Below are positions 1-64,000 of a DNA stretch of 64,000 bases, one piece after another. The notes beneath the pieces were generated by a model. It made no database searches. It had not been told where the DNA came from and saw only the letters and a program-made list of their open reading frames with translations. The DNA lies in contig SLRQ01000042.1 of NCBI GenBank assembly GCA_007130885.1, positions 1,232 to 65,231 of the forward strand, in the 5' to 3' direction. The translations under genes were made by a program, and so were the position numbers. The DNA is from Deltaproteobacteria bacterium. Its GTDB lineage: Bacteria; Myxococcota; Myxococcia; SLRQ01. Every line of letters starts with the position of its first letter. The stretch's first letter is position 1.

Positions 1-1054
1 GCTGGTCGAGCGTTCGGAGAACCTCCGGCAGATCCATTCCCGCGGCACAGGCACGCGAGCATCGCCCACATCCGGTACAGAGTATCTCCTCGAAACGCTT
101 CGGGTATATCGCGAACTTGTGCATTACTCTCTGCCGGTAGCGCGCGCTTTGTTCGGGCCTCGGGTTATGGCCGGACCCGTGCAGTGTGAACAGCGAGGCC
201 TGACAGGTATCCCAGTTGCGACGCCGGGTTCCCCGGTCGATTCCTTCGGGCTCATCTATGATGTCGAAGCAGTGGCAGGTTGGACAGACCGACGCGCATG
301 CTCCGCATCCATGGCAGCGATCCGCTATGTCGGCCCATACGTCATGTTCGAAGTTGGACTCGAGCCATGACTTGATCGCTCCAGGCTCGATATCGAGGTT
401 CTCGGACGCGCGATCGAGTGCCGCTTTTCGCAGCTCATCGGCCTTGCCTTCATCAGGCGGAGACTCGAACACATCTCGGTGAGCCTCAACGAGTTCTTCT
501 CCAGCCGGTGTAAGCACTTCGACTAGGTGGTTGTTGCCGCTGTCATCCACCGGTACCAGAAGAATGTCGGCACCCTTCAGGCTGTCCGGTGAAAGCCCGA
601 CAGCAGGGCAGAAGCAGGAGGAATCCTTTACCGCGCAGGCGCGCGAGATGATGGTCGTGGCTTTCCTGCGGCCGAACCATGGGTCATCCCGGTAGTCCCA
701 GCCCATCACTTTGTCCAGCACGGGTAGCGCGGCGGCGTCACAAGGAAAGGCCCCTACAACGACCGTCCTCGGATAGTCGCCGGAAGGCTGGTCCAGAGAG
801 ATGTCTCCCTTTACCTGACGCCAGCTCAGCAGCGCCTCGGTGGGTGGAAGGAAAAACTCCTTCAGGGAGAGGCGAGGCAGGGGACCGCCAAGGGCGATTC
901 TGCCGGCGTCCTCGATTTCGCGATAGTCGGCGACCGGATTGGAGGAGCTTTCCGTTGCGAGCACCGGAGCAATTACCCTTGCTCCCGCCTCTCGCAAGTC
1001 GTGGGTGAGCTTCGCCAGCCCGGCTTCTGTGAGGTATAGCTTTTCAGGCTTCAC
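1..1054 (-). CDS. flxB: FlxB/AsrA-like 4Fe-4S dicluster protein of the Hdr-Flx complex (partial, runs off window start)
   Basis: Not in the ORF track because it is open at the edge. Hand translation from a GTG at 1054 (GTGA overlap with the flxC stop) gives MKPEKLYLTEAGL..., PCDAAA, CFC and, near the edge, HNPRPEQSARYRQRVMHKF...CTGCGRCSRAC, typical of AsrA/HydB/FlxB. Position fits hdrCBA-flxDCBA order. Confidence 0.82.
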   Translation of the reverse strand, partial: MKPEKLYLTEAGLAKLTHDLREAGARVIAPVLATESSSNPVADYREIEDAGRIALGGPLPRLSLKEFFLPPTEALLSWRQVKGDISLDQPSGDYPRTVVVGAFPCDAAALPVLDKVMGWDYRDDPWFGRRKATTIISRACAVKDSSCFCPAVGLSPDSLKGADILLVPVDDSGNNHLVEVLTPAGEELVEAHRDVFESPPDEGKADELRKAALDRASENLDIEPGAIKSWLESNFEHDVWADIADRCHGCGACASVCPTCHCFDIIDEPEGIDRGTRRRNWDTCQASLFTLHGSGHNPRPEQSARYRQRVMHKFAIYPKRFEEILCTGCGRCSRACAAGMDLPEVLRTLDQ

Positions 1055-1923
1055 TTGATGAACTCCTGATCGTCTTCGAGACGGAAGTCACCCAGCGGGG
1101 AAGGTACATCGGGGTCGTCTCCGGCACGATAGTCGAATCGATCCTCGACCACCTGGTTGACCTTGCCCTTTATCAACGAGAGGGGAATGCCGGCGGGACA
1201 TGCCCTCTCGCACTCCCCGCAGTCCGAGCATCGGCCGGCAAGGTGCAAGGCATGAGTTATCTGCCACGCCAGGGCTCCCCGGAGATGAGGTGAGCTCTCC
1301 ACCCACGAAGGGTCTGTTTTCTCGCATACGCACCGCTCGCAAACACACATCGGGCAAACCTCGCGGCACGCATGGCATCGTATGCAGCGCTCCAGCTCCG
1401 AACTCCAAAAATCGAACCTCTCTTCCGGAGACATGGCCTCGATGCCCGCAATTCGAGATTTTCTGCGGTCGGTGGCCGGAGGTTCCGAAGGCAGCTCGCC
1501 GACGAGGTGGTCCACGTGTCCCGGCTCTCTCAGGTCGCAACCCGTGCATCGATCAGCAACATTCTCCTCGGAAAGAGGCCCGTTGGATTCGGGATCCCGG
1601 TACACACCGCCGCATCGTACTCCTATGAGGACCACGTCATCGCGGGAGATCTGGCTCTCGCGGAGGAGGCCCGCCACCGCGCGGGCGTCGCAACCCTTTA
1701 TGACCACGGCGGGCCGGCCTCGTTTTCGCAAGTGAGCGCGCCTGGGTGAAAGGTATACAGCAAGATTCTGTACTGCCCGATGATCGAACACGAGCCGGTT
1801 TGTCTCCTCGGGAGTTCGAATGAACGCGGGACGAACACCCCGAGGTCCTTCCTCGTAACCTATGACGACGCTGACGTCACCTTCGGACAGCAACTTACTC
1901 GAAAGCTCTTGAAGCTCGCGCAT
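1051..1923 (-). CDS. flxC: FlxC-like 4Fe-4S protein (FdhB/FrhB C-terminal-like)
   Basis: KGCD motif, CIRCHACREVCPMC and HLAGRCSDCGECERACP ferredoxin motifs; lies between the mvhD-like and asrA-like genes. Confidence 0.82.
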   Translation of the reverse strand: MRELQELSSKLLSEGDVSVVIGYEEGPRGVRPAFIRTPEETNRLVFDHRAVQNLAVYLSPRRAHLRKRGRPAVVIKGCDARAVAGLLRESQISRDDVVLIGVRCGGVYRDPESNGPLSEENVADRCTGCDLREPGHVDHLVGELPSEPPATDRRKSRIAGIEAMSPEERFDFWSSELERCIRCHACREVCPMCVCERCVCEKTDPSWVESSPHLRGALAWQITHALHLAGRCSDCGECERACPAGIPLSLIKGKVNQVVEDRFDYRAGDDPDVPSPLGDFRLEDDQEFIK

Positions 1924-1926
1924 GAT

Positions 1927-2391
1927 CTAGCCCTCGTCCACGAGATCTCTGTATGAGGTGAACGGCCCGAGCTCTCTCACGCGGGCAGTGGTCTCGTTGA
2001 CGATCTCCGACCACTTTCGTCCTTCCGACGCGGATACCCACGAGAAGGTCAACCGGTCGAGGTCAATTCCTAGAAAGCTCAATGTCTCGCGAAAAACCGC
2101 GAACCGGCGGCGGGCATGATAATTCCCGGCGGTGTAGTGACAATCGCCGGGATGACAGCCGCTGACTATTACGCCGTCCGCGCCTCTTTCAAAGGCCTTT
2201 ACGACGAAAAGGGGGTCGATGCGTCCGGTGCAGGGCAAGCGGACGATCCTTACGTTCGGCGCCATCTGTATACGGCTGGTGCCGGCCAGGTCGGCACCTG
2301 TGTAAGTGCACCAGTTGCACACGAACGCGACTATCCTTGGCTCGAAAGCCTCGCCCTCACTGCTGGGCCTTGCCGCTGTGGCCTCATTCAT
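1927..2391 (-). CDS. flxD: MvhD/FlxD [2Fe-2S] subunit
   Basis: FVCNWCTYTGADLAG, RLPCTGRID, GCHPGDCHY and WVSASEG are MvhD family motifs. Confidence 0.93.
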   Translation of the reverse strand: MNEATAARPSSEGEAFEPRIVAFVCNWCTYTGADLAGTSRIQMAPNVRIVRLPCTGRIDPLFVVKAFERGADGVIVSGCHPGDCHYTAGNYHARRRFAVFRETLSFLGIDLDRLTFSWVSASEGRKWSEIVNETTARVRELGPFTSYRDLVDEG

Positions 2392-2416
2392 CCTTGCGTC
2401 TCCATCTCGCGCTTAT

Positions 2417-4435
2417 CTACAAAGCGTTTATTGCCGCGAAGATCTGCGCGTCCGTGAAACCTTCCAGTTCTATGCTCTTGGAGGGGCAGGCTACCTGGCA
2501 GCTACCGCATCCCTGACAGACGCCTTCGTTCACTTCAGCTATCACCTTCTCGACCTCGCCGCTTCGGTTCAGCACCTCATATCGTTCCACCGCTCCATAC
2601 GGACAGGCGCGCTCGCAGTGGAAGCAACCGGAACAGGTTACCTTGTCGACTCCCGCTACCGTGGGCTCTCGTTCGAGCCGCTCCTTCGAGAACATCCCCA
2701 GAACCTTGGATGCGGTGGCGCTGGCCATTGCGACCGAGTCGGGTATGTCGCGCGGGGCCTGGCAGGCTCCCGCGACGAAAACCCCGGCCGTATTGGTATC
2801 GACAGGCCGCAGCTTCGGGTGAGCTTCGTTAATGAAGCCGTGCCCGTCGTAGGAAACGGACAGCTTTTGGGCCAGTGACTCGATGCCGGGCTGTGCCTGC
2901 ATGGCGGTGGCCAGCACCACCATGTCCGCGTCTATCTCCATTTGCTCGCCCGACAGCGTATCGAAGCCGGTCAGCCGGACCTTCTCGCCCTCGCGCTGGA
3001 TGCTGGAGACGCGGCCGCGGATGTACTTCGCGCCGTCTTCCTCGATCGCGCGGCGTACGAACTCGTCGTAACCTTTTCCGCCGGCGCGTATGTCCATGTA
3101 GAAGACTATGGCTTCTCCATCGTGGACCTTATGCCGGTAAAGCATGGTGTGCTTGGCCACATACATGCAGCAAAGCTTGGAGCAGTACTCGATGCCCTTG
3201 GATGGCTCTCGGGAGCCGATGCATTGCAGGAATACCACGCGCTTGGGGACCTTGCCGTCGGAAGGACGCACGATCTCTCCGCCGCTGGGTCCGGAAGCGG
3301 AAGCAATTCGCTCGAACTGCATTCCGTCGATTACGTCGGGGACCGTCCCGTAACCGTACTCTCCATATCCCGTTATCCCCTTGCGCGTTTGCTCCTTGCC
3401 TATGGAGTAGAGCTGATATCCGGTGGCGACGACGATCGCACCGACCTTTTCGGTGACAAACGTGTCTTCCTGCTCGAAGTCGATGGCGTCCCGCCCACAG
3501 GCCTCGGCGCACCTGCCGCACGCGGCCTTGGCCTTCTTCTTCTGCATGCCCTTGATTCGAAGGCAGTTCTCACGGTCTATGACCGGTATGTTGGGAACTG
3601 CTTGCGGGAAAGGCACATAGATGGCGGTTCGGTTGCCGAGCCCCGCGTCGAACTCGCTGGGAATCTTCTTCATTGGGCAGACGGACTGACATTCGCCGCA
3701 TCCGTTGCAGCGGGTCTCGTCCACGCCGCGAGCCTTCTTTCGAATCTTGACCGAGAAGTTCCCGATGTAGCCGTCCACCGATTCGATCTCGCTGTAGGTG
3801 AGCAGCTTGATGCGGGGGTGCTGGTGTACTTCGACCATGCGTGGCGTGAGAATGCACTGTGAGCAGTCAAGGGTGGGAAAGGTCTCCGAGAGCCTGCTCA
3901 TGTGCCCGCCGATAGACGGCTGCTTTTCCACCAGCACGACCTCACGGCCGCCGTCGGCCATGTCTAGGGCGGCTTGAAGCCCGGAAATGCCCCCTCCTAT
4001 TACGAGGGCACGCCGCTCCAGCGATATACTGATGGGTGCGAGAGGGGAGTTTCTCTTAATCTTCTCCGAGATGAACCGCGTAAGATCGATGGCCTTTGCC
4101 GTTGCGGCGTCGCGATCCTCGTGAATCCACGAACACTGCTCCCGGATGTTGGTCATCTCGCAGAGATAAGGGTTGAGCCCTGCCCCTTCCGTTGCTTTGC
4201 GGAAGGTTTTTTCGTGCATGTGCGGTGAGCACGCCGCGACTACCACGCCGGTAAGGTTCTTCTCGGCGATGGCCTCCTTGATGAGGTTCTGGCCGGGGTC
4301 CGAGCACATGTACTTGTAGTCCACGGCGTGAACTACGCCGGGAAGCTCACCACATGCGTTGGCTACCGCTTCACAATCGACAGTGCGGCCGATGTTCTCA
4401 CCGCAGTGGCAGACGAAGACACCGATGCGTGCCAT
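2417..4435 (-). CDS. hdrA: Heterodisulfide reductase subunit A (FAD, electron-bifurcating)
   Basis: RIGVFVCHCGENI, ACSP, NIREQCSW, GGGISG FAD motif, TFPTLDCSQCIL, YCSKLCC, FYMDIRA and C-terminal ferredoxin motifs. Confidence 0.96.
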   Translation of the reverse strand: MARIGVFVCHCGENIGRTVDCEAVANACGELPGVVHAVDYKYMCSDPGQNLIKEAIAEKNLTGVVVAACSPHMHEKTFRKATEGAGLNPYLCEMTNIREQCSWIHEDRDAATAKAIDLTRFISEKIKRNSPLAPISISLERRALVIGGGISGLQAALDMADGGREVVLVEKQPSIGGHMSRLSETFPTLDCSQCILTPRMVEVHQHPRIKLLTYSEIESVDGYIGNFSVKIRKKARGVDETRCNGCGECQSVCPMKKIPSEFDAGLGNRTAIYVPFPQAVPNIPVIDRENCLRIKGMQKKKAKAACGRCAEACGRDAIDFEQEDTFVTEKVGAIVVATGYQLYSIGKEQTRKGITGYGEYGYGTVPDVIDGMQFERIASASGPSGGEIVRPSDGKVPKRVVFLQCIGSREPSKGIEYCSKLCCMYVAKHTMLYRHKVHDGEAIVFYMDIRAGGKGYDEFVRRAIEEDGAKYIRGRVSSIQREGEKVRLTGFDTLSGEQMEIDADMVVLATAMQAQPGIESLAQKLSVSYDGHGFINEAHPKLRPVDTNTAGVFVAGACQAPRDIPDSVAMASATASKVLGMFSKERLEREPTVAGVDKVTCSGCFHCERACPYGAVERYEVLNRSGEVEKVIAEVNEGVCQGCGSCQVACPSKSIELEGFTDAQIFAAINAL

Positions 4436-5334
4436 CAGCCAACCTCCGTTGCCGCCGCGCTCTCACCTTCGCGAGGCCCGGGTATGCGAGAAATAAACGA
4501 CGCCGTGCTGACAAAGTGGCGTCCAAGACCGAGGGCTACGTGGTCCTGCCCCAACGCCAGACCGACGAGCTGTGAAAGGTATATGACAGGAATGTCCATC
4601 CCTCCTTCGCTGCGCCGGGCTATTGCCTTCTGCCTGAAGTCCAGGTTCGAGTGACACATTGGACAAGCCACGACCAATACATCCGCGCCTGCCCCGCGTG
4701 CGTCTTCCAAAATAGTGCGGGACAAACGAACGACCGATGAGGTTCTCGATAGAGAAAACCCTCCTCCGCAACAGTCCAGCCGCCGGTTCCAGCTCACCGG
4801 CTTGGCGCCGGTGGCCTTTACGACTGTTTCCATCATGGTGGGCGCTTCGACATCGTCTAGATCGTTCAGCTCCGGAGGCCTGACCAGTAGGCAACCGTAA
4901 TAGCAGGCAACCTTGATGTCCTCGAGCGGACGCTTTGCTTTCTCACGTACCTTGGGTGCCAGCTCCGCCAGGAGGCGCACCAACGATATCGGGCGTGCCG
5001 TTCCAACAGACCGACCTATGGCTTTCTCCACGGCCGCGCCGGTGGCCGGATCATTGTCCACGGCTCTGCGCGCCGCGGCCAGCCGGCTGTAGCATGCCGC
5101 GCAGGGAGCCAGTATCTGCTCGTGGCCTTGCTCCGCGGCAAGGGCCAAGGTGCGTGCCGGCAGCGCGACTCCTAGTAGATGGTTTGTCGCGTGCGCGGAC
5201 GTTGCTCCGCAACAAGCCCAGTCGTCGATTTCATTGATCTCAACGTCGAGTGGCCCAGTGATTACGCCGAGGCTCTCGGCGTACTCCCGTGCGGTTGCGT
5301 GCAGGGAGCAGCCGGGGAAGTAGCCTATCTTCAT
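4435..5334 (-). CDS. hdrB: Heterodisulfide reductase subunit B (CCG domains)
   Basis: YFPGCSL, WACCGA, CYYGCLL, CCGGG, ACPMCHSNLD. Confidence 0.95.
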   Translation of the reverse strand: MKIGYFPGCSLHATAREYAESLGVITGPLDVEINEIDDWACCGATSAHATNHLLGVALPARTLALAAEQGHEQILAPCAACYSRLAAARRAVDNDPATGAAVEKAIGRSVGTARPISLVRLLAELAPKVREKAKRPLEDIKVACYYGCLLVRPPELNDLDDVEAPTMMETVVKATGAKPVSWNRRLDCCGGGFSLSRTSSVVRLSRTILEDARGAGADVLVVACPMCHSNLDFRQKAIARRSEGGMDIPVIYLSQLVGLALGQDHVALGLGRHFVSTASFISRIPGPREGESAAATEVG

Positions 5335-5951
5335 GCGTTCTCCGCTCCTTCCGTGCCCGGATTCTGCTGCGCGGTGGTAGTGCTGGTTGAGTCGGACTCA
5401 TGCCGGGTGCATGCATCGAAGATCCGCCGAATCTCTTCAAGGCCCTGAATACGAGAGGGCGCCAGAGCAAGCTTTCCGCGGCCCAGCATGCCCGGAGCCG
5501 CCATGACGTCGGCGAAAAGCGCACCGCTCCGCATCTTGTAGCTCATTATGAGCCCCATCTCGAACAACCTGCCGGAGCGCTGAATCTGCTTGAGAAACGC
5601 GTTGTGGAATGCTCTGATGTTGCGAGGAGGCTGCGCGGCTCCCTCGTTCAGGGCGGTCTCACGAAGGCAGTCGATGATGCGCGCGGGATCGCAGCTGTTC
5701 GGGCACCTCGCGGTGCAAGTCTCACACGTAAGACACAGCCATATCGACTCGCTGGAAAGAAGCTGTTCCCTATCGTCGAACTGCAGCATGCGCAGGACGT
5801 CGTGAGGTCTAAGGCTGGTTTCTACCGCCATGGGGCATCCCGCGGAGCATTTGCCGCATTGGTAGCAGGTCGCGGGGTTCAAGCCGGTCTTGCGGCGCAC
5901 TTCTCCAGCCAACGTGGCGGGGGCTGCTGACTCGGGTATCGACATGCCCAT
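5331..5951 (-). CDS. hdrC: Heterodisulfide reductase subunit C
   Basis: CYQCGKCSAGCP and IWLCLTCETCTARCP; first gene of the hdrCBA operon, overlapping the hdrB start. Confidence 0.94.
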   Translation of the reverse strand: MGMSIPESAAPATLAGEVRRKTGLNPATCYQCGKCSAGCPMAVETSLRPHDVLRMLQFDDREQLLSSESIWLCLTCETCTARCPNSCDPARIIDCLRETALNEGAAQPPRNIRAFHNAFLKQIQRSGRLFEMGLIMSYKMRSGALFADVMAAPGMLGRGKLALAPSRIQGLEEIRRIFDACTRHESDSTSTTTAQQNPGTEGAENA

Positions 5952-6248
5952 CCTCTCGCTAACTGTTCAGTTCCTCTAATTCGCGAACGCCTTTCCATGG
6001 ATAATCATTCCGGACGCCGCACTTGATGATTGTCTACCAGAAGTCACTCCTGGAGTGAACCCTTTTCTTATTAAGGTTGCACTCTTTCTTGCTTCCGTAA
6101 GTCACGGAACGTTGGAGCCGGGCTCTTTATTGCTCTTTGGAGGCCGGCATCGCTGCTGGTCGCTTCGTTCAGTAGGGCAAACAGCCTGCGCGCGACTGGG
6201 CGTAACCGGCGGAAAGTACGACGTTTTTAGCGTGAGTAAAAATTTCTC

Positions 6249-6277
6249 TTGACTTGAGGAGACGCGGAAGCTAGGAG
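6249..6277 (+). promoter_or_regulatory. Possible sigma70-type promoter of rex-hyd operon
   Basis: TTGACT (6249-6254), 17 bp, TAGGAG (weak -10), directly upstream of the Rex-like boxes. Confidence 0.35.
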
Positions 6278-6279
6278 TG

Positions 6280-6314
6280 GTGTGAAGCGTTGCACAGCGT
6301 GAAAACATTCACAG
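6280..6314. promoter_or_regulatory. Two tandem Rex operator-like palindromes
   Basis: TGTGAA-gcgt-TGCACA (6281-6296) and CGTGAA-aaca-TTCACA (6298-6313) each match the Rex core TGTGAA-N4-TTCACA with one mismatch. They end 10 bp before the rex ATG. Confidence 0.75.
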
Positions 6315-6323
6315 TGACCCTGG

Positions 6324-6965
6324 ATGATGTCCACACCAAAGAAAACAGTCAGCAGGCTCAGTATGTATCGGCGGCTTCTTCAGGCGGAGCTCGACCGGGG
6401 CGTATCGAACATTTTCTCCCACAATCTCGCTTCGCTTGCGGGATCGACGGCGGCCCAGGTCCGGCGTGACTTGACCTACATAGGATGCACCGGCAGCCCT
6501 AAGACGGGATACCCCGTATCGGAGCTGCGGGACGCCATCGGCAGGTGCTTGAGCCCGAACGGGGAGGAACGACTCGCGCTGGTTGGGGTGGGGGACCTTG
6601 GGCGAGCGATTCTCTCTCGCTTCAGGGGCAGGCAAGGGCACTTGTCGATTACGGCTGCTTTCGACACCGATATCAGCAAGACGGGGAGAGTTACGCACGG
6701 GTGTCGGTGTTACTCGATGTCCGAGATCGAAGATGTCGTCAGGCGGGAAGGCATCGTGGCGGCTATTCTCGCGGTGCCCGCGGATGAAGCGCAGGGTGCC
6801 GCCGAGACGCTGGCGATGGCCGGTGTGACCGGAATCCTGAACTTCGCACCGGTGTCGCTTCGGCTGCCACGAAACGTGCATGTCGAAAATAACGATTTGA
6901 CCATGGCAATTGAGAAGGTCGCTTTTTTTGGGCGGGAAAACCACAACGCGAAACGGAAACAGTAG
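6324..6965 (+). CDS. rex: Redox-sensing transcriptional repressor Rex
   Basis: RLSMYRR, AAQVRRDL, GY wing, GVGDLG Rossmann motif, GILNFAP. Confidence 0.95.
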   Translation: MMSTPKKTVSRLSMYRRLLQAELDRGVSNIFSHNLASLAGSTAAQVRRDLTYIGCTGSPKTGYPVSELRDAIGRCLSPNGEERLALVGVGDLGRAILSRFRGRQGHLSITAAFDTDISKTGRVTHGCRCYSMSEIEDVVRREGIVAAILAVPADEAQGAAETLAMAGVTGILNFAPVSLRLPRNVHVENNDLTMAIEKVAFFGRENHNAKRKQ

Positions 6966-6980
6966 AAACGAGGTGGCTTC

Positions 6981-7472
6981 GTGAAAGAGTCCGCGAAGAA
7001 GGTTAAGGCGATTTTAGCGAAATATCCGGATTCAGGTCGGGATGCATTGATACCGATACTGCAGGACATACAGGACGAACTGGGATACCTGCCGACGTCC
7101 GCGATAATGCAGGTGGGGGCGCATTTGGCACTCCCCTCGAGCAAGATCTACGGCGTGGCGACATTCTACAACCAGTTTAGATTTCAGCCGAAGGGACGAA
7201 ATCATATTACGATTTGTCGGGGCACGGCTTGCCATGTCAAAGGTTCGGGTAAGCTGCTCGAGAACGCTGTTGCGACGCTGAAGATCAAGCCCGGTCAAAC
7301 CAGTCGTGACAAGCTCTTCAGCTTGGAAACGGTAGCCTGTATGGGCGCTTGTGGGTTGGCTCCGGTGATAACGGTCAACGATGAGTTCAACGCAAAGGCT
7401 TCACCGGCGAAGCTCAATCGGCTTGCGCGGTGCTGCAAGGACGAGATCACGCAAGAACGGGAAAACAGCTAG
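6981..7472 (+). CDS. hydC: NuoE-like [2Fe-2S] hydrogenase subunit (HydC/HndA)
   Basis: GVATFY, CRGTACHVKG, ACMGACGLAP. Confidence 0.92.
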   Translation: MKESAKKVKAILAKYPDSGRDALIPILQDIQDELGYLPTSAIMQVGAHLALPSSKIYGVATFYNQFRFQPKGRNHITICRGTACHVKGSGKLLENAVATLKIKPGQTSRDKLFSLETVACMGACGLAPVITVNDEFNAKASPAKLNRLARCCKDEITQERENS

Positions 7473-7579
7473 CGCTTTACTATTCTTGTTGTCAATGAGG
7501 CGGCGAAACGCAAGGCCTGGGCTTGGCGATGGCTAGAGGCCGAAATCAGCGCCGCTGACGAGAGGCAGGAGTTCACACA

Positions 7580-10500
7580 ATGACGAAGAATACACCATCC
7601 AACACAGCTGAAAACTGCTGGCCGGAACCGAGCCCTATCCATGATGATTTATTGAACTGGATGCCCGCCGGCCCGCTTGCCGCCGCGCGCGCCGAGGGTA
7701 AGAAAGCAATTAGAGCGGAGCTGTCGCGGCTTCGTCGCGAAAGCGTTTCAAAGCCGGTAGTGTTTTTGGGGACCGGGACCTGCGGGCTGGGAGCCGGTGC
7801 CGCGAAGACGCTGGAGGCCGTTCGAGATTATGTGGAACAGGGTGGACTGGATGTGGATGTCGTGGAGGTTGGGTGCATAGGTTTATGCTCCGAGGAGCCC
7901 ATTCTTGATGTGCAACTTCCAAGAAAAGCTAGAATCAGCTTCGGCTCCGTCACTGTGACCAACTTAAAGGACGTGCTCGACGGGGCGTTGAAAGAGGATT
8001 TGTCGAGCATTCCGAAAGCAGAAATACTGGGGCAGTTTAGGGGCACGGGCGAGACCTGGGATGGAGTGCGATTCATCGATGAGCACCCTTTCATGGTCAG
8101 GCAGCGCAGGGTGGTGCTTGCCGCTAGTGGGATAATCGATCCCACCAACATCGATGAGTACATTGCTCTGGGTGGCTATTCCGCTTTGGCCAAGACACTT
8201 CGTGGAATGACTCCCATCGAAGTTTGCGATGAGGTCGAGAGTAGCGGGCTGCGTGGGCGTGGCGGAGGAGGTTTTCCAGCAGGCAAGAAGTGGAAGTTCG
8301 CTCTCGGGGCCGAGTCTGATCGCAAGTATCTGATTTGCAATGCGGATGAAGGAGATCCCGGAGCCTTCATGGATCGCGCGGTGGCGGAGAGCGATCCTCA
8401 CCGTCTCATCGAAGGCATGCTCATAGCCGCGTACGCAATCGGTGCTTCCAAATCGTATATTTACATTCGGGCCGAGTATCCCTTGGCCATCGAGCGTCTC
8501 AGATCGGCCATCGTCCAGGCACGCGAGTACGGTCTCGTTGGTGAAAATATCCTGGACAGTGGCGTCAACGTCGACATCGTCATCAAGATGGGGGCGGGCG
8601 CGTTCGTGTGCGGAGAGGAAACCGCGCTCATCCACAGCATCGAAGGCAAGCGAGGCATGCCTCGACCTCGGCCACCGTTTCCCGCCGTTCGAGGTCTCTT
8701 TGGTAAGCCGACGATAATCAACAATGTGGAGACACTGTCGAATTTGTCTCTCATTCTCGATCGGGGCGCTGAATGGTTTGCCGGGATGGGCACCGAAGGC
8801 TCAAAGGGCACAAAAGTGTTCGCCCTTTCGGGCATGGTCAACCGAACCGGTTTGCTCGAGGTCCCGATGGGTACCACCTTGAGGCAGGTAGTCTATGAGG
8901 TTGGGGGAGGTATACCGAACAATAAACCGTGCAAAGCTGTGCAAATCGGGGGGCCGTCCGGCGGTTGTGTTCCGGAAGCCCACCTCGATATTCCCACTGA
9001 TTACGAAGCCCTAAAGGAGTTCGGAACCATCATGGGATCCGGGGGGCTCGTAGTGGTCGACGATGGTACTTGCATGGTGGACTTTGCGAAGTTTTTCATG
9101 GAGTTCATCCAATCGGAGAGCTGCGGCAAGTGCATACCGTGTCGCGAAGGCACAGGTCGCATGCTAGAGATTCTCGAGGCGTTGGGGCGTCAGCGAAAGG
9201 ATGAGAAGGAACTCGACGCCCTCCTACGGATTCAAGGCATCATGGGTCTGGAAAAGCTTGCGAGGACAATCAAGGATACGAGTCTCTGCGGGCTTGGCCA
9301 GACTGCTCCTAATCCCGTACTTAGCACCCTCAAATGGTTCCGTGAGGAATACGAAGCACACGTATTCGAACGAAGCTGTCCGGCCGGTGCTTGCAAGGAC
9401 CTGGTTGGCGCTCCGTGTCAGACCGGTTGCCCGGTTGGAACTGAAGCCTGGCGTTATGTTGCGCATATTTCCAGAGGCGAGTACCCAGAAGCGTATGAAG
9501 CCATTCGCTCGGCGAACCCTCTTCCCTCGACTTGCGCTCGCGTGTGTCATCATCCATGCGAATCCATCTGCCGCGCCGGCTCCACCGGCAGTCAGCCGAT
9601 TGCGATTCGTAGCCTCAAGAGGTTCGTGGTCGATGCCGTGGAGCCGAGTTCATACAGCCCGTTGGTGCCGACTGTCGGCGAGGGTGCGAAGAGAGTTGCG
9701 GTCATTGGAGGAGGCCCCTCGGGTTTGACGGCTGCGCACAATCTGTCGCTGCTAGGTCACAAAGTGACAATTATCGAGAGGGAAGATCGACTGGGCGGCA
9801 TGTTAGTCGGTGCAATTCCAGCTTATCGCCTACCTCGCGAAGTTCTTGCGAAGGAGATCGATGCTCTGCTCAATGAAAACATCGAAGTGCGATATGGGGA
9901 AGTACTCGGCCGTGACATTTCTATCGATGGATTGATGGATGATTACGACGCCGTTTATGTCGCAACCGGGTCCCACAAGAGCAAGAGTCTCGACCTGGAG
10001 GGCGAGGACGCTAAAGGAATCTATCGGGGCATTGAGTTTCTGAACGCCCATAACCTTCAAGGCAAGGAGCTTGCTCGGGGCAAGGTTGGCGTAATCGGCG
10101 GTGGAAACAGCGCTATTGACGCTGCCAGAGTCGCGCTAAGGCAGAAACAAGTGGAGCAAGTCACGGTGTTCTATAGGCGAACCCGCGCGGAGATGCCGGC
10201 ATACGAAGAGGAGATAGAAGCCGGCCTCGAGGAAGGATTGGTAATCGAGGAACTAGTGTCTCCGCTTTCGGTGTCCGTAAAGTCGGGGCAGCTCGAATGT
10301 TTTCGATTGCAGCGTAACAAGCTAGGAGAGCCCGATGAATCAGGTCGCCGCAGGCCGGTGCCGATCGAAGGTTCAGAACTCGATGTCTCGCTGGACACTC
10401 TCATTGTGGCAATCAGCGAGCAGCCCGAGGAGACGGGCCTCGAGAAGTTGCGGCGTACTAGATGGGGCACCGTCGAAATAAACATGGAAAGCCACCTCAC

Positions 10501-10852
10501 CGACAGACCCGGTGTTTTTGCGGGTGGTGATGTCGTATCAGGACCGAGTACGGTGGTCGAAGCGATAGCGGCGGGTAAGAACGCGGCCAAAATGATCGAC
10601 AGGTACCTACGTAAAAAGGCGATGCGGGTACTTCCGAAGGTAGTGCTTCCAACTACTTACATTGCGCCGGTCGAAGACGATCTGAATGAAGATGAGACGG
10701 CGGAGCCCACGCGCGTTATTGCACCTCGAACTCAGGTTTCTGAAAGGACGGGATGCTTTGCCGAGGTGGAGCTTCCCCTCGAGGAGCGTGAAGCACTTTG
10801 CGAAGCGAGGCGGTGTCTGAGATGCGATCTGGATTTCACCCAGGCGGATTGA
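7580..10852 (+). CDS. hydB: NuoF-like FMN/NADH hydrogenase subunit (HydB) fused to a C-terminal GltD/NfnB-like FAD/NADP(H) oxidoreductase
   Basis: N-terminal thioredoxin-like FeS domain (GTCG...GCIGLCSEEP), GLRGRGGGGFP, NADEGDPGAFMDR, GGPSGG, ESCGKCIPCREG, SLCGLG. Then APCQTGCP...CARVCHHPCESIC, GGGPSG, GGGNSAID, YRRT, EARRCLRC. Confidence 0.9.
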   Translation: MTKNTPSNTAENCWPEPSPIHDDLLNWMPAGPLAAARAEGKKAIRAELSRLRRESVSKPVVFLGTGTCGLGAGAAKTLEAVRDYVEQGGLDVDVVEVGCIGLCSEEPILDVQLPRKARISFGSVTVTNLKDVLDGALKEDLSSIPKAEILGQFRGTGETWDGVRFIDEHPFMVRQRRVVLAASGIIDPTNIDEYIALGGYSALAKTLRGMTPIEVCDEVESSGLRGRGGGGFPAGKKWKFALGAESDRKYLICNADEGDPGAFMDRAVAESDPHRLIEGMLIAAYAIGASKSYIYIRAEYPLAIERLRSAIVQAREYGLVGENILDSGVNVDIVIKMGAGAFVCGEETALIHSIEGKRGMPRPRPPFPAVRGLFGKPTIINNVETLSNLSLILDRGAEWFAGMGTEGSKGTKVFALSGMVNRTGLLEVPMGTTLRQVVYEVGGGIPNNKPCKAVQIGGPSGGCVPEAHLDIPTDYEALKEFGTIMGSGGLVVVDDGTCMVDFAKFFMEFIQSESCGKCIPCREGTGRMLEILEALGRQRKDEKELDALLRIQGIMGLEKLARTIKDTSLCGLGQTAPNPVLSTLKWFREEYEAHVFERSCPAGACKDLVGAPCQTGCPVGTEAWRYVAHISRGEYPEAYEAIRSANPLPSTCARVCHHPCESICRAGSTGSQPIAIRSLKRFVVDAVEPSSYSPLVPTVGEGAKRVAVIGGGPSGLTAAHNLSLLGHKVTIIEREDRLGGMLVGAIPAYRLPREVLAKEIDALLNENIEVRYGEVLGRDISIDGLMDDYDAVYVATGSHKSKSLDLEGEDAKGIYRGIEFLNAHNLQGKELARGKVGVIGGGNSAIDAARVALRQKQVEQVTVFYRRTRAEMPAYEEEIEAGLEEGLVIEELVSPLSVSVKSGQLECFRLQRNKLGEPDESGRRRPVPIEGSELDVSLDTLIVAISEQPEETGLEKLRRTRWGTVEINMESHLTDRPGVFAGGDVVSGPSTVVEAIAAGKNAAKMIDRYLRKKAMRVLPKVVLPTTYIAPVEDDLNEDETAEPTRVIAPRTQVSERTGCFAEVELPLEEREALCEARRCLRCDLDFTQAD

Positions 10853-10935
10853 AAACGGCTGTTTCCAAGGTCGGTGGACCTCCCGGCTGACGATGTCGGT
10901 ACTGGGTCGAACACGGGAATCACGGAGAAGCAAAA

Positions 10936-12657
10936 ATGATTGGTATCGAAGCCAACGGACGAACTGTTGAAGCCAAAGCTGGAGAGACGATTCTATCCGT
11001 GCTGCGCAGAGAGGGAATTCACGTGCCTACTCTCTGTCACATGGAGGGGCTCGAGCCCAGTGGGGCCTGTCGCCTTTGCGTGGTAGAGCTGGAAGGGAGC
11101 GCCAACTTGGTGCCGGCTTGCTCGTTTCCCGTATCCGAGGGAATGAAGGTGCGAACGGGAACCCCGAAGGTGCTCGAGGCGAGAAAGACCATAGTAGAGC
11201 TGCTCTTGAGCAATCATCCCGATGACTGCCTCTACTGCTCGCGTAGTGGCAATTGCGATCTGCAAAAGTTGGCGGGAGACCTCGGTGTTCGGCAAAGGCA
11301 TTACCGAGAGCCTCGACCCAGCAGGGAATTGGACGTATCGAGCCCGTCCATAATCCGTGACCCGGCAAAGTGCATTCTCTGCGGTAGGTGCGTTCGTGTT
11401 TGTGAGGAGGTGCAGGCGGTTTCGGCGATCGACTTCACGGGGCGTGGGTCGCGCGCAATGGTTACTCCGGCGTTCAATTCCGGTCTCAATATGTCGAGCT
11501 GCATCAATTGTGGACAATGCGTGGTGGTTTGCCCAACAGGTGCCTTGGCCGAGAGATCGAGTGTTCAGGAGGTAATGGATGCGCTCTCAGATCCTGATTT
11601 GACGGTGATCGTTCAGCATGCACCGGCTGTTTCGGTTTCCTTGGCGGAGGAAGCAGGGCTGAAGCCCGCCACGGATGTAGACGGTAAAATGGTCGCTGCT
11701 CTACGGCGTATCGGTTTCGACCGCGTCTTTGATACCTCTTTTACGGCTGACCTCACAATTATGGAAGAGGGCAGTGAGCTGGTGGAGCGCGTCAACAATG
11801 GCGGGGTGCTGCCGATGCTGACGAGCTGCTCTCCCGGTTGGATCAAGTTCGTAGAAACCTTCTACCCTGAGTTCATTCCGAATGTATCGACCTGCAAGAG
11901 CCCACAGCAGATGTTGGGAGCGCTCGTAAAAAGTTTCTTCGCGGAAAGGGAACAACTCGATCCCAAGAAGATCGTCAGCGTTTCCATAATGCCTTGTACC
12001 GCCAAGAAGTTCGAGTGCAGCAGGCCTGAGATGGCTAATGATTATGTGCCGGATGTCGATTACGTTCTGACCACCCGCGAGCTTGGGCAGCTACTTCGCA
12101 TGTTCGGACTGGATTTGGCCTCACTCGAGCCGGAAGCCGCGGATTCACCATTCGGTGAGCGATCTTCCGCCGGAAAGATCTTTGGAGCATCTGGAGGGGT
12201 GATGGAGGCGGCGGTCAGGTCCGCTCACTATTTATTGACCGGAGAAGAACTCCAGAATCTCAAGATTCAGCCGCTCAGAGGGATGGCGGGAGTGAAGGAG
12301 TTGCGTGCAAATGTCGGTGGAGTTGAAATTGGTGCCTGCGTGGTAAGCGGTCTTGGAAATGCGAGAAATTTGCTCGACCAGATCAAGGTGGGACGCGACG
12401 ATTTGCACTTCATCGAGGTGATGACATGTCCGGGCGGTTGCGTCGGTGGTGGAGGACAGCCGATAGGAACCGAGCGAGATGCCGTGAAGTCGCGTATGGA
12501 GACTCTTTATCGAATAGACCGTGAGGAACAGCTTAGAGTTAGTCACAAGAATCCATGGGTGCTGCGACTATACGAGGAGTTCCTTGGTAAGCCTTTGAGC
12601 CATAAGAGCCATAAGCTGTTGCACACCACCTATGACAAGCGACACGTGCCGCTATAA
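10936..12657 (+). CDS. hydA: [FeFe]-hydrogenase catalytic subunit, group A3
   Basis: N-terminal 2Fe-2S, His-ligated 4Fe-4S (HPDDCLYC), two 4Fe-4S; H-cluster motifs TSCSPGW, MPCTAKKFE, EVMTCPGGCVGGGGQP. Confidence 0.96.
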   Translation: MIGIEANGRTVEAKAGETILSVLRREGIHVPTLCHMEGLEPSGACRLCVVELEGSANLVPACSFPVSEGMKVRTGTPKVLEARKTIVELLLSNHPDDCLYCSRSGNCDLQKLAGDLGVRQRHYREPRPSRELDVSSPSIIRDPAKCILCGRCVRVCEEVQAVSAIDFTGRGSRAMVTPAFNSGLNMSSCINCGQCVVVCPTGALAERSSVQEVMDALSDPDLTVIVQHAPAVSVSLAEEAGLKPATDVDGKMVAALRRIGFDRVFDTSFTADLTIMEEGSELVERVNNGGVLPMLTSCSPGWIKFVETFYPEFIPNVSTCKSPQQMLGALVKSFFAEREQLDPKKIVSVSIMPCTAKKFECSRPEMANDYVPDVDYVLTTRELGQLLRMFGLDLASLEPEAADSPFGERSSAGKIFGASGGVMEAAVRSAHYLLTGEELQNLKIQPLRGMAGVKELRANVGGVEIGACVVSGLGNARNLLDQIKVGRDDLHFIEVMTCPGGCVGGGGQPIGTERDAVKSRMETLYRIDREEQLRVSHKNPWVLRLYEEFLGKPLSHKSHKLLHTTYDKRHVPL

Positions 12658-12747
12658 GAGACGTATCGTCTTGTGAAGTTGTTTGCGGCGATTATGTTCA
12701 ACTGTGCACCACGTGAATTTGGCTCATGACCAAAAACGAGAAGAATC

Positions 12748-13161
12748 ATGGAAAGCAAACAAAAGGTACTAATCGTTGACGATGACGAGGATCTGCTCGA
12801 GCAGCTTACTCAGATTCTCGAAGGTGCCGGCTACGAAGTCCGCACGGCGGCAAGTCAGGCCGAGGGCGAAGAGATGTTGCTCTCCATTCGTCCGGATTTG
12901 GCTGTCTTTGATCTCATGATGGAGGAGATGGACAGCGGATTCATGCTGTCACATTACCTCAAGAAACTATACTCTGACGTTCCAGTCATATTGCTCACCG
13001 CGGTGACATCGTCAACCGGCCTGTCGTTCCAAGAGTCATCCACTGAAGCCCGTAGCTGGGTGAAAGTAGATGAGGTTCTCGACAAGCCGGTCCGAGCCGA
13101 GCAGATCAAATCGGTAGTGGCTCGCCTATTGAGCGAGGTGAAAGGAGCGCCCGACGGGTAG
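12748..13161 (+). CDS. Single-domain response regulator (receiver only)
   Basis: LIVDDD, FDLMM (phospho-Asp), LLTA, KP; no output domain. Confidence 0.9.
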   Translation: MESKQKVLIVDDDEDLLEQLTQILEGAGYEVRTAASQAEGEEMLLSIRPDLAVFDLMMEEMDSGFMLSHYLKKLYSDVPVILLTAVTSSTGLSFQESSTEARSWVKVDEVLDKPVRAEQIKSVVARLLSEVKGAPDG

Positions 13162-13180
13162 GCGGCCCATTGAGGCATTT

Positions 13181-15193
13181 ATGTCGATCCCACAGCTGGT
13201 CAAAACAATCAAGGAACGCTGTCGAGTTTGTTATACTTGTGTACGTGAATGTCCAGCTAAGGCCATACGAATCGCCGAGGGGCAGGCAGAGGTCATTGCC
13301 GGTAGATGCATAGGGTGTGGAAGCTGCGTTTGTGTGTGCGGACGTGGCGCCAAACAGGTTCTTGATTGCGCCGGAGGCGTGAGAACCCTGATGGACGGGA
13401 CTGCCCCCGTCGCGGCTCTTTTGGCACCCACTTTCCCAGTCGAGTTCAGGGAACGCTCGGCCGAGGAAGTGGCGGGAATGCTTCGGGCCATTGGTTTTGC
13501 GAGCGTTCATGAAGTCGGCTTTGGTGCCGACCTTGTAGCGTTGCGTTATCGCCGGCTTCTTACCGAGAAAGAAGGAAGGCGTTATATCGCGTCAACCTGT
13601 CCCGCCGTTGTCGGCTATGTTGAGCGCTACTATCCGGATCTCATCGACTCATTGGCCCCCATCGTTTCCCCGATGGTCGCAATGGCCCGGGCACTGCGAG
13701 CACTACATGGAGAAAAGCAGAAGTTTGTCTTCATAGGACCGTGTATCGCGAAAAAGGGTGAGGCGTCGGATGCAAACCTCCGGAAAGAGATTGACGCCGT
13801 ACTTACGTTCAACGAGCTCCGTACAATGCTTGATGAGGCCGCTGTGGATTGGGATGATGTTAGTCCTTGCGGCTTCGACCCACCTTTTGCGGGCCGCGGA
13901 GCCCTGCTGCCAATAAGCAGAGGGCTGCTTCATGCCGCGGATATTCGCGAAGATCTGGCTGAAAACATGGTGGTGGCGGCCGATGGTCGAGTCGACTTTC
14001 TCGAGGCGCTGAAAGAGTTCGAGTCCGGCGATCTTAGGGTTCGATTGTTGGAGGTGCTCGCCTGTAAGGGTTGTATATCGGGACCCGGCCTGCGGCTCGA
14101 CGAGCCGCTTTTCAGTCGACGCAGGAGGGTCAGTGAGTTTGTGCGCGGTAAGAAGTCTTCATTCGACTGGGAAGAATGGTCCAACACGTTGCGAGGACTG
14201 GTCGACCTCGATCTAAGTCGGGCTTACACTTGTCGGGATGCGCGAACCGACACGCCGAGAGATAACGAGGTTCGAAAGATTTTAATCCGCATGGGAAAGG
14301 ATTCGGAGGAAGAGGAACTCAACTGCGGCGCCTGCGGATACGAAACGTGCGGAGAGCACGCTGTGGCGATACTCGAGGGGCTGGCCGAGACCGAGATGTG
14401 CCTTCCTCATACAATCGAGCAGCTTCACAATGCGGTCGATGACCTGGCTGACTCGAATCGTCGTCTCGCAACCGCGAAGGAGGCGCTTATGCACTCGGAG
14501 AAGCTGGCGAACATGGGGCAGCTAGCGGCTGGGATTGCTCACGAGGTGAACAATCCATTGGGCGTGGTGTTGATGTATGCGCATCTCATGCGTGATGAGC
14601 ATACTAACGACCCCGAAATTGTGGAAGATCTCGAGACCATCGTCCGAGAAGCGGATCGCTGTAAGAAGATTGTCGCGGGCTTGCTCAACTTTGCTCGACA
14701 AACATCCGTTGTTCGTCAGAGCACCGATGTCAGGGGGTTGGTAGAGAGAACGTGCAGGTCTCTACCTCCACCGGAGGGAGTCCGCGTCGCCTTCGAGCAG
14801 AACCTAGAGAATCCCTTGGCCGAGGTCGATGGGGATCAAATTGCCCAGGTATTGACGAACCTGCTGTGCAACGCATACGACGCCACCGTCGATGGCGGCG
14901 GTGAGGTCACTATCAGCACCTCCGGTAATGACGAAGTCTTGGTGCTGAAAGTGACCGATACGGGTAAGGGGATTTCAGCTGAGAATTTGCCGAAGATCTT
15001 CGAGCCGTTCTTTACTACAAAGCAGATCGGTAGGGGTACGGGGCTCGGGCTGGCTGTAACCTATGGAATCGTCAAGATGCACAAGGGGGAGATTGATGTG
15101 CAATCAAACTCGGATGAGACCAAAGGACCAACGGGGACCGAAGTCACCGTGACGCTGCTTCGCAACTCAGATCCTGATGTTGGAGAGGCATGA
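13181..15193 (+). CDS. Sensory (group C, histidine-kinase-linked) [FeFe]-hydrogenase-like protein fused to HisKA/HATPase
   Basis: [12 protein letters not shown] ferredoxin, variant H-cluster motifs ASTCPAVV / GPCIAKKGE / [23 protein letters not shown] FeS domain, AHEVNNPL H-box, N/G1/F/G2 boxes (NLLCNA, DTGKG, FFTTK, GTGLGL). Confidence 0.9.
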
Positions 15194-15194
15194 A

Positions 15195-16349
15195 ATGAAT
15201 GAGCATCTACATTTGCTGATTGTAGATGACGAGCCAGGCATGTTGGCGGGCGCTGTCCGTGCGCTCAAGGATTATCGAGTCCAGACACTCGATGAATCGG
15301 AAGAAGTTCGCTTCGAAATCGCAACTGCGGAGAACGGTGAGGTCGCGCTGCGCAAAATCGCAGGCGAATGCCCGGATATTATTCTGCTAGATTATAAATT
15401 GCCCGGAGTGAACGGATTGGAGGTATTGCAGAAAGTTACGGAACAGTACCCCGACGTCTTGACGATAATGATCACTGCCTATGCCACCCTGGAGACGGCG
15501 GTGCTTGCCACTAAGCAGGGGGCTTACGATTTTGTTGCAAAGCCTTTCACTCCCGCGGAGTTGAAGAACGTGGTGCAAAAGGCGGCTAGGCATATTCTGC
15601 TTGCTCGACGTGCAAGGCAGCTTGCGGAAGAACGCCGGAGAATTAGATTCGAGTTTATTTCCATTCTCGCCCATGAACTCAAGTCACCGCTGAATGCCGT
15701 CGAAGGATATCTCAGAGGTATGAGGGATCACGTTGCGGGTGAAGAGCTTGCCGCTTATGACAAGTCCATTGCGAGAAGCCTGCTCCGCGTCAACGGTATG
15801 CGAAAGTTGATCTACGATCTCCTGGACTTGACCAGAATCGAAAGCGGAGAGAAGAAGCGAAACCTGACTAGAGTCAGTGTTACTGATATAGCCAAGGAAG
15901 CATTGGCGAACCTGAGCGAGGATGCCCTCGGGCGAGATATTGAAATGGAGTTGGAGTCTACTGCAAATGTTGAGATGCAAGCGGACCGCGGTGAGCTGGA
16001 AATTATAATGAATAATCTTGTTTCCAACGCAGTGAAATACAACACAGATGGAGGTCGAGTAGGCGTTCGTGTTCTCGCGGGCGAAGAGACGGTGATCATA
16101 GAGGTCGACGACACCGGCATCGGATTGACGGAAGAGGAAGCGGCCCGTCTCTTCAACGATTTCGTGAGGATCAAGAACGAAAAAACTCGAGGCATACTCG
16201 GGTCCGGATTGGGACTTGCCATTGTGCGAAAGCTCGCCTCCTTGTATGGAGGTGAAGTCTCCGTCGAGAGTACGCCTGATGAGGGCAGCAAGTTTACAGT
16301 GGTATTGACGCGTTATCCCCGGAGTGAGGCTGCCTCGATGGGTAGTTAG
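15195..16349 (+). CDS. Hybrid receiver-histidine kinase
   Basis: LIVDDE, LLDYKLP receiver; AHELKSPL, NLVSNAVKY, DTGIG, GSGLGL. Start taken at ATG 15195 after GGAGAGG. Confidence 0.9.
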   Translation: MNEHLHLLIVDDEPGMLAGAVRALKDYRVQTLDESEEVRFEIATAENGEVALRKIAGECPDIILLDYKLPGVNGLEVLQKVTEQYPDVLTIMITAYATLETAVLATKQGAYDFVAKPFTPAELKNVVQKAARHILLARRARQLAEERRRIRFEFISILAHELKSPLNAVEGYLRGMRDHVAGEELAAYDKSIARSLLRVNGMRKLIYDLLDLTRIESGEKKRNLTRVSVTDIAKEALANLSEDALGRDIEMELESTANVEMQADRGELEIIMNNLVSNAVKYNTDGGRVGVRVLAGEETVIIEVDDTGIGLTEEEAARLFNDFVRIKNEKTRGILGSGLGLAIVRKLASLYGGEVSVESTPDEGSKFTVVLTRYPRSEAASMGS

Positions 16350-16352
16350 ACA

Positions 16353-17747
16353 ATGGTAGAAATTAAGCGAAAAGGAATAATCGAAGAAGATCAAATTTAC
16401 GAGACCCTCAAACGGGCACGTAGTCATGATTCGAGCATGGTTCGTGATATCTTGGCGAAGGGCAGGGCGCTAGAGGGGTTGGATGAGCAAGACATTGCGG
16501 TGCTGACCGGTGTGTCGGATCCAAACCTTCTAGCGGAGATGTTCGATGCGGCAAGAAATGTAAAGGATTTGGTGTACGGAAATCGGCTTGTGCTGTTCGC
16601 TCCGCTGTACATCTCCAACCTTTGCGGGAATGAATGCGTGTACTGCGCCTTCAGAGTGAGGAATACCGATGTCAAGCGGCGTGCGCTGGATCAGGAGGAG
16701 ATCGCGGATGAAGTAAGGCACTTGGTGTCTCAGGGTCACAAGAGGATACTGTTGGTGGCAGGAGAGGCATATCCACGAGAGGGCTTTTCCTACATCCTTC
16801 GTTCCATAGACACTATCTATGACTCCGCCCGAGGCCATGGTGAAATACGGCGTGCGAACGTCAATATTGCCCCGTTGACATCAGGCGAGTTCAAGCTTCT
16901 TCGTGAAGCAAGGATCGGCACTTATCAGTTATTCCAGGAAACCTATCATCAAGAAACCTATCGACAGGTGCATGTTTCCGGAAGGAAGATGGATTTCGAC
17001 TGGCGTATTTCAGCTATGGATAGAGCCGTGGAAGCTGGGATCGATGATGTCGGGATTGGCGTTCTTTTTGGTTTATTCGACTGGCGATTCGAGATTCTTG
17101 CATTGTTGCAACACATTCGGCATCTTGAGAGGAAGCACGGTATCGGGCCTCATACTATTTCCGTTCCACGACTCGAACCGGCGGTAGGTTCCGATATTGC
17201 GTCCCAACCTCCTCATCCTGTCTCCGATCTGGATTTTCGGAGAATTGTAGCGATTTTGCGGCTGGCGGTTCCTTACACGGGAATCATAATGTCAACACGC
17301 GAGAGTGCCGATATGCGCCGGGAGACTTTTGCTCTAGGCGTTTCACAGATATCGGCGGGAAGTCGCACCAATCCAGGGGGGTATGGGGCCGAGCGGCCGG
17401 ATGAGGCTCAGTTCTCGCTGGGGGATCATAGAAGCTTGGACGACGTGGTTAGGGATGTTGCTTCCCTTGGATACGTACCGTCGTTCTGTACTGCTTGCTA
17501 TCGTTTGGGAAGAACCGGCGGGGATTTCATGGATTTGGCCAAGCCCGGTCTAATCAAGACCCACTGCCAACCGAACGCTGTCGCTACATTTCAGGAGTTT
17601 CTTCTCGACTACGGGTCGCCGAGGACGCGCGAGGTGGGTCGAGAAACGATTGCAAGGGCAATGGAAGAGATGGATGGCGGTACCAGAAGAAAAACAGAAA
17701 GGATGCTAGGGCGCCTGAGAGAAGGGCGTCGTGATGTTTATTGTTGA
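16353..17747 (+). CDS. hydG: [FeFe]-hydrogenase maturase HydG (radical SAM)
   Basis: LFAPLYISNLCGNECVYCAF, YQLFQETY, GPHTISVPR, C-terminal auxiliary cluster SFCTACY...C (absent from ThiH). Confidence 0.95.
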   Translation: MVEIKRKGIIEEDQIYETLKRARSHDSSMVRDILAKGRALEGLDEQDIAVLTGVSDPNLLAEMFDAARNVKDLVYGNRLVLFAPLYISNLCGNECVYCAFRVRNTDVKRRALDQEEIADEVRHLVSQGHKRILLVAGEAYPREGFSYILRSIDTIYDSARGHGEIRRANVNIAPLTSGEFKLLREARIGTYQLFQETYHQETYRQVHVSGRKMDFDWRISAMDRAVEAGIDDVGIGVLFGLFDWRFEILALLQHIRHLERKHGIGPHTISVPRLEPAVGSDIASQPPHPVSDLDFRRIVAILRLAVPYTGIIMSTRESADMRRETFALGVSQISAGSRTNPGGYGAERPDEAQFSLGDHRSLDDVVRDVASLGYVPSFCTACYRLGRTGGDFMDLAKPGLIKTHCQPNAVATFQEFLLDYGSPRTREVGRETIARAMEEMDGGTRRKTERMLGRLREGRRDVYC

Positions 17748-17772
17748 TGGGATGGTATAGAGGAGTTGGCCG

Positions 17773-18975
17773 ATGAGAAGTGCTCCACGTAACCTTCGAT
17801 TACACATAGGCTTTCTGGGCAGGCGGAATGTAGGCAAGTCGAGTCTCCTCAATGCGCTGGCCGGGCAGGAGGTTGCGATAGTATCCCCGACACCGGGTAC
17901 TACGACCGACCCTGTTGAAAAGCCCATGGAGCTGCTGCCTTTGGGGCCGGTAGTGCTGGTCGATACTGCTGGAGTCGATGACGAGGGCGCTCTTGGAGAG
18001 ATGCGCATCAGTCGTACGAGGCGGGTGATCGAACGGGTGGACCTAGCGGTTTTGGTGGTGGACGGAGAATTGAGAGAGTTCGAAGAAAACTTGATAGATG
18101 AATTGAGGGCAAGAGGGGTGACCACGCTTGTTTGCTTCAATAAGGCTGACGAGATTAGGCCCGAGCAAAGAGCGCTGAATGATCTGTCAGTTCGAGGGAT
18201 CCCATACGTTGTAGCCAGTGCCAAGACGGGTGATGGCGTGGAAGAGTTGCGACAAGCGCTTTTGCGGGCGGCTCCGGAGGATCATTTCGAGGCACGAAGG
18301 ATAGTTGGTGATCTCGTGGGAGCCGGGGACCTCGTAGTCCTCGTCGTGCCCATAGATGATGAGGCCCCCAAGGGCCGTCTGATTCTTCCACAGGTTCAAA
18401 CATTGAGGGATCTGCTCGATTCGGATGCGGCGGCGGTCGTGACAAAGGAGTCTGGCCTAAGCCGGGTCTTGTCCGTGCTCGAGCGGCCGCCGAAGCTGAT
18501 CGTCACTGACTCGCAGGCTTTCGAGCACGTGATGAGCACAGCTCCGGAAAGTGTTCCGGTAACATCCTTCTCGATTTTGTTTGCCCGGCTGCAGGGCGAC
18601 CTAGGAGAGATGGTCAAGGGTGCCCGAAGCATCGAGCATTTACGCGATGGCGACAAGGTTCTGGTCGCCGAGGGATGTTCACATCACCCTATTGGAGAGG
18701 ACATCGGCCGAGTCAAGATTCCGAGATGGCTGCGAAAATACAGCGGAGCGGAACTTTTCTTCGAGACGGTGGCTGGACGAGACTTTCCAGAGGACTTATC
18801 TCCCTACAAGCTGGTGATTCACTGCGGCAACTGCATGGGCAACCGTAGAGAGATGCTCTCGCGGATTCTGCGCTGCAGCCAAGCCAATGTTCCCATCACG
18901 AACTACGGAATAACATTAGCTCTTTCCCTTGGAATCCTCGACAGAGCCCTGCGGCCGTTTTCCCCTTCCCATTGA
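17773..18975 (+). CDS. hydF: [FeFe]-hydrogenase maturation GTPase HydF
   Basis: GRRNVGKSS, GTTTDPV, DTAG, NKAD, APKGRLILPQ, EGCSHH, HCGNCM. Confidence 0.96.
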   Translation: MRSAPRNLRLHIGFLGRRNVGKSSLLNALAGQEVAIVSPTPGTTTDPVEKPMELLPLGPVVLVDTAGVDDEGALGEMRISRTRRVIERVDLAVLVVDGELREFEENLIDELRARGVTTLVCFNKADEIRPEQRALNDLSVRGIPYVVASAKTGDGVEELRQALLRAAPEDHFEARRIVGDLVGAGDLVVLVVPIDDEAPKGRLILPQVQTLRDLLDSDAAAVVTKESGLSRVLSVLERPPKLIVTDSQAFEHVMSTAPESVPVTSFSILFARLQGDLGEMVKGARSIEHLRDGDKVLVAEGCSHHPIGEDIGRVKIPRWLRKYSGAELFFETVAGRDFPEDLSPYKLVIHCGNCMGNRREMLSRILRCSQANVPITNYGITLALSLGILDRALRPFSPSH

Positions 18976-19115
18976 CGCGGATGGCACGGCGCATTATGAG
19001 ACCGGTCCGTACATCCCCCCGTATCGCGGCAGGCGGGTGGGGTCTCCCTCGCCATTAGTTGACCGCGGGCGAATCCGACAAGCACTAGGCCACACCTAAA
19101 GCGCTGGTGATACCA

Positions 19116-21005
19116 ATGATGGAAAAGTGGAGGGCCGCTTACCCGGACAAATTCGTGCCCGAGAGCGACGTCTTCACAAAGATACGTAGAGGGGACCGTA
19201 TCTTTGTCAGTACGGCTTGCGGTGAGCCACAGTACCTGGTTGACCAACTCATGCGATATGTGGAGGCGCACCCCAAGGCATTTGCCGAAGCGGAAGTGTT
19301 TCAGATTTGGTCCCTCGGACTCGCGCCCTATGCGGATGAGAAGTTCACTTATAATTTTAGGCACAATACTTTTTTTGTGGGGCAGAGTGCGCGGGATGCC
19401 GTGAATCGAGGTGTAGCGGACTACACTCCTATTTTTCTCTCCAAGGTACCTCCTCTGATCGAGTCGGGTCGTATACCGATCGATGTGGCCTTGATCCAGG
19501 TGTCGCCGCCTGACAGAAATGGGTATTGCAGCCTGGGCATTAGTGTGGACATTACCAAGATCGCTCTCGAAAAAGCCGGCCTAGTGATCGCGCAGGTGAA
19601 TCCATGTATGCCTAGAGTTCATGGTGACACCTTTATTCATGTTGACAAGATCGATCACATGATCATTCACGAGGAACCGCTTCTCGAGTTTGCTCCCACA
19701 GTCACCGATGACATAGCCAATCAGATCGGAAAGTACGTAGCGAGGCTCATCCAAGATGGAGATACCCTGCAGGTTGGTTACGGCGCCATGCCGAATGCCA
19801 TCTTAGCTAATATCAAGGATAAGAAGCACCTCGGTGTTCACTCGGAGCTGTTGTCAGATTTGATGGTCGACCTCATTCAGCGTAAGGTTATAGACAACAG
19901 TCGAAAGAACATTGATCGAGGTAAGACAGTCGCGTCGTTCTGCATGGGGTCGAAGGAAACATACGATTTCATTGATGACAATCCAGCGATCGCATTTCGC
20001 ACCATTGACTACACGAATCATCCGCGAGTAATTTCCAGCATTCATAATCTTGCCGCCATCAATGCCGCGCTGCAAGTGGATCTTACCGGCCAGGCGTCAG
20101 CCGAATCAATCGGAGAAATATTCTTCAGTGGAATCGGTGGAAGCGCCGACTTTATGAGATCCGCAACCTTTGCTCCAGGTGGCAAAACCATTCTGGTGCT
20201 TCGCTCGACCGCGGATGATGAGAGGGTGTCTCGTATTGTTCCTTTTTTGGATCCAGGTGCCGGAGTAACCCTAAATCGAGGGGATATCCAATATATCGTG
20301 ACGGAGTACGGTATCGCATATATTCACGGTAAAAATATACGAGAGCGAGCCATGGCTCTCATAGCCGTGGCGCACCCCAAGTTTCGGCCATGGCTCATCG
20401 AGGAGGCCAAGTCACGCAATCTAATATACAAGGAACAGGCATTTATCCCAGGGAGAAAAGGAGAATATCCGGAGCACCTGGAAACGGTTAGAACTAGTGA
20501 AAAAGGTGTTGCATTGAGGCTTCGACCTGTTCGGATCAGTGATGACCCCTTGCTGAAGGATTTTTTCTATTCGTTATCAGACAGAAGTTTGAGAAGAAGA
20601 TTCATGTCCATGAGAATGGACATTCCGTACAAGCTGCGCCAGGAGTTTGTCGTCATCGATTATACCTCGGAGATGGTTATACTTGCCTGCGTCGGCAGTG
20701 AAGGCAGGGAAAAGGCTGTTGGGATGGGGCAGTTCATCAAGAACAAGACGACTTATACGGCGGAGGTCGCATTTGCAGTGCGCGATACCTTTCAGAATGC
20801 AGGCATCGGCACCGAGCTTCTGAAGTATCTTACTTTGCTTGCCAAGAACGAAGGGCTGCAAGGGTTCACGGCAGAAGTTCTCGCTGAAAACGAGCCTATG
20901 CTGCGGGTTTTCGAGAAGCTTTTCCCTGGCTTGCAGAAGCGACTCGAAGATGGTGATTACGAGTTGACAATGCCGTTTGGTGAGAGCGATGAAACACGAA
21001 AATGA
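19116..21005 (+). CDS. Acetyl-CoA hydrolase/4-hydroxybutyrate CoA-transferase family protein with C-terminal GNAT domain
   Basis: DVALIQVSPPD, GVHSE (catalytic Glu), GIGGSADF, VTEYGIA; C-terminal LRLRP...AEVAFAV...QNAGIGTELL...ENEPMLRVF GNAT. Confidence 0.88.
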   Translation: MMEKWRAAYPDKFVPESDVFTKIRRGDRIFVSTACGEPQYLVDQLMRYVEAHPKAFAEAEVFQIWSLGLAPYADEKFTYNFRHNTFFVGQSARDAVNRGVADYTPIFLSKVPPLIESGRIPIDVALIQVSPPDRNGYCSLGISVDITKIALEKAGLVIAQVNPCMPRVHGDTFIHVDKIDHMIIHEEPLLEFAPTVTDDIANQIGKYVARLIQDGDTLQVGYGAMPNAILANIKDKKHLGVHSELLSDLMVDLIQRKVIDNSRKNIDRGKTVASFCMGSKETYDFIDDNPAIAFRTIDYTNHPRVISSIHNLAAINAALQVDLTGQASAESIGEIFFSGIGGSADFMRSATFAPGGKTILVLRSTADDERVSRIVPFLDPGAGVTLNRGDIQYIVTEYGIAYIHGKNIRERAMALIAVAHPKFRPWLIEEAKSRNLIYKEQAFIPGRKGEYPEHLETVRTSEKGVALRLRPVRISDDPLLKDFFYSLSDRSLRRRFMSMRMDIPYKLRQEFVVIDYTSEMVILACVGSEGREKAVGMGQFIKNKTTYTAEVAFAVRDTFQNAGIGTELLKYLTLLAKNEGLQGFTAEVLAENEPMLRVFEKLFPGLQKRLEDGDYELTMPFGESDETRK

Positions 21006-23121
21006 GGATTCGATAAGACTTTTGTTCGAGCCGAGAAGTTTTGCTGTGATAGGTGCATCTCGAAACCCCAATAAGTTGGGCCATACTATCGTTCGTAATA
21101 TTGTCTCCGGAGGTTACCGAGGCAAGCTGCATCTTGTGAGTCCGTCCGGTGGTGAAATTTTTGGACTTCGAATCTCTCGGAGTATTGAAGAGATTGAGGA
21201 GGAGATCGATCAGGCGACTATAGTTATTCCGGCTAAGTTCGTGGTGGAGGCGGTCAGAGGTTGCGCGCAAAAAGGTGTCAAGTATGTTCAGATCATTTCA
21301 TCTGGTTTTTCCGAAGCGGGAAATACAAGGGATGAAGAGGAGGTAATGGCGATAGCGCGGGAGCACGGAATGCGTGTGCTGGGCCCGAACATGTTCGGCC
21401 TTTACTCCGCTGCGTCTTCCTTGAACTCCACCTTTTCCGCTACCGGTATCCTGCCCGGGCACGTGGCGATTTTGACGCAGAGCGGTGCATTGGGTGTTTC
21501 GCTGATTGGAAAGACTCTGGTCGAGAACATCGGATTGTCGGCAGTGGTTTCGCTCGGGAACAAGGCGGATGTGGATGAAGCGGACCTTCTTGGATATCTA
21601 GTCGATCAGGATCGAACGAGAGTCGTGCTGATGTACATAGAAGGGATTAGAAACGGTCAGCGGTTCAGCAAGGCTCTGATGCGTGCGACCGAGAAGAAGC
21701 CGGTGGTGGTCATCAGATCCGGCAGCTCGAAGCGAGGTGCTCAGGCAGCGGCTTCGCACACTGGTGCTCTGGCGGGATCCGACGAGGTGTTCGGCGCAAT
21801 AATGCGACAGTGCGGTGTCTTGCGAGCCGAGAGCATCGAGGAGGCTTTCAATTGGTGTAAGTTTCTTGCCTTTAGTCCAAGACCGAAGGAGAACCGAGCT
21901 GTCATTGTTACGAACGGAGGTGGGGTTGGAGTGCTTGCGGCGGACGCATGCGAGAAATACGGCGTGGAGCTGCTTGATGATCAGGAGGTTTTGAAACAGG
22001 TCTTCGAGCCGTCTACACCCTCCTTCGGTTCCACCAAGAACCCCGTGGACATAACCGGGAGTGCGGACTCGGTGGCATATGAAAAAGCACTGTCGGCCCC
22101 GGTAGGCAGCGACGTTATGGATGCTACTATCGCGCTTTACTGCGAGACGGCTACCTTCGACGCCGAGAACCTGGCTCCGATGATTCGAGAAACTCACCGG
22201 ATGCACATGCAGGCCGAGAAGCCGGTGACCTATGCGCTGATCGGTGGAGAGGCCGTCCAAGATGCCATATGGGCATTGAGAAAGGAGAGCGTTCCCGTAT
22301 TCAACGATGTCCATCCAGCCGTGTCGTGCTTGGGGGCTGCCAATTGGTACCACGATTACACCAGGGAGAAGAAAAGTCCGATAGAGGAAGCTGAAATTGA
22401 TGTGGAAGCCATTGATGGAGTTGTGAAGAAGGCACTTGCGGAAGGTAGGGAGTTCCTGTTGGCGCACGAGGCTACCGCAGTGATGAACTCGGCGGGCGTG
22501 CGCATGCCGCGAAGCAAGATAGTGCGCACCATTCCAGAAGCAGTGGAGGTGGCCCAGGAAATCGGGTGTCCGGTGGTAATGAAGATTGCTTCGCGGGACA
22601 TACTGCACAAGAGCGATGCGGGAGGTGTCGCTCTGGGCCTCGAGGATGAGAAGCAGGTAGTAGACGCTTATGAGGCAATCATTCAGAACTGCAAGGAGTA
22701 TAAGCCTGATGCCTCTATCGAAGGAGTCGAGGTTTGTGAGATGGTGCGGCCGGGAACCGAGTTCATTATCGGCGCTCGTAATGACGCGTCTTTCGGACCG
22801 ATTGTTATGTGCGGCCTTGGCGGCGTCTATGTTGAGGTTATGAAGGATGTCGTATTCCGGGGCCTTCCAGTGAGCAGCAGAGAGGTAATGAAGATGCTCG
22901 AGGAGATAAGGTCCTTTCCACTGCTGCTCGGAGTTCGAGGAGAACCTCGACGGGATATCCGTGGAGTCGTTGATACTGTAATTAGGGTTGGGACCATAAT
23001 CGCAAAATGCAGAAGCATTTCCGATATAGAACTCAATCCCATCGTGGTTTATGAGGAAGAGAAGGGCCTAATGGCGGTGGATGCCCGGGTATTGGTAGGG
23101 CGGCCGCGTAAGGGGAGTTGA
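20989..23121 (+). CDS. ADP-forming acetate/acyl-CoA ligase (fused alpha-beta; ACD/Pat-N-terminal family)
   Basis: VIGASRNPNKLG CoA-binding, GPN, QSGA, SHTGALAG with phospho-His, NPVD, ATP-grasp HKSDAGGV, ELNP. Confidence 0.88.
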   Translation: MKHENEDSIRLLFEPRSFAVIGASRNPNKLGHTIVRNIVSGGYRGKLHLVSPSGGEIFGLRISRSIEEIEEEIDQATIVIPAKFVVEAVRGCAQKGVKYVQIISSGFSEAGNTRDEEEVMAIAREHGMRVLGPNMFGLYSAASSLNSTFSATGILPGHVAILTQSGALGVSLIGKTLVENIGLSAVVSLGNKADVDEADLLGYLVDQDRTRVVLMYIEGIRNGQRFSKALMRATEKKPVVVIRSGSSKRGAQAAASHTGALAGSDEVFGAIMRQCGVLRAESIEEAFNWCKFLAFSPRPKENRAVIVTNGGGVGVLAADACEKYGVELLDDQEVLKQVFEPSTPSFGSTKNPVDITGSADSVAYEKALSAPVGSDVMDATIALYCETATFDAENLAPMIRETHRMHMQAEKPVTYALIGGEAVQDAIWALRKESVPVFNDVHPAVSCLGAANWYHDYTREKKSPIEEAEIDVEAIDGVVKKALAEGREFLLAHEATAVMNSAGVRMPRSKIVRTIPEAVEVAQEIGCPVVMKIASRDILHKSDAGGVALGLEDEKQVVDAYEAIIQNCKEYKPDASIEGVEVCEMVRPGTEFIIGARNDASFGPIVMCGLGGVYVEVMKDVVFRGLPVSSREVMKMLEEIRSFPLLLGVRGEPRRDIRGVVDTVIRVGTIIAKCRSISDIELNPIVVYEEEKGLMAVDARVLVGRPRKGS

Positions 23122-23122
23122 T

Positions 23123-24166
23123 ATGAAGCGGATCGTTTTTACTTCGACCAAAGCAAGCGCCGGCAAGACAAGCATGATATTGGGTGTCGCCGCCGCAAGG
23201 CCGACAACAAGCGCTTATATGAAGCCTTTCGGCGATAGGTTGATCTACAAGCGCAAGCGCAATTGGGATTACGATGCCAGTATACTGATGCCGATACTGG
23301 GGCAGGAAGACGAGCCCGAAAGAATTACGCTGGGATTCAATCATTCGAAGCTCAGGTACATATATGACGAGCACGGCGTGCGAGATAGCGTAGTGCGGAT
23401 GGCGGAAGAGGTGGGCGGAGAAAGAGAGTTGCTTCTCGTCGAAGGTGGTAAATCGCTTGCTTACGGCTCATCGGTCCATCTCGATGCGGTATCGATTGCC
23501 AAATACCTAAAGGCCACGTTGGTGATTGTGGCCAGCGGAGACAATGATGAGGTGTATGACGATATTGTGTTCATGCACAGGAACTTGGCCCTCGGGGATG
23601 TCGAGATAGGCGGCGTCATTGCCAATAAGGTGCCTGACGTCGACGATTTCGAGGCGGCCGTAGCACCTAGAGTGAGCGAGCTGGGAATTAATCTTCTTGG
23701 GGTCGTGCCGTTCAAGGAGCAGTTGACGCGGTTTTCGGTCAGGTTTCTAGCGGAACGGCTGTTCGCGCAAGTAATTGCCGGCGAAGACGGCTTGGATAAC
23801 GTGATCAAGCACACCTTCGTCGGTGCCATGTCGACCGAGGAGAGCCTGCGGCATCCGGTCTTCAAAAAAGAAAGCAAATTCTTGATAACCAGCGGTGACC
23901 GGAGCGACATGATCTTGGCGGCTCTTGAAGGTGACACCATCGGTATTCTCTTGACGAACAATCTGTTGCCACCCGCAAAGATTATCTCGATCGCCTCCGA
24001 CAAACAGGTTCCCTTACTGATGGTGTCCCAGGACACCCTACAGGTAGCCAAGCAACTCGAGGCCCTCGAAGCCTTGCCGATGGTGGAAGGTAAGGGCTCG
24101 ATTAATACTAAGGAGATGCTTGCCCGCTTGGTGAAGAAGTACGTAAGGCTCGAAGGTTTGACGTGA
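23123..24166 (+). CDS. BioD-like/DRTGG protein (phosphotransacetylase N-terminal-like, no PTA catalytic domain)
   Basis: SAGKT P-loop-like, YMKPFG, LLVEG, VGAM, ITSGDRSD (DRTGG). Confidence 0.85.
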   Translation: MKRIVFTSTKASAGKTSMILGVAAARPTTSAYMKPFGDRLIYKRKRNWDYDASILMPILGQEDEPERITLGFNHSKLRYIYDEHGVRDSVVRMAEEVGGERELLLVEGGKSLAYGSSVHLDAVSIAKYLKATLVIVASGDNDEVYDDIVFMHRNLALGDVEIGGVIANKVPDVDDFEAAVAPRVSELGINLLGVVPFKEQLTRFSVRFLAERLFAQVIAGEDGLDNVIKHTFVGAMSTEESLRHPVFKKESKFLITSGDRSDMILAALEGDTIGILLTNNLLPPAKIISIASDKQVPLLMVSQDTLQVAKQLEALEALPMVEGKGSINTKEMLARLVKKYVRLEGLT

Positions 24167-24267
24167 TCGGGCTTCAAGCCTTTAAGGGGGCGTGACGTTG
24201 ACACCAAGCCGATTGCCCGAGTAAGAGAGGGTCGTCAGTCTGACCCCACAGTGGAGCCGGGTGCTCG

Positions 24268-26070
24268 ATGATCAAGACGAAGCTATGGGTTTTTTGCGCC
24301 CTTGTGGTTGTTTTGGGCGGTGTAAATTTTTCGTATACCGCCAAGCAGCAACACCAATACCTGATTGAAAGATCGGAAGATTGGCTCAATTGGGGCGAGT
24401 CGAAGCTGGTTGAGCTTCAGAAAGTGGAGCACGAGGCTGCGTTGGAGCAAGTCAAGGCCGTGGCTGGGTTGCCCGCGGTTCAGCGTGCGGTCGCGCAGGC
24501 GAATCGGGCGGGGTCCGCCCCGGGTGCGGAGGCGCTTCAAGAACTCGTGGAGTCAGTGTGGACCGAGGATGGGGGAGAAGCTCAGCCAAGCCAAGTGTTC
24601 GTCGCCACGCCACACGGAGCGAGGATACTGGAAGCCGGAAAGATCGGCGAGAGCGTGTCTCCTCCGGAGGTGCCGGGGCTTCAGTCGGCACTCGATGGAG
24701 CGAACCAGGCCGGCATTCAGGTGTGGGACGGTGAGCTGGTGAGGGTCGCCGCGGCGACGGTAGAGGTGAGACGAGGAAACGGGGCTGTGCTGCTGCGGTT
24801 TCCGGTAGATGACGCATACGCGGGCAAGATGGCTGAAACCCTTGGAATGCAGGTTTCGATTACCTCCGCCGCCAGGGCGGTCGCCTCCAGCCTGTCGCCT
24901 GCCTTGGCTGCTGAGCTTGCGAGAGCCAATAGTCAAGCATCGGCGGGGGAGACCTTCTCGTTCGGCGAGAGAGATGACCTGGTCACCGATATCACCTCGC
25001 GTCTGTTGAACCTGGAGTCGGCCGCCGGTTACGGAAGGGCGGTGTCCATACCCGGCTCGGAGACCGCGATGGCCGTCATCTCGGTCGCGCCGAGCGAGCA
25101 GCTTGCCTCAATGGAGCGGTACCAGACGCGTCATGCCCTGGCTTTGGCCGGGTTGGTCGTTTTAAGCCTGGTGTGGGGCTTCTACCTTTCTTGGTCGGCG
25201 GGGAGACCCGCTCGAAGAATGGGGGTACAGGTAGGAAGAGTCGCAAACGGTGATTTGCAAGCACGTTTGGAGCCACAGGAGTTTCGTGGTGATTTCCGGC
25301 GTCTTGCCGAGCTTGTCAACGGCGCCATCGACCAGTCGTCGCGTGCAAGGTCGTTGAGACCTCACGGGGCAAGCAGGCGTGAAAAGTCGGATATCTCCAA
25401 TATTCTGGAGACGGATGCCAGGGCCTCCTCGGCCGAGAGTCCGGCCGTTGCCGCTCCCAAGAAGACAGCGTTTACCGAAAGCGAGCCGGACGCCGGCAAT
25501 CCGCCGTTCGATGACGCACCGCCGGTGGCGGCATTCGCGGAACCGGATGTGGGCCTTGCCGCCGAGCCGGCGGCCAAGGAAGAGCCGCCCGCCATGATGG
25601 AGCCGGAGGCGGAAGGGGTTACGGCCGTTGACGGGCGAGCTTCCGTGCATGGCGCAATCAGGGATGAGGAAGCACTGGAGCCTCAATCGCCGTCTTCAGA
25701 CCCGTTTTCGGCGGTGTTACCGCCGGCGGGTTTGGACGGGGAGGAAGAGCCTCCCTCGGATGCGACGGTGGTAGCCAGGGTTCCGGAAGCTCTTCTTCAG
25801 GCCACCGCGAGAGCGACCCGCGGGGGTTCCGCCGCCGCGGGCCCTCCCAGAGACCCGGACGATGCGCATTTTCGTGAGGTCTTCGAAGCATTCCTCGAGA
25901 CTCGTGAAGAGTGCGGCGAGCCGACCGAGAGCCTCACCTTCGAGAAGTTTGTCGTGAAGCTTCGCAAGAATCGTGATGCCATCAAGGAGAAGCACGGAGT
26001 TCGGAGCGTGCGCTTCCAGGTTCGCGTTAAGGAAGGAAGAGCGGCGCTAAAGGCGACGCCTATTCGCTGA
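24268..26070 (+). CDS. MXAN_5187-family membrane protein (TM-periplasmic-TM-HAMP-low complexity-conserved C-terminal domain)
   Basis: Two TM segments, HAMP-like region, Pro/Glu linker, C-terminal HFREVFEAFLETREECGE...LRKNR...VRFQVRVKEGRAALKATP recalled from myxobacterial proteins. Confidence 0.7.
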   Translation: MIKTKLWVFCALVVVLGGVNFSYTAKQQHQYLIERSEDWLNWGESKLVELQKVEHEAALEQVKAVAGLPAVQRAVAQANRAGSAPGAEALQELVESVWTEDGGEAQPSQVFVATPHGARILEAGKIGESVSPPEVPGLQSALDGANQAGIQVWDGELVRVAAATVEVRRGNGAVLLRFPVDDAYAGKMAETLGMQVSITSAARAVASSLSPALAAELARANSQASAGETFSFGERDDLVTDITSRLLNLESAAGYGRAVSIPGSETAMAVISVAPSEQLASMERYQTRHALALAGLVVLSLVWGFYLSWSAGRPARRMGVQVGRVANGDLQARLEPQEFRGDFRRLAELVNGAIDQSSRARSLRPHGASRREKSDISNILETDARASSAESPAVAAPKKTAFTESEPDAGNPPFDDAPPVAAFAEPDVGLAAEPAAKEEPPAMMEPEAEGVTAVDGRASVHGAIRDEEALEPQSPSSDPFSAVLPPAGLDGEEEPPSDATVVARVPEALLQATARATRGGSAAAGPPRDPDDAHFREVFEAFLETREECGEPTESLTFEKFVVKLRKNRDAIKEKHGVRSVRFQVRVKEGRAALKATPIR

Positions 26071-26139
26071 TAGGCGTCCGTGAGGGGTCGCGAGCAAAAG
26101 AATCCCCCGCAAGGTATTTCGAACCAAATTCGGCTTTGC

Positions 26140-26170
26140 TTGACGGCCTGTATGTATTGGGGCGTATAAT
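26140..26170 (+). promoter_or_regulatory. Possible sigma70 promoter
   Basis: TTGACG (26140-45) and a perfect TATAAT (26165-70); the 19-bp spacer is long. GGAGG RBS precedes ATG 26211. Confidence 0.45.
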
Positions 26171-26210
26171 CAAGCACTTTTTCACCACTAACCCTGGAGG
26201 AGGGGTTTTC

Positions 26211-29099
26211 ATGAACTCGACGTCATTTGCCCGATGGCTGCTCGTAATAGGCCTGGGCTTGCTTGTTGCCACCGGCTGCGGTTCGGACGAGCCGGCGGAA
26301 GAAGAATGTACAGTGGACGCTGACTGCGGTCCCGAGGATGAGTGGAACTGCGTGGATGGTGTTTGTGAGGCCGTGGAGGACATCTGCGCGGGCGTCACTT
26401 GTCCAGGCGGACAGACCTGTGATCCGGAAACGGGTGAGTGCGTCGGCGAGTGCTGCACCGAGCATACCTGCGCTGGAATACCTAACGCGGAGTGCGACGA
26501 AGAGAAGTGCTTGATGGACGACCCGAGTGTGGACCCCTGCGTCCTTCCGGAGTGTCCCGAGTGCGGCCCGAACGAGAGGTGCAACACGAACACCTTTGAG
26601 TGCGAGCCTGCTTGCTGGCGCCAGCATGACGGCTGCCCGGAGCCTTACCTGCGCTGCGAGGATGACCCTGACCATGAGTTTTACGGGCAGTGCGTGCAGC
26701 GCCCCGTTCGCGAGGGCGAGGTCGGTTGGCCATGCGCGGACGACCCAACGGTCTGCATCGAGGGTACCTGTATGGATCAGTTCCAGGACCCCGGGATAGC
26801 ATTCTGCTCGCTTGGCTGCAGCGACGACTCGCAGTGCCCGGTGGGCTCGTTCTGCGACCAGGGCTGGTGCTTCAACGCCTGCGACCCCGACGGCTATCAG
26901 GATTGCGCTCCCGGCACCCAGTGCATCGATGGAGGTACGAGGCTTCACATGTGTCTGCGAATCCTGCACGAAAGTGAGTGCGAGGAAGACTGCCTGCCGG
27001 CGTATTCCGAATGCGACCCGGACGTGGCGGATCAGTGCGAGGCCGGCCTTGCCTGCTTGGAGCTCACCGGCGGTTCGTTCTGTCAGAAGCTAAGCTGCCA
27101 CTATCTCGACGGCGGCTGCCCTGCCGGCGATAGATGCTTCAACCTCGGCATAAACCTCTCCGGCTGCTTCGAGGGCTGCGATCCCACCGAGGTCGAGGGT
27201 TGCACCGATCCAAACGCCGCCTGCATAGCCGAAGGACCAATCGTCGGCTCCAGGGACACCTTCATGCTGGCTCACTCCGAGTCAGACTGCACCGATCTCG
27301 GCTATGATGCTCTAGCCAACCCCACTGGCGCAAGCCACGCATACACCTGCTACGCTTCTTGCCCGGACGAAGGATGCCCAGGCGGGCAGTTCTGCTCCGA
27401 TATGGTGATGTTCCAGGGTGGAGATCCCATCGATGTTTGCGTTACCTACAGCACCGGCGAGGGAACCTGCGATGAGGGCGCATGCGCGGACATGGGATGC
27501 ACCGACCTTGGCACGCAGGACGGTACGCCCATAGCGGCCTGCTACCTCGGGTGTGATTCCGATGACGACTGCACCGACGGCGCCGGAGGCACCTGCCATC
27601 GCCTTACTTTCACCGGTGGCCAATCAATGCAGCTTTGCGTCTACCATTGGGACGACGGCTACTGTCTCTTCAGCTGCGAGGATGACGGCGAGGACTGTGG
27701 CTACTGCGAGAGCGATGCCGACTGCGGCACCTTCGAGGTCGCCATCGCGGGTGGTTCGACGACGGTCGCCGAGAAGTGCGATCACGCCACCAACACCTGC
27801 AGGAGGCCTACTACCGTCGATCAGATCGGAAGTCGCTGCCATACTGGTCAGGGTATGGACCCCGAGGGCATCGAGGACGCCGACGGCAACTTCAGCGGAG
27901 CTTGCGCGACGGAGTGCGAAGACGAGTTCGATTGCGCCGGTGGCGCATGCGTCGAGGTGGCTGGCGGTGACAAGTTCTGCAAGCCTGTTCCCACGGTGTG
28001 CAACATCATTACCGGGCAGTGCGAGCCTTTCTGCGATGAGAACGAGGACTGCATTCACGATGCTTGCATAGGCGACCGCTGCGAGGTGGCCTGTGAGGGC
28101 GACGTTGACGGCGAGTGCGGCAGCGACGGCGTTTGCTTCACGGATGAGGAGCAAAACTACTGCTTCATCGACTGCAACATCGCGGGCTGTCCCGATGGAA
28201 GCCAGTGTGATGAGGACAGCGGCATTTGCATCTTCGATGCGGAGTTCACCTCCCTCACGGCCGGCGATGTCGACCTTCTCGAGGAGGACGGCCTAGTCGT
28301 CACGACCGGCGCGGACGTGGAGTATGGCTGGGAGACGGAGAACGCCACTGGAGTCGTCGTTTACGGTGTTCCCTATGATGATGGCTGCCCCGACGCGGAT
28401 GACGAGAGCTGGGGGCATATGGAAGACTACGGCCCGTCAGGCTCCGATGTAGTCGCGATCCCAGGCAACCTTTGCACGATGGCGGTCGCTGAAGGCGAGC
28501 TGAAAAATGCCACCGTTATCTGGTGGGTCCTGACCGCGCCTTCCGTGGAAGCCGGTATTCTCGCGGCTGTCGAAGGAGAGCACGCGGACACCTACGAGGT
28601 CTTCCTACAGGTCGAGACACTGGGAGCCGTCGATTTGGACGTGGAGGCCGCGTACCTCGATGTAGACGGTGAGCTGGTAGGCGATGCCGAGATGGTGTGC
28701 GAGCTTGAAACCATCGAAGATGGCGTTCAAGAGTGCATGCATCTCGCCGACTTGATGGATGGGGACATCGTGGAGATTGCGTACACCGCTTACGCCTATG
28801 ATCTCGACGGAGATGAGAGCATCGACGCGGTGGCCTTGGTGGTCGATGAACTCGGAGACCTCTTGGAGGACTGCGTGGAAGACGCGCACTGCGATGCCGG
28901 CGAGTTCTGCAACGACGACTTCGAGTGCGAGCCCGAGGCCGAGCCCGACTGCACAATCGAAACGCAGGACGCCGATTGTGCCGGGCTTACTCCCTACTGC
29001 CATCCCGAAGACGGGATTTGCATGGAGGACTGTGTCGACGACGCCAACTGCGAAGAAGGCGAACAGTGCTTAGATGGCTCATGTGAACCGTTTGCCTAG
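26211..29099 (+). CDS. Large, highly acidic, Cys-rich lipoprotein of unknown function
   Basis: Lipobox LLVATG-C, many CxxDxDC-type modules, a Cys-poor beta-rich segment near the C-terminus, very high D/E content. Confidence 0.8.
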   Translation: MNSTSFARWLLVIGLGLLVATGCGSDEPAEEECTVDADCGPEDEWNCVDGVCEAVEDICAGVTCPGGQTCDPETGECVGECCTEHTCAGIPNAECDEEKCLMDDPSVDPCVLPECPECGPNERCNTNTFECEPACWRQHDGCPEPYLRCEDDPDHEFYGQCVQRPVREGEVGWPCADDPTVCIEGTCMDQFQDPGIAFCSLGCSDDSQCPVGSFCDQGWCFNACDPDGYQDCAPGTQCIDGGTRLHMCLRILHESECEEDCLPAYSECDPDVADQCEAGLACLELTGGSFCQKLSCHYLDGGCPAGDRCFNLGINLSGCFEGCDPTEVEGCTDPNAACIAEGPIVGSRDTFMLAHSESDCTDLGYDALANPTGASHAYTCYASCPDEGCPGGQFCSDMVMFQGGDPIDVCVTYSTGEGTCDEGACADMGCTDLGTQDGTPIAACYLGCDSDDDCTDGAGGTCHRLTFTGGQSMQLCVYHWDDGYCLFSCEDDGEDCGYCESDADCGTFEVAIAGGSTTVAEKCDHATNTCRRPTTVDQIGSRCHTGQGMDPEGIEDADGNFSGACATECEDEFDCAGGACVEVAGGDKFCKPVPTVCNIITGQCEPFCDENEDCIHDACIGDRCEVACEGDVDGECGSDGVCFTDEEQNYCFIDCNIAGCPDGSQCDEDSGICIFDAEFTSLTAGDVDLLEEDGLVVTTGADVEYGWETENATGVVVYGVPYDDGCPDADDESWGHMEDYGPSGSDVVAIPGNLCTMAVAEGELKNATVIWWVLTAPSVEAGILAAVEGEHADTYEVFLQVETLGAVDLDVEAAYLDVDGELVGDAEMVCELETIEDGVQECMHLADLMDGDIVEIAYTAYAYDLDGDESIDAVALVVDELGDLLEDCVEDAHCDAGEFCNDDFECEPEAEPDCTIETQDADCAGLTPYCHPEDGICMEDCVDDANCEEGEQCLDGSCEPFA

Positions 29100-29119
29100 T
29101 AAGTCACGATGAGTTGAGC

Positions 29120-29180
29120 CCGGGGCGCTTTGCGTCCCGGCAGCGCGGGCGCGTCCCAAACGGGCGCGCCCGTTCTGTTT
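29120..29180 (+). terminator. Double hairpin / intrinsic terminator between convergent genes
   Basis: ccggggcgc-ttt-gcgtcccgg, then gcgggcgcgtcc-caaac-gggcgcgcccgt followed by tctgttt. Confidence 0.6.
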
Positions 29181-29218
29181 AACCCTACCCCCAGGCTCTC
29201 CGCTTCAGGCCCTGCCCA

Positions 29219-31753
29219 TCAGCGCAAGGCTTCGCCGTCATCCATCATGAAGAGGTCGAGCGGAGAGATCATCTCGTCCGCCGACTTCGTCGGCGCGGTG
29301 CCGGGGACGAAAGGCTCGTACCTTCCGCTCTTGCCGGGGCGCGCGAGCAGCCCCGTTTCCGGGTCGATCCGCACGAACCGAACCGTGGCCGGAGGCAGAA
29401 ACGGGCTCGAGTAAGCACCATCGAGCGCGGACTGCATGAATGCAAGCCAAGCCGGGCCGGCGGCGCGGCCTCCATACTCGGCGCGGCCGAGCGGTTGAGG
29501 CTCATCGAAGCCCACCCACACGCCCGCGACGAGCTCGGGCGTGTAGCCGACGAACCAAGCGTCCCGGCGGTCATCGGTAGTGCCGGTCTTCCCGGCGGTG
29601 GGGCGGCCGAGCCGGTTCAGGCTCCTGCCGGTTCCTTCCTCCAGCACCGAAGTGAGCATATCAGTGAGGATGAAAGCTACATCGGCGCTCACCTCTTGCT
29701 CGGTGCCGGCGACGTGTCGAAAGATCTCGTTACCGTCACGGTCACGCACCGAGCGAACGAGAACCGGATCCTCTCTTACACCTCCGGCGGCCAAGGTGGA
29801 GTAAGCGTTGACCATCTCCATGGGAGTGACCTCGCCGCTGCCCAGGGCCAGCGGGAGGAAGCGAGGCAGCCGCGAGGTGATTCCGCAGCGGTGAGCGAAA
29901 TCCATGATGGAGTCCACACCGATGCGGTCGGCTATTCTCACGGATACGGCGTTCTTGGAGCGGGCCAGCGATTCTCGTATCGGCATCTCTCCATCGAACC
30001 GCCCATCATAGTTTCTAGGCCTCCAGGTGTCCCCGGTCCAGCGATCGCGAAAGCTCTCCGGCGCGTCGAGCACCCTGCTGGCCGCGGTATAGTCCGCTGT
30101 CTCCAGAGCCGCTCCGTACACGAACGGTTTGAAGGCCGAGCCCGGCTGGCGGCGAGCCTGGGTGGCGCGGTTGAAGTCGCCTCGAATTGCTTCGTAGCCG
30201 CCTACCATGGCAACCACGCCTCGGGTTTCGGGGTCGATCGCAACGAGCGCGCTTTCGACAAGCGGCCGCTGCTCCAAGGACGCATCCAAAACGGGCCGGT
30301 CATCGTCTTCGTCGTCCACGATATCGGCGCCGTCTTCAGCCTCCCCACCTAGGCGCACCAGTACCACATCGCCGCTACTGACCACGTTCGAAACCCGCTG
30401 GGGCGCGCGAGTCGCCCTCTCCGGGTTGAACGGGCGAGCCCACTGCATCTCACTCAAGCGTACGAGAGCGAGCACGTCGCCCAGCTCGACCAGGGCCGCC
30501 TCATCGGATACCTCCGTCACCAGGCCGCCAAGCACCAGGCCGTCTTCCACCGGCGCCAAACGTAGCGGAGGAATGGATTCCTCGTCCCTATCCCACTCGG
30601 GAAGGCGAGACAGATCATAAGCGAAGGGGCCACTGATTCCTCTGCCGCGCTGAACTCCGGCCAGCTCGTCGAAGCGCTGGTCGATGCTCTTCGCGGTAAT
30701 GGGGTCGAGGTGAGTCAAGGGCCCCCTCCAGCCTTGTCTCTTGTCGATCTCTCTCAGGTTGTCGAACACGGCCTTTTCGGCTGCCTCTTGCTTTTCGGGA
30801 TCCATCTCGACCTCGACGGTCAACCCGCCGCCGAGCAGCAGCTCGCCGCCAAGGTGGGCATCCAGCATTCGCCGCACCTCCTCGATGTAGGATTCGCCGG
30901 CCCCCCGCGTTGGAGGCGGGGCGAGTGCCAGCGGCTGGTCGGCCGCGGTCTCGGCCGCATCTTGTTCGACCATGCCGGCCTCGACCATGCGCCGTAGCAC
31001 GTAACCGCGCCGCTGAAGGGCCCGGTGTGGGTGGCGCCGAGGCGAGTAGAGGTTGGGCGCGCGCGGCAGGCCGGCGAGAATGGATATCTCCGAAAGGTCC
31101 AGCTCGTTCAAGTCCTTGCCGAAGTAGTATCGCGATGCCTCCAGCACGCCATGTCGTCCATGCCCGAAGTAGATTTGGTTCAGGTACAGAAACAGGATCT
31201 CGTCCTTGGTGAGGTTCTGCTCTAGGCGTCGGGCTAGGATCATCTCTCTGAACTTGCGAGAGAACCTGCGTTCCGGGGTGAGCAGAAAAGTCTTGACTAC
31301 CTGCTGAGTTATTGTGCTCGCGCCTTCTCTCACGGCGCCGGCCCGCAGGTTTCGAAGCAGAGCCCGCGCGATGCCCAGATAGTCCAAGCCGACGTGGTCG
31401 TAGAATCGTTCATCCTCCGAGGCGATGAAGGCCTGCACCAACAGCTCCGGCATTTCCTCTAGAGGAACTACGGTTCGGCGTTCCAAAAACAGCTCGCCGG
31501 TTACATCGCCGTCTCTAGACACCAGCCTGGTGGTCTCGAGGGGCCTGTAGTCCTCCAAGCTCTCGAAGCCCGGCAGGTCGCGCGCGTAGTAGGCATGGAT
31601 ACAGACGCCTGTAACCAAAGCGAGCAGCGCCACGGCCACCGCCGCGCCTAGGCCCCACGTGAGAAGCCGGAGGCCCAGGGAGCCCGCGGGCCTCTCGGAG
31701 TCGCGGCCTTCAGAGGATTCGGAGCCGTTGGGGTTTTTCGTTGCTTTCGGCAT
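29219..31753 (-). CDS. mrcA: Class A penicillin-binding protein 1A
   Basis: TM anchor, EDERFYDH, GASTITQQ, RKFRE, OB-like insert, SAFK (SxxK), SKN, KTG. Confidence 0.93.
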   Translation of the reverse strand: MPKATKNPNGSESSEGRDSERPAGSLGLRLLTWGLGAAVAVALLALVTGVCIHAYYARDLPGFESLEDYRPLETTRLVSRDGDVTGELFLERRTVVPLEEMPELLVQAFIASEDERFYDHVGLDYLGIARALLRNLRAGAVREGASTITQQVVKTFLLTPERRFSRKFREMILARRLEQNLTKDEILFLYLNQIYFGHGRHGVLEASRYYFGKDLNELDLSEISILAGLPRAPNLYSPRRHPHRALQRRGYVLRRMVEAGMVEQDAAETAADQPLALAPPPTRGAGESYIEEVRRMLDAHLGGELLLGGGLTVEVEMDPEKQEAAEKAVFDNLREIDKRQGWRGPLTHLDPITAKSIDQRFDELAGVQRGRGISGPFAYDLSRLPEWDRDEESIPPLRLAPVEDGLVLGGLVTEVSDEAALVELGDVLALVRLSEMQWARPFNPERATRAPQRVSNVVSSGDVVLVRLGGEAEDGADIVDDEDDDRPVLDASLEQRPLVESALVAIDPETRGVVAMVGGYEAIRGDFNRATQARRQPGSAFKPFVYGAALETADYTAASRVLDAPESFRDRWTGDTWRPRNYDGRFDGEMPIRESLARSKNAVSVRIADRIGVDSIMDFAHRCGITSRLPRFLPLALGSGEVTPMEMVNAYSTLAAGGVREDPVLVRSVRDRDGNEIFRHVAGTEQEVSADVAFILTDMLTSVLEEGTGRSLNRLGRPTAGKTGTTDDRRDAWFVGYTPELVAGVWVGFDEPQPLGRAEYGGRAAGPAWLAFMQSALDGAYSSPFLPPATVRFVRIDPETGLLARPGKSGRYEPFVPGTAPTKSADEMISPLDLFMMDDGEALR

Positions 31754-32108
31754 GCGCCCCCGTCGAAAATAAGAAGCTGCCGGCTACGCTACTCCGCGTC
31801 CGCCCGCGCCGCAACAAACCAGTAACCAGGCTCTACCCTGGGTGCGGGTTCCGACCTATCGACGTGAAAAACGTTCTCCCCCGCAGGGATGGGGCACACT
31901 TGGAGTTGACTCGATGCCGTTGCGGACGCTATACCCGCGAAGAAGGACAGGTTTCTGGTAAGGACGCACAAAACAAGAGAAACTGTTGTCCGAGCAAGGT
32001 GATCTTCCCCGCGATAAGTCGACGGCCACGGGGGTCGTTGCAGCGGGAAAAGGTATGCTCGGTAGTCCCGATTGAATGGACAGCTCGCCTAATACAGGGG
32101 AAGTAAAA

Positions 32109-32882
32109 ATGAATCGCGCCCGTCTCCCTCTTCTCATGGTCTTCGCCGTGTCGTTGCTTTTCGCCGCAGGCTGCAAGCCCGATTGGCCCGCCTGCAACAA
32201 CGATAAGCACTGCCGTCATGATCGTGACGGCAACGAGGTCAACTTCATCTGTGTGGATGGCACCTGCCGTGAGTGTGTCGCCCACGTGGATTGTCCGGAA
32301 GGCTTCGAGTGCAGGAACCACACCTGCGTGCCGGAGCCCGAGTGCCGTGCTGATGGCGACTGCGCCGGCAATCTCGTTTGCCGAAACGGCGAGTGCGTGC
32401 CGGAGTGCACGTCCGACGCCGATTGCGCCTCGGGTATGGTGTGCGAGGCGAATCGATGCGTGCCTGATGTGGAATGTGTGACCGACGCGGATTGCGACGA
32501 AGGCTACGAGTGTGAGCGCGGAGAGTGCGTCGTGGCCGTCGTCGACTGCGACTTCGATAAGGTCCACTTCGAGTTCGACAGCCACATTCTCACCGCCGAG
32601 GCCAGGCGCGTGCTTTCGGAAAACGCGGAGTGCCTCAAGCAGATGGATGAGAGAGTGACCCTGGAGGGCCACTGCGATGAGAGAGGGACGCAGGAGTACA
32701 ACCTTGCCCTCGGCGAGCGGCGGGCTAACTCGGTCCGCGAGTACCTGATCAGCCTAGGCGTACCGTCGAACTTGCTGCGGACGGTGAGCTACGGCAAGGA
32801 GCGGCCGCTCGACAGGCGTAGCAACGAGACGGCCTGGGCCAAGAACCGTCGTGTCGAGTTCAGGACCAGCGAGCGTCGCTGA
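32109..32882 (+). CDS. pal: Peptidoglycan-associated lipoprotein Pal/OmpA-C with Cys-rich N-terminal repeats
   Basis: Lipobox FAAG-C, ECxxDxDC repeats, EGHCDERGTQEYNLALGERRA, SYGKERP, NRRVEF. Confidence 0.88.
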   Translation: MNRARLPLLMVFAVSLLFAAGCKPDWPACNNDKHCRHDRDGNEVNFICVDGTCRECVAHVDCPEGFECRNHTCVPEPECRADGDCAGNLVCRNGECVPECTSDADCASGMVCEANRCVPDVECVTDADCDEGYECERGECVVAVVDCDFDKVHFEFDSHILTAEARRVLSENAECLKQMDERVTLEGHCDERGTQEYNLALGERRANSVREYLISLGVPSNLLRTVSYGKERPLDRRSNETAWAKNRRVEFRTSERR

Positions 32883-32911
32883 TTCGGAGCGGCAGCCCCA
32901 AACTCCATAGG

Positions 32912-33769
32912 ATGGAAGCCGCCATGCGGCATATTCGACAGGCCGTTGCAAAGCGTGTGGCGGCCTGCCTAATCTTGGCAGTCGGCATGACTGCCACCGG
33001 GTGCGTTACGACTCTCCAGAAGGGGCGTGAGCTGGAGTACCGCATCGACATCCTCGAGGTGCGCCTCCAAGAGGAATCCGAGGCGCGGGAGGCGGCCCTG
33101 GAAGAGGAGATCGCCAGGCTGGATGAGCGGCTGGAAGAGATGTCCTCCGTGCTCGAGAGCCTGGGTGTCGCGACCCGGCGGACGTCGGCGGACGTCGGCG
33201 TAACTCTCGAAAGCCTCAATGAGGAGATGAGAGGCGTTCAGGGCCGCATCGATGAGCTGCGCCACTATCTCGAACGTACCCGGGAGGAGAACGAGCGGCT
33301 ACGTGACACACTCGATCGCCGATTCGCCGGGCTGGAGGGAGAAACCGCGGTGGCCGAGGTGGAGGCCCGGCAGGCAGCTCGCAAGGCGGAGCGCCCGGAT
33401 GAGCCGGGAGCGTTTCTCGCCATGGCAAGAAGCAGGCTGGAGGACGGCGAGCACGCCGTGGCCAGAAACCTCCTCCTGGAGTTTCAGCGAAGATGGCAGG
33501 ACGTGGAGCAAGCCGATGAGGCACAGCTCTTGATAGCGGAGAGCTATTTTCTGCAAGGTGATCATCGGTCGGCGATCCTGGAGTTCAACAAGGTACGAGA
33601 AAAGTACCCGGACAGTCGCTTGATGCCGCAAGCACTCCTTCGGCTCGGCGAGTCGTTCGCGGCTCTGGAGTTGAAGCGGGAAGCCCGTGACTTTTTCGAC
33701 GCCGTGATAAGGGCCTACCCCGACGATCCGGCGGCCGCCGAGGCAAAGGATAGGAAGCGCTCCTTGTAG
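32912..33769 (+). CDS. cpoB: Tol-Pal associated coiled-coil/TPR protein CpoB (YbgF)
   Basis: Lipobox-like ATG-C, coiled coil, C-terminal TPRs (ESYF...YPDS...YPDD); directly downstream of pal. Confidence 0.82.
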   Translation: MEAAMRHIRQAVAKRVAACLILAVGMTATGCVTTLQKGRELEYRIDILEVRLQEESEAREAALEEEIARLDERLEEMSSVLESLGVATRRTSADVGVTLESLNEEMRGVQGRIDELRHYLERTREENERLRDTLDRRFAGLEGETAVAEVEARQAARKAERPDEPGAFLAMARSRLEDGEHAVARNLLLEFQRRWQDVEQADEAQLLIAESYFLQGDHRSAILEFNKVREKYPDSRLMPQALLRLGESFAALELKREARDFFDAVIRAYPDDPAAAEAKDRKRSL

Positions 33770-33844
33770 GGGTCTTCGGATGAGCCCTTGAAAACAAGCA
33801 TCTCGTGGGCCTTCGATACTTCTCGGTGCAATTTCACGCGGTCT

Positions 33845-33995
33845 GGATGCCGGCTTGCGCCGGCATGACTAACGGGGTTTTGCGGCACCCTCACCAAGCG
33901 GGTTGACGATAAAGGGGACTTGTCAGGCTCCACAGCGGTTGACCCCAACGAGACATACAACTATCAGTAACCGGTCTGGGCGGTAGCACTCTCGA
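33845..33995. ncRNA. Candidate structured non-coding RNA (rod-like with internal bubble), unassigned
   Basis: Intergenic. Nested complementary segments: GGTT 33901-04/AACC 33969-72, GATA 33908-11/TATC 33962-65, GTCA 33922-25/TGAC 33940-43, GCT/AGC, CCC/GGG, TGC/GCA. Adjacent perfect 8-bp hairpin atgccggc-ttgc-gccggcat. Folded by eye only. Confidence 0.35.
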
Positions 33996-34012
33996 GGATC
34001 GGGGCTGGGAAG

Positions 34013-36499
34013 ATGCGCGAAGACCGGAGATGCCGGGTGAAGGGGATCGGCCGCATAGTAAGGCTGGTAGTGTTCGCGGCAGGCCTCTCCACGGGCTTCG
34101 TTGCCGCCGGTGCCCACGCCGCTTCTCCAGACCTGGATTTTGGCCTGGTCGTGCCCGGGCTGACCGGCGCGCTCGCCGAAGATTCACTCGCCGGACGCGA
34201 AAACCCCGCGGGGCTGGGCTTTCTGGAAGGAGGCGAGCTTCAGCTAGTTCACCTGAGAGCGCCGGGAGCGAGATCGACCGGCCTTCATTACGGACTCAGC
34301 CTGGGCCCATTGGGTGCCGGGTTCGCGCAAGAGTGGCTGGACGGCTCAGCCATAGGCAGGCAAAGACGCTCGCAAATCTCCCTGGCTCTCGGGGATAGAT
34401 CCCTTGCCCTGGGAGCCTCCACTCGGTGGCTTCGGCTGGCAGGCGAAGAGCAAAGCGATGTCTCCTACGACCTGGGCCTGGCAGGGCGCGTCTTTCCTTA
34501 TCTGGCCTGGTCAGTACGAGCCCGAGACATAGGATTACGCGAACGAACGAGCTACTCCACGGGCATCGGCCTCAGAGCTCTGCGCGACCGGATAACAATC
34601 GGGGTAGACCGAGTGTGGAGCCCGGACGAAGCCTTTACCGGAAGGGAGGGTCTCCTTTCCGGCGGCCTCGAGCTGCGGCTGTATGACGGCCTGGGCCTTA
34701 GGGGCCAAATCATTCATCCCCTTGACCAAGACGACGATCGGGATACGTGGCTGCAGGCCGCGGTCGTGATCGATCTGCCTCACCTGGGCTTCAGTGGCGG
34801 CCACCTGCCCCGGGCCGAGGCGAGTGACAACCTTTACGCCGGCATACGGCTCTCGACAGCCAGGCACCGCACCTTTTTGGCCACCGGTGGGCAGGTGTTC
34901 GTAAACCTAGAGGACTTTCTCACCTTCGACCCACCTCTTCTACTTCCCGCCGCGGCAAGAGACCCTCTCTTGGACCTAATCCGCCTTCTGGATCAGGCTC
35001 GCCGTGATCCCGAGGTGGACGGAGTCGTCATACGCACCTCCGGCGGCGCGATGCTTTCCTTGTCCGAGGTCGAAGAGCTGCGGCATTCCTTGTCCTTGCT
35101 GCAAGAAAATGGAAAGACCGTCTACTTCTATCTCGATGGGGCCGACGACTGGACTCTATATCTTGCCGCCGGAGCCGATCGTGTGATCGCTGCTCCTTCG
35201 ACCGCTTTCCTGGCCAACGGGCTCACCTCGACCGTCAGCTTCCTGGGGGAAGGCCTCGGCAAGATCGGTGTAAACCCCGAGTTCGTGCGCGCCGGAGAGT
35301 ACAAGACCGCGCCCGACACCCTGGAACGCTCCGATATCTCGGAGCCTCACCGAGAAGCCATCGAATCAGTGCTCGATGATACCTGGCAAAGGTACTCCAG
35401 CGTGACCGCGGACGGCCGGGAGCTTACGCTCACCGACTTCGAGAAAGCTCTCTCGATGGGGATCTATGCAGCCGGGCCCGCTTTGGATGCCGGCTTGATC
35501 GATGAGATAGCCTTCCCGGACCAGATCGAAAAAATACTTCAGAGGGAGGGCGAAAGCCCTCGCATCATCAAGAACTACGAGACGAGACGTTTTGCCCAGC
35601 GGCGCTGGGGCAGGCCGCCGATCATAGCCGTAATACCCATCGTGGGAACCATAGTCAGAGGAGAGACTCCGATAGGACCCTTCAGCCCGGTCACGGCGAC
35701 CGGGGCCGCGACAGTGAACAAAGCAATAGCCAGGGCACTCGATGATCCAAGGGTATCAGCCATCGTCCTGCGTATAGACAGCCCCGGCGGCGAAGCCCAA
35801 GCCAGCGATCTCATCAGGAGGGCTGTCGAGAAAGCCGACGAAGAAAAGCCCGTAGTAGCCGCCATGGGCAGCGTGGCGGCCAGTGGAGGCTACTATGCGG
35901 CACTGGGCGCGCGCCGCATTTTTGCGACCTCCTCGACTATCACGGGATCCATCGGTGTCTTCGCGGGCTCCGTGGATCTGTCGGGTCTCTTCGAAAAAAT
36001 CGGTGTGAATCAAGTGGTTTTCAAGCGCGGAGAGCTCGCCGACATATTCGCCCTAAACCGCCCCTGGACCCAAGAGGAGCGTCTCGCCGTGGGGTCCTTC
36101 GTCGATGCCGCTTATGCGGATTTCGTCACTCACGTAAGCGAAGCGCGAGGTATCTCACCTGAAAAGGTCGAGGAGGTAGCCGGGGGCCGCATTTGGACCG
36201 GTTTCCAAGCCGCGGAGCGAGAGCTGATCGACGGGGTGGCCACGTTTCAAGAAGCCGTTGAGCATGCCAAAATCGAGGCAGGCATAGCACCGGAGGAGGT
36301 GGTCGATGTCTCCCTCTTTGCCGGCGTAACCGGCCCGTTAGCGGCCTTCACGGGCAGGGGTAGACCGCTTGCGGGAACACTGTCTGAATTTCCCAAGGCT
36401 TCTCTGATCGATGATGTGACCCGAACGCTCGGCCCCTTCATTTGGATAAGGGCAAATACTCCCCTTGCGCTACTGCCCTGGACCATAGAAATACGCTAA
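34013..36499 (+). CDS. sppA: Signal peptide peptidase SppA (S49, two domains) with N-terminal predicted beta-barrel region
   Basis: Signal peptide ending AHA-A, ~260 aa of alternating beta-strand pattern, GEYK (catalytic Lys), LRIDSPGG, AASGGYY (catalytic Ser), ITGSIGV, GRIWTG. True start may be GTG ~34037. Confidence 0.88.
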   Translation: MREDRRCRVKGIGRIVRLVVFAAGLSTGFVAAGAHAASPDLDFGLVVPGLTGALAEDSLAGRENPAGLGFLEGGELQLVHLRAPGARSTGLHYGLSLGPLGAGFAQEWLDGSAIGRQRRSQISLALGDRSLALGASTRWLRLAGEEQSDVSYDLGLAGRVFPYLAWSVRARDIGLRERTSYSTGIGLRALRDRITIGVDRVWSPDEAFTGREGLLSGGLELRLYDGLGLRGQIIHPLDQDDDRDTWLQAAVVIDLPHLGFSGGHLPRAEASDNLYAGIRLSTARHRTFLATGGQVFVNLEDFLTFDPPLLLPAAARDPLLDLIRLLDQARRDPEVDGVVIRTSGGAMLSLSEVEELRHSLSLLQENGKTVYFYLDGADDWTLYLAAGADRVIAAPSTAFLANGLTSTVSFLGEGLGKIGVNPEFVRAGEYKTAPDTLERSDISEPHREAIESVLDDTWQRYSSVTADGRELTLTDFEKALSMGIYAAGPALDAGLIDEIAFPDQIEKILQREGESPRIIKNYETRRFAQRRWGRPPIIAVIPIVGTIVRGETPIGPFSPVTATGAATVNKAIARALDDPRVSAIVLRIDSPGGEAQASDLIRRAVEKADEEKPVVAAMGSVAASGGYYAALGARRIFATSSTITGSIGVFAGSVDLSGLFEKIGVNQVVFKRGELADIFALNRPWTQEERLAVGSFVDAAYADFVTHVSEARGISPEKVEEVAGGRIWTGFQAAERELIDGVATFQEAVEHAKIEAGIAPEEVVDVSLFAGVTGPLAAFTGRGRPLAGTLSEFPKASLIDDVTRTLGPFIWIRANTPLALLPWTIEIR

Positions 36500-36513
36500 A
36501 CTCAATTTTCTTC

Positions 36514-38019
36514 ATGGCAGGAAACAACCGCCATATTTGGAACCGTCCCTTCGAAGGGGATCTTCGAGGCTACCCCGTGCATCGGGTTTACGCCGAGATC
36601 CATCAGGATTTCGCAAGCGGCCACCTTCGACTAACAAGAGGAAAAGCTCAGAAGGACATCTACTTCTTCAAGGGCCTGCTTCGTTTCGCCTCGAGCAACA
36701 TCCGGAACGAGAACGCGGGCGGAATGCAGCTGGAAACAGGTGAACTGGACCAGACCACTTTCGACGCCGCCGTCAAGTACATGCGAGTCAACCGGACCAC
36801 CTTCGCCGAAGCACTCATCAAGACCGAAGCCCTTCCCCTCAATAGCTTGAACGAGGCGTTTGCGAACCAGGTGCAGGCTGTCTCGACGGGGGCACTGGGC
36901 TGGCAAGACGGCAGCGCCCGTTTCGCCCCGGGGGAAGAAAAACCCGCGGGAGTCCCCGAGCATTCGTTGAACCCCTTGGAGGTGGTTCTACGAGGCCTGC
37001 CGCGTTACTTCACGGTTGAAGTCATTCGGGGATTCTTGAAGAGATATTCTCAAAAGGTCGTCATCCCAACGGCCAGAATGAATTTGGAGAAGCATCTAAT
37101 ACAACGATACTATCCGGCCGAGCAGGTCACTACGTTCATCCATAGTGGGCAAACGGTAAGCGACATCCTCGAGAAGACACGCAGCGATGATGACTTGCAC
37201 ATAGTCTTCTTCCTTTTGGGAACAGGCCTCGCTCGCCTCGGAGGACGGGAAACCGCCGGAAAAGCCGCGGACACCCCTCGGAAACCAACAGGTATGCCCA
37301 CATCCACGCGGGAGTCCGCCTTCATCAAGGACATCCGGGCGGAGTATCGAAGAATCGCGGAGGCTACCCATTATGAGGTGCTCGGGCTAACTCAATCGGC
37401 CGGCAATGCCGACATACAAGGAGCCTATCTCAAGGCCGCCAAGAAGTGGCACGCGGATCGGTTCGCCCGTCACTCCCTGGGCGATGCATCCAAGCTGGTC
37501 AACAGCATCTTCGCGCGTGTCGTGGAGGCTCGCGATACACTCAACGACCACCAACGCCGGGCCGAGTACGACCTGTATCTCGACAGGAAGGCAAAGGGTC
37601 TGCCAACCGACGTCGGAGTCATTTTGCGAGCGGAAAATCTCTTCGTGGAGGGCATGGGCTTCATGAAGATGGGAAAGGCGGCCAAGGCCCTGGAGCGGTT
37701 CGAAGAGGCCATCTCCCTGAACAAGGGCGAAGCCGAGCTGTACGCGTGGCGCGGGTACGCGCTTTATCGTGTTGAAGGAAAAGTCGCCAAGGAAAAGGCA
37801 CTCGCTGACATCAATCGGGGCTTGAACGAGCAGCCCGATATGCCCGCGGCCAACTTCTTCCTCGGCATGATCGCCTTGGACGAGGGAAAAGAGGAAGAGG
37901 CGGCGCGTCGGTTCGAACAAACGTTGGAGCGCGATCCACGACATGTCGAAGCCAAACGACAGCTAAATAGGATCAAGGCAAGCAAAAAGGGGCCGGGCAG
38001 AGCGTCGGGCAAACGTTGA
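36514..38019 (+). CDS. DUF4388-like / J-like domain / TPR protein
   Basis: SGHLRL...KDIYF..G N-terminal domain, HYEVLGL...KKWHADR...RRAEYD J-like domain, C-terminal TPRs. Confidence 0.8.
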   Translation: MAGNNRHIWNRPFEGDLRGYPVHRVYAEIHQDFASGHLRLTRGKAQKDIYFFKGLLRFASSNIRNENAGGMQLETGELDQTTFDAAVKYMRVNRTTFAEALIKTEALPLNSLNEAFANQVQAVSTGALGWQDGSARFAPGEEKPAGVPEHSLNPLEVVLRGLPRYFTVEVIRGFLKRYSQKVVIPTARMNLEKHLIQRYYPAEQVTTFIHSGQTVSDILEKTRSDDDLHIVFFLLGTGLARLGGRETAGKAADTPRKPTGMPTSTRESAFIKDIRAEYRRIAEATHYEVLGLTQSAGNADIQGAYLKAAKKWHADRFARHSLGDASKLVNSIFARVVEARDTLNDHQRRAEYDLYLDRKAKGLPTDVGVILRAENLFVEGMGFMKMGKAAKALERFEEAISLNKGEAELYAWRGYALYRVEGKVAKEKALADINRGLNEQPDMPAANFFLGMIALDEGKEEEAARRFEQTLERDPRHVEAKRQLNRIKASKKGPGRASGKR

Positions 38020-38327
38020 CAGCGGCTCGGTCTCATCAGCGGCATTACTGTGAATGCGACAAGCAAATCGGCCGCCCGCCTGTCTCACATTGATATGGCC
38101 CTAAACCAGAGACCGTGATTATGGACGAATGGATCGTGGAGTTCGGAATGCGTGGATGCAAGAAAAGAGGAGGAGGAATAGTTGTTACCTAGGCAACCGA
38201 CGATTGACGCGGCAGACGCGCGCGTCACGCCCGCGAGGCGTCGATCCGAAATCATGATTTCTGGTGCAGAGTGCTTCAGTAGCGTAACAAAGCTCCACCG
38301 CGCGGTCCGGATCAGGAGGCCTGGCGA

Positions 38328-39269
38328 ATGAAGCTGAAGAGAGGCTCTCGGATCATATATCGGAGCCACGGCATACACCGCGTCAAGGGGTTCGAGGAGA
38401 TGGACTTCGGCGGAGAGACTATCTCCTTCGTCACTCTGATTCGGGAACGAGACGGTTCGACCATAAGAGTGCCCGTGGAACGAATGAAGGAACGCGGCAT
38501 CAGGTCTCTATCAGATAGCGAAGAGGCGACTGATGCCCTGGAACATCTCGGGAGGTTGCCGGACCATCCGGATCAAGATTGGAAAAGCCGCCAGCGCGAG
38601 CACATCGACAAGATGACAGCCGGTGGCCTGAGGGGATTGGCGGAGGTCATGCGAACTCTTCACGCTCTTGCTTTGATAAGGCCTCTGCCACAGAAGGAAC
38701 GTCGGCTCTACGAGGAAGTAAGAGTTCTGCTGGTCGACGAAATAGCCGAGGCCCTGGATCTTTCGCCGGTAGCAGCGGAGGATCAGATCGATCTCGCGCT
38801 TACTCCGCCGGGAATGAAGACACGGCCACCCGAATCAGTCCCGACGGAAAGCGAGGGAATCGAAGATACGCATCTGCTCGAAGAAGAAGCGCCTCTCGCT
38901 TTGCCGGCCGTCAAGACACCCGCCGAAGAGCTGGAGACCGACAAACAAAAGAAACCTCCAGCGCGGAAGGCCACCGCTTCGAAGAAGGCGGAAAGCAAGA
39001 AGAGCACCACGAAGAAGGCCCCAACACGAAAGAAGACTGCCTCGAGGAAAGCTCCGGCACGCAAGAAGACTACCTCTAAAAAGACTCCGGCACGCAAGAA
39101 GACTGCCTCGAGGAAAGCTCCGGTACGCAAGAAGACTGCCTCGAAAAAGACTCCGGCACGCAAGAAAGTCTCTTCGGAGAAGACCCCAGCGAGGAAGAAA
39201 GCCTCTTCGAAGAGGGCCCCCACGGGAAAAAAGACATCCCGGAAAAAAGCCCCCGCTCGCAAGAAATGA
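38328..39269 (+). CDS. carD: Myxobacterial CarD global regulator with histone H1-like basic C-terminal tail
   Basis: CarD/TRCF RNAP-interaction domain (IIYRSHG...IRVP), conserved DWK, acidic linker, K/R/A/P-rich tail; adjacent to carG. Confidence 0.88.
   Translation: MKLKRGSRIIYRSHGIHRVKGFEEMDFGGETISFVTLIRERDGSTIRVPVERMKERGIRSLSDSEEATDALEHLGRLPDHPDQDWKSRQREHIDKMTAGGLRGLAEVMRTLHALALIRPLPQKERRLYEEVRVLLVDEIAEALDLSPVAAEDQIDLALTPPGMKTRPPESVPTESEGIEDTHLLEEEAPLALPAVKTPAEELETDKQKKPPARKATASKKAESKKSTTKKAPTRKKTASRKAPARKKTTSKKTPARKKTASRKAPVRKKTASKKTPARKKVSSEKTPARKKASSKRAPTGKKTSRKKAPARKK
38997..39260 (+). repeat. Eight 33-bp (11-aa, KKTASRKAPAR-like) tandem repeats in the CarD tail
   Basis: Units begin at 38997, 39030, 39063, 39096, 39129, 39162, 39195, 39228; e.g. 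aagaagactgcctcgaggaaagctccggcacgc. Confidence 0.93.
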
Positions 39270-39302
39270 TTTTCCAAACTGCATCCCGCGGGTTGAAGCC
39301 AT

Positions 39303-39899
39303 ATGATCCACGTCGTTACCATGGACAAGAAGACATCACCGGCCAGCAAGCCTCCTACCCGTAACAGGCAAGGAGAGACCGGAAGGCCGGTGCACAGCGA
39401 GTCTCTGAAGCTGGCACAGCAAATATGCAGACGCCTTTACCTCTGCTACGGCGTAGGCGCGGAGTACTCGGAGGGAGAGCCGCCGCAAGGCAAAGACAAG
39501 CTCGACGCCTTGGAGCTGGTTTCCAAGCCTCCACCGATTCCAACAGGTGCCGACGACAAGATCCTTCTGTTGACTCGTAAAGAGCTGCTTCTCCCCAAAG
39601 GCCCTTTGGGAGAGCCCCCTTCAGGCGGCTTCGCGAACCCGGAACGCGGCCAGGCCATCGTTACCTCGGCTGGGGTGCCTTCACCAAAAAACGGCGATGA
39701 CAATGGGGGGCCTTGGCTTGTGTACGCGGATGAGGTGGCCAGAAGAGCTGTTCATCAGATTGGCCTGCTGTTCGGTCTTCACCGCTGTCCGGATCTTCGC
39801 TGCGCCATGTCAACGCCATGGATAAGCGGCGTCCTGCCCAAGCTGTGCGACTTCTGCCGCGAACGGTCTGAGCAACCCATTCACCGCGCCAGGAGCTGA
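39303..39899 (+). CDS. carG: CarG zinc-binding partner of CarD (inactive archaemetzincin-like)
   Basis: IHVVTMD, LYLCYGVG, DDKILLLT, HQIG...C-x4-C-x-M...PW...CDFCRERSEQ; directly downstream of carD. Confidence 0.85.
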   Translation: MIHVVTMDKKTSPASKPPTRNRQGETGRPVHSESLKLAQQICRRLYLCYGVGAEYSEGEPPQGKDKLDALELVSKPPPIPTGADDKILLLTRKELLLPKGPLGEPPSGGFANPERGQAIVTSAGVPSPKNGDDNGGPWLVYADEVARRAVHQIGLLFGLHRCPDLRCAMSTPWISGVLPKLCDFCRERSEQPIHRARS

Positions 39900-39994
39900 T
39901 GCGGCACGGTCGTCTCTTACGCTCAAAGGGAAAACAGGCCTCTCAGCCCGGAACACTCACGGCCTCGTAACGGCACGCCTTGAATATCCCTGGC

Positions 39995-40672
39995 TCAGTT
40001 CACCTCTTCGGCAGTGATGATCACCTGCTGGCCCATTCCTTCCGCGATGAAGACTCCCTCGGTGCAGCCGATCGCAAGCACGGGTCCTTCTCCTCGAGTA
40101 AACTCGTGGAGTCTGACGAAGAAGATCCTGTCTTCACCGACCGCTACGTGCCCGGCTCCAAGATTGACGATGTCATCGCCGGTGTGAAGAGGGGGGAGGG
40201 GCGGCTCCAGCACTCGCAAGCGGTTGAACGCCGGATTGTGATCGACATCCGCCGTGTCATCCAACAGCTCGTGGCAGGTGAGGAGATTTCCGTCGACCCG
40301 AGCGGGATGAAACACTCTTACCGCCGCGCTTCGAACCTTGCTCGCATCGAAGCCGGCAACGTCGCTCGGCAGCTCGATCGTGGCCATGGGGTGTCCGAGA
40401 AGCGGCGAGCTTTGATCCTCGGGATCGCGTTCGCTGGAGAGCCAGCAGAGCCCCTCCACGCAAATCTCCTGGTAGGGCCTTCTGCAATCGAAACATTCGA
40501 AGCAGTCCATCTGCTCGCTGCACTGTCCTCCTCTTCCGAGATCTCCTTGCAGCCCTGGAGGCCTTTCCTCGTCGGAGCAGGAGACAAGCACCAGCAGCAA
40601 GCCAAGAACGGAAAAGGATCCTCCCCACGTGCGGCCGGCTTGCTTCGGCCGATCTCGACTCTGCCTGCTCAT
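39995..40672 (-). CDS. Hypothetical lipoprotein
   Basis: Lipobox LVS-C after a hydrophobic stretch, short Cys-rich module; downstream of the Cys-rich lipoprotein gene. Start uncertain. Confidence 0.65.
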   Translation of the reverse strand: MSRQSRDRPKQAGRTWGGSFSVLGLLLVLVSCSDEERPPGLQGDLGRGGQCSEQMDCFECFDCRRPYQEICVEGLCWLSSERDPEDQSSPLLGHPMATIELPSDVAGFDASKVRSAAVRVFHPARVDGNLLTCHELLDDTADVDHNPAFNRLRVLEPPLPPLHTGDDIVNLGAGHVAVGEDRIFFVRLHEFTRGEGPVLAIGCTEGVFIAEGMGQQVIITAEEVN

Positions 40673-40688
40673 CGATATCGCTTCCAGG

Positions 40689-42053
40689 CTACTGGCAGGT
40701 GGAAGCCTGACAGACCGAGTCACTCGTGGGGAAGCAGTTGCTGGCCACTACGTTCCCGCCCGATGTGATGGGCACGCACTGATGGCCGGCGGGACAGAGC
40801 TGTCCGTCGCCGCAGTCGATGCCCAGGTAGCCGCTGCTGGTTGATAGAGCGCAGCAAAAAACAGAAGGGTCACCGGTCGCGGAGCACCCACCCATGGGAG
40901 CGCTGCACATCGAGCAGGTATCCTCGTGCCTCTGACAGGTTCGATTGTCGGCGCCGTCCTCCCGGCAGATCTCGCAAAGCTCGCAAACCTCCGACATCTG
41001 ACAGTACTGCTCGCCCATGCCGCTTATGGCGCGACATCTACCGCCGACACAGTTCTCGCTCACGGCGCAATCGGCGCTGGAGGTGCACCCTTCCACGCAG
41101 ACGAACCGAGAGCCCTCCTCCTCGCATAGCTGGCCCGGCGGACACCTGGCGTCGTCACCCTGACAATCCGGCATGCACTCGCCTTCCTCCTGCCCCGGCT
41201 CCATCACGCACACCCGCCCGGCCTGACAATCCGCGTGCCCGCGGCACACGAGAACGGGCATGCACTCGTTGTTGGTGCAACGACAAGGGCTGGCATCCGG
41301 GTCGCAGGTGGGATCGGTCGCGTAGCAGTCCTCGTCGGTTACGCACGCCGCCTCGCAGCGCTTCGTCTCTCGGCTGCATACCATTCCGTGCGGGCAAGTC
41401 GGGATCCTGGCAACACAGATGTTTTGGACTTCGTCACAGATCTGATCCTCGCCTTCAGTGCAATCCTCATCCGTTTCGCAGTGCTGGTTCGAGTTCGGGA
41501 TGCACTCCTGAAGCTGGTCACAAGTGCCGACCGTTGGCCAGCAGGTATCCTCGCCGCCCACCCTCTGGCATGTGGCCCCGTCCGGACAGTCGTCGTTGCT
41601 GGAACAAACTTTGCCGCAGTATTCGCGGTTGTTCGTATGGTCCAGAATGCACCTGTCCGCCGGCGTTCCGCATTGCACGCTGGACGAGCAGGGGTCGCAA
41701 AAACCCAGGCGGTTGCGGCAGCTACGAGTGGCAATCTCGCAGTACTGGCCGGCTTCGCAGTCATCGTCGCTGGTGCAACCTGGAATGTCGCTCACGCAAA
41801 GACCGGTGAAGGCGTTGCAGTAGAGGCCGTGTCCACACGCATCGTCCGAAGTGCACACGCAGCGCCGAAGCTCCCGGTCACAAACGAACCCGTCATCGCA
41901 CTCTCGGTCGTCATGGCAAGTGACCCAGCGACTATCCTCGCCGTTATCCTCGTCGTTGTCGTCGCCGCTGCACGCGACCGCGCCAAGGATTAGCGCAAGT
42001 GCGGCACCCACAACGAGCAACACAGAGAAGCGAAAACGCCTAATGAATGACAT
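40689..42053 (-). CDS. Cys-rich repeat lipoprotein
   Basis: Lipobox AVA-C and a long series of CxxDxxC...C...C modules along the whole length. Confidence 0.8.
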   Translation of the reverse strand: MSFIRRFRFSVLLVVGAALALILGAVACSGDDNDEDNGEDSRWVTCHDDRECDDGFVCDRELRRCVCTSDDACGHGLYCNAFTGLCVSDIPGCTSDDDCEAGQYCEIATRSCRNRLGFCDPCSSSVQCGTPADRCILDHTNNREYCGKVCSSNDDCPDGATCQRVGGEDTCWPTVGTCDQLQECIPNSNQHCETDEDCTEGEDQICDEVQNICVARIPTCPHGMVCSRETKRCEAACVTDEDCYATDPTCDPDASPCRCTNNECMPVLVCRGHADCQAGRVCVMEPGQEEGECMPDCQGDDARCPPGQLCEEEGSRFVCVEGCTSSADCAVSENCVGGRCRAISGMGEQYCQMSEVCELCEICREDGADNRTCQRHEDTCSMCSAPMGGCSATGDPSVFCCALSTSSGYLGIDCGDGQLCPAGHQCVPITSGGNVVASNCFPTSDSVCQASTCQ

Positions 42054-42338
42054 GGCTCAACTCCCGCATCTAAAGTACTTATTTTTACCACCCGGGCGTT
42101 GACGCGGTCAATGAAGGCTTGGCCCGAGCTATCCCCTCTATCGTCCGAGTCGCTTGGTAGAGGAATTCCGAGGTATTTCGATCGCTTGGGGTTCAATCTG
42201 AAGGCGAGGAAGAGACGGGGTGCAAAGTAGGCCGTTTGAATCAGGCATCGGGCGAGTTTGCACCGTTTTTCGAGTGCGCGCGGGAGCGCGGGCATGGCGA
42301 GCGCGGGGAGTGGTGGGCGGCGGTGCGGTGCCACAGCT

Positions 42339-44972
42339 TCAGACGCGGAAGTAGCGGACCTCGGTCGCCAGCTCGGCGGCAGCTCGCTCCAGGGTCCGCG
42401 CTGATTCATCCAAGCTGTTGGCTAGTTCTGCTGCCGCCAGCGCCACGTCTCTAATGCGCGCGTTCTCCTCGTTGATATCCGCCATGTTCATGGCTTGCTG
42501 TTTCAAGGTCTCGTCCACTCGAGCGGCCGGCTTTCCCATTTCCTTAAAGGTCGCCAAAAGCTCGTGATTGCTAGCGAGCGAGGATGTTATGGCGGCGTTG
42601 ATTTGGCCGATTATGCTCGCTATTCGCTCCGTGGCTCCACGTGAGTCGGCGGAGGCACGGGCTTGGGCTTCGCCTATCTCGGCGATGCTGGAAGCCATTG
42701 CCGCGACTTTGTCGATCTCCTCGCGTACCGCCGAGACGTTGCGGGATTGGATCTCGATCGAGGCTGCGATATCACCCGCCGCGCCGGATGCCTCGTGAGC
42801 GGCGCCCACAATATCCTCGAGAGAACTCTCGGCATTCTCTGCCAGCTCGACTCCCTTCTCGACCCGCTCCTCGCCCGAGCGAATCTCTTCCACTACTTCA
42901 CGGGAGGAACGGCGAACGTGCTCCACGGTTTGCGCAATCTCGCGAGTGCTGCTGGCCGTACGCGTGGCTAGGTCGCGTATTTCCGCCGCTACGACCGCGA
43001 AACTCTTCCCATGCTCCCCGGCTCTGGCAGCAATGATGGACGCGTTCAAAGCCAGCAGATTCGTCTTCTCCGCTATTTCGTCTATTACCCCGAGCACCGT
43101 ATCGACCTTGGAAATGCGCTGCGAGAGCGCTTCGACCTTCGAGACGGCTTGGTCGGATCCTTCACGGATACGCTGAATACCTTCAACCGTGTGTCTGACG
43201 GTCTCTGAACCTCCCTTGGCCGCCGTGATGGTTCGCCGAGCAGCCTCCGCGGCTTGGCCGGCGTGCTCGCGCATTCTGCCTAGAGCATCATCCGCTGCAC
43301 CAGCGGCTCCCGTGGCGCGCTCCGCGGCCCCGGAGAGCAAGGAAACATCTTCCGCCACCAGACCGGTACCTTTCGAAAGCTCCGCCACCGCCGCCGCGGC
43401 TTCCGATGCTTCATGAGAGAGGGCGTCGAGGTCTCTTGCGATCTCGTCGAACTCCGCGTCGATCTTGGGGCCTGCCTCCGTCGCTTCCCAGTATTTGCTC
43501 AAGGTGACCTTGGCGGTCTCGGCCGCCTCGCGAAGGCTTGTTCCCAAATCTTCGTTCGCTTCAGCCACGGATGTGACAGCGGCTACCTGTGCTTCAGACC
43601 CCAGTCCGACCTGCTGAGCCTTGTCCATGGTTTCCTGACAGGTAGCTTCAATGGTTTCCGAGAGAGCCAGGACTCTTCTTACGGTGTCCGCCAACCTGGC
43701 TCTCATTATCGAAACCTCACCGGTCACCTCGCTGAACTCGTCGTTGGTGAGGATGCGCCCTCCAGGGTCCGCTAGGTCTCCGCGGGCGACCCTCGTGGTC
43801 ATTCGTGTCATGTCGGAGAGAGGTGCCTCCATGGCCCTTGCGCTGGCCCATCCCAGCAAAACGGAGAGGACGAGGGTAACGGCGATGAGCCCCCTGGTCG
43901 TGATTTGAATGGGACGCAATGTTTCAGCGATAACCTGCCTAGGAATTCGAACCAGCATCGCCGAACCGGGTTGGGACAGAGGAGCCAGCACCAATAGGCA
44001 TCGCGTGTCGGGTGCTATGAGATGACCGCCTTGGCTTGCTGCCTCCGCAACTATGCCCAGGCTGGAAAAACGCCCCAGCTGGTCGTTGGTTGCGGTTAGA
44101 ACCTCGCCGTCTTTCAGAAGGGCGACCTCGGCGGCCGAGTGAAGCGCCGTGGCCAGAGATTCAAGGGGCCGGCCCGCGCCATGTGCGGCACTCGACCAAG
44201 ACTCGCCGGGAGCGGTTTCCAGCGCTGAGTTCAAGCGCTCTAGAATATCGTCGCCCAGCTGCCGCGTGAAAAGCCTGTCGGCGTAGTAGTAGCCCACCAC
44301 GCCGGTCAATAACGCGGGGATTAGTGCAACCAGCCCGCACAGCGATGCCACCTTATGCGTAAAGCGTCGCTTTCGCCCCGGCCAGCGTTCGGCTCCCCAT
44401 CGGCTGAGTACGCGCGTAAATGGAGCTATCTGAAGCCTCACCAGCGCTCCCACGACGCCGCCCCCGAAGATGCCGAGGGCTAGGCCGAGAACGCCGGCGA
44501 GCCAGATGATGTCCACGGGCTGCTCGAATCGTACATGGCCGCGCCACGCCGTCCCGGTTCCCAGAAGGAGGCTCCAGAACACAAAGGTGCCGCCTATCAA
44601 AACCGGAAGCCGGGCGGCCTCTCTGCCGGCACCTCGAACGAGACTCTGCTCTGGTCTCGAACCGGCGGCGACGGCTTTTGAGATCAGCTTGAGCCTCGAG
44701 CTTCCCCAGATCGCGAGCAGGGTCACGAACAGCAGTGATAGGAGGCCTAGGAGCCCGTAAAAAATCTGGAGGGCGTGAATCACCTCCGGGGAGCCCATGA
44801 AGAAATGAGGAACCGCCAGCCAAGCGCCCAATGAAAGGGCAAAGCCGGCGGCGATGGGAATCCAGACCACCCTCAACCTGCGTGAGGCGAGTTCTTCGCC
44901 CAGGCTCGGGTTCGGTTTCGGGGATTCGATCGACTCTGGCTCCAGCGGGGGTTGATCGTGAGGAAAAGCCAT
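42339..44972 (-). CDS. Methyl-accepting chemotaxis protein with multi-TM N-terminus
   Basis: About 6 hydrophobic segments, HAMP, hairpin [37 protein letters not shown]. Confidence 0.92.
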
Positions 44973-45004
44973 CGATTTTGCGAGGCGCCGGGTCGCTCGC
45001 CGCG

Positions 45005-46831
45005 CTAGTCCGAGGAGTGGTAGTCCTCGATGATTGCACGAACCTGCTCGGCATCCGGAGCATTTGGAGCAAGCTGCAGATAGGCCTCGTAGTGACGGAC
45101 GGCATCCGAGACGCGCCCCAAGGTGGCATATGCTATGCCCAGTCCCTTGTGCGCCTGAACGTTGGTCGCATCGAGACCGATTGCCTGCCGGAATTCCTCG
45201 ATAGCCTCCTCGACTTTTCCTTCACGTATAAGACCGGAACCGGCTCGCACATGATCCCTGGAGAGTTCTCTAGGCGTGGGCTGTGCGACGGCCACCTCGT
45301 CTTTCGCCTCGGGCTCGGAGACCGGCTCGTCGGCTGGGGGAGGGGCAGGTTCTTCTCTTGCAGGTTCGGTCTCTTCCGCGGCCGAGGCAATCTCCGGCGT
45401 TGGTTCTTCTTCAGCGACCTTTTCCTCGGTTGCTGGGGCAGGCTCTCGTTCTTCGGGCGCTCGGGTCGGAACCTCTTTTTCCGTAGTCCGTGGCTCTTCG
45501 ACCTCGTCCTCGGTTTCGGCTGACGCGGCGACACGCCTGACCTCGGGCTCGGAGGGCCGGTCGGGTTCGACCGTTTCCTCCGGCTCTCTGCTTTCCTCCG
45601 CTGCTTCCGGGATTCGAGCTAACTCGCCGAGGTCTTCGAGGTCATCTTCGTGAGAAGTATCAGGCTCCTCGCTTGGATCCACACCGGCATCCAGAGGTTC
45701 TTCATCAACGACCTTGGCCGTTTCCTCCGCGGCCGTAATGTCTCGGTCCACCGCCGGCAAATCCCTATAATCATCGCCTATGATTCCCAGGAACCATAGC
45801 GCGCTGCCTCCACCGAGAAGCACCACGGCGACAGCCGTAAGGCCTACCCAACGGCGTCGTCCGCTTTTTGCGGGGGAGGCCGAGGCGGATCGTACGCCGG
45901 AGGCAGGGCGCGGATCGGTCGTGGCTTTTTCGGTTTTTCCCAGCCCCTGCAAGGGGAGCTCCTCGCGGGCCTGTTCGAAAGAGGATCCCTTCGCGGAGTA
46001 CTTGCTGTCGGCATGTCCGCCGAGGCCCGAATCACTCGGGCCTTTTTTCGCCGAGGGGTCGGATGCCAAGGATTGTTCGGAGGCTTCTATGGCGGCGCCG
46101 ATCTCGGCCGAGCGGGATCTGGCTACTTCGTCATCGGTTTTGCTCGGCACCTTGGTCTTGGTCTCATCCAGGTCAAAGTCCAGGTCCAGAGTGGGGCGAG
46201 ACTTCTTGTCTGGCTGTTTTGCCTCGGTCTTATCCTCTCGCTTCTTGGAAGGCACCTCTCGCTTCTCGGAAGGCACCTCGAAATCCAGATCCAAAGCGGG
46301 GCGAGACTTCTTCTCGGGCTGCTTTGCCTCGGCCTTGTCCTCCTGCTTCCCGGAAGGAACGTCGAAATCCAGGTCCAGAGCGGGACGAGGGGGCTTCCTT
46401 GGCTGCTTGGCTTCAGCCTCGTCTTCCGGTTTGCCGGAAGGCTTTACGGGAGGTTCGGGCTTCGGGCTCGGCGTCTTCTTGGCCGAGCCAGCCGAGGCGC
46501 CGGGCGACTTGGCCGCGTTCAGCTTGTCCAGAACGTCCCGCGTGGAGGCGTCGAGATCAACGAGCTCCACCTCCAAGGCGAAACCGGCCTTGCCTTTGAT
46601 GGGAGCGCATCTCTTGACGATTCCGTCGGATTTCAAGACGCTGTTACCGTCGCGCAACTGAAGATCCAGGCGTACCTTTATGCCGGTCTTCCTTTCTCGG
46701 CGAGTGCGAAACTTCACGCGGCTTCCATTTACGCTTCGAGAGAACCCCTCAACGAACTTGTCGATGCTCTCGAAAGGCAGCTGCACCCGCAGGCTTACGG
46801 CCTTCTCTGGGCCTGTATCATTGCCGGCCAT
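45005..46831 (-). CDS. PilZ-like (TIGR02266-type) / low-complexity / TM / periplasmic TPR protein
   Basis: N-terminal [15 protein letters not shown]...[10 protein letters not shown], single TM ([15 protein letters not shown]), acidic Pro-rich linker, C-terminal TPR (AHKGLGIAY...[11 protein letters not shown]). Confidence 0.72.
46163..46435 (-). repeat. Three ~84-bp (28-aa) repeats KxEDxxEAKQPxKxxRPxLDLDF inside the PilZ-like protein
   Basis: Seen in the translation; the third copy is offset by a 7-aa EKREVPS insert. Confidence 0.85.
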
Positions 46832-47173
46832 GGTACGATTCAACCTCCAAATCCTTGCTTGGCCGAGCCCCTGCTTGAACAGATTTCCTCATTGTGGGCT
46901 CGAGGTTCGAAGCGCCAAGATGTAGCCAACACATTGAAAATGTCAGGTTTTTTCGAGTGTATACCGGAAAAGGCACACCCGCAACAAGAAGCCAAGTCGA
47001 AAAAAAGCCGGAACCTGTTGCAGTTGCTCCGTTTATCTACCATGTTGGGCTTACAGCTAGGGGCTCGTATTTACTTCAGACTCAGTATATAAATTTTACC
47101 ATAGTGAGCTTTGGTAAAGGAATTCATCGCTATTGACGGCTATAAGGCTGTTGAACCCACCGGGAGATCACGG

Positions 47174-48928
47174 ATGAACCTGAACAGAGTGCGTTTAGGA
47201 GTCGTTTTTGCAGTGAGCTTGGGGCTGGTCCTTTCCCCGACTACCTTGCTGGCCGAGGACGACGATGACCTTGGACTCGAACTCGTTCCTCTCACCAGGC
47301 CCGATGATGAAGAGCCGGTTGCGGAGGAGCCCGAGGAGGATGCGCCGGAGCCGGAGGCGATCGAAGAGCCTGCTCCGCACACCCCACCCGCTCCGGAAGA
47401 GGAGGTCGCGCCCGCTACGCCGCGCAAGGATAGGACATGGACTCCAGCTCCCGAGGTCCATTCCATCTACGACGAGTATCAGGCAAGAGTTCGTTTCAAC
47501 GCGGAGCCCGGTATCCGCTCTCCGGCCGAACAGGTCGCGCGTGTAAGTCTTTTTGGGGTGGATGTGGATGTTAGGCCGATGCACGAATGGTGGCACGTGG
47601 GCGCCGGTGGTTTTGGCGCCGCGCTGGGTAACCTGGGCGGTTTTTTCGGCGGGGGTCTCCAGGGTGGAGTACGGTTGGAATTGGTGGAGCCGATTGCCTT
47701 CGAGGCGGGTGCCATGCTGGGCGCGGGCGGCGGCAGCGGCGCACCCATCGGTTCGGGTTTCTTTGTGCGTCCAAGGGCTGGTGTGTACGTGGACCTGCAA
47801 GGCGCTGGAGGATATATCGAGGGCGGTAGCATCACTTTGTCTCAGCTTCGCTTCCCCAATGGAGACTTTGCCAGCACCCACTTGGCGGTTTCATTCGAGA
47901 TGGGCGCGGCCACGTTGATGTATCCGGGTCTTGGCGACCGCACATCACCGCGCCTTCGCGATGAGGGTTATGGAGCCAATACCCGTTCTTTCCGGTTTAC
48001 CAGTCATGGATACTTTCCGCTCGCCGGCCGATCTCTAACTTTGGCCGATGACGCGCTGTCGGACTCCAGAATGCTGATCGGTCTAGAGTATCGCGAGTTT
48101 CTCGCTCCTCGTGTGTTCGGTCTCATAGAGCCGAGAGCCAACGTGGCCGGAGGAGAGGCCGGCTTCGCCGAGCTGACGGTCGGCGCTGGTGTGTCCGTTC
48201 CGGTTGATGAGCGCGTCAGCGTGTTCGCGAGCGGTGGTGTGGGAGGCGCCGGCGGTGGTGGCGTACGAACCGGAGGAGGAATGTACGTTCGCGCCGCGCT
48301 TGGTCTGGACGTGGATTTGCCCGGTCCTTTTTCAGTGGGCGTCGATGCTGGTTTTCAAGATGCTCCTCGTGGCGGAAGCTTCACCGCGCTATCCACGGGA
48401 CTTCGACTTGGCTTGACGCAAGAAGTGGTGCGGCCGATGGCTTACTCGGTCAGGCCGCTCACCCAGGGCGACGAAGTGATGGCAGCTACTTGGCGCCTGC
48501 GCCCTTCCCATCAGTCCTTATTCGATGTGCCCGAAGGGACCGATAGCGTCGCCGCGCATCTTCTTGGTCTGAAGGCCGACTATTTTGTGAATGAGCACCT
48601 ATTCTTGTCCGCCGGGGCGGCATTTGCTTACGCCGGCCTGGATGCCACCGCCCTGTCGACCGGTACCGTCGCCTTGGGGGGGATCGGCCCTGACTGGAGC
48701 GGTGTGCGTTTGACCGGCGAGGCGCGTTTGGGAGCCGCGGGTGGAGGCGGTATTGGCGCCGGTTCGGGTCTTCTCATCCAGCCCATGGCGGGTGCCAACG
48801 TGGAGATCACGGAAGCCCTTAGCTTCGATATTCTGGGAGGCTTCGCGCTGGCACCTACCGGCGAGATGCGATCTCCAGCGGTGGACGTAGGCCTCACCTA
48901 TGCGTTTTCCACCCCGCGCCTGCGCTAA
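47174..48928 (+). CDS. Secreted Gly-rich outer-membrane beta-barrel-like protein
   Basis: Signal peptide ending LLA-E, acidic linker, three similar blocks each containing G[AG]xGGxG...GxG, C-terminal GLTYAF strand. Confidence 0.7.
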   Translation: MNLNRVRLGVVFAVSLGLVLSPTTLLAEDDDDLGLELVPLTRPDDEEPVAEEPEEDAPEPEAIEEPAPHTPPAPEEEVAPATPRKDRTWTPAPEVHSIYDEYQARVRFNAEPGIRSPAEQVARVSLFGVDVDVRPMHEWWHVGAGGFGAALGNLGGFFGGGLQGGVRLELVEPIAFEAGAMLGAGGGSGAPIGSGFFVRPRAGVYVDLQGAGGYIEGGSITLSQLRFPNGDFASTHLAVSFEMGAATLMYPGLGDRTSPRLRDEGYGANTRSFRFTSHGYFPLAGRSLTLADDALSDSRMLIGLEYREFLAPRVFGLIEPRANVAGGEAGFAELTVGAGVSVPVDERVSVFASGGVGGAGGGGVRTGGGMYVRAALGLDVDLPGPFSVGVDAGFQDAPRGGSFTALSTGLRLGLTQEVVRPMAYSVRPLTQGDEVMAATWRLRPSHQSLFDVPEGTDSVAAHLLGLKADYFVNEHLFLSAGAAFAYAGLDATALSTGTVALGGIGPDWSGVRLTGEARLGAAGGGGIGAGSGLLIQPMAGANVEITEALSFDILGGFALAPTGEMRSPAVDVGLTYAFSTPRLR

Positions 48929-48931
48929 AGT

Positions 48932-49792
48932 TTAGAAATGTGTAAGAGAACCTTCCCGGCGGGCGCGGCGTACGGCCCATGCGAAGGTAGCGAGCGAAAG
49001 AGGCAGCAGAACAGCGACGAAACCTGCTAGCACCGTGAGGGGCTGTGCCACAGCCGCGCCACCGCCGCCGAGCAGGGCTTCACGAAGCGCGCGCAGCGTA
49101 TGCGTCATAGGCAGCGCCTCCGAGACGATTTGCAGCTCCGGTGGCAGCACCTCGACGGGAAAGTAGACGCCGCCCAGGAGAATCGAGAGGCCTCCGATGG
49201 CCCACGCCACCGGATCGCCTCTCTTTAGGACCATGGTGGCGCTTGCGGATAGGATACCGAGCGCCGCGAACGCAGTGACCCCCAGAATGAGGGAAAAAGC
49301 GGCCAGCGGAAGGTTGCCGCCGGCCATCTCGGCCCCGAAGAGCAGGGCGCCGAATAGGAGGTACAAGCCGGCGCGCAGGGCCGCCGCGAAAAGCGGTTGA
49401 ATGGTTTGGCACAAAATCGCGGCGGCGGGCGAGATGGGGGTGGCAAGCACTGCTTCGAGAGTGCCGAGCACCTGTGCTTTCCGGACCTGGCGCGCGAAGC
49501 CTGCCAAAGCCTCATGTAGAAAGCTGGTTACGGCAAGGCCTATCAGGACGAACGGAAAGTACCCACCCCGGTATTGGGAGATCCCAGGCGCGGCCGACTC
49601 GACTACCTGGGAGATGAAAAAGAACAGCAACACGGTGAACAGCCCGCCGGCAAGACCGAGCATAAAGTTTGCGCGGTACGAGATCTCGGTAAGAACATCG
49701 CGGCGTACGAAGGCGCGGGCCCAGAGCCATACTCGGGACGCGCCCCCGGTCATGATCCCTTCGTCCTCGAGAGCAGGAGCGGATGGTTTCAT
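48932..49792 (-). CDS. ABC-2 type exporter permease
   Basis: Six TM segments, GTLEAVLATP, GVYFPVEVLP. Confidence 0.88.
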   Translation of the reverse strand: MKPSAPALEDEGIMTGGASRVWLWARAFVRRDVLTEISYRANFMLGLAGGLFTVLLFFFISQVVESAAPGISQYRGGYFPFVLIGLAVTSFLHEALAGFARQVRKAQVLGTLEAVLATPISPAAAILCQTIQPLFAAALRAGLYLLFGALLFGAEMAGGNLPLAAFSLILGVTAFAALGILSASATMVLKRGDPVAWAIGGLSILLGGVYFPVEVLPPELQIVSEALPMTHTLRALREALLGGGGAAVAQPLTVLAGFVAVLLPLSLATFAWAVRRARREGSLTHF

Positions 49793-50622
49793 GGGCTCCG
49801 CCTCCCCCTTGCCGCTTCTTCTCTCGAGGCGGTGACGAAGAGATGTCGTGATATGTCCTCCTCGTCTAGACCGAAGATTCCCATCACCGCCGTTGCGATA
49901 TCATCGAAAACACCTTCCGCTATGACCGCTCCCTCGTGCATTAGCGCAACCCTGTCGCAGAGGCGCCTGACCTCGGGGAGATCGTGGATGGCGTAAAGAA
50001 TGGTAAGCCCGCTATCGTCGGCTAGGTCGCGAAGCAGGCGCCGAAGACGTCTGGCGGCGCCCGGATCGAGGGCTCGTGCAACCTCATCGAGCAACAGAAC
50101 CCTCGGGCGGTGAATCATGCCCCTCGCGAGAGCCATCCTACCCCGATTGCCGCTGGAGAGCTCGCGAACGGGTCTGTCCAGCACTTCCTCAATCTCCAGG
50201 CGAGTTGCAAGCTCAGCGATACGCTGATCGGCCCGTTTCCTGGGTAAGCCGTGGAGGGCTGCAAAAAAGCGAAGGTTCTCCCTGACGGAGATGCGCCAAA
50301 AGAAGGAACGCTCTTCGGCCGTCACAAGGCCTATCATTCTTCGAGCATGCTCCGATCCGGCAGGCGAGCCCATAATCCGAGCGTCTCCCTCATCGGCCAG
50401 TACGAGGCCGGCCAGCACCTTAATCAGCGTGGTCTTCCCGGCACCGTTGGGACCGATGATGCCGACCACCTCTCCCGCCGAGGCTTCGAAGGTCACGTCC
50501 CGAAGGGCCGAGACTCTTCGGCGAGCGAAGGGTCGACGGACGGCCTCATGCAGCGGCCTTGGGCCTGTAAAGGTCTTGGTGAGGCCACTTACCTCGATGG
50601 TTCGGGTGGGGTGCGAAGCCAT
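49789..50622 (-). CDS. ABC transporter ATP-binding protein
   Basis: GPNGAGKT, LSSG signature, LLLDE, H-loop. Confidence 0.92.
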   Translation of the reverse strand: MASHPTRTIEVSGLTKTFTGPRPLHEAVRRPFARRRVSALRDVTFEASAGEVVGIIGPNGAGKTTLIKVLAGLVLADEGDARIMGSPAGSEHARRMIGLVTAEERSFFWRISVRENLRFFAALHGLPRKRADQRIAELATRLEIEEVLDRPVRELSSGNRGRMALARGMIHRPRVLLLDEVARALDPGAARRLRRLLRDLADDSGLTILYAIHDLPEVRRLCDRVALMHEGAVIAEGVFDDIATAVMGIFGLDEEDISRHLFVTASREEAARGRRSP

Positions 50623-50739
50623 ACAGGAGCATCTAACACGGACCAGGTGTTCAAAGCTTCCGCTTCAAACACCGTGCCGAATGTCCAGGCAAGTGATCGT
50701 GTTCATCGAGCGAAAGTCGAGGCTGTGGGAGGTTCTTCT

Positions 50740-52131
50740 TCAAGCGTCCTGCCGGAATCCGCGGCGAAGCAATAAGAACGCTGCCTGCAGGAACACGAAA
50801 AACAGCACTAGGCCGGCGCCGGCGGAAGAGCCGGCGGGTATCGCACAGCCGCACGAAGCAGTGGGTGGTGGGTCGGTGCCAGGGCCCGGACCCGTCCCAG
50901 GGGCACCGCTCCCATTGTCCTCGCCGTTGTCTTCACCGTTCTCGCCGTTGTCTTCACCGTTCTCGCCGTTGTCTTCGCCGTTCTCGCCGTTGTCTTCGCC
51001 GTTGTCCTCGCCGTTGTCCTCGCCGTTGTCTTCGCCGTTGTCCTCGCCGTTGTCTTCGCCGTTGTCTTCGCCGTTGTCCTCGCCGTTGTCCTCGCCGTTG
51101 TCTTCGCCGTTGTCCTCGCCGTTGTCCTCGCCGTTGTCCTCGCCGTTGTCTTCGCCGTTGTCCTCGCCGTTGGGACATACGGCGTCGACGGGAAATCCGC
51201 TGGCTTTAAGGTCCTTGATTCGCCCGTCATTAACAGCGTCGTCACCGCCCAGCCAGCCGACCACTTCTTGGTCGCAAAGGAGCACGTGGTCCAAGGTCGC
51301 GAATGCATATTGGCGGAAGATCTCATGCACCTCCGGATCGGCTATTCCACACTGGGCAAGCAGGACATTACAGTCACTTGTGGGTGACTCGGGATCACAG
51401 TGATCGGCGTCCGTGACTCGAAGGTGCAGTCTTGCTCCAACAAGATGGTCGTAGATTGGCGAGCCGTTCCCATTGTCGTTGCACATGTCCGGCTCGGCCA
51501 TCAGCAAGGCTACCGTGGCCGTCACCGAGTTGGCAGCCGATAGGCCTTCGCTGCTGCGTCCGTCGACGAGATCCAGGCCTACCACCACGTCAATGGTCGG
51601 GTCCGACGCGGCCGCCAGCAAGCAGGACAAACCGCCGGCGCTATGGCCGACCGCGCCCCGGCGGTCTTCATCGACCTTGCCCTCCAAGACCGACCCCGGG
51701 GTCTGGCCCTGCTCCGCCATCCAATCGAGAAGCGCGGACACGATGCGCCCATTCTTGGCATGGTCAGTCCCCATCAGACCACCCGGAAAGTCGGGAACGG
51801 CCACCACGTACCCTCGCTGGGCGAGTATGTCCCCCCACGGTGCGACATCGTCACGTGAACGTTGGAAGCCGTGCGCAACGGTAATGATAGGGGCGGGCTC
51901 CATAGCGTCAGGCACGAACACATCGAAAGTTATCGACTCTCCCTCCATGTCGACCGTCTCTGTGTGTACTTCCACGCCTGCCACGAGGCTTGCCGGAAGG
52001 AGGGCCATGGCGACGGCCAGCGTGATGGCTCTTACCGGCAATCCTGTCCCGATTCGTGAAGAATCTCCCCCTATGCCGGATGGTCGGTTGGTTTCGAGAT
52101 AGCGGCCGATTGCGCTTGCGATATCGATCAT
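50740..52131 (-). CDS. Secreted alpha/beta hydrolase (chlorophyllase/cutinase-like) with (EDNG)n stalk and MYXO-CTERM-like sorting tail
   Basis: HGF oxyanion motif, GHSAGG nucleophile elbow, DHCD His, repeat linker, ASCGCA...hydrophobic helix...RR tail. True start probably downstream of 52131. Confidence 0.82.
   Translation of the reverse strand: MIDIASAIGRYLETNRPSGIGGDSSRIGTGLPVRAITLAVAMALLPASLVAGVEVHTETVDMEGESITFDVFVPDAMEPAPIITVAHGFQRSRDDVAPWGDILAQRGYVVAVPDFPGGLMGTDHAKNGRIVSALLDWMAEQGQTPGSVLEGKVDEDRRGAVGHSAGGLSCLLAAASDPTIDVVVGLDLVDGRSSEGLSAANSVTATVALLMAEPDMCNDNGNGSPIYDHLVGARLHLRVTDADHCDPESPTSDCNVLLAQCGIADPEVHEIFRQYAFATLDHVLLCDQEVVGWLGGDDAVNDGRIKDLKASGFPVDAVCPNGEDNGEDNGEDNGEDNGEDNGEDNGEDNGEDNGEDNGEDNGEDNGEDNGEDNGEDNGEDNGENGEDNGENGEDNGENGEDNGEDNGSGAPGTGPGPGTDPPPTASCGCAIPAGSSAGAGLVLFFVFLQAAFLLLRRGFRQDA
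50912..51171 (-). repeat. 12-bp tandem repeat (GGC GAR GAC AAC; Glu-Asp-Asn-Gly), ~19 copies plus three 9-bp ENG variants
   Basis: Directly visible as ccgttgtc[ct]tcg units on the + strand; in frame within the hydrolase. Confidence 0.97.
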
Positions 52132-52195
52132 TTTTTGTCCCCGATGATGCAGCCGAAGATGGCGGCTCCAATTCTAGAGTATTCAGCTAACACCC

Positions 52196-53257
52196 CTAAT
52201 CCAGCCCGTAGCGCGGGTTCTGCCAGCGGCGAACAGCCCGGCTGTGACAGGCGTAGTCAGCGCAGAACTCGTGCGTTCCATCGTTTCTAGACACGAAGAA
52301 ATAGTAGGGGCAGTCCGGCGGGTTCAGTGCCGCCTCGAGAGAGGCTTTTCCAGGTGACGCGATAGGTCCAGGAGGCAGACCCCGATTTACGTATGTGTTG
52401 TAGGGGTGAGACATCTCGAGGTCGACACGTCTTATTCGTCCATCCCACTTTCCGGTGCTCAAAATCTTGGCGTAAATCACAGTCGGATCCGTCTGAAGCC
52501 GCCACCCTTCCCGGAGCCGGTTATGAAAGACGCAGGCGACGAGATGACGTTCGTCGGGGCTGCCGGTTTCCTTCTCTATTATCGACGCCAGGGTGACGGC
52601 TTCGTGCCTTGTCAGCTCTATGCCGTCGCGACGCTGCGCATCCGCGGCATTCCAGGCTTCCTCGAAGCTGGACACCGTGGTCTGTAGGATTTGGTTCGGA
52701 GAGAATTCTCCAGGCATGTGGTAAGTCGTGGGGAAGACGTAGCCTTCCAGCGAGTCGGCCTCTATGCCGTGACTTCTTGCGGTTCGAGGATCCATGGCAA
52801 GCTCCAGCAGCTCGTCGGCGCCGGCCAGGCCCGCTTCCTCGAACAGCGGCATTATCTCATCTAGCCTCAAGCCCTCCGGGATCGTCACCCGGAACAGCCG
52901 CACTCTGCCCTCGACTATTCTTTCCAGCACATCGCCAGGTTTGTGGGGGCCCTCGAACAGATACTCGCCAGCCTGGATGCGGTGGCCGAGATCCTCCACC
53001 CGGTGCGCCCAAAAATAGAAGACACTACCAAGAAGCGGTAGATCCCTGTCCTCAATCAATTCGGCTGCTTCCAGTTGCCGCCCCAGCGCCCGAAGGGATG
53101 TCCCTCTCTCCACGACGATGCTAGCGACTCCGCCTGGAGGGGTGACGGGGGTCTCCAGGAAGGCCCGGTATTGGCCGGCGCCCCACAGCGCTACCCCGCC
53201 TCCCGCGATTAGGGTGACGAGGGCTAGCACGAGGATGCTGATCGCGATGCGCTTCAT
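52196..53257 (-). CDS. mltG: Endolytic transglycosylase MltG
   Basis: TM anchor, TIPEG, LEGYVFPTTY, ASIIEKET, LQTDPTV, YNTY...GLPPGPI. Confidence 0.95.
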   Translation of the reverse strand: MKRIAISILVLALVTLIAGGGVALWGAGQYRAFLETPVTPPGGVASIVVERGTSLRALGRQLEAAELIEDRDLPLLGSVFYFWAHRVEDLGHRIQAGEYLFEGPHKPGDVLERIVEGRVRLFRVTIPEGLRLDEIMPLFEEAGLAGADELLELAMDPRTARSHGIEADSLEGYVFPTTYHMPGEFSPNQILQTTVSSFEEAWNAADAQRRDGIELTRHEAVTLASIIEKETGSPDERHLVACVFHNRLREGWRLQTDPTVIYAKILSTGKWDGRIRRVDLEMSHPYNTYVNRGLPPGPIASPGKASLEAALNPPDCPYYFFVSRNDGTHEFCADYACHSRAVRRWQNPRYGLD

Positions 53258-53467
53258 GGGGTTTGGACGGCGAAAGCGTAGTGTCCGAGACGGTAGCGGG
53301 TCAACTTCGTTTGGGAGGAATGAGTTCGGAGTTGGCGAGCGAGGATATGTGGCGAGGGAATCTATCAGCGTTTGGCGCTGGTTTTCTTGTCCGTTTGTCG
53401 GACTCCTGGTCCGGTTTCAGTACCGCCTCAGCGGGCTTCTTGTAGTTGTTTCAGGTGCTTGGAAGTT

Positions 53468-53483
53468 TGGCATGGAATGAGCA
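53468..53483 (+). promoter_or_regulatory. Possible sigma54 (-24/-12) promoter
   Basis: TGGCATG-gaat-GAGCA, GG-N10-GC spacing, ~100 bp upstream of ATG 53583. Confidence 0.45.
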
Positions 53484-53582
53484 CTTACTGCTTGGCACGT
53501 CGGGAGAGGATGTTTCGCTCCGGGCGGCTAGGTGAGCAACGTTTCGACTAACGAGGGCCATGGGCCCAATGGAGGGGAAAGC

Positions 53583-54311
53583 ATGAATGTCTTGAATGCA
53601 ATATCCGGCCTCGATCCGCGCGCCCTGGTGGGCAACTTGGTCCAGGATACGGTGGGCGGTCTAACCGGCAATGACGCTCTAGGACGGGCGGCGGGCCTGG
53701 TAGCCGACATCAAAACCGGCAACTTGTTCGGCGCTATTCAGCGAGGCGGAGAGCTGGTGCAGAACTCGTTCTCGGACATCCGAGCCGAGGTCGATCTGCG
53801 GTGGGGTCCGGGAGCTCATCTCCGGCTTGGCGGCACCCCCGTTCAAGTGGCGGAGAGCTGCCCAGCTCCCGAAAAAGGGCAGGGCGTTGAGCTCAACGTG
53901 TCCATGGGCTTGTTCGGTTGGAGCATGAACGTGCGTATGTTCGGTGGAGACGATGCCGGAAGCGATATGGGGAATCCGGCCTCGGTAGGCGCAAGCGACG
54001 GCATGAAAGGAATCCTGAACGATCCCTCTCTTTCGCTGGAAGCCAAGGTGGCGTTGCTGTTCGCCGACCTCATCGATGATCTCGATGAGCAGATCGAAGG
54101 CAAGCTTGGCGACCTGGACAATGCATCTCGGGCACAGCAGCAGGACAAGGCATCGGGTGGTGATGGGGAGTCGGCCGGCAATGACCTGAACCGCATATCG
54201 ACGGAGGTTCAGATGCTCATGCAGAAGCGCAGTCAGATGTATGGGCTGCAGTCCAACATGATGGCCATGTTCAACGATGTCTCGACGCAGATCATCAACA
54301 ACGTCCGCTAA
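53583..54311 (+). CDS. Hypothetical protein with T3SS tip/filament-like (EspA/Bsp22-like) C-terminal helix
   Basis: No signal peptide; C-terminus DLNRISTEVQMLMQKRSQMYGLQSNMMAMFNDVSTQIINNVR; GGAGG RBS before ATG 53583. Confidence 0.55.
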   Translation: MNVLNAISGLDPRALVGNLVQDTVGGLTGNDALGRAAGLVADIKTGNLFGAIQRGGELVQNSFSDIRAEVDLRWGPGAHLRLGGTPVQVAESCPAPEKGQGVELNVSMGLFGWSMNVRMFGGDDAGSDMGNPASVGASDGMKGILNDPSLSLEAKVALLFADLIDDLDEQIEGKLGDLDNASRAQQQDKASGGDGESAGNDLNRISTEVQMLMQKRSQMYGLQSNMMAMFNDVSTQIINNVR

Positions 54312-54324
54312 ATTGGAGGCCGCC

Positions 54325-54864
54325 ATGGAAAACTTGAAAACCGTAGTCAGAAATGAAAATCGATCTCGCCGGCGAGCGGCCGTGACGGGGAACGACCGGG
54401 CGCTTTTACGGCGTTTCTTGCGGCGAGAGATAACATTCGCGCAGCTCGAGGGCATGACCGCCGACGATGCTCTGAAGCTGGCCGAGACAGGCCACGGATA
54501 CTTCCGTGCCGGTCGTCTGGGCGAAGCACGAACGATATTCGAGGGGCTGGCAGCCGTGAACCATCTCGACCCATATCCGCGGCAGGTTCTCGGTGCGATC
54601 TGCGAGCGTCAGGATGACCCTGATGGTGCGCGTGGCCACTATGACGTATGCTTGTCCCTTGTGGGGGAGAACCCGTGGGCACTTGCGAGGCGGGGTGAGA
54701 TCAGAGTGCGGGCCGGCGACATCGAGGGAGGGGTGGCCGACCTGGCGAAGGCTTGTGAGCTGGATGGTGAAGTCAAGCTGATTACTACGGCGCGGGCCCG
54801 GCTAATCCTCACCAGACTTGCCGAGACCGCTCGCAATACCGGTACCGGCAAGCCCGTCGTATGA
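54325..54864 (+). CDS. SycD/LcrH-like TPR chaperone
   Basis: AQLEGMT...LAETGHGYFRAGRLGEARTIFEGLAAVNHLDPY followed by TPRs; GGAGG RBS. Confidence 0.65.
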   Translation: MENLKTVVRNENRSRRRAAVTGNDRALLRRFLRREITFAQLEGMTADDALKLAETGHGYFRAGRLGEARTIFEGLAAVNHLDPYPRQVLGAICERQDDPDGARGHYDVCLSLVGENPWALARRGEIRVRAGDIEGGVADLAKACELDGEVKLITTARARLILTRLAETARNTGTGKPVV

Positions 54865-54910
54865 TCGCCGGTGGCACCCATTGTTTTTGGGGATGGCGGC
54901 CGGCGTTTGA

Positions 54911-54939
54911 TTGACTTGCCGGCCGCCAGCGCGTAGAAA
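54911..54939 (+). promoter_or_regulatory. Probable sigma70 promoter of rpsO-pnp
   Basis: TTGACT-17 bp-TAGAAA. Confidence 0.5.
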
Positions 54940-55066
54940 CCTTGTCGGTTCGGGACGATTTGCCCGGCCGAAGATGTTTGGTGATTAGTAACGAATACTA
55001 GCGCCCCGGATTCGGCGCCGGCTCAAGTGGGCCGGGGGGCTGGACCGAGGGTAAGAGGAGAAAGGG

Positions 55067-55339
55067 ATGGCCCTTCATCCAACACAGAAGACGGAGATCA
55101 TAGAGAAGTTCAAGACCCACGAAGGTGATACCGGATCGCCGGAGGTTCAGATTGCGCTGCTGACGGAGCGGATTCAGTACCTTACGGAGCACTTCAAGCG
55201 GCACAAGAAGGATCACCATTCGAGGCGAGGTCTTCTCAAGCTGGTCGCCCAGCGTCGACATCTCCTCGATTATCTTCGCAAGCAAGACTTGCAACGTTTC
55301 AGGAGCATCACCAAGACCCTCAAAATCAGGGCCAGATAG
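55067..55339 (+). CDS. rpsO: 30S ribosomal protein S15
   Basis: [24 protein letters not shown]. Confidence 0.98.
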
Positions 55340-55590
55340 TCACGGGGCGCTGATTGCGCCCCCAGGACAACAGAGAAGAGCAACACCTTGTGCGTCATTG
55401 CGCGGGGGATCCTTGAGAGAGGTTGCGAACTTCGGTTTTTGTTCGAGTTCGTCGAGCGACTGGGACTTTCGACGAGCACGCACAGGAACTGAAGCGCAAT
55501 GGTCTCGTAGGGCTTCACCCGCTTGAGGCGCCTTCATACAAGCGGAATGAGGCGGCAACTCCAAGACCTTTCTCATTCCAGGAGAGACCA

Positions 55591-57900
55591 ATGCCACGAC
55601 CTGAAGGTATTACGCTAACCGCGCAATTCGGCGGTAGAGAGTTTTCGATTACTACCGGACGCTATGCCAGGCAGTCAGCCGGCTCCATCTGGATCCGCTA
55701 TGGCGACAACGTCGTCATGGTCAACGCCAACCGAGAACCCAACCCTAGGATCGGCGCTGACTTTCTGCCTTTGACGGTCAACTACGAGGAGAAGCTCGCG
55801 GGAGGCGGCCGAATTCCAGGGTCGTTCTTTCGCCGGGAAGGTCGACCGACCGAGAAGGAAACGCTGACGTCGAGGATCGTCGATCGCGCGATCCGCCCTT
55901 TGTTCGATGAAGGATGGGCCCACGAGACGCAAGTCATCGCCGGCGTCTTCTCGTTCGATCAGGAGAACGAGCCGGATTTCCTTGCGTTGACGGGAGCCTC
56001 GGCCGTTCTTTGCATGAGCGACATCGGATATCGTGTGCCCATAGCGGGCGTTCGCGTCGGGCGCATTGACGGTGAGCTTGTCGTCAACCCCACTTTCGAG
56101 CAACGCGACAAGGGTGATCTGGACCTCATCGTTGCCGCCAGCAGGGATGCCATTGTCATGGTGGAGGGTGGTGCCGAGGAGATCGGTGAGGACGTAATGG
56201 TCGAAGCCCTCGAGCTAGGCAAGAAGGCATGCTTGCCCCTCATCGAGATGCAGGAGAAGCTGGTCGAGACCGTCGGCAAGGAGAAGCTGCCCATCGTTGT
56301 GGAGCCCCTGCCCGAGGAGATCCGGTCCGGGGTGCGGGACCACGCCTGGCCCCTGCTGGCCGAGGCATTTTCAATCCCCGACAAGAATGAGCGCTACGCT
56401 GCCTTGGGTGAACTCAAGAAGAAAGTCCTCGAGCATTTCGCCGAGCAGGTCGGCGAAGGTTGGGAGGAGCAGGAAGCTCTTTACAAAGAGGCGCTTTCGG
56501 AAGCCAGGCGCGAGTACCCTCGAAGCATGATTCTGCGGGATCGCCGCCGCATCGGTGAACGCGGACCCGCCGATGTGCGTGAGATCTGGTGTGAGGTGGG
56601 TGTTCTGCCGCGGGTTCACGGCTCGTCCATTTTCACCCGGGGCGAGACCCAGGCTCTCTGCTCGGTGACGCTTGGGACCGGCCAGGACGAGCAGCGAATC
56701 GAGGGCTTGACCGGCATGAGCTTCAAGAACTTCATGCTGCACTACAACTTCCCTCCGTACTGCGTGGGAGAGGTGCGGCGTTTCATGGGGGTCGGAAGGC
56801 GCGAGGTTGGACACGGAGTGCTCGCGGAGCGAGCCATACAGAACGCCATACCGGAGAAAGGCGAGGGCTTTCCGTACACGGTTCGGGTGGTTTCCGATAT
56901 TACGGAGTCGAACGGCTCCTCTTCCATGGCATCGGTGTGCGGAGCAACTCTCGCGCTGATGGACGCCGGAGTGCCCATCAGCTCGCCGGTGGCAGGCATT
57001 GCCATGGGCCTCATAATGGAGGGAGAGGACTATGTAGTTCTCTCGGATATCCTGGGGGACGAGGATCATCTCGGTGACATGGACTTCAAGGTCTGTGGGA
57101 CCGAGAAGGGCATCACGTCCATACAGATGGACATCAAGTGCCCCGGGCTCACCCGAGACATCATGGCCGAGGCTCTGCACCAAGCGCGTGAGGGAAGGCT
57201 CCACATTCTCGGTGAGATGGCCCGAACACTGGAGACCCCGCGTCCCGAGCTTTCCGAGTGGGCTCCCCGCATCGAGACCATAAAGGTCAAGCCGGAGCGC
57301 ATCAAGGACGTCATCGGTCCCGGTGGCAAGGTAATCCGTGATATTACCGCCCGCACCAACACCAACATCGAGATTGAGGACAGCGGCGAGGTGCGCATTG
57401 CTTCTCCCAACGCCGCCGACGTAGAGGCCGCCATCAAGCTCATCAGTGAGCTTACAGCGGAGCCCGAAATAGACAAGATCTACACGGGAACCGTGCGCAA
57501 AATCATGGACTTCGGTGCTTTCGTGGAGATTCTCCCTGGGAAGGACGGGCTGCTGCACATCTCCGAGCTGGCCGACCACCGCGTGGCCCAGGTCACCGAT
57601 GTGCTAAGCGAAGGCGATGAGGTCATGGTGAAGGTCCTTTCCGTTGACCGGCAAGGCAAGGTCCGCCTCTCGCGTAAGGAGGCATTGGCCGAAACCGCCG
57701 GAGAAGGCGCGGATGGTAATGGGCATCGCCCCTCTGGAGACGTCGAGGAAGCCGATACGGAAGGTGACGGTCCCGGTGAGAAGGAGACCGAGCTCAAGGC
57801 TGACCAGGGTGGAAAAGATGACGATAAGGACTCCGATGGACGCCGCCGCGGTAGGCGAAGGCGAAGGCGGGGTCCGCCTCGGCGCGACGACAAGAGCTAA
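55591..57900 (+). CDS. pnp: Polyribonucleotide nucleotidyltransferase (PNPase)
   Basis: [44 protein letters not shown] (VIGPGGK) and S1 domains; rpsO-pnp synteny. Confidence 0.98.
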
Positions 57901-57923
57901 GTAAAGCTGAAGCCAAACCAACC

Positions 57924-57956
57924 AAAAAGGGCCGGGCAAACGAGATGCCCGGCCCT
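57924..57956 (-). terminator. Intrinsic terminator between convergent pnp and lipoprotein genes
   Basis: 11-bp stem agggccgggca/tgcccggccct with an A5 tract on the left (U-tract on the minus strand). Confidence 0.75.
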
Positions 57957-57979
57957 GGTTCGTCAGGTTCCCTTGGCAA

Positions 57980-60043
57980 TCAGCATTCCGGCTGGCTCGA
58001 CCCGCACTGGCCGCGGTCGTCGCAGTACTTCATGACATCGGTCTCCGCGCAGTCGGGGTCATCCGGATCGCACAGGGTGCAAGGCTCGCCGCACTTCTTC
58101 CCCTCGCAAGGATCGTAGACCTCCTCGTCTTCCGCATCGCAGATCGGCACCTCCGGGCGGCAAGCGCCGTTTATGTCGCAGTACTTCATAACGGCCGTCT
58201 CGTTGCAGTCGAGATCGTCGGGATCGCAGACCGTGCACGCATCGCCGCAGCTCTTGCCGCCGCAAGGATCGTACTCCGGCTCCTCCTCGCTATCGCAGGC
58301 GGGGTAGCCGGCGGTGCACTCCCCGTCGGCGTTGCAGTGCTTGATCACCGTCGTCTCGACGCAGTCGGGATCATTGGGATTGCAGACCGTGCATTTCTCG
58401 CCGCAGCTCTTGGCGGCGCAGGGATTCCACTCCTCGCAGACACCGCCGGCGCAATCCGTGGTGCACATCCATACTCCGCTCTCCTCGTCACAACCGCAGG
58501 CCGAAGGAAGGCAGATGTCGGGGTCTTGTACGCAGACCTCTCCTTCGTCGCAGTCGAGATCGTCCAGGCAGCCCGCCGGGTTTGGACCATCGCATCCGGG
58601 CTCGTCCGTCTCGTCCTTGCAGTATCCCTCGTAGTCTATGCTCACTCCCTCTAGAGCGGCGCGGCAGGAGTTGGTGTAGGTCCGGCCGTCGCAGCCGCAA
58701 ACCGGCTCGTAGGTGCGCGGGCAATCCTCACCCGCGGGTCTAGGTCGGCATTGCCCCCTGCCTTCGCAGTCGCCGTCCGCCTTTTCGCAATACTCTGATC
58801 TGTCGCAGTCGTCGTTTTCGAAACAGGCGTCCGCTTCATCGAGACACACTCCCTCGTAGTCGACGTTGACGCCTTCGACGTAGGCAAAGCAGGCGTTGCT
58901 GTAAGTTTGTCCGTCGCAGCCGCATACGGGATCGTAGACATGCGGGCAGTATCCGTCTTGCGGCATCTTCTTGCACCGGCCCTCGCCGTCGCAGTCGCCG
59001 GCCGGCTTGGCGCAGTACTCGCCGTCGGCACAATCTTGATTGTGCGTGCAGGTATCGGTCGGGTCCTTCACGCAGTCTCCTCCGCCGCAGTCGGTGGTGC
59101 AGACCCATGAACCCGTCGTCTCGTCACAGCCGCAGACCGACGGATGGCAGGTGTCCGGATCCTGCACGCAAACCTCGTCGTCGCCGCAGTCCGCGTCGGA
59201 GAGGCAGCCGGCCGGGTTGGGTCCCTCGCAACCGTGCTCCTCTTCTGCTCCGAGCACGCATATCCCGCCGCCGCAGTCAGCGGTGCACAGCCACTGGCCG
59301 CTCTCCGCGTCGCAGGAGCAGGCGGAGGGGAGGCAGGTTTCGGGATCATTCACGCAGACCTCGCCTGCATGACAGTCGTCGTCGGCGATGCAGCCGGCGG
59401 GGTTCTCTCCCTTGCACGAGAGGACTTCGACCTCGCAGTCGGGCTCACTGGAGCTGCATACGCCGTCCATGTCGCAGTACTTGATGACGTCGGTCTCTAT
59501 GCAGTCCGGGTCGGCCGGGTCACAAAGAGTACACTCTTCGCCGCACTCTTTTCCTTCACACGGATCGTACTTTGGAGTGTCGACCGGAAAACGAAATCCC
59601 CCGTATCGCGAAAAACTGGAGATCTCCGCGACGAGAGCTTCTTCCGCCGCGTCAAGGCGAGAGCCCATCAGCTCAACGGGCTCACCGTCCATCATTTTCG
59701 CGATTGCTATCCGTTCGTTCTCTTCCGCTGGGCCCGCGCCTATCCACAGGGTTACAGGCTCCTCGAACACGATGTCGCTCGGCCCCAGCTCATACAGCTC
59801 GGTCACCATCGAGTCGAGCCCATGACCTCTTATGATCTCGATGGTAATCTCCACGGGCTCCTCCACAGCGCCCGCGGGGACCTCGACCATGGTGTTGCCA
59901 TCGGGGCTTAGCGCCTGGCCACCTTCCTCCGTGATCTTGGTCGTGGTTCGCTCGGGTAGATGATGCTCCACGCCGCAACCGCTCGAAGCGAGCAGGAGCA
60001 GGCCCAACGCAGCCAAGGATGTCATAGCATTCGCGAATCTCAT
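57980..60043 (-). CDS. Cys-rich lipoprotein with ZU5-like N-terminal domain and two Kazal-type domains
   Basis: Lipobox SSG-C; EGG...VPAGAV...YELGPS..F.EPV (ZU5-like); [20 protein letters not shown] and [20 protein letters not shown] (Kazal); four DPCxxKxCGxxCTxC repeats; three NPAGC repeats. Confidence 0.85.
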
Positions 60044-60140
60044 GTTTCCCTCCAGGTTCGTCGTTTCAGCTTCGATTTCGGCGTCATCTTGAGTGTGAGT
60101 TGCCGGCGGCCGAGCCGACCTTCAAAATAAACCGTCGTGA

Positions 60141-61727
60141 TCATCTTTGCCCCCCGCTCAATCGGGCCTTGCGTAGTATGGCCCGGGCCGCGTCCTTCAA
60201 CTCATCCGGGGCCGAGCCATCGATAACCATGACCGCAAGGCTCGCCGCGCGGCTGGGATCCGTGCCGAGCAGGGCGTCCGCGGTGGCCAGCCGTAAATGG
60301 TCTATTTCGTAAGTAGACTGCTCGGGATCCACCGTGTCAAGGGCGTCCGCGGCTTCGATGGGCCTGGCGGCTTCTAGATGGACCCTTGCGGCCATTGCGG
60401 CTCGTTCCGGACCCAAGACGCCGGTACCTACCCGCTCGTGGGTCTCTTCGATAATCGAAAGCGCCTTGGAGCCTTTGCCGGCGTCGATATGAATCAGGGC
60501 CAGTTGCATGAGAGCTTCTTCGGCGAAGCCGGCGCCCTCTGTGTGGTCCGCGACACGCTGGTACAACGACGCTGCTTCCAAGGGGGCCCCGCTGCGCCTC
60601 TTGGCGTCAGCCAGAATTGCAAGTGCGGTCACCTCGTCTCGTGGCGCTAGTGGCTCATCAAGAATGCTCGTTACTATCCGGGCCGCCAGGTCGGGATCCG
60701 TATCGACCGCTGCTCTGGCTTCCTCGAGAGCTGCTGCCTCGGTGAGTCTTTCGTCAGGAGATGGGGGCTCGCTGCTCTTTGGGTGAACCGTATGGGGCTT
60801 CACTGTCTCGGTCGTATGAGCCGGCCGGTGAATCTCCGGTGGGTCGACGGCTGCTTCCTCTTGTGGATCCTGCTCGAGCGGCAGTACCACGCTCTCCCCA
60901 GCTCCTAGAGTAAGAGCGGGCGCAAAGGCGGGATGGACGCGCACTTTACCGGAAACCACACGGACCTTGGTGGTCTCCGGCTCCGCTAGCACCTCGAATC
61001 GTGTTCCCATCACCTCCGCTCGGCCGTGCTTTGTCCTAACGGCGAAAAGGGCATCCGTCGCATCGGAAGAAGCCACTGCGCGCACCAGTCCATGGTCGAG
61101 CTCCAGCACCTCGAAGCCTTCATCATCGAGACTTACGCGAAGCCTCGTTCCCTTGTCGGCCTCCACGTCGGCAGCCCGAAGGTCCAGGCGAGATGCCTCG
61201 GTGACGTCGATGGTCTCTTCCGGTAGTCCCGCACCCTTCTCGAGCCGGCGGGTATCGGACACTACAATAGCAATTCCTTCGCCCAGCCTCGGCCGCTCCG
61301 CCAAAAGAAGCAACGCGTCCTGCTCGGCACTCGTAGTCTCGGAGGCTAACCTGGCGGCATCGACTCCGGTATCGGATGCGGTGGTCTCGTCTCTGATCTG
61401 GGATACCACGAGAAAGAGGGCGACCGCCGCGGCCGCGCCGGCTAGCCCTCCGGCCACCCATCGCGCGCCGATGCGTTGTCTAGAAGCCGCTGCTCCGCTC
61501 ACATTTCGAAGAACCCGCTGACGCACGCCGAGCGGAGGTGGTCCAGGGTCGTGTTCCGAGAGCACGTCGCGCGCATTCTCCAGAGCCGAGATCGCTCTCT
61601 CGCAGACGGGACATCGAACGGTGCTCTCAAAGCTGTGGCCCCGGGTTAGGAGGACGTCGCTCTCGACCGCTCGGTTCGGTCTTGCGGAACGTAGAAATCC
61701 ATCGATGTGCTTGCAGGAAGTGCTCAT
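60141..61727 (-). CDS. FecR-domain anti-sigma factor with C-terminal TPR-like region
   Basis: N-terminal H...CPVC, single TM, FecR motifs (AEVMGTRFEV, VRVVSGKVRV), helical C-terminus; ATGA overlap with the sigma gene. Confidence 0.82.
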   Translation of the reverse strand: MSTSCKHIDGFLRSARPNRAVESDVLLTRGHSFESTVRCPVCERAISALENARDVLSEHDPGPPPLGVRQRVLRNVSGAAASRQRIGARWVAGGLAGAAAAVALFLVVSQIRDETTASDTGVDAARLASETTSAEQDALLLLAERPRLGEGIAIVVSDTRRLEKGAGLPEETIDVTEASRLDLRAADVEADKGTRLRVSLDDEGFEVLELDHGLVRAVASSDATDALFAVRTKHGRAEVMGTRFEVLAEPETTKVRVVSGKVRVHPAFAPALTLGAGESVVLPLEQDPQEEAAVDPPEIHRPAHTTETVKPHTVHPKSSEPPSPDERLTEAAALEEARAAVDTDPDLAARIVTSILDEPLAPRDEVTALAILADAKRRSGAPLEAASLYQRVADHTEGAGFAEEALMQLALIHIDAGKGSKALSIIEETHERVGTGVLGPERAAMAARVHLEAARPIEAADALDTVDPEQSTYEIDHLRLATADALLGTDPSRAASLAVMVIDGSAPDELKDAARAILRKARLSGGQR

Positions 61728-62332
61728 GACTCCGACTCCTGGCGGTCCAGCTCCCGGAGGAGCTCGCGCCGCGCGTGGTAGAGCCTCGTCCAAACGGTCG
61801 CCTCCGGAATCCGCAATCCCTCGGCGACGTCCGCTCCACTCATTCCTTCTATCTCATGAAGGAGATAGACCATCCTCTTCTTTACGCTCATCCTTGCAAG
61901 GCAGGCCCAGACCCGTTGCAATTCCCGCCGCTGGGCCACGCGCTCGTCCAGGTCGCCTGGAATTGAGCGCGGCAGAGGTTCTCGTGTCAGTGCCTCCAGC
62001 AAGCGGCGCCTTCTGCGCCAGCCGCGCGTTTGGGTCATGACGGTCCTTGCGGCTATTCCGCAGAGCCAGGTAGAAGGCTTCGCGTCACCCCGGTAGCGTT
62101 TCAATGCCTTGTGCGCGGTCAGGAAGACCTGCTGGGTTAGATCCTCGATGTCGGCCTGCTCGGCGCGGGGGCCCAGCAAGCGGCCCACCAGACGGTAGAC
62201 GTCGTCAAAATGGTCCCGAAAGAGGGACTCCAGCGTGAGATCCTGCTCTTGCGGGTCTTTGGCTTCAACACGCACGGGCGCGGCCGCGGCCGGTTGGGCT
62301 CCGGCCATGTTGACCCGGGTGGGCCCCGTCAT
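61724..62332 (-). CDS. ECF RNA polymerase sigma factor
   Basis: DIEDLTQQVF, STWLCGIA (region 2), LHEIEGMSGADVA...TVWTRLYHAR (region 4). Start chosen by RBS. Confidence 0.92.
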   Translation of the reverse strand: MTGPTRVNMAGAQPAAAAPVRVEAKDPQEQDLTLESLFRDHFDDVYRLVGRLLGPRAEQADIEDLTQQVFLTAHKALKRYRGDAKPSTWLCGIAARTVMTQTRGWRRRRRLLEALTREPLPRSIPGDLDERVAQRRELQRVWACLARMSVKKRMVYLLHEIEGMSGADVAEGLRIPEATVWTRLYHARRELLRELDRQESES

Positions 62333-62385
62333 TTGTAAAAGAGCCTCCATCCTGAAAGCTGGGTTGCCGCCACCTCGGTTTTCCT

Positions 62386-63456
62386 TCAATAAACCAGCCG
62401 GCCGACTCCTACTCCGGCCCAAGGCGTTATCCAGCCGCTCTCGAGCGGGTCATCCCGATCCTTCCATGCCGGCGGAAGCCTTAGTCGGTGCGTCCCCGCG
62501 CGAAGGAGGGCGCCGGACTCGATTCGTAAGAAGGAGCCGCCGTGAATCTCGAACTGCATGGTGGCGCCTACTATGCCGAGGGCACCGCCGAACGAGAACC
62601 TCTCGGTTGCCACCTCTCCTTCGAACACACTGGGAGAGGCGTCAAGGAACATCCAGCCAATGCCCCCGCCTGCAAGCACGTCGAGACTCGTGCGGGGGGA
62701 AGATAGAAGACGTAAGCTGGCCTGGCCGAGCAGCATCGTCTCCTTCGAGTCGGCTTCCATGGCGGAGGTCGAAAGCCCACAGCAGAACACACCCGGGAGG
62801 GCGACCCTTCCCCCAAGGCGAAGCTCCGTCCAAAACGGCAGGCTTGTTTCCATGCGTAGCGCGGGGCCCAGGAGAAGAGAGCGAGGGCGCCGCCAACCGG
62901 CGGCTAGGACGGATGCCTCCAAGCCGAGCCATCGCGGTTCGGGCTCTCCGGTGACCAGCGGCTCGTCGGTTTCCGCAAGCTCGGCATGCGCCACCGCCAC
63001 GGCATCCGGGCTTGCCTCCTCCTCTCTTTCGGTCTCGGATATTCGAGCCGCCTCTCGGGCAAAGTAGTCAACCTCCGGGATGGGCGGCTCCTCCTCTAGG
63101 ATTTGGATCGCTCGTCTCGCGAGAAGAACGACTGTGCGGACCGCGGGCACCAAACCTTCGTCCAGAGGAACGATCCGCTCGAGCAGGATGCGCCCGTCCT
63201 GGTCGGTGAGGACAGCCCGGAGCCCGCCCGTCGCCACAGTGACCTTGATGAGAAGCGAGGCGCCCTGCTCATCTTTCATGGAGTTGGGCATCTCCGCTTC
63301 GAGCGCTTCGCGCAGCTTTCGCTCATGAGATTCGGCTTGGAGGGAAATACCAAGAGCTGCCGCGTGCTCGGAATCCTTGCCGGCGAGAGCCGGTGTGTGG
63401 ACTGCGAGAAAGAGAAGAGCCCCCAAGAGCCCGAGGATGGTCGTAAGGCTCCGCAC
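62386..63456 (-). CDS. Secreted protein with probable C-terminal outer-membrane beta-barrel
   Basis: Signal peptide ending ALA-G, amphipathic strands, terminal aromatic residue (WAGVGVGRLVY); same direction as the ECF/anti-sigma pair. Confidence 0.62.
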   Translation of the reverse strand: MRSLTTILGLLGALLFLAVHTPALAGKDSEHAAALGISLQAESHERKLREALEAEMPNSMKDEQGASLLIKVTVATGGLRAVLTDQDGRILLERIVPLDEGLVPAVRTVVLLARRAIQILEEEPPIPEVDYFAREAARISETEREEEASPDAVAVAHAELAETDEPLVTGEPEPRWLGLEASVLAAGWRRPRSLLLGPALRMETSLPFWTELRLGGRVALPGVFCCGLSTSAMEADSKETMLLGQASLRLLSSPRTSLDVLAGGGIGWMFLDASPSVFEGEVATERFSFGGALGIVGATMQFEIHGGSFLRIESGALLRAGTHRLRLPPAWKDRDDPLESGWITPWAGVGVGRLVY

Positions 63457-63629
63457 AACGCGAGTCTAACACCTTCTTTGCGGCGCAATGAAACCGCGGT
63501 TCGATGCGGCAGGCGCCAGGGTGGCGATTTTGTGGCCGCCTGAAGTAGATTGTTAGCTCTCGTGTTAGGCCGTATCGGCTCAAAGTCTTCACAGTGAGTT
63601 CGGTCTTTTTCCAATTCGCCCCCGGAGGA

Positions 63630-64000
63630 ATGATGTTCAGACCCATAGTCGTGGCAGCCGTTGCTTTCTTGCTTTCGACCGGTTGCGCCCCGCGCCTCGT
63701 CATCTCGAGCATGCAGCCGGGCAACATCAACGTGGGCTCGGTGGAGAGAGTGAAGATTATCGATGGGCAAGGGCGAAGGAGCGCCAGGGAGTTTTTGAAC
63801 CATGAAGCCGCAAGCCAGCTTCGTTCGGGCGGATACTTCTCGGTCTTGGACATCAGTGAGAGCGGGGCTCATCTCCAAATCAGCGGCAGAACGGCTAGTC
63901 TCGAAGGGCATGAGCTCTCATCAGGCGAGGCCGTGATTCGGTTCGATGTTTACGAATGGACCGGCGATACCGAAACCAGAAAAGAGGTCGAGGAAGACAG
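63630..64000 (+). CDS. Hypothetical lipoprotein (partial, runs off window end)
   Basis: Not in the ORF track. GGAGG RBS, then MMFRPIVVAAVAFLLSTG-CAPRL..., open to the window end. Confidence 0.72.
   Translation, partial: MMFRPIVVAAVAFLLSTGCAPRLVISSMQPGNINVGSVERVKIIDGQGRRSAREFLNHEAASQLRSGGYFSVLDISESGAHLQISGRTASLEGHELSSGEAVIRFDVYEWTGDTETRKEVEED

Follow-up and report, generated by a model that had tools for sequence, protein, structure and literature searches.

The window, a stretch of 64,000 nucleotides, probably holds a native Flx-Hdr operon beside a horizontally gained hydrogenase cassette in an oxidase-less member of the Myxococcota. The cassette, rex-hydC-hydB-hydA-response regulator-(H-cluster kinase)-(receiver-kinase)-hydG-hydF, is no local invention, a point missed in the preliminary description. 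The same order recurs in many phyla, and the conserved rex-to-hydF cassette was found in at least 80 genomes from more than 10 phyla. Its parts were already known; the occurrence in this lineage is new though unsurprising.

The locus and its host

Pfam and NCBIfam searches located every gene of the layout given in the preliminary description (Table 1). Its 'self-contained' hub was not sustained. hydE has two matches on other contigs of the genome, and the phosphorelay lacks a DNA-binding output: none was found in the cassette, nor any other conserved plus-strand gene family in the 80 related loci.

Table 1. Features of the locus (window positions unless another locus is named)
Feature	Position	Strand	Evidence and remarks
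flxA	L004:352-1302		NAD_binding_1 + DHODB_Fe-S_bind; sulfhydrogenase gamma subunit-like; just upstream of window on contig
flxB	2..1054	-	Fer4_22, 106.8 bits; clipped by window start; whole gene 369 aa on contig
flxC, Fe-S protein	1051..1923	-	Fer4_8 + Fer4_17
flxD, MvhD-like	1927..2391	-	PF02662 FlpD, 180.9 bits
hdrA	2417..4435	-	FAD + Fer4 domains; HdrA2 model 777 bits, below cut-off 1100
hdrB	4435..5334	-	two CCG domains
hdrC	5331..5951	-	Fer4_17, Fer4_8, Fer4_9
tentative rex promoter, TTGACT-17 nt-TAGGAG	6249..6277	+	read by eye; not listed by consensus scan
two adjacent Rex-box-like palindromes	6281-6296, 6298-6313		consensus scan
rex	6324..6965	+	NF003995, 196.7 bits (cut-off 126); Put_DNA-bind_N + CoA_binding
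hydC, NuoE-like	6981..7472	+	PF01257, 163 bits
hydB, NuoF-like + GltD-like fusion	7580..10852	+	Pfam, PDB matches; 1090 aa
hydA, M3-type [FeFe]-hydrogenase catalytic subunit	10936..12657	+	NF040763, 833.5 bits (cut-off 765)
single-domain response regulator	12748..13161	+	Response_reg
H-cluster histidine kinase (HydS-HK, group C1 type)	13181..15193	+	Fer4, Fe_hyd_lg_C, PF04060, HisKA, HATPase_c; motifs
receiver-histidine kinase hybrid	15177..16349	+	Response_reg + HisKA + HATPase_c
hydG	16353..17747	+	TIGR03955, 508.7 bits (cut-off 312)
hydF	17773..18975	+	TIGR03918, 547.7 bits (cut-off 326)
acetyl-CoA hydrolase/transferase + GNAT fusion	19107..21005	+	Pfam; low GC like island
ADP-forming acyl-CoA synthetase, fused alpha-beta	20977..23121	+	CoA_binding_2, Succ_CoA_lig, Ligase_CoA_2, ATP-grasp_5
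AAA_26 + DRTGG protein, Pta N-terminal-like	23123..24166	+	Pfam; end of low-GC run
MXAN_5187-family protein	24268..26070	+	NF041621, 94 bits (cut-off 30); NF041620, 192 bits (cut-off 200); first native-GC flank gene

The DNA comes from a small-genome organism without oxidases, Myxococcia-like and close to Anaeromyxobacter. Its genome has 3.78 Mb (completeness rated 97.8%, bin contamination 3.4%); the class also holds Myxococcus-type genomes of 9-10 Mb. Sequencing runs containing window DNA were labelled as soda-lake, alkali-sediment or salt-lake metagenomes. The earlier placement in the Myxococcota was upheld by PNPase relatives, the MXAN_5187 family and CarD. For PNPase, a marker proposed at the time, all 14 named rows among the best 120 relatives were Anaeromyxobacter(aceae) (12) or 'Deltaproteobacteria' (2). 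The MXAN_5187 family was present in 40/41 kin genomes and 0/14 controls. MYXO-CTERM (TIGR03901) had seven matches in the genome and 0/14 in the controls; none was on the window's contig at E <= 0.01, although such genes had been reported on the same DNA as the energy genes. Of the carD/carG pair described there, carD was confirmed (CarD_TRCF_RID + CarD_C) and carG, putative on the basis of a motif, had no family match.

A search of this 97.8% complete genome for COX1, cytochrome bd, NiFe hydrogenase, DsrA and DsrC found none of them, and PFOR and RnfC are both encoded. This agrees with the anaerobic, ferredoxin-based lifestyle proposed before. All three hydrogenase-free family members (G001-G003) have COX1. 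The cassette-bearing genomes, i.e. the window's own, G004 from another genus of the same family and G020 from the same class, have none; G004 encodes a bd oxidase.

The hdrCBA-flxDCBA genes constitute an Flx-Hdr type NADH:ferredoxin/disulfide module. Their base composition is native to the genome, and hdrA relatives with 74-80% identity have 670-693 aa. Desulfovibrio vulgaris has the same seven gene types in its FlxABCD-HdrABC (Ramos 2015, summarized in PMC10084766), including a sulfhydrogenase-gamma-like FlxA and an MvhD-like FlxD. In contrast to that system, DsrC and DsrA are missing from the genome and an adh gene is absent from the sequence examined around the operon. Without DsrC and DsrA the disulfide partner must differ from that of D. 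vulgaris.

Distribution and origin of the cassette

In the 80 related loci hydA was found upstream in 66. Of 54 loci extending 6.5 kb or more upstream, 43 had rex; of 69 extending 1.8 kb or more downstream, 62 had the receiver-kinase, and of 61 extending 4.5 kb or more downstream, 33 had hydF. In the window three acyl-CoA genes come after hydF and prolong the block to 24166; the first of them, the acetyl-CoA hydrolase/transferase-GNAT gene, accompanied none of the 80. Within the family only two of five members, the window's genome and G004, carry the cassette.

Horizontal acquisition of the segment from rex to hydF is likely. A 'quick' LG+G4 tree was calculated from tblastn HSPs of HydA and HydS. 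It included 64 of 97 loci, as 33 lacked neighboring HSPs of HydA and HydS with a query coverage of 90% or more for both. The window and G004 copies formed a pair (support 100) whose sister (support 99) was L024, a MAG labelled Planctomycetota; organism labels throughout are taken from the NCBI titles of MAGs, which can be in error. The pair stood apart from a clade of six other Myxococcota copies, and Planctomycetota, Lentisphaerota and Acidobacteriota rows lay between it and both G052 and the other Myxococcia copies. An AU test rejected joining it with the Myxococcota group (p 0.0147), with the group named after inspection of the tree and the same-phylum rows L094, L130, L127 and L129 left out. 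HydA and HydB of the window were 78% and 73% identical to those of L024, yet only 63% and 58% to those of G020. Further, no low-GC run in the genome is longer than that from hydC to the DRTGG gene (9 windows of 2 kb; runner-up 5), whereas a second hydrogenase on another contig (C21) has native GC. Together, the grouping with the Planctomycetota-labelled copy and this run make acquisition likely; uptake would most likely have occurred in the common ancestor of the window's genus and G004.

These data make an alternative unlikely, in which anaerobic Myxococcota inherited the cassette from their common ancestor, aerobic lines lost it, and its low GC reflects selection or gene-specific bias. Such vertical inheritance would accommodate the clustering of [FeFe]-hydrogenases in few families of the phylum (21/301 sampled genomes including the window's; 6/8 in f5, 9/18 in f12, 2/2 in f21). 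It would equally suit the G004 copy, the GC of which is not deviant (0.575 vs 0.576), and the island borders, at which tRNA genes, flanking repeats and mobility genes were looked for and none was found. As in the window, the sensor kinase of two f12 genomes of the phylum, G052 and G126, is preceded by a receiver gene, and G052 has a fused HydB like the window's; in G126 hydB lies off the locus. These shared traits leave room for an ancient vertical origin followed by many losses. Also weighing against transfer, the GC of rex is near native (0.595) and that of the nearest outside copy is not low (0.68).

The HydB fusion and the H-cluster kinase

HydA gave its best PDB matches with the bifurcating HydA1 chains 8a6t_A and 7q4v_A. 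Over its full length it scored 604-609 bits against this electron-bifurcating group A3 HydABC of the A. woodii/T. kivui type (7q4v, 8a6t), and the L1 motif TSCSP is identical to that of 7q4v_A. HydC is NuoE-like as in group A3, and HydB residues 63-640 match A. woodii HydB with 635 bits. Bifurcation is a candidate function of HydABC. Unlike in group A3, about 470 extra residues in the window's HydB form a GltD-like FAD/NADPH module, which substitutes for most of the usual ferredoxin-like C-terminus. As the canonical C-terminal 2x[4Fe-4S] domain is replaced after about residue 640, ferredoxin coupling may differ.

This fusion went unmentioned in the preliminary description. The NuoF-like part spans about residues 61-609 (61-656 match NfnB 9n5u_B and A. 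woodii HydB 7q4v_B) and the module about residues 610-1083 (608-1083 match 9bov_A, 9n5u_A and 8oh5_C). The module is of the Stn/NfnABC (Bfu) type. Its whole length can be aligned to large subunits of these transhydrogenases, namely to residues 102-567 in both 9bov_A and 8oh5_C and to residues 103-524 in 9n5u_A. The nucleotide motif GGGN(S/T)A is common to both; the window's GGGNSA is consistent with the GxGxxA motif, which PMC7483475 ties to NADP(H). There, Stn/NfnABC is presented with the GltD-like module within the NuoG-like subunit and with no hydrogenase. In the window, in contrast, it is the NuoF-like subunit that bears the module, and the NuoG-like one is a genuine HydA. Another parallel, by description, comes from the archaeal group F hybrid hydrogenase complexes (PMC11216029), whose HydB has a glutamate-synthase domain. 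They pair NiFe with FeFe enzymes and, as described there, come without a Rex or kinase cassette.

In the cell, PFOR would supply reduced ferredoxin and catabolism NADH, from which HydABC may form H2 by confurcation, or run in reverse. Via the GltD-like module, the pool of NADP(H) would be linked to the same chain of iron-sulfur clusters.

The H-cluster kinase is probably an H2 sensor. It carries ASTCP, GPC and Cx2Cx4Cx16C motifs, retaining the H-cluster cysteines and lacking the proton-relay cysteine. GPC was present in 64/64 HydS HSPs, Cx2Cx4Cx16C in 63/64. In the neighboring response regulator D11-D13, D55 and K113 were invariant in 33 sequences and T84 was kept in at least 90%. The Cx2Cx4Cx16C cluster passes directly into the kinase helix, and H2 would be reported by altered phosphorylation of the two receivers, with a phosphorelay target encoded outside the cassette. 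An Elusimicrobia-labelled copy (L099) belongs to the 80 related loci.

A different reading has the protein sense redox state, CO or O2 through its clusters, or be a catalytic hydrogenase of slow turnover to which a kinase has been added. To our knowledge, no group C1 protein has been tested so far. HydDB lists group C1 as 'histidine kinase-linked' putative sensory [FeFe]-hydrogenases with the role 'undetermined' (PMC5037454), and related HydS proteins turn over H2 slowly (PMC8163306). The retained H-cluster cysteines, the lost proton-relay cysteine and the linkage of the kinase gene to hydA and maturases speak against this reading, and we consider it improbable. H2 sensing is favored also by the likeness to TmHydS/TamHydS (PMC8163306), with which the kinase shares the ferredoxin domain at the N-terminus and the Cx2Cx4Cx16C motif; in both the C299 relay is lost and the M353/M497 positions are altered. 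The difference is that the window's kinase has no PAS domain and its cluster motif runs straight into HisKA and HATPase_c. Group C1 (PMC5037454) and the Elusimicrobia case (10.1101/765248) likewise have an H-domain-kinase fusion beside a group A hydrogenase with Rex nearby. No real difference emerged and the window's kinase is a member; what is new is the lineage, the existence of two cassette variants and the absence of an output regulator.

Rex boxes, the divergent spacer and contig integrity

The hdr and rex operons diverge from a spacer of 372 nt. Using a consensus which we take to be that of the Rex box, the two palindromes ahead of rex were the only matches in the window at one mismatch or less, and two of four in the genome; a third coincides with the beginning of an Fe-ADH gene. 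Two matches per window are not unusual by themselves (38/100 shuffles). What argues for these putative boxes is only position and conservation: in 6 of 8 related cassettes scanned they occupy the same spot directly upstream of rex. Rex may bind the two boxes immediately after its tentative promoter, for which G004 shows TTGACA-17-TATGTT in the corresponding position, and shut the operon at low NADH/NAD+.

The preliminary description had envisaged a locally evolved hub, in which one divergent region places Flx-Hdr and HydABC under Rex and an H2 sensor. Rex regulons of Desulfovibrionales are described as including flx-hdr, the operons do diverge, and the arrangement is kept in G004. However, the boxes are found 10-43 nt ahead of rex and 330 nt away from hdrC, and no further site was present in the spacer even at up to three mismatches. 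Joint control of both complexes is thus not supported; Rex control of the rex-hyd operon is. The spacers of the window's genome and G004 aligned poorly outside the box region, GC differs between the hdr-flx and hyd genes, and of the 80 related cassettes just two adjoin hdr, one of which lacks rex. The local hub with its shared divergent promoter region is highly doubtful; the native operon beside a gained cassette is preferred.

That assembly or binning brought in the energy block from another organism is extremely improbable: the block sits at a contig end, the bin has its 3.4% contamination and GC shifts near ~6 kb and ~24 kb, but PNPase, CarD and MXAN_5187 share its contig, a contig from another sample bridges 5500-7519, and G004, which belongs to a different genus (amino-acid identities of 67-84%), has the two junctions as well. 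There, one contig holds hdrABC divergent from rex-hydCBA-response regulator-kinase-receiver-kinase, and on another the DRTGG gene (70% identity) adjoins the MXAN_5187 homologue. With both junctions reproduced, the suspected chimerism was dispelled. A single X2 contig joins 6398 to 18421 with a short side of just 20 letters, and this joint is probably spurious. The bridging contig has 2555 nt and matched the window with zero differences.

Gene order and integrity of the cluster

Genes in the window and on the adjoining contig were called by an ORF listing together with Pfam and NCBIfam. The gene arrangement of the preliminary description was reproduced throughout, with amendments concerning hydE, a HydB fusion and MYXO-CTERM. 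The genome (G000) is assembled in 118 contigs totaling 3.78 Mb, with a completeness of 97.8%, a contamination of 3.4% and a GC content of 0.599; the window occupies 1232-65231 of its contig C52.

Genes of the flx-hdr and rex-hyd clusters and their 3' neighbors (window coordinates unless stated otherwise)
Feature	Position	Strand	Basis or remark
flxA	L004:352-1302 (L004, a stretch of G000; just outside the window)	-	ORF, Pfam, NCBIfam
flxB	..1054	-	ORF, Pfam, NCBIfam
flxC	1051-1923	-	ORF, Pfam, NCBIfam
flxD	1927-2391	-	ORF, Pfam, NCBIfam
hdrA	2417-4435	-	ORF, Pfam, NCBIfam
hdrB	4435-5334	-	ORF, Pfam, NCBIfam
hdrC	5331-5951	-	ORF, Pfam, NCBIfam
rex	6324-6965	+	ORF, Pfam, NCBIfam
hydC	6981-7472	+	ORF, Pfam, NCBIfam
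hydB, 1090 aa	7580-10852	+	ORF, Pfam, NCBIfam
hydA	10936-12657	+	ORF, Pfam, NCBIfam
receiver, 137 aa	12748-13161	+	ORF, Pfam, NCBIfam
H-cluster histidine kinase	13181-15193	+	ORF, Pfam, NCBIfam
receiver-kinase hybrid	15177-16349	+	ORF, Pfam, NCBIfam
hydG	16353-17747	+	ORF, Pfam, NCBIfam
hydF	17773-18975	+	ORF, Pfam, NCBIfam
CoA-transferase/GNAT fusion, ADP-forming acyl-CoA synthetase, AAA_26/DRTGG protein	19107-24166	+	3' of hydF

All seven genes flxA-D and hdrA-C are clustered; FlxD is MvhD-like and FlxA is an FAD/NAD-binding protein. The 13 named rows among the HdrA relatives comprised four Myxococcales/Myxococcota, one Bradymonadales, four 'Deltaproteobacteria' and four Acidobacteria/Thermoanaerobaculia. 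DsrC is the disulfide acceptor of the D. vulgaris system, though not of the wider Flx-Hdr family, and G000 differs in lacking it: neither DsrA nor DsrC was detected in this 97.8% complete genome, DsrC being searched with PF04358 and TIGR02064. The gene cluster does not contain hydE. Two HydE matches above cut-off are located on other contigs, both at contig ends (G000:C9:38799-39827 and G000:C14:5-931). Thus, the maturase set is split from hydG-hydF and may be duplicated. A second HydA/HydB pair (587 and 722 aa; contig G000:C21, L005 9855-13783, minus strand) adjoins recA. It has the native GC of 0.617, lacks a sensor kinase and is neighbored by a KaiC-like gene and a hybrid kinase. The acyl-CoA trio downstream of hydF shares the low GC of the hyd genes, and its DRTGG protein resembles the N-terminal part of Pta.

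Between about 6 and about 24 kb GC drops from about 0.61 to 0.51-0.565, which raises the question of a mis-joined contig. This was answered by G004, a genome of the same family but a different genus. One of its contigs carries hdrA-hdrB-hdrC divergent from rex-hydC-hydB (1092 aa)-hydA-receiver-kinase-receiver/kinase at 67-84% amino-acid identity. On another, the DRTGG gene (70%) directly adjoins an MXAN_5187 homologue. Both junctions therefore recur in an independent organism and a mis-join is very unlikely. In addition, a 2555-nt contig from a different sample spans 5500-7519 with zero differences. Read-level checks used Logan contigs, which are short and about 1-8 deep. All four runs had depth at the 24.2 kb junction, with no bridging contig among the pieces listed (118 more pieces exist); the piece 23865-24267 of run X4 ends at the gene start. 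A contig of run X2 joins 6398 to 18421, i.e. from inside rex to inside hydF, skipping 12,022 bases; its short side has 20 letters, below the reliability hint.

An anaerobic lineage of Myxococcota

Membership in the Myxococcota was borne out by PNPase, MXAN_5187, MYXO-CTERM and CarD, which agree; no marker pointed outside the phylum. Among the best 120 PNPase relatives 14 rows carried organism names, 12 of them Anaeromyxobacter/Anaeromyxobacteraceae and two 'Deltaproteobacteria bacterium'. With five named genomes, PNPase shared 54, 51, 51, 47 and 43% identity, which did not separate Myxococcota from Acidobacteriota, whereas the wider protein search did. As listed, the PNPase ORF (55423-57900) starts with TTG and encodes 825 aa, exceeding the relatives listed (714-791 aa) by 34-111 aa; translation probably begins at a more internal codon. 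The MXAN_5187 family model matched 40 of 41 kin genomes and none of 14 control genomes. It scored 680-720 bits in three 9-10 Mb genomes, the class which these share with G000 being assigned per kinship codes alone. In the window the full-length model reached 192 bits, below the cut-off of 200, while the domain model passed. MYXO-CTERM gave seven matches in the G000 genome, none of them on the contig of the window, and none in control genomes. Finally, the CarD homologue, a Myxococcota marker in the window region 38328-39899, combines an acidic segment with a lysine-rich tail. This tail is long, basic and rich in K/A/P/T; we take it to be the histone-H1-like form as in Anaeromyxobacter, not AT-hooks. 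The ORF following carD (198 aa) has no family match and contains an H..G..H.C....C stretch reminiscent of CarG.

Sequencing runs containing this DNA are labeled as soda-lake, alkali-sediment or salt-lake metagenomes and come from at least three studies; no RNA run was among those listed. In the G000 genome no match was found for COX1, cytochrome bd or NiFe hydrogenase; a single-chain PFOR-type frame is present and RnfC scored above cut-off. G004 also lacks COX1 and has retained a bd oxidase. The family members G001-G003, in which no [FeFe]-hydrogenase domain was detected, all possess COX1. Anaeromyxobacter is a facultative anaerobe. Across a phylum sample the [FeFe]-hydrogenase domain occurred in 21 of 301 genomes, G000 included, and was concentrated in a few families. 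Gene content and phylum distribution together argue that an anaerobic, H2-evolving line of Myxococcota is real, yet not unprecedented. A putatively syntrophic Myxococcota class is described from digesters (PMC7382037). The literature searched contained no paper on this cassette in Myxococcota and none on fermentative Myxococcota of soda lakes. The genome thus adds a documented Myxococcia-like lineage which, by its gene content, appears to have given up oxygen respiration and to live on ferredoxin- and NADH-linked H2 metabolism.

The predicted enzyme and its regulators

HydA consists of Fer2_4, NADH-G_4Fe-4S_3, Fer4_7, Fe_hyd_lg_C and Fe_hyd_SSU domains, and NF040763 scored above cut-off. This succession of 2Fe-2S, NuoG-like 4Fe-4S, 2x4Fe-4S, H-domain and small-subunit tail fits [FeFe] group A3. 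The adjoining HydB comprises Complex1_51K, SLBB and NADH_4Fe-4S (NuoF-like, FMN/NADH), and HydC, which also adjoins HydA, is PF01257 (NuoE-like). The L1 motif of HydA reads TSCSP, not TSCCP, in the window, in 63 of 64 HydA HSPs of the cassettes (L023-L139) and in A. woodii HydA1 (7q4v_A). The motif seems to mark this A3 subgroup as a clade trait.

HydB residues 61-656 matched Bfu-type NfnB and A. woodii HydB at about 635 bits. The alignment with A. woodii HydB stops at chain residue 575 of 599, and from about 604-610 onward a Fer4_20/GltD-type module follows. PMC7311640 distinguishes bifurcating from non-bifurcating enzymes by a 2x[4Fe-4S] ferredoxin-like domain at the C-terminus of HydB. For residues 608-1083 an end-to-end alignment was obtained with the GltD-like NADPH module found in the large subunits of Stn/NfnABC (312-362 bits), which scored higher than NfnSL-type NfnB or GltD. 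The match to 9bov_A had 362 bits over residues 102-567. In Stn/NfnABC this module is located inside a NuoG-like large subunit, whereas here it is carried by the NuoF-like subunit. The second nucleotide motif of HydB reads GGGNSA, and the form GxGxxA has been linked to NADP(H) (PMC7483475). We infer that the predicted HydABC may also exchange electrons with NADP(H). Fusion proteins of this type are common under generic names only; 108 of the best 120 relatives have at least 1000 aa. A HydB with a glutamate-synthase domain is drawn for archaeal hybrid hydrogenases (PMC11216029). In the parts of the literature searched such a fusion appeared only for archaeal complexes, and the terms 'fused' and 'fusion' are absent from the Bfu family paper; the supplements may list such fusions. 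What a hydrogenase couples when its NADH subunit also carries an NADPH module is a question of wider interest.

The H-cluster kinase starts with an 8-Cys ferredoxin domain followed by an H-domain (Fe_hyd_lg_C, 162 bits), the cysteines C140, C188, C295 and C298 of which are invariant in the kinase alignment. Its L1 motif is ASTCP, in which Thr replaces the first Cys of HydA and CpI; L2 is GPC and L3 EVLAC..GC. The proton-relay Cys (C299 in CpI numbering) is lost: Thr139 stands opposite the leading Cys of TSC in HydA, and the CpI 'tsccp' aligned to 'tscsp' of the window's HydA. The pattern caught 24 of 64 sensor-kinase (HydS) HSPs, and none of these 24 has a Cys at the relay place. A Cx2Cx4Cx16C motif (C382-x2-C385-x4-C390-x16-C407; PF04060), present in 63 of the 64 HydS HSPs, runs straight into HisKA 445-508 (H454) and HATPase_c 550-659, with no PAS domain. 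The best PDB match of the kinase was ZraS. We know of no group C1 sensory hydrogenase assayed so far. The sensory features are those given for putative sensory HydS (PMC8163306), and HydDB describes class C1 as 'histidine kinase-linked (putative)', grading its role as undetermined (PMC5037454). On these features the kinase is predicted to sense H2. The receiver invariably retains D11-D13, D55 and K113 across the 33 sequences; T84 is found in at least 90% of them. No DNA-binding response regulator was present among the conserved families of the cassette in the best 80 loci. How an H-cluster kinase would pass on an H2 signal with no output regulator in the cassette is likewise of wider interest.

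Rex consists of a winged-helix N-terminal and a Rossmann domain (PF06971, PF02629), NF003995 scored above cut-off, and NADH-responsive DNA binding is predicted. A scan with a general Rex-box consensus returned two adjacent boxes, 6281-6296 and 6298-6313, as the sole matches in the window at up to two mismatches. Between them and the rex start codon are 10 nt, and hdrC is 330 nt away. The whole genome yielded four matches at up to one mismatch. Besides the two above, one falls at the beginning of an iron-containing alcohol dehydrogenase gene, and the fourth elsewhere. The dehydrogenase gene is divergent from an aminotransferase gene; its match (G000:C11:79012; L140 2513-2528) has one mismatch, and it is likely a further Rex target. 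In G004 one Rex box is located downstream of a TTGACA-17-TATGTT promoter. A box at most about 65 nt upstream of rex was found in six of eight related cassettes scanned, and one of the six, locus L130, has the tandem pair as well. The positions of the boxes and their conservation thus argue well for an autoregulation of rex-hyd by Rex. The preliminary description had proposed a single divergent promoter region which puts Flx-Hdr and HydABC jointly under Rex and the H2 sensor in a myxobacterial relative. The anaerobic myxobacterial host has stood; the joint control is not supported, because the hdrC-rex spacer contains no further Rex site at up to three mismatches and the boxes are distant from hdrC. 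A promoter/terminator consensus scan of 5500-25400 yielded 6 sites versus 10.1 in shuffles and 15 versus 17.9, none of them at the spacer or at operon ends.

Distribution and origin of the cassette

The kinase alignment was scanned over one genome per species and gave at least 601 pattern matches, at least 595 of which proved to be relatives. Among these, the best 80 had 53-65% identity and carried titles of Planctomycetota, Acidobacteriota, Hydrogenedentota, Lentisphaerota, Latescibacterota, Nitrospirota, Myxococcota, Elusimicrobia and others. Cassette genes were counted around these 80 best loci by tblastn with the proteins of the window. HydA was encoded directly upstream in 66 of the 80. 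Where enough upstream DNA was available, rex was present in 43 of 54 loci; with enough downstream DNA, the receiver-kinase was found in 62 of 69, hydG in 32 of 61 and hydF in 33 of 61. Clustering of all ORFs of the 80 loci brought up no further conserved plus-strand family. The hdr genes were nearby in two of the 80 and the acyl-CoA trio in none; a DRTGG gene stands at the matching junction in G004, too. For groundwater Elusimicrobia, a group C hydrogenase fused to a kinase has been described with Rex in its vicinity (preprint 10.1101/765248).

Two variants of the cassette exist, with no mixed cases among the 58 loci of the best 80 that were scorable for both traits. Fourteen have a fused HydB and the receiver gene before the kinase, as in the window. 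In the others HydB is unfused, and the receiver follows the kinase (41 loci) or none was seen (3 loci). Across the scored loci HydB fusion and receiver position are perfectly linked.

For a tree, the HSPs of HydA and of the kinase were concatenated (65 rows, 1227 columns) and analyzed with IQ-TREE (quick mode, LG+G4). The tree took in 64 of 97 loci; the other 33 had no adjacent HSP pair with each covering at least 90% of the query. The window grouped with G004 (support 100), and both with L024, the copy of a Planctomycetota-labeled MAG (support 99), amid fused-type copies of Phycisphaerae and Lentisphaerota. Six other Myxococcota copies (G020, G247, G269, G051, G129 and L065) formed a separate, starred clade. 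Forcing both Myxococcota sets together cost 119.6 log-likelihood units (p-AU 0.0147), the group having been named after the tree was seen. Furthermore, hydC-DRTGG is the longest low-GC run of the genome. These data make it rather likely that the ancestor of G000 and G004 acquired the cassette horizontally. A simple transfer is, however, open to dispute. The copy of L024 has a GC of 0.68, that of G004 shows no GC deviation, and the flanks of the island bear no mobility marks. Moreover, the fused type also occurs in G052, a genome of the same phylum, and G126 has the same receiver order with hydB off the locus. The window contains no tRNA gene, and repeats flanking the island are merely short and at chance level. 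Horizontal acquisition as the preferred reading implies that the machinery would have arrived as a ready-made, self-regulated cassette common to many uncultured anaerobic phyla; probably, known kinds of system were placed in an interesting lineage by transfer.

A more far-reaching proposal views the cassette as a horizontally mobile, self-regulating H2 module. A single step could then turn a lineage to fermentative H2 metabolism; the form with fused HydB would be a single Bfu-type enzyme joining H2, NAD(H), NADP(H) and ferredoxin; and the phosphorelay, devoid of a DNA-binding output, would target Rex or the enzyme directly instead of working via a response regulator of its own. Taken jointly, these claims are improbable. 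In L024, the closest cassette outside the kin genomes, an ORF just upstream of rex (1400-2311) resembles an IS1595-family transposase at 59 bits, under the cut-off of 75.

Follow-up and report, generated by a model that had tools for sequence, protein, structure and literature searches.

A HydB subunit with a GltD/NfnB-like module in place of its ferredoxin-side domain in a group A3 [FeFe]-hydrogenase cluster

In canonical HydABC hydrogenases (T. maritima 7P5H, A. woodii 7Q4V, T. kivui 8A6T), the low-potential electron reaches ferredoxin through a mobile 2x[4Fe-4S] domain of HydB (B3/B4), and passages of PMC9304861 include this C-terminal domain (IPR017896) in the definition of Bfu-type HydB by Schut 2022. 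The StnABC/NfnABC complexes (Nfn-Bfu; 8OH5, 9BOV, 9N5U) have a B subunit with a BfuB-type core that retains B3/B4 for ferredoxin. They also carry a permuted GltD-like module, located in the A subunit (a HydA homologue without an H-cluster) after its [2Fe-2S] domain, where it delivers electrons from NADPH to the mid-potential entry. Their use of NADPH is experimental, according to passages of PMC10482914 and PMC11829005.

The joining of HydB to a GltD-like module is already in print. Zheng & Huang 2024 (mSystems, PMC11406978), in the parts of the article that bear on it, described a sub-type I BfuABC [FeFe]-hydrogenase in Hydrogenedentota and other phyla, spread across phyla by horizontal transfer. 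Its B subunit (sub-type I BfuB) has DPD_II (two [4Fe-4S]) and a C-terminal FAD/NAD(P) domain in place of B3/B4, within a group A3 hydABC cluster. That work, as presented in the same parts, is purely in silico and proposes a second FAD bifurcation centre; the words NADPH, GltD and NfnB do not occur in its main text. A 2026 bioRxiv preprint on Kiritimatiellia (10.64898/2026.10.06.756941) reports, in the relevant passages, fused hydB in 163 genomes, 132 of which also have the unfused form; the likeness to our gene is by description, and these passages give no function or mechanism. The pertinent parts of the two sources contain no biochemistry of the HydB::GltD design, and our literature searches found no assay of any enzyme with this architecture.

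We analysed a stretch of 64,000 nucleotides from a Deltaproteobacteria bacterium (GCA_007130885.1, SLRQ01000042.1:1232-65231), here called the window. It contains a hydrogenase cluster in the order rex-hydC-hydB::gltD-hydA-RR-hydS-hydG-hydF, with these features:

6280..6314, + strand: two adjacent Rex-box-like palindromes directly 5' of rex, GTGTGAAGCGTTGCACAG (6280-6297) and GCGTGAAAACATTCACAG (6297-6314)
6324..6965, + strand: rex, redox-sensing (NADH/NAD+) repressor; NCBIfam PRK05472.2-4, 196.7 bits (cut-off 126)
6981..7472, + strand: hydC, NuoE-like [2Fe-2S] subunit (BfuC); 2Fe-2S_thioredx, E 4e-48
7580..10852, + strand: hydB::gltD fusion gene, a single open frame of 1090 aa
10936..12657, + strand: hydA, [FeFe]-hydrogenase catalytic subunit; FeFe_hydrog_A6, 833.5 bits (cut-off 765)
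12748..13161, + strand: response regulator receiver, found 3' in 62 out of 77 fused loci
13181..15193, + strand: HydS-like sensory [FeFe]-hydrogenase fused to a histidine kinase; Fe_hyd_lg_C and FeS, HisKA, HATPase_c
15177..16349, + strand: hybrid response-regulator/histidine kinase
16353..18975, + strand: H-cluster maturases, a HydG-like radical-SAM/BATS protein (16353-17747) and HydF (17773-18975)

An earlier note on this DNA had placed an intact H-cluster HydA next to the fusion. Indeed, the hydA product scored above the FeFe_hydrog_A6 cut-off and contained the complete H-cluster motif set: TSCSPGW (as in A. woodii), MPCTAKKFE and EVMTCPGGCVGGGGQP. Its best solved relatives were HydA1 of T. 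kivui (609 bits) and of A. woodii (604 bits), and P1-P3, the N-terminal [2Fe-2S]/[4Fe-4S] domains and the NuoE/NuoF-type partners place it in group A3 (NCBIfam 'A6'). HydDB group A2 ('glutamate synthase-linked') also has a GltD-like protein beside an [FeFe]-hydrogenase, but the A2 rule, as worded in passages of PMC5037454, calls for a neighbouring protein with GltD and without NuoF. The window's enzyme falls outside A2: GltD and NuoF domains occur in one protein, together with a NuoE-like HydC.

The rex product carried the Pfam domains Put_DNA-bind_N and CoA_binding. The palindromes, each with three mismatches to a Rex consensus, are suggestive only as Rex sites; the window had 4 matches against 1.25 expected, and 4 out of 100 shuffles reached 4. 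A rex gene and a sensory hydrogenase in the cluster are expected for a hydrogenase tied to the pyridine-nucleotide poise and to H2.

The fusion gene itself had no stops or frameshifts on translation. Its protein product contains the following parts:

7616..7999, + strand: N-terminal C13 and a thioredoxin-like domain with C68, C99 and C103, presumed to hold the 'B5' [2Fe-2S] cluster of Bfu-type HydB
8234..8746, + strand: NuoF FMN/NAD(H) domain (Complex1_51K) with the bifurcating-type signatures GDPGAFMD and GAGAFVCGEE
8816..8959, + strand: SLBB domain with GGPSG (Pfam SLBB 413-460)
9080..9361, + strand: [4Fe-4S] 'B1' domain (C515, C518, C521, C570; NADH_4Fe-4S 501-594)
9359..9394, + strand: H594-x5-C600PAGAC605, the 'B2'/Zn hinge motif and last element common with canonical HydB, conserved in 120 out of 120 sequences
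9389..9640, + strand: DPD-II type 2x[4Fe-4S] domain (C613, C617, C652, C656, C660, C664, K680; Fer4_20 604-687)
9692..10576, + strand: FAD Rossmann fold (GxGxxG 710-715) and NADP(H)-type Rossmann fold (GGGNSA 840-845, Y865-R866-R867); Pyr_redox_2
10802..10828, + strand: E-A-R-R-C1079-L-R-C1082-D, a permuted GltD arrangement whose two cysteines would complete the ligand set of the FAD-distal [4Fe-4S] cluster

Thus, the protein consists of a Bfu-type HydB core and a GltD/NfnB-like module in place of the ferredoxin-side domain, as the earlier note had proposed. All motifs quoted there (GDPGAFMD, FVCGEE, GGPSG, H...CPAGAC, APCQTGCP, CARVCHHPCE and YRRT) were present and invariant or nearly so among 120 sequences, namely the window's fusion protein and 119 homologues. 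The Pfam search identified Complex1_51K (219-389), SLBB and NADH_4Fe-4S in the core and Fer4_20 (DPD domain II) and Pyr_redox_2 (705-999) in the C-terminal part, and detected no 4Fe-4S dicluster ferredoxin family. Homology to HydB chains of known structure stopped at CPAGACKDLV (approximately residue 609), and homology to the GltD-like part of NfnA/StnC began at residue 611. Both the domain search and the alignments therefore show that a complete 2x[4Fe-4S]-FAD-NADP(H) module of approximately 480 aa has replaced the C-terminal ferredoxin-type domain of Bfu-type HydB, while HydA, HydC and the rest of HydB (the N-terminal [2Fe-2S] domain, FMN, B1 and the Zn hinge) are shared with canonical HydABC. 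By published description, the fusion has the domains of sub-type I BfuB within a hydABC cluster. Sub-type I was described from Hydrogenedentota and other phyla, whereas the RecA of the window's genome is nearest to Myxococcota/'Deltaproteobacteria' MAGs.

The replacement is precise. The module begins seven residues past the Zn hinge, exactly where the 2x[4Fe-4S] ferredoxin domain of canonical HydB is located, and the FAD-distal cluster ligand C613 follows the hinge ligand C605 by 8 residues, which would tether the exit cluster of the module at the usual B3 site. Identity to a canonical relative from the same kind of cassette (locus L003) was 72% for the core and 66% for residues 59-608; past the same hinge motif this relative has two CxxCxxCxxxCP motifs, unlike the fusion. 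In the AlphaFold2 model of the fusion protein, pTM was 0.58 and the hinge (595-609) had pLDDT <50, so the model does not fix where the module lies with respect to C1 and FMN.

The earlier note had allowed that the fusion might be an assembly artefact. The window does come from a metagenome-type assembly of 118 contigs, and we found nothing else in favour of an artefact or a dead gene fusion. By contrast, the fused form occurred in 77 out of 80 related loci from species-representative genomes, in at least 12 named phyla, with invariant residues at the junction. Two further sequencing runs, one belonging to a separate study, gave contigs that spanned the junction (nt ~9395-9415) with zero mismatches (X3 record 13, 9109-9566; X5 record 30, 9333-9564). 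We therefore rejected this explanation, whose probability we consider negligible.

A survey of NuoF-GltD fusions beside hydA, which the earlier note had suggested, showed conserved partners. HydA was located 3' of the fusion in 67 out of 77 fused loci (8 had no room and 2 lacked it), and a HydC homologue was immediately 5' in 70 (6 had no room and 1 had a fragmented match). A Rex homologue was found 5' in 51. A HydS-like gene was found 3' in 47, many of these loci being cut by contig ends. The fused cores formed one clade from at least 12 phyla and have a single origin, nested beside canonical B3/B4-bearing HydBs and not beside the non-bifurcating type. The fused design is thus real and widespread, and Kiritimatiella glycovorans is an example of a carrier in culture. 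In some genomes (loci L039 and L046), the same B subunit also seems to serve a formate dehydrogenase.

The HydB core has retained its bifurcating type, in agreement with the earlier note, its marks being conserved in 113-120 out of 120 sequences. The cysteines C68, C99 and C103 were each present in 120 out of 120 sequences and C13 in 113; we presume that these four ligate the B5 site. GDPGAFMD (at 258), FVCGEE (within 338-347) and GGPSGG (GGPSG at 457) were conserved in 119-120 sequences, and each of the four B1 cysteines in all 120. The hinge motif AH...KCPAG(A/V)C also occurs in the B subunits of T. kivui, A. woodii, A. mobile and S. ovata. According to Furlan 2022, the B3/B4 domain is hinged at a Zn site with three Cys and one His; in the fusion, C498 is probably the third Cys. 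Alignments with solved HydB/NfnB chains started at approximately residue 61, with T. sibiricus NfnB (637 bits) as the best solved relative and A. woodii HydB at 635 bits, and Foldseek comparison with solved B subunits gave TMt values of 0.75-0.87.

These marks bear on whether the enzyme bifurcates at all. One unlikely reading, which nevertheless has experiments behind it, is that the hydrogenase does not bifurcate and has two entries, NADH at FMN and NADPH at FAD, each exchanging electrons with the H-cluster independently. It would then be an NAD(P)H-linked hydrogenase in which the nucleotides need not be coupled. Passages of PMC7311640 report that HydBs of S. wolfei and S. aciditrophicus, which lack B3/B4, were non-bifurcating when tested. 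Deletion of B3/B4 from T. kivui HydABC abolished bifurcation, according to the part of the PMC11829005 discussion that treats it, so the core of the fusion may simply be non-bifurcating. In our calculation, H2 at 1 bar reduces either nucleotide unaided; under standard conditions, therefore, uncoupled reduction of NAD+ and NADP+ makes bifurcation thermodynamically unnecessary. Against this reading, the relevant passages of Losey 2020 (PMC7311640) separate bifurcating from non-bifurcating beta subunits by A/E and M near the NADH site, F near FMN and GGPSG, and the fusion core has all three signatures (A262/M264, F342 and GGPSG), which non-bifurcating subunits lack. By sequence, the N-terminal [2Fe-2S] (B5) domain and the His/Cys B2/Zn site also appear to be present in the fusion, sites that non-bifurcating homologues lack according to passages of PMC9304861. 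The position of the fused clade beside canonical, B3/B4-bearing HydBs argues in the same direction.

The module itself resembles the StnABC/NfnABC layout: PCxxxCP, CxxxCxxxC, FAD, NADPH and EAxRCxxC, with a Lys at the FAD-proximal cluster (9bov_A, 9n5u_A, 8oh5_C). All cysteines of APC613QTGC617P and C652ARVC656HHPC660ESIC664, as well as K680, were present in 120 out of 120 sequences. C652 had no Cys counterpart in the three NfnA/StnC chains aligned. K680 aligned with StnC K170, which ligates the FAD-proximal cluster and is a mark of the non-bifurcating Stn type; the corresponding NfnB residue is a Glu. The module is circularly permuted relative to GltD, a point that the earlier note had missed: C1079 and C1082, which we take by analogy with DPD/NfnB to be the last two cluster ligands, stand at the extreme C-terminus, in a segment conserved in 119 out of 120 sequences that aligns with EASRCLEC of Csac NfnA and its StnC equivalent. 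The best solved relatives of the module were Csac NfnA (362 bits), T. sibiricus NfnA (337 bits) and S. ovata StnC (314 bits), all above NfnL/NfnB (266 bits). Its sequence, including the cluster-ligating Lys, is thus closest to the NADPH-entry module of StnC/NfnA. The earlier note's statement that such relatives carry the module without an H-cluster was correct, but theirs is in the A subunit at the mid-potential entry, whereas here it is on the C-terminus of BfuB at the low-potential exit and the A subunit is a true hydrogenase.

Paired Arg residues at the end of the second Rossmann strand bind the 2'-phosphate. The fusion has YRRT at 865-868; YRR and both GxGxxG/A motifs were conserved in 120 out of 120 sequences, and ..YRR(T/S)..EMPA is common to the fusion, Csac NfnA, T. 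sibiricus NfnA and StnC. These motifs, together with homology to assayed enzymes, suggest that the module is specific for NADP(H). A module that binds NADH or feeds some other acceptor, which would make the enzyme an NADH-only hydrogenase with an accessory flavin domain, is improbable. GltD-like modules do occur in highly diverse architectures (4108 proteins at E<=1e-30), many of them enzymes of unknown partner, and the fusion protein scored below the cut-off of every NCBIfam equivalog model. Y865-R866-R867, however, is invariant and identical to the motif of the NADPH-dependent Stn/Nfn-Bfu modules that have been assayed.

Two bifurcation centres, as postulated by Zheng & Huang 2024, with a further acceptor such as ferredoxin binding elsewhere, we consider very improbable. 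The module does have homology to NfnB/NfnL, which bifurcate at their FAD (5jca_L 266 bits, 4ylf_B 265 bits), and shares the fold and cofactors of the NfnAB/NfnSL large subunit (4YLF, 5JCA; Foldseek TMt 0.77-0.79). The Arg of YRLP, R750 (120 out of 120), corresponds to NfnB R201 and StnC R239, and the additional invariant C652 hints at changed cluster chemistry. NfnB, however, has an N-terminal CxxC, the Glu ligand and an NfnA partner, whereas K680 replaces this Glu in the fusion. StnC has a Lys there too, and its FAD was shown not to bifurcate. The hydrogenase cluster encodes no NfnA-like [2Fe-2S]/FAD partner, and the module scored better against the non-bifurcating NfnA/StnC than against NfnL/NfnB.

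The gene product would then serve a trimeric group A3 [FeFe]-hydrogenase, HydABC, as its flavoprotein subunit (beta, HydB/BfuB), an assignment that we make, jointly with the working proposed here, with moderate confidence. Electrons from H2 would pass from the H-cluster of HydA through the A clusters and B1 to FMN, and there be divided between NAD+ and a C1/hinge-side branch. This branch would run from the distal [4Fe-4S] through the Lys-associated proximal [4Fe-4S] to FAD and the NADP(H) site, and end at FAD and NADP+ rather than at ferredoxin. The net reaction would be 2 H2 + NAD+ + NADP+ <-> NADH + NADPH + 2 H+, reversible; in the H2-evolving direction, a more reducing NADPH pool would pull the oxidation of NADH, that is, confurcation without ferredoxin. 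Given the homology to NADPH-dependent Stn/Nfn-Bfu modules and the module's place at the Zn hinge, the most likely function is that of a hydrogenase that works independently of ferredoxin and couples H2 to both NAD(H) and NADP(H); we judge the case for it to be about evenly balanced. The earlier note's linkage of H2, NADH and NADPH without free ferredoxin thus ranks first here too; such an enzyme would presumably couple the two nucleotides obligatorily and have no need of ferredoxin.

The energetics of such coupling are sensible. NADPH has a potential of -380 mV. At the mean of -330 mV for NADH and NADPH, the calculated equilibrium was ~145 Pa H2, as opposed to 3 Pa for NADH alone and 15.5 kPa for NADH with ferredoxin; the values of -280, -414 and -500 mV used in this calculation are those given in passages of PMC9304861. 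Elsewhere, the genome encodes a separate NfnAB pair (L084) and ferredoxin-linked enzymes, so gene content does not force a ferredoxin-free route.

For the fused family as a whole, we tentatively suggest, with rather more doubt than assurance, a hydrogenase that bifurcates or confurcates independently of ferredoxin, the NADP(H) pool serving instead as the low-potential partner. If this is true, one complex would do the combined work of HydABC and Nfn, and the NADH/NADPH poise would be linked directly to ambient H2, with an equilibrium near 10^2 Pa. It would also be the first Bfu enzyme with a low-potential branch that ends in a flavin and a pyridine nucleotide.

The ORF at 7580-10852 (+) is open over 1,090 codons, and all of the sequence motifs quoted in the earlier note were found at their places in the encoded protein. 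A Pfam search of this fusion protein identified the following domains, listed by residue:

219-389, Complex1_51K
413-460, SLBB
501-594, NADH_4Fe-4S
604-687, Fer4_20 (DPD domain II)
705-999, Pyr_redox_2

The same search returned no ferredoxin-type dicluster domain in the fusion protein. The architecture described in the earlier note, a HydB core running into a GltD/NfnB-like module in place of that domain, is correct. The NCBIfam equivalogs scored below their cut-offs for this protein (nuoF_fam, 470 against 558.65; PRK12771, 440 against 516), and because no equivalog reaches its cut-off, homologues carry generic public names, either "FAD-dependent oxidoreductase" or "NuoF".

To locate the swap point, we compared the protein with solved structures. 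The N-terminal ~610 residues matched B subunits of the Bfu type, with T. sibiricus NfnB at 637 bits, A. woodii HydB at 635 bits and A. mobile at 628 bits. The match extended through AH594VFERSC600PAGAC605KDLV, a motif common to T. kivui, A. woodii, A. mobile and S. ovata. In T. maritima HydB, a Zn site formed by three Cys and one His is described as the hinge for the swinging C-terminal "bridge" domain that carries B3/B4, the ferredoxin-side clusters (Furlan 2022). From residue 611 onwards, the best match was the GltD-like module of Csac NfnA (residues 102-567, 362 bits), followed by T. sibiricus NfnA (337 bits) and S. ovata StnC (314 bits), and then by NfnL/NfnB (266 bits), GltD and DPD. The fusion C-terminus, ...EARRC1079LRC1082D, aligned with ...EASRCLEC of NfnA; as this alignment reaches the last residues, the module is both permuted relative to GltD and complete. 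A canonical HydB from Hydrogenedentales (L003), which lies in the same rex-hydC-hydB-hydA-hydS cassette, was 66% identical over residues 59-608 and shares the hinge motif (CPAGVC), whereupon it continues into two CxxCxxCxxxCP motifs instead of a GltD-like module. Two points here are new: that the swap lies exactly at the Zn hinge, and that the module is of the Stn/Nfn-Bfu kind (Lys-type, permuted).

AlphaFold2 modelling of the whole protein from a 47-sequence alignment gave a mean pLDDT of 81.1 and a pTM of 0.58, with the hinge (residues 595-609) below a pLDDT of 50. By Foldseek, the N-terminal half resembled Bfu B subunits (TMt 0.75-0.87) and the C-terminal half NfnA/StnC and NfnL/NfnB (TMt 0.77-0.79). 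No solved chain in the PDB copy searched spanned more than about half of the model (maximum TMq 0.45), and this copy therefore holds no structure of the architecture.

The fusion gene sits third in a cluster encoded on one strand:

6324-6965 (+), rex, over the NCBIfam cut-off
6981-7472 (+), hydC, NuoE-like
7580-10852 (+), fusion gene
10936-12657 (+), hydA (FeFe_hydrog_A6, 833.5 bits against a cut-off of 765)
between hydA and the HydS-like gene (+), response regulator (RR)
13181-16349 (+), HydS-like sensory hydrogenase fused to a HisKA/HATPase_c histidine kinase, then a hybrid receiver-kinase
next on the same strand (+), HydG-like radical-SAM protein, then HydF

Over its whole length, HydA aligned with catalytic subunits from bifurcating hydrogenases (T. 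kivui, 609 bits; A. woodii, 604 bits) and contains the three H-cluster motifs. Its P1 motif, TSCSPGW, has Ser at the second Cys of C. pasteurianum CpI; we rejected a defective H-cluster since A. woodii HydA1, from a characterised bifurcating hydrogenase, has the same form. Two Rex-box-like palindromes just upstream of rex are suggestive only, and a promoter and terminator scan of 5900-19200 performed at chance level. The sole RNA-library run that shares words with the window (X10) contributed one 394-nt contig that matched hydC (7080-7473) with zero mismatches; its pieces on the fusion gene were ~40 nt long, carried mismatches and fell in conserved parts.

Upstream of rex, a divergent Hdr/Mvh-like cluster occupies 1051-5951 (-):

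5331-5951 (-), HdrC-like protein
4435-5334 (-), HdrB-like protein with CCG domain
2417-4435 (-), HdrA-like FAD/FeS protein, 672 aa
1927-2391 (-), MvhD/FlpD
1051-1923 (-), further FeS protein

At 19107-21005 (+), a 632-aa acetyl-CoA hydrolase/transferase carries a fused C-terminal GNAT acetyltransferase domain.

To determine how widespread the fusion is, we ran a scan limited to one genome for each species, which yielded 378 related stretches, and classified the best 80 loci. The gene was fused in 77 of these 80 (69 complete, 8 truncated where a contig ends); two were unfused (L001 and L003) and one was cut before the junction. Contigs from other runs bridged the junction with zero mismatches, at 9109-9566 in run X3 and at 9333-9564 in run X5, which belongs to another study. 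Run X4, from a second independent study, gave zero-mismatch contigs over most of the gene, with none bridging the junction among the pieces listed. The runs that contain the window are labelled as soda-lake, alkali-sediment or salt-lake metagenomes. An assembly artefact, which the earlier note had raised against its own reading, was rejected on the strength of these bridging contigs and the 77 fused loci.

The fused loci came from at least 12 named phyla: Planctomycetota (26), Myxococcota (13), Acidobacteriota (11), Lentisphaerota (7), Elusimicrobiota (3), Spirochaetota (2), Krumholzibacteriota (2) and five others (1 each), with 8 of the 77 carrying no phylum name. HydC was encoded directly upstream in 70 out of 77 (six had no room, and the match in L051 was fragmented). 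The survey proposed in the earlier note, of such fusions next to hydA, found HydA directly downstream in 67 out of 77; eight had no room and two, L039 and L046, had none. The RR-HydS pair travels with the fused cassette, RR being present in 62 and HydS in 47 of the 77. In L039 (1877-7243) and L046, from Krumholzibacteriota and a "Deltaproteobacteria" MAG, the fused gene follows genes for an Fdh-type molybdopterin subunit and NuoE instead of preceding hydA; the response regulator still lies 3' of it, as does a HydS-like gene in L039. The fused B subunit may serve a formate dehydrogenase as well, and this occasional pairing is new here.

We aligned the window's protein with 119 full-length homologues that were 64-76% identical. 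In 119-120 of the 120 sequences, we found C68, C99, C103, the four cysteines of the B1 site, H594, C600 and C605 conserved in the core, along with the bifurcating-type signatures GDPGAFMD, GAGAFVCGEE and GGPSGG; C13 was kept in 113. Equally conserved were C613, C617, C652, C656, C660, C664, C1079, C1082, K680 and R750, both nucleotide-binding glycine motifs and Y865-R866-R867. From the DPD/NfnB pattern, the presumed ligands of the FAD-distal cluster are C613, C664, C1079 and C1082; for the FAD-proximal cluster they are C617, C656, C660 and either K680 or C652. C652 (9533-9535), four residues before CxxxCxxxC, was invariant in all 120 family members, and none of the three chains displayed (Csac NfnA, T. 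sibiricus NfnA and StnC) has Cys at the aligned position. It is a family-specific feature, and the Cys may act in place of, or alongside, the Lys that ligates the FAD-proximal cluster; the invariant extra Cys is new here.

K680 aligned with StnC K170, described as the lysine ligand of the FAD-proximal cluster, and differs from the Glu that NfnB has there; the FAD of Stn is reported to be non-bifurcating (PMC10482914). This residue bears on the new bifurcation mechanism that Zheng & Huang (2024, PMC11406978) postulated for their "sub-type I BfuB", in which the module would form a second, FAD-based bifurcation centre. Because the module has the Stn-type lysine and no NfnA-like partner is encoded in the cluster, we consider such a centre less likely.

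To examine the origin of the fusion, we built a quick maximum-likelihood tree (LG+G4) on residues 180-609, the NuoF core. Its 156 rows comprise the window, 72 fused loci and 83 canonical sequences, two of the latter being paralogues that the window's own genome encodes. Loci with a core match below 400 residues, one locus without room to classify and L073 (stop in the match) were dropped. All fused cores fell on one side of a single branch (SH-aLRT 81, not strong), so that a single change of state is enough; in 500 label shuffles, the number of changes was never as low. When the tree is rooted on the paralogue L081, the fused cores have as their sister group 37 canonical HydBs, which come from Bacteroidota, Hydrogenedentota, Fermentibacterota and others. 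Of the 40 genomes most closely related to that of the window, just one (G004, same family) carried the full-length fusion, 76% identical, and the nearest named relatives of RecA were Myxococcota/"Deltaproteobacteria" MAGs (74-79%). These results fit one fusion event with subsequent horizontal spread; the apparently single origin is new here.

An exhaustive search with the module alone returned 4,108 proteins at E<=1e-30. Relatives outside its own family were 40-47% identical, many with the NfnA/StnC layout (module at ~102-580 of 1,100-1,250 aa). Five proteins (P0131, P0152, P0165, P0226 and P0272; 1,034-1,130 aa, module 42-45% identical) are further NuoF::GltD fusions, some with N-terminal domains that are weak or missing. 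Judged from these sequences, the architecture reaches beyond the present family.

The genome itself (3.78 Mb, 118 contigs, 97.8% complete) encodes a second [FeFe]-hydrogenase in B-A-C order (contig C21, L081:4855-8783, -). Its HydB (P0124, 722 aa) carries a pair of [2Fe-2S]-like domains at the N-terminus, GGPAG rather than GGPSG, and a Pro/Glu-rich low-complexity tail after the CPAGRC hinge motif, without B3/B4, and is reminiscent of Zheng & Huang's "sub-type III" (BAC, double B5). The genome also contains an Fdh-type Bfu cluster adjoining formate-tetrahydrofolate ligase and CdhD, a classical NfnAB pair, and, next to HdrB/C-like genes, a 1,484-aa protein (contig C111, L083:1321-5775, -) combining HdrA-like FAD domains, GltD-like Fer4_20/Pyr_redox_2 and ferredoxin motifs.

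The fusion adds one more member to an enzyme class already described in silico. By the description in the text of Zheng & Huang, sub-type I BfuB shows the same replacement of B3/B4, by DPD_II and an FAD/NAD(P) domain, and a 2026 Kiritimatiellia preprint (bioRxiv 10.64898/2026.10.06.756941) gives the fusion in 163 genomes, cultured strains included; neither paper reports assays. Our full-text literature search, whose coverage stops short of subscription journals, found no biochemical or structural study of the fusion. According to the definition of Schut 2022 (PMC9304861), BfuB requires a ferredoxin-type domain, and the fused proteins, which have none, therefore fall outside the Bfu family. HydDB group A2 was likewise rejected as the family, by HydDB's own rule: NuoF-containing neighbours are explicitly excluded from A2 (PMC5037454), and the fusion protein contains NuoF.

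The window encodes a true HydA together with a HydB/HydC core that is complete and of the bifurcating type; joined to this core is a complete NfnA/StnC-type flavin module, which starts seven residues from the Zn hinge. If C613, C664, C1079 and C1082 hold the FAD-distal cluster, the exit cluster of the module would lie at B3's usual place, and the low-potential arm would end in FAD and NADP+ instead of ferredoxin. The overall reaction would be 2 H2 + NAD+ + NADP+ <-> NADH + NADPH + 2 H+. Given this presumed position of the exit cluster, we rank first a hydrogenase with its low-potential arm leading to FAD/NADP+, a reading that is reasonable but unproven. At physiological potentials near -280 mV for NADH and near -380 mV for NADPH, the computed equilibrium H2 is ~145 Pa for NADH plus NADPH, compared with 3 Pa for NADH alone and 15.5 kPa for NADH plus ferredoxin, so at the H2 levels found in the environment such coupling would be of use whichever way the reaction runs. 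As the main rival we see an uncoupled NAD(P)H-linked hydrogenase, since in the tested cases that the literature describes bifurcation is lost together with B3/B4 (PMC11829005, PMC7311640).

With 77 of the best 80 genome loci fused and at least 12 named phyla represented, the family is common. Models of H2 metabolism may be wrong where they score fused genes as standard bifurcating hydrogenases that depend on ferredoxin. Energy conservation in anaerobes centres on Bfu-type enzymes, whose bifurcation mechanism is still debated. This natural swap of a ferredoxin arm for an NADPH-flavin module offers a clean test of whether the FMN/FeS core bifurcates to a non-ferredoxin acceptor or performs simple NAD(P)H-linked catalysis, and the cultured carriers named in the 2026 preprint, Kiritimatiella glycovorans among them, make assays feasible.
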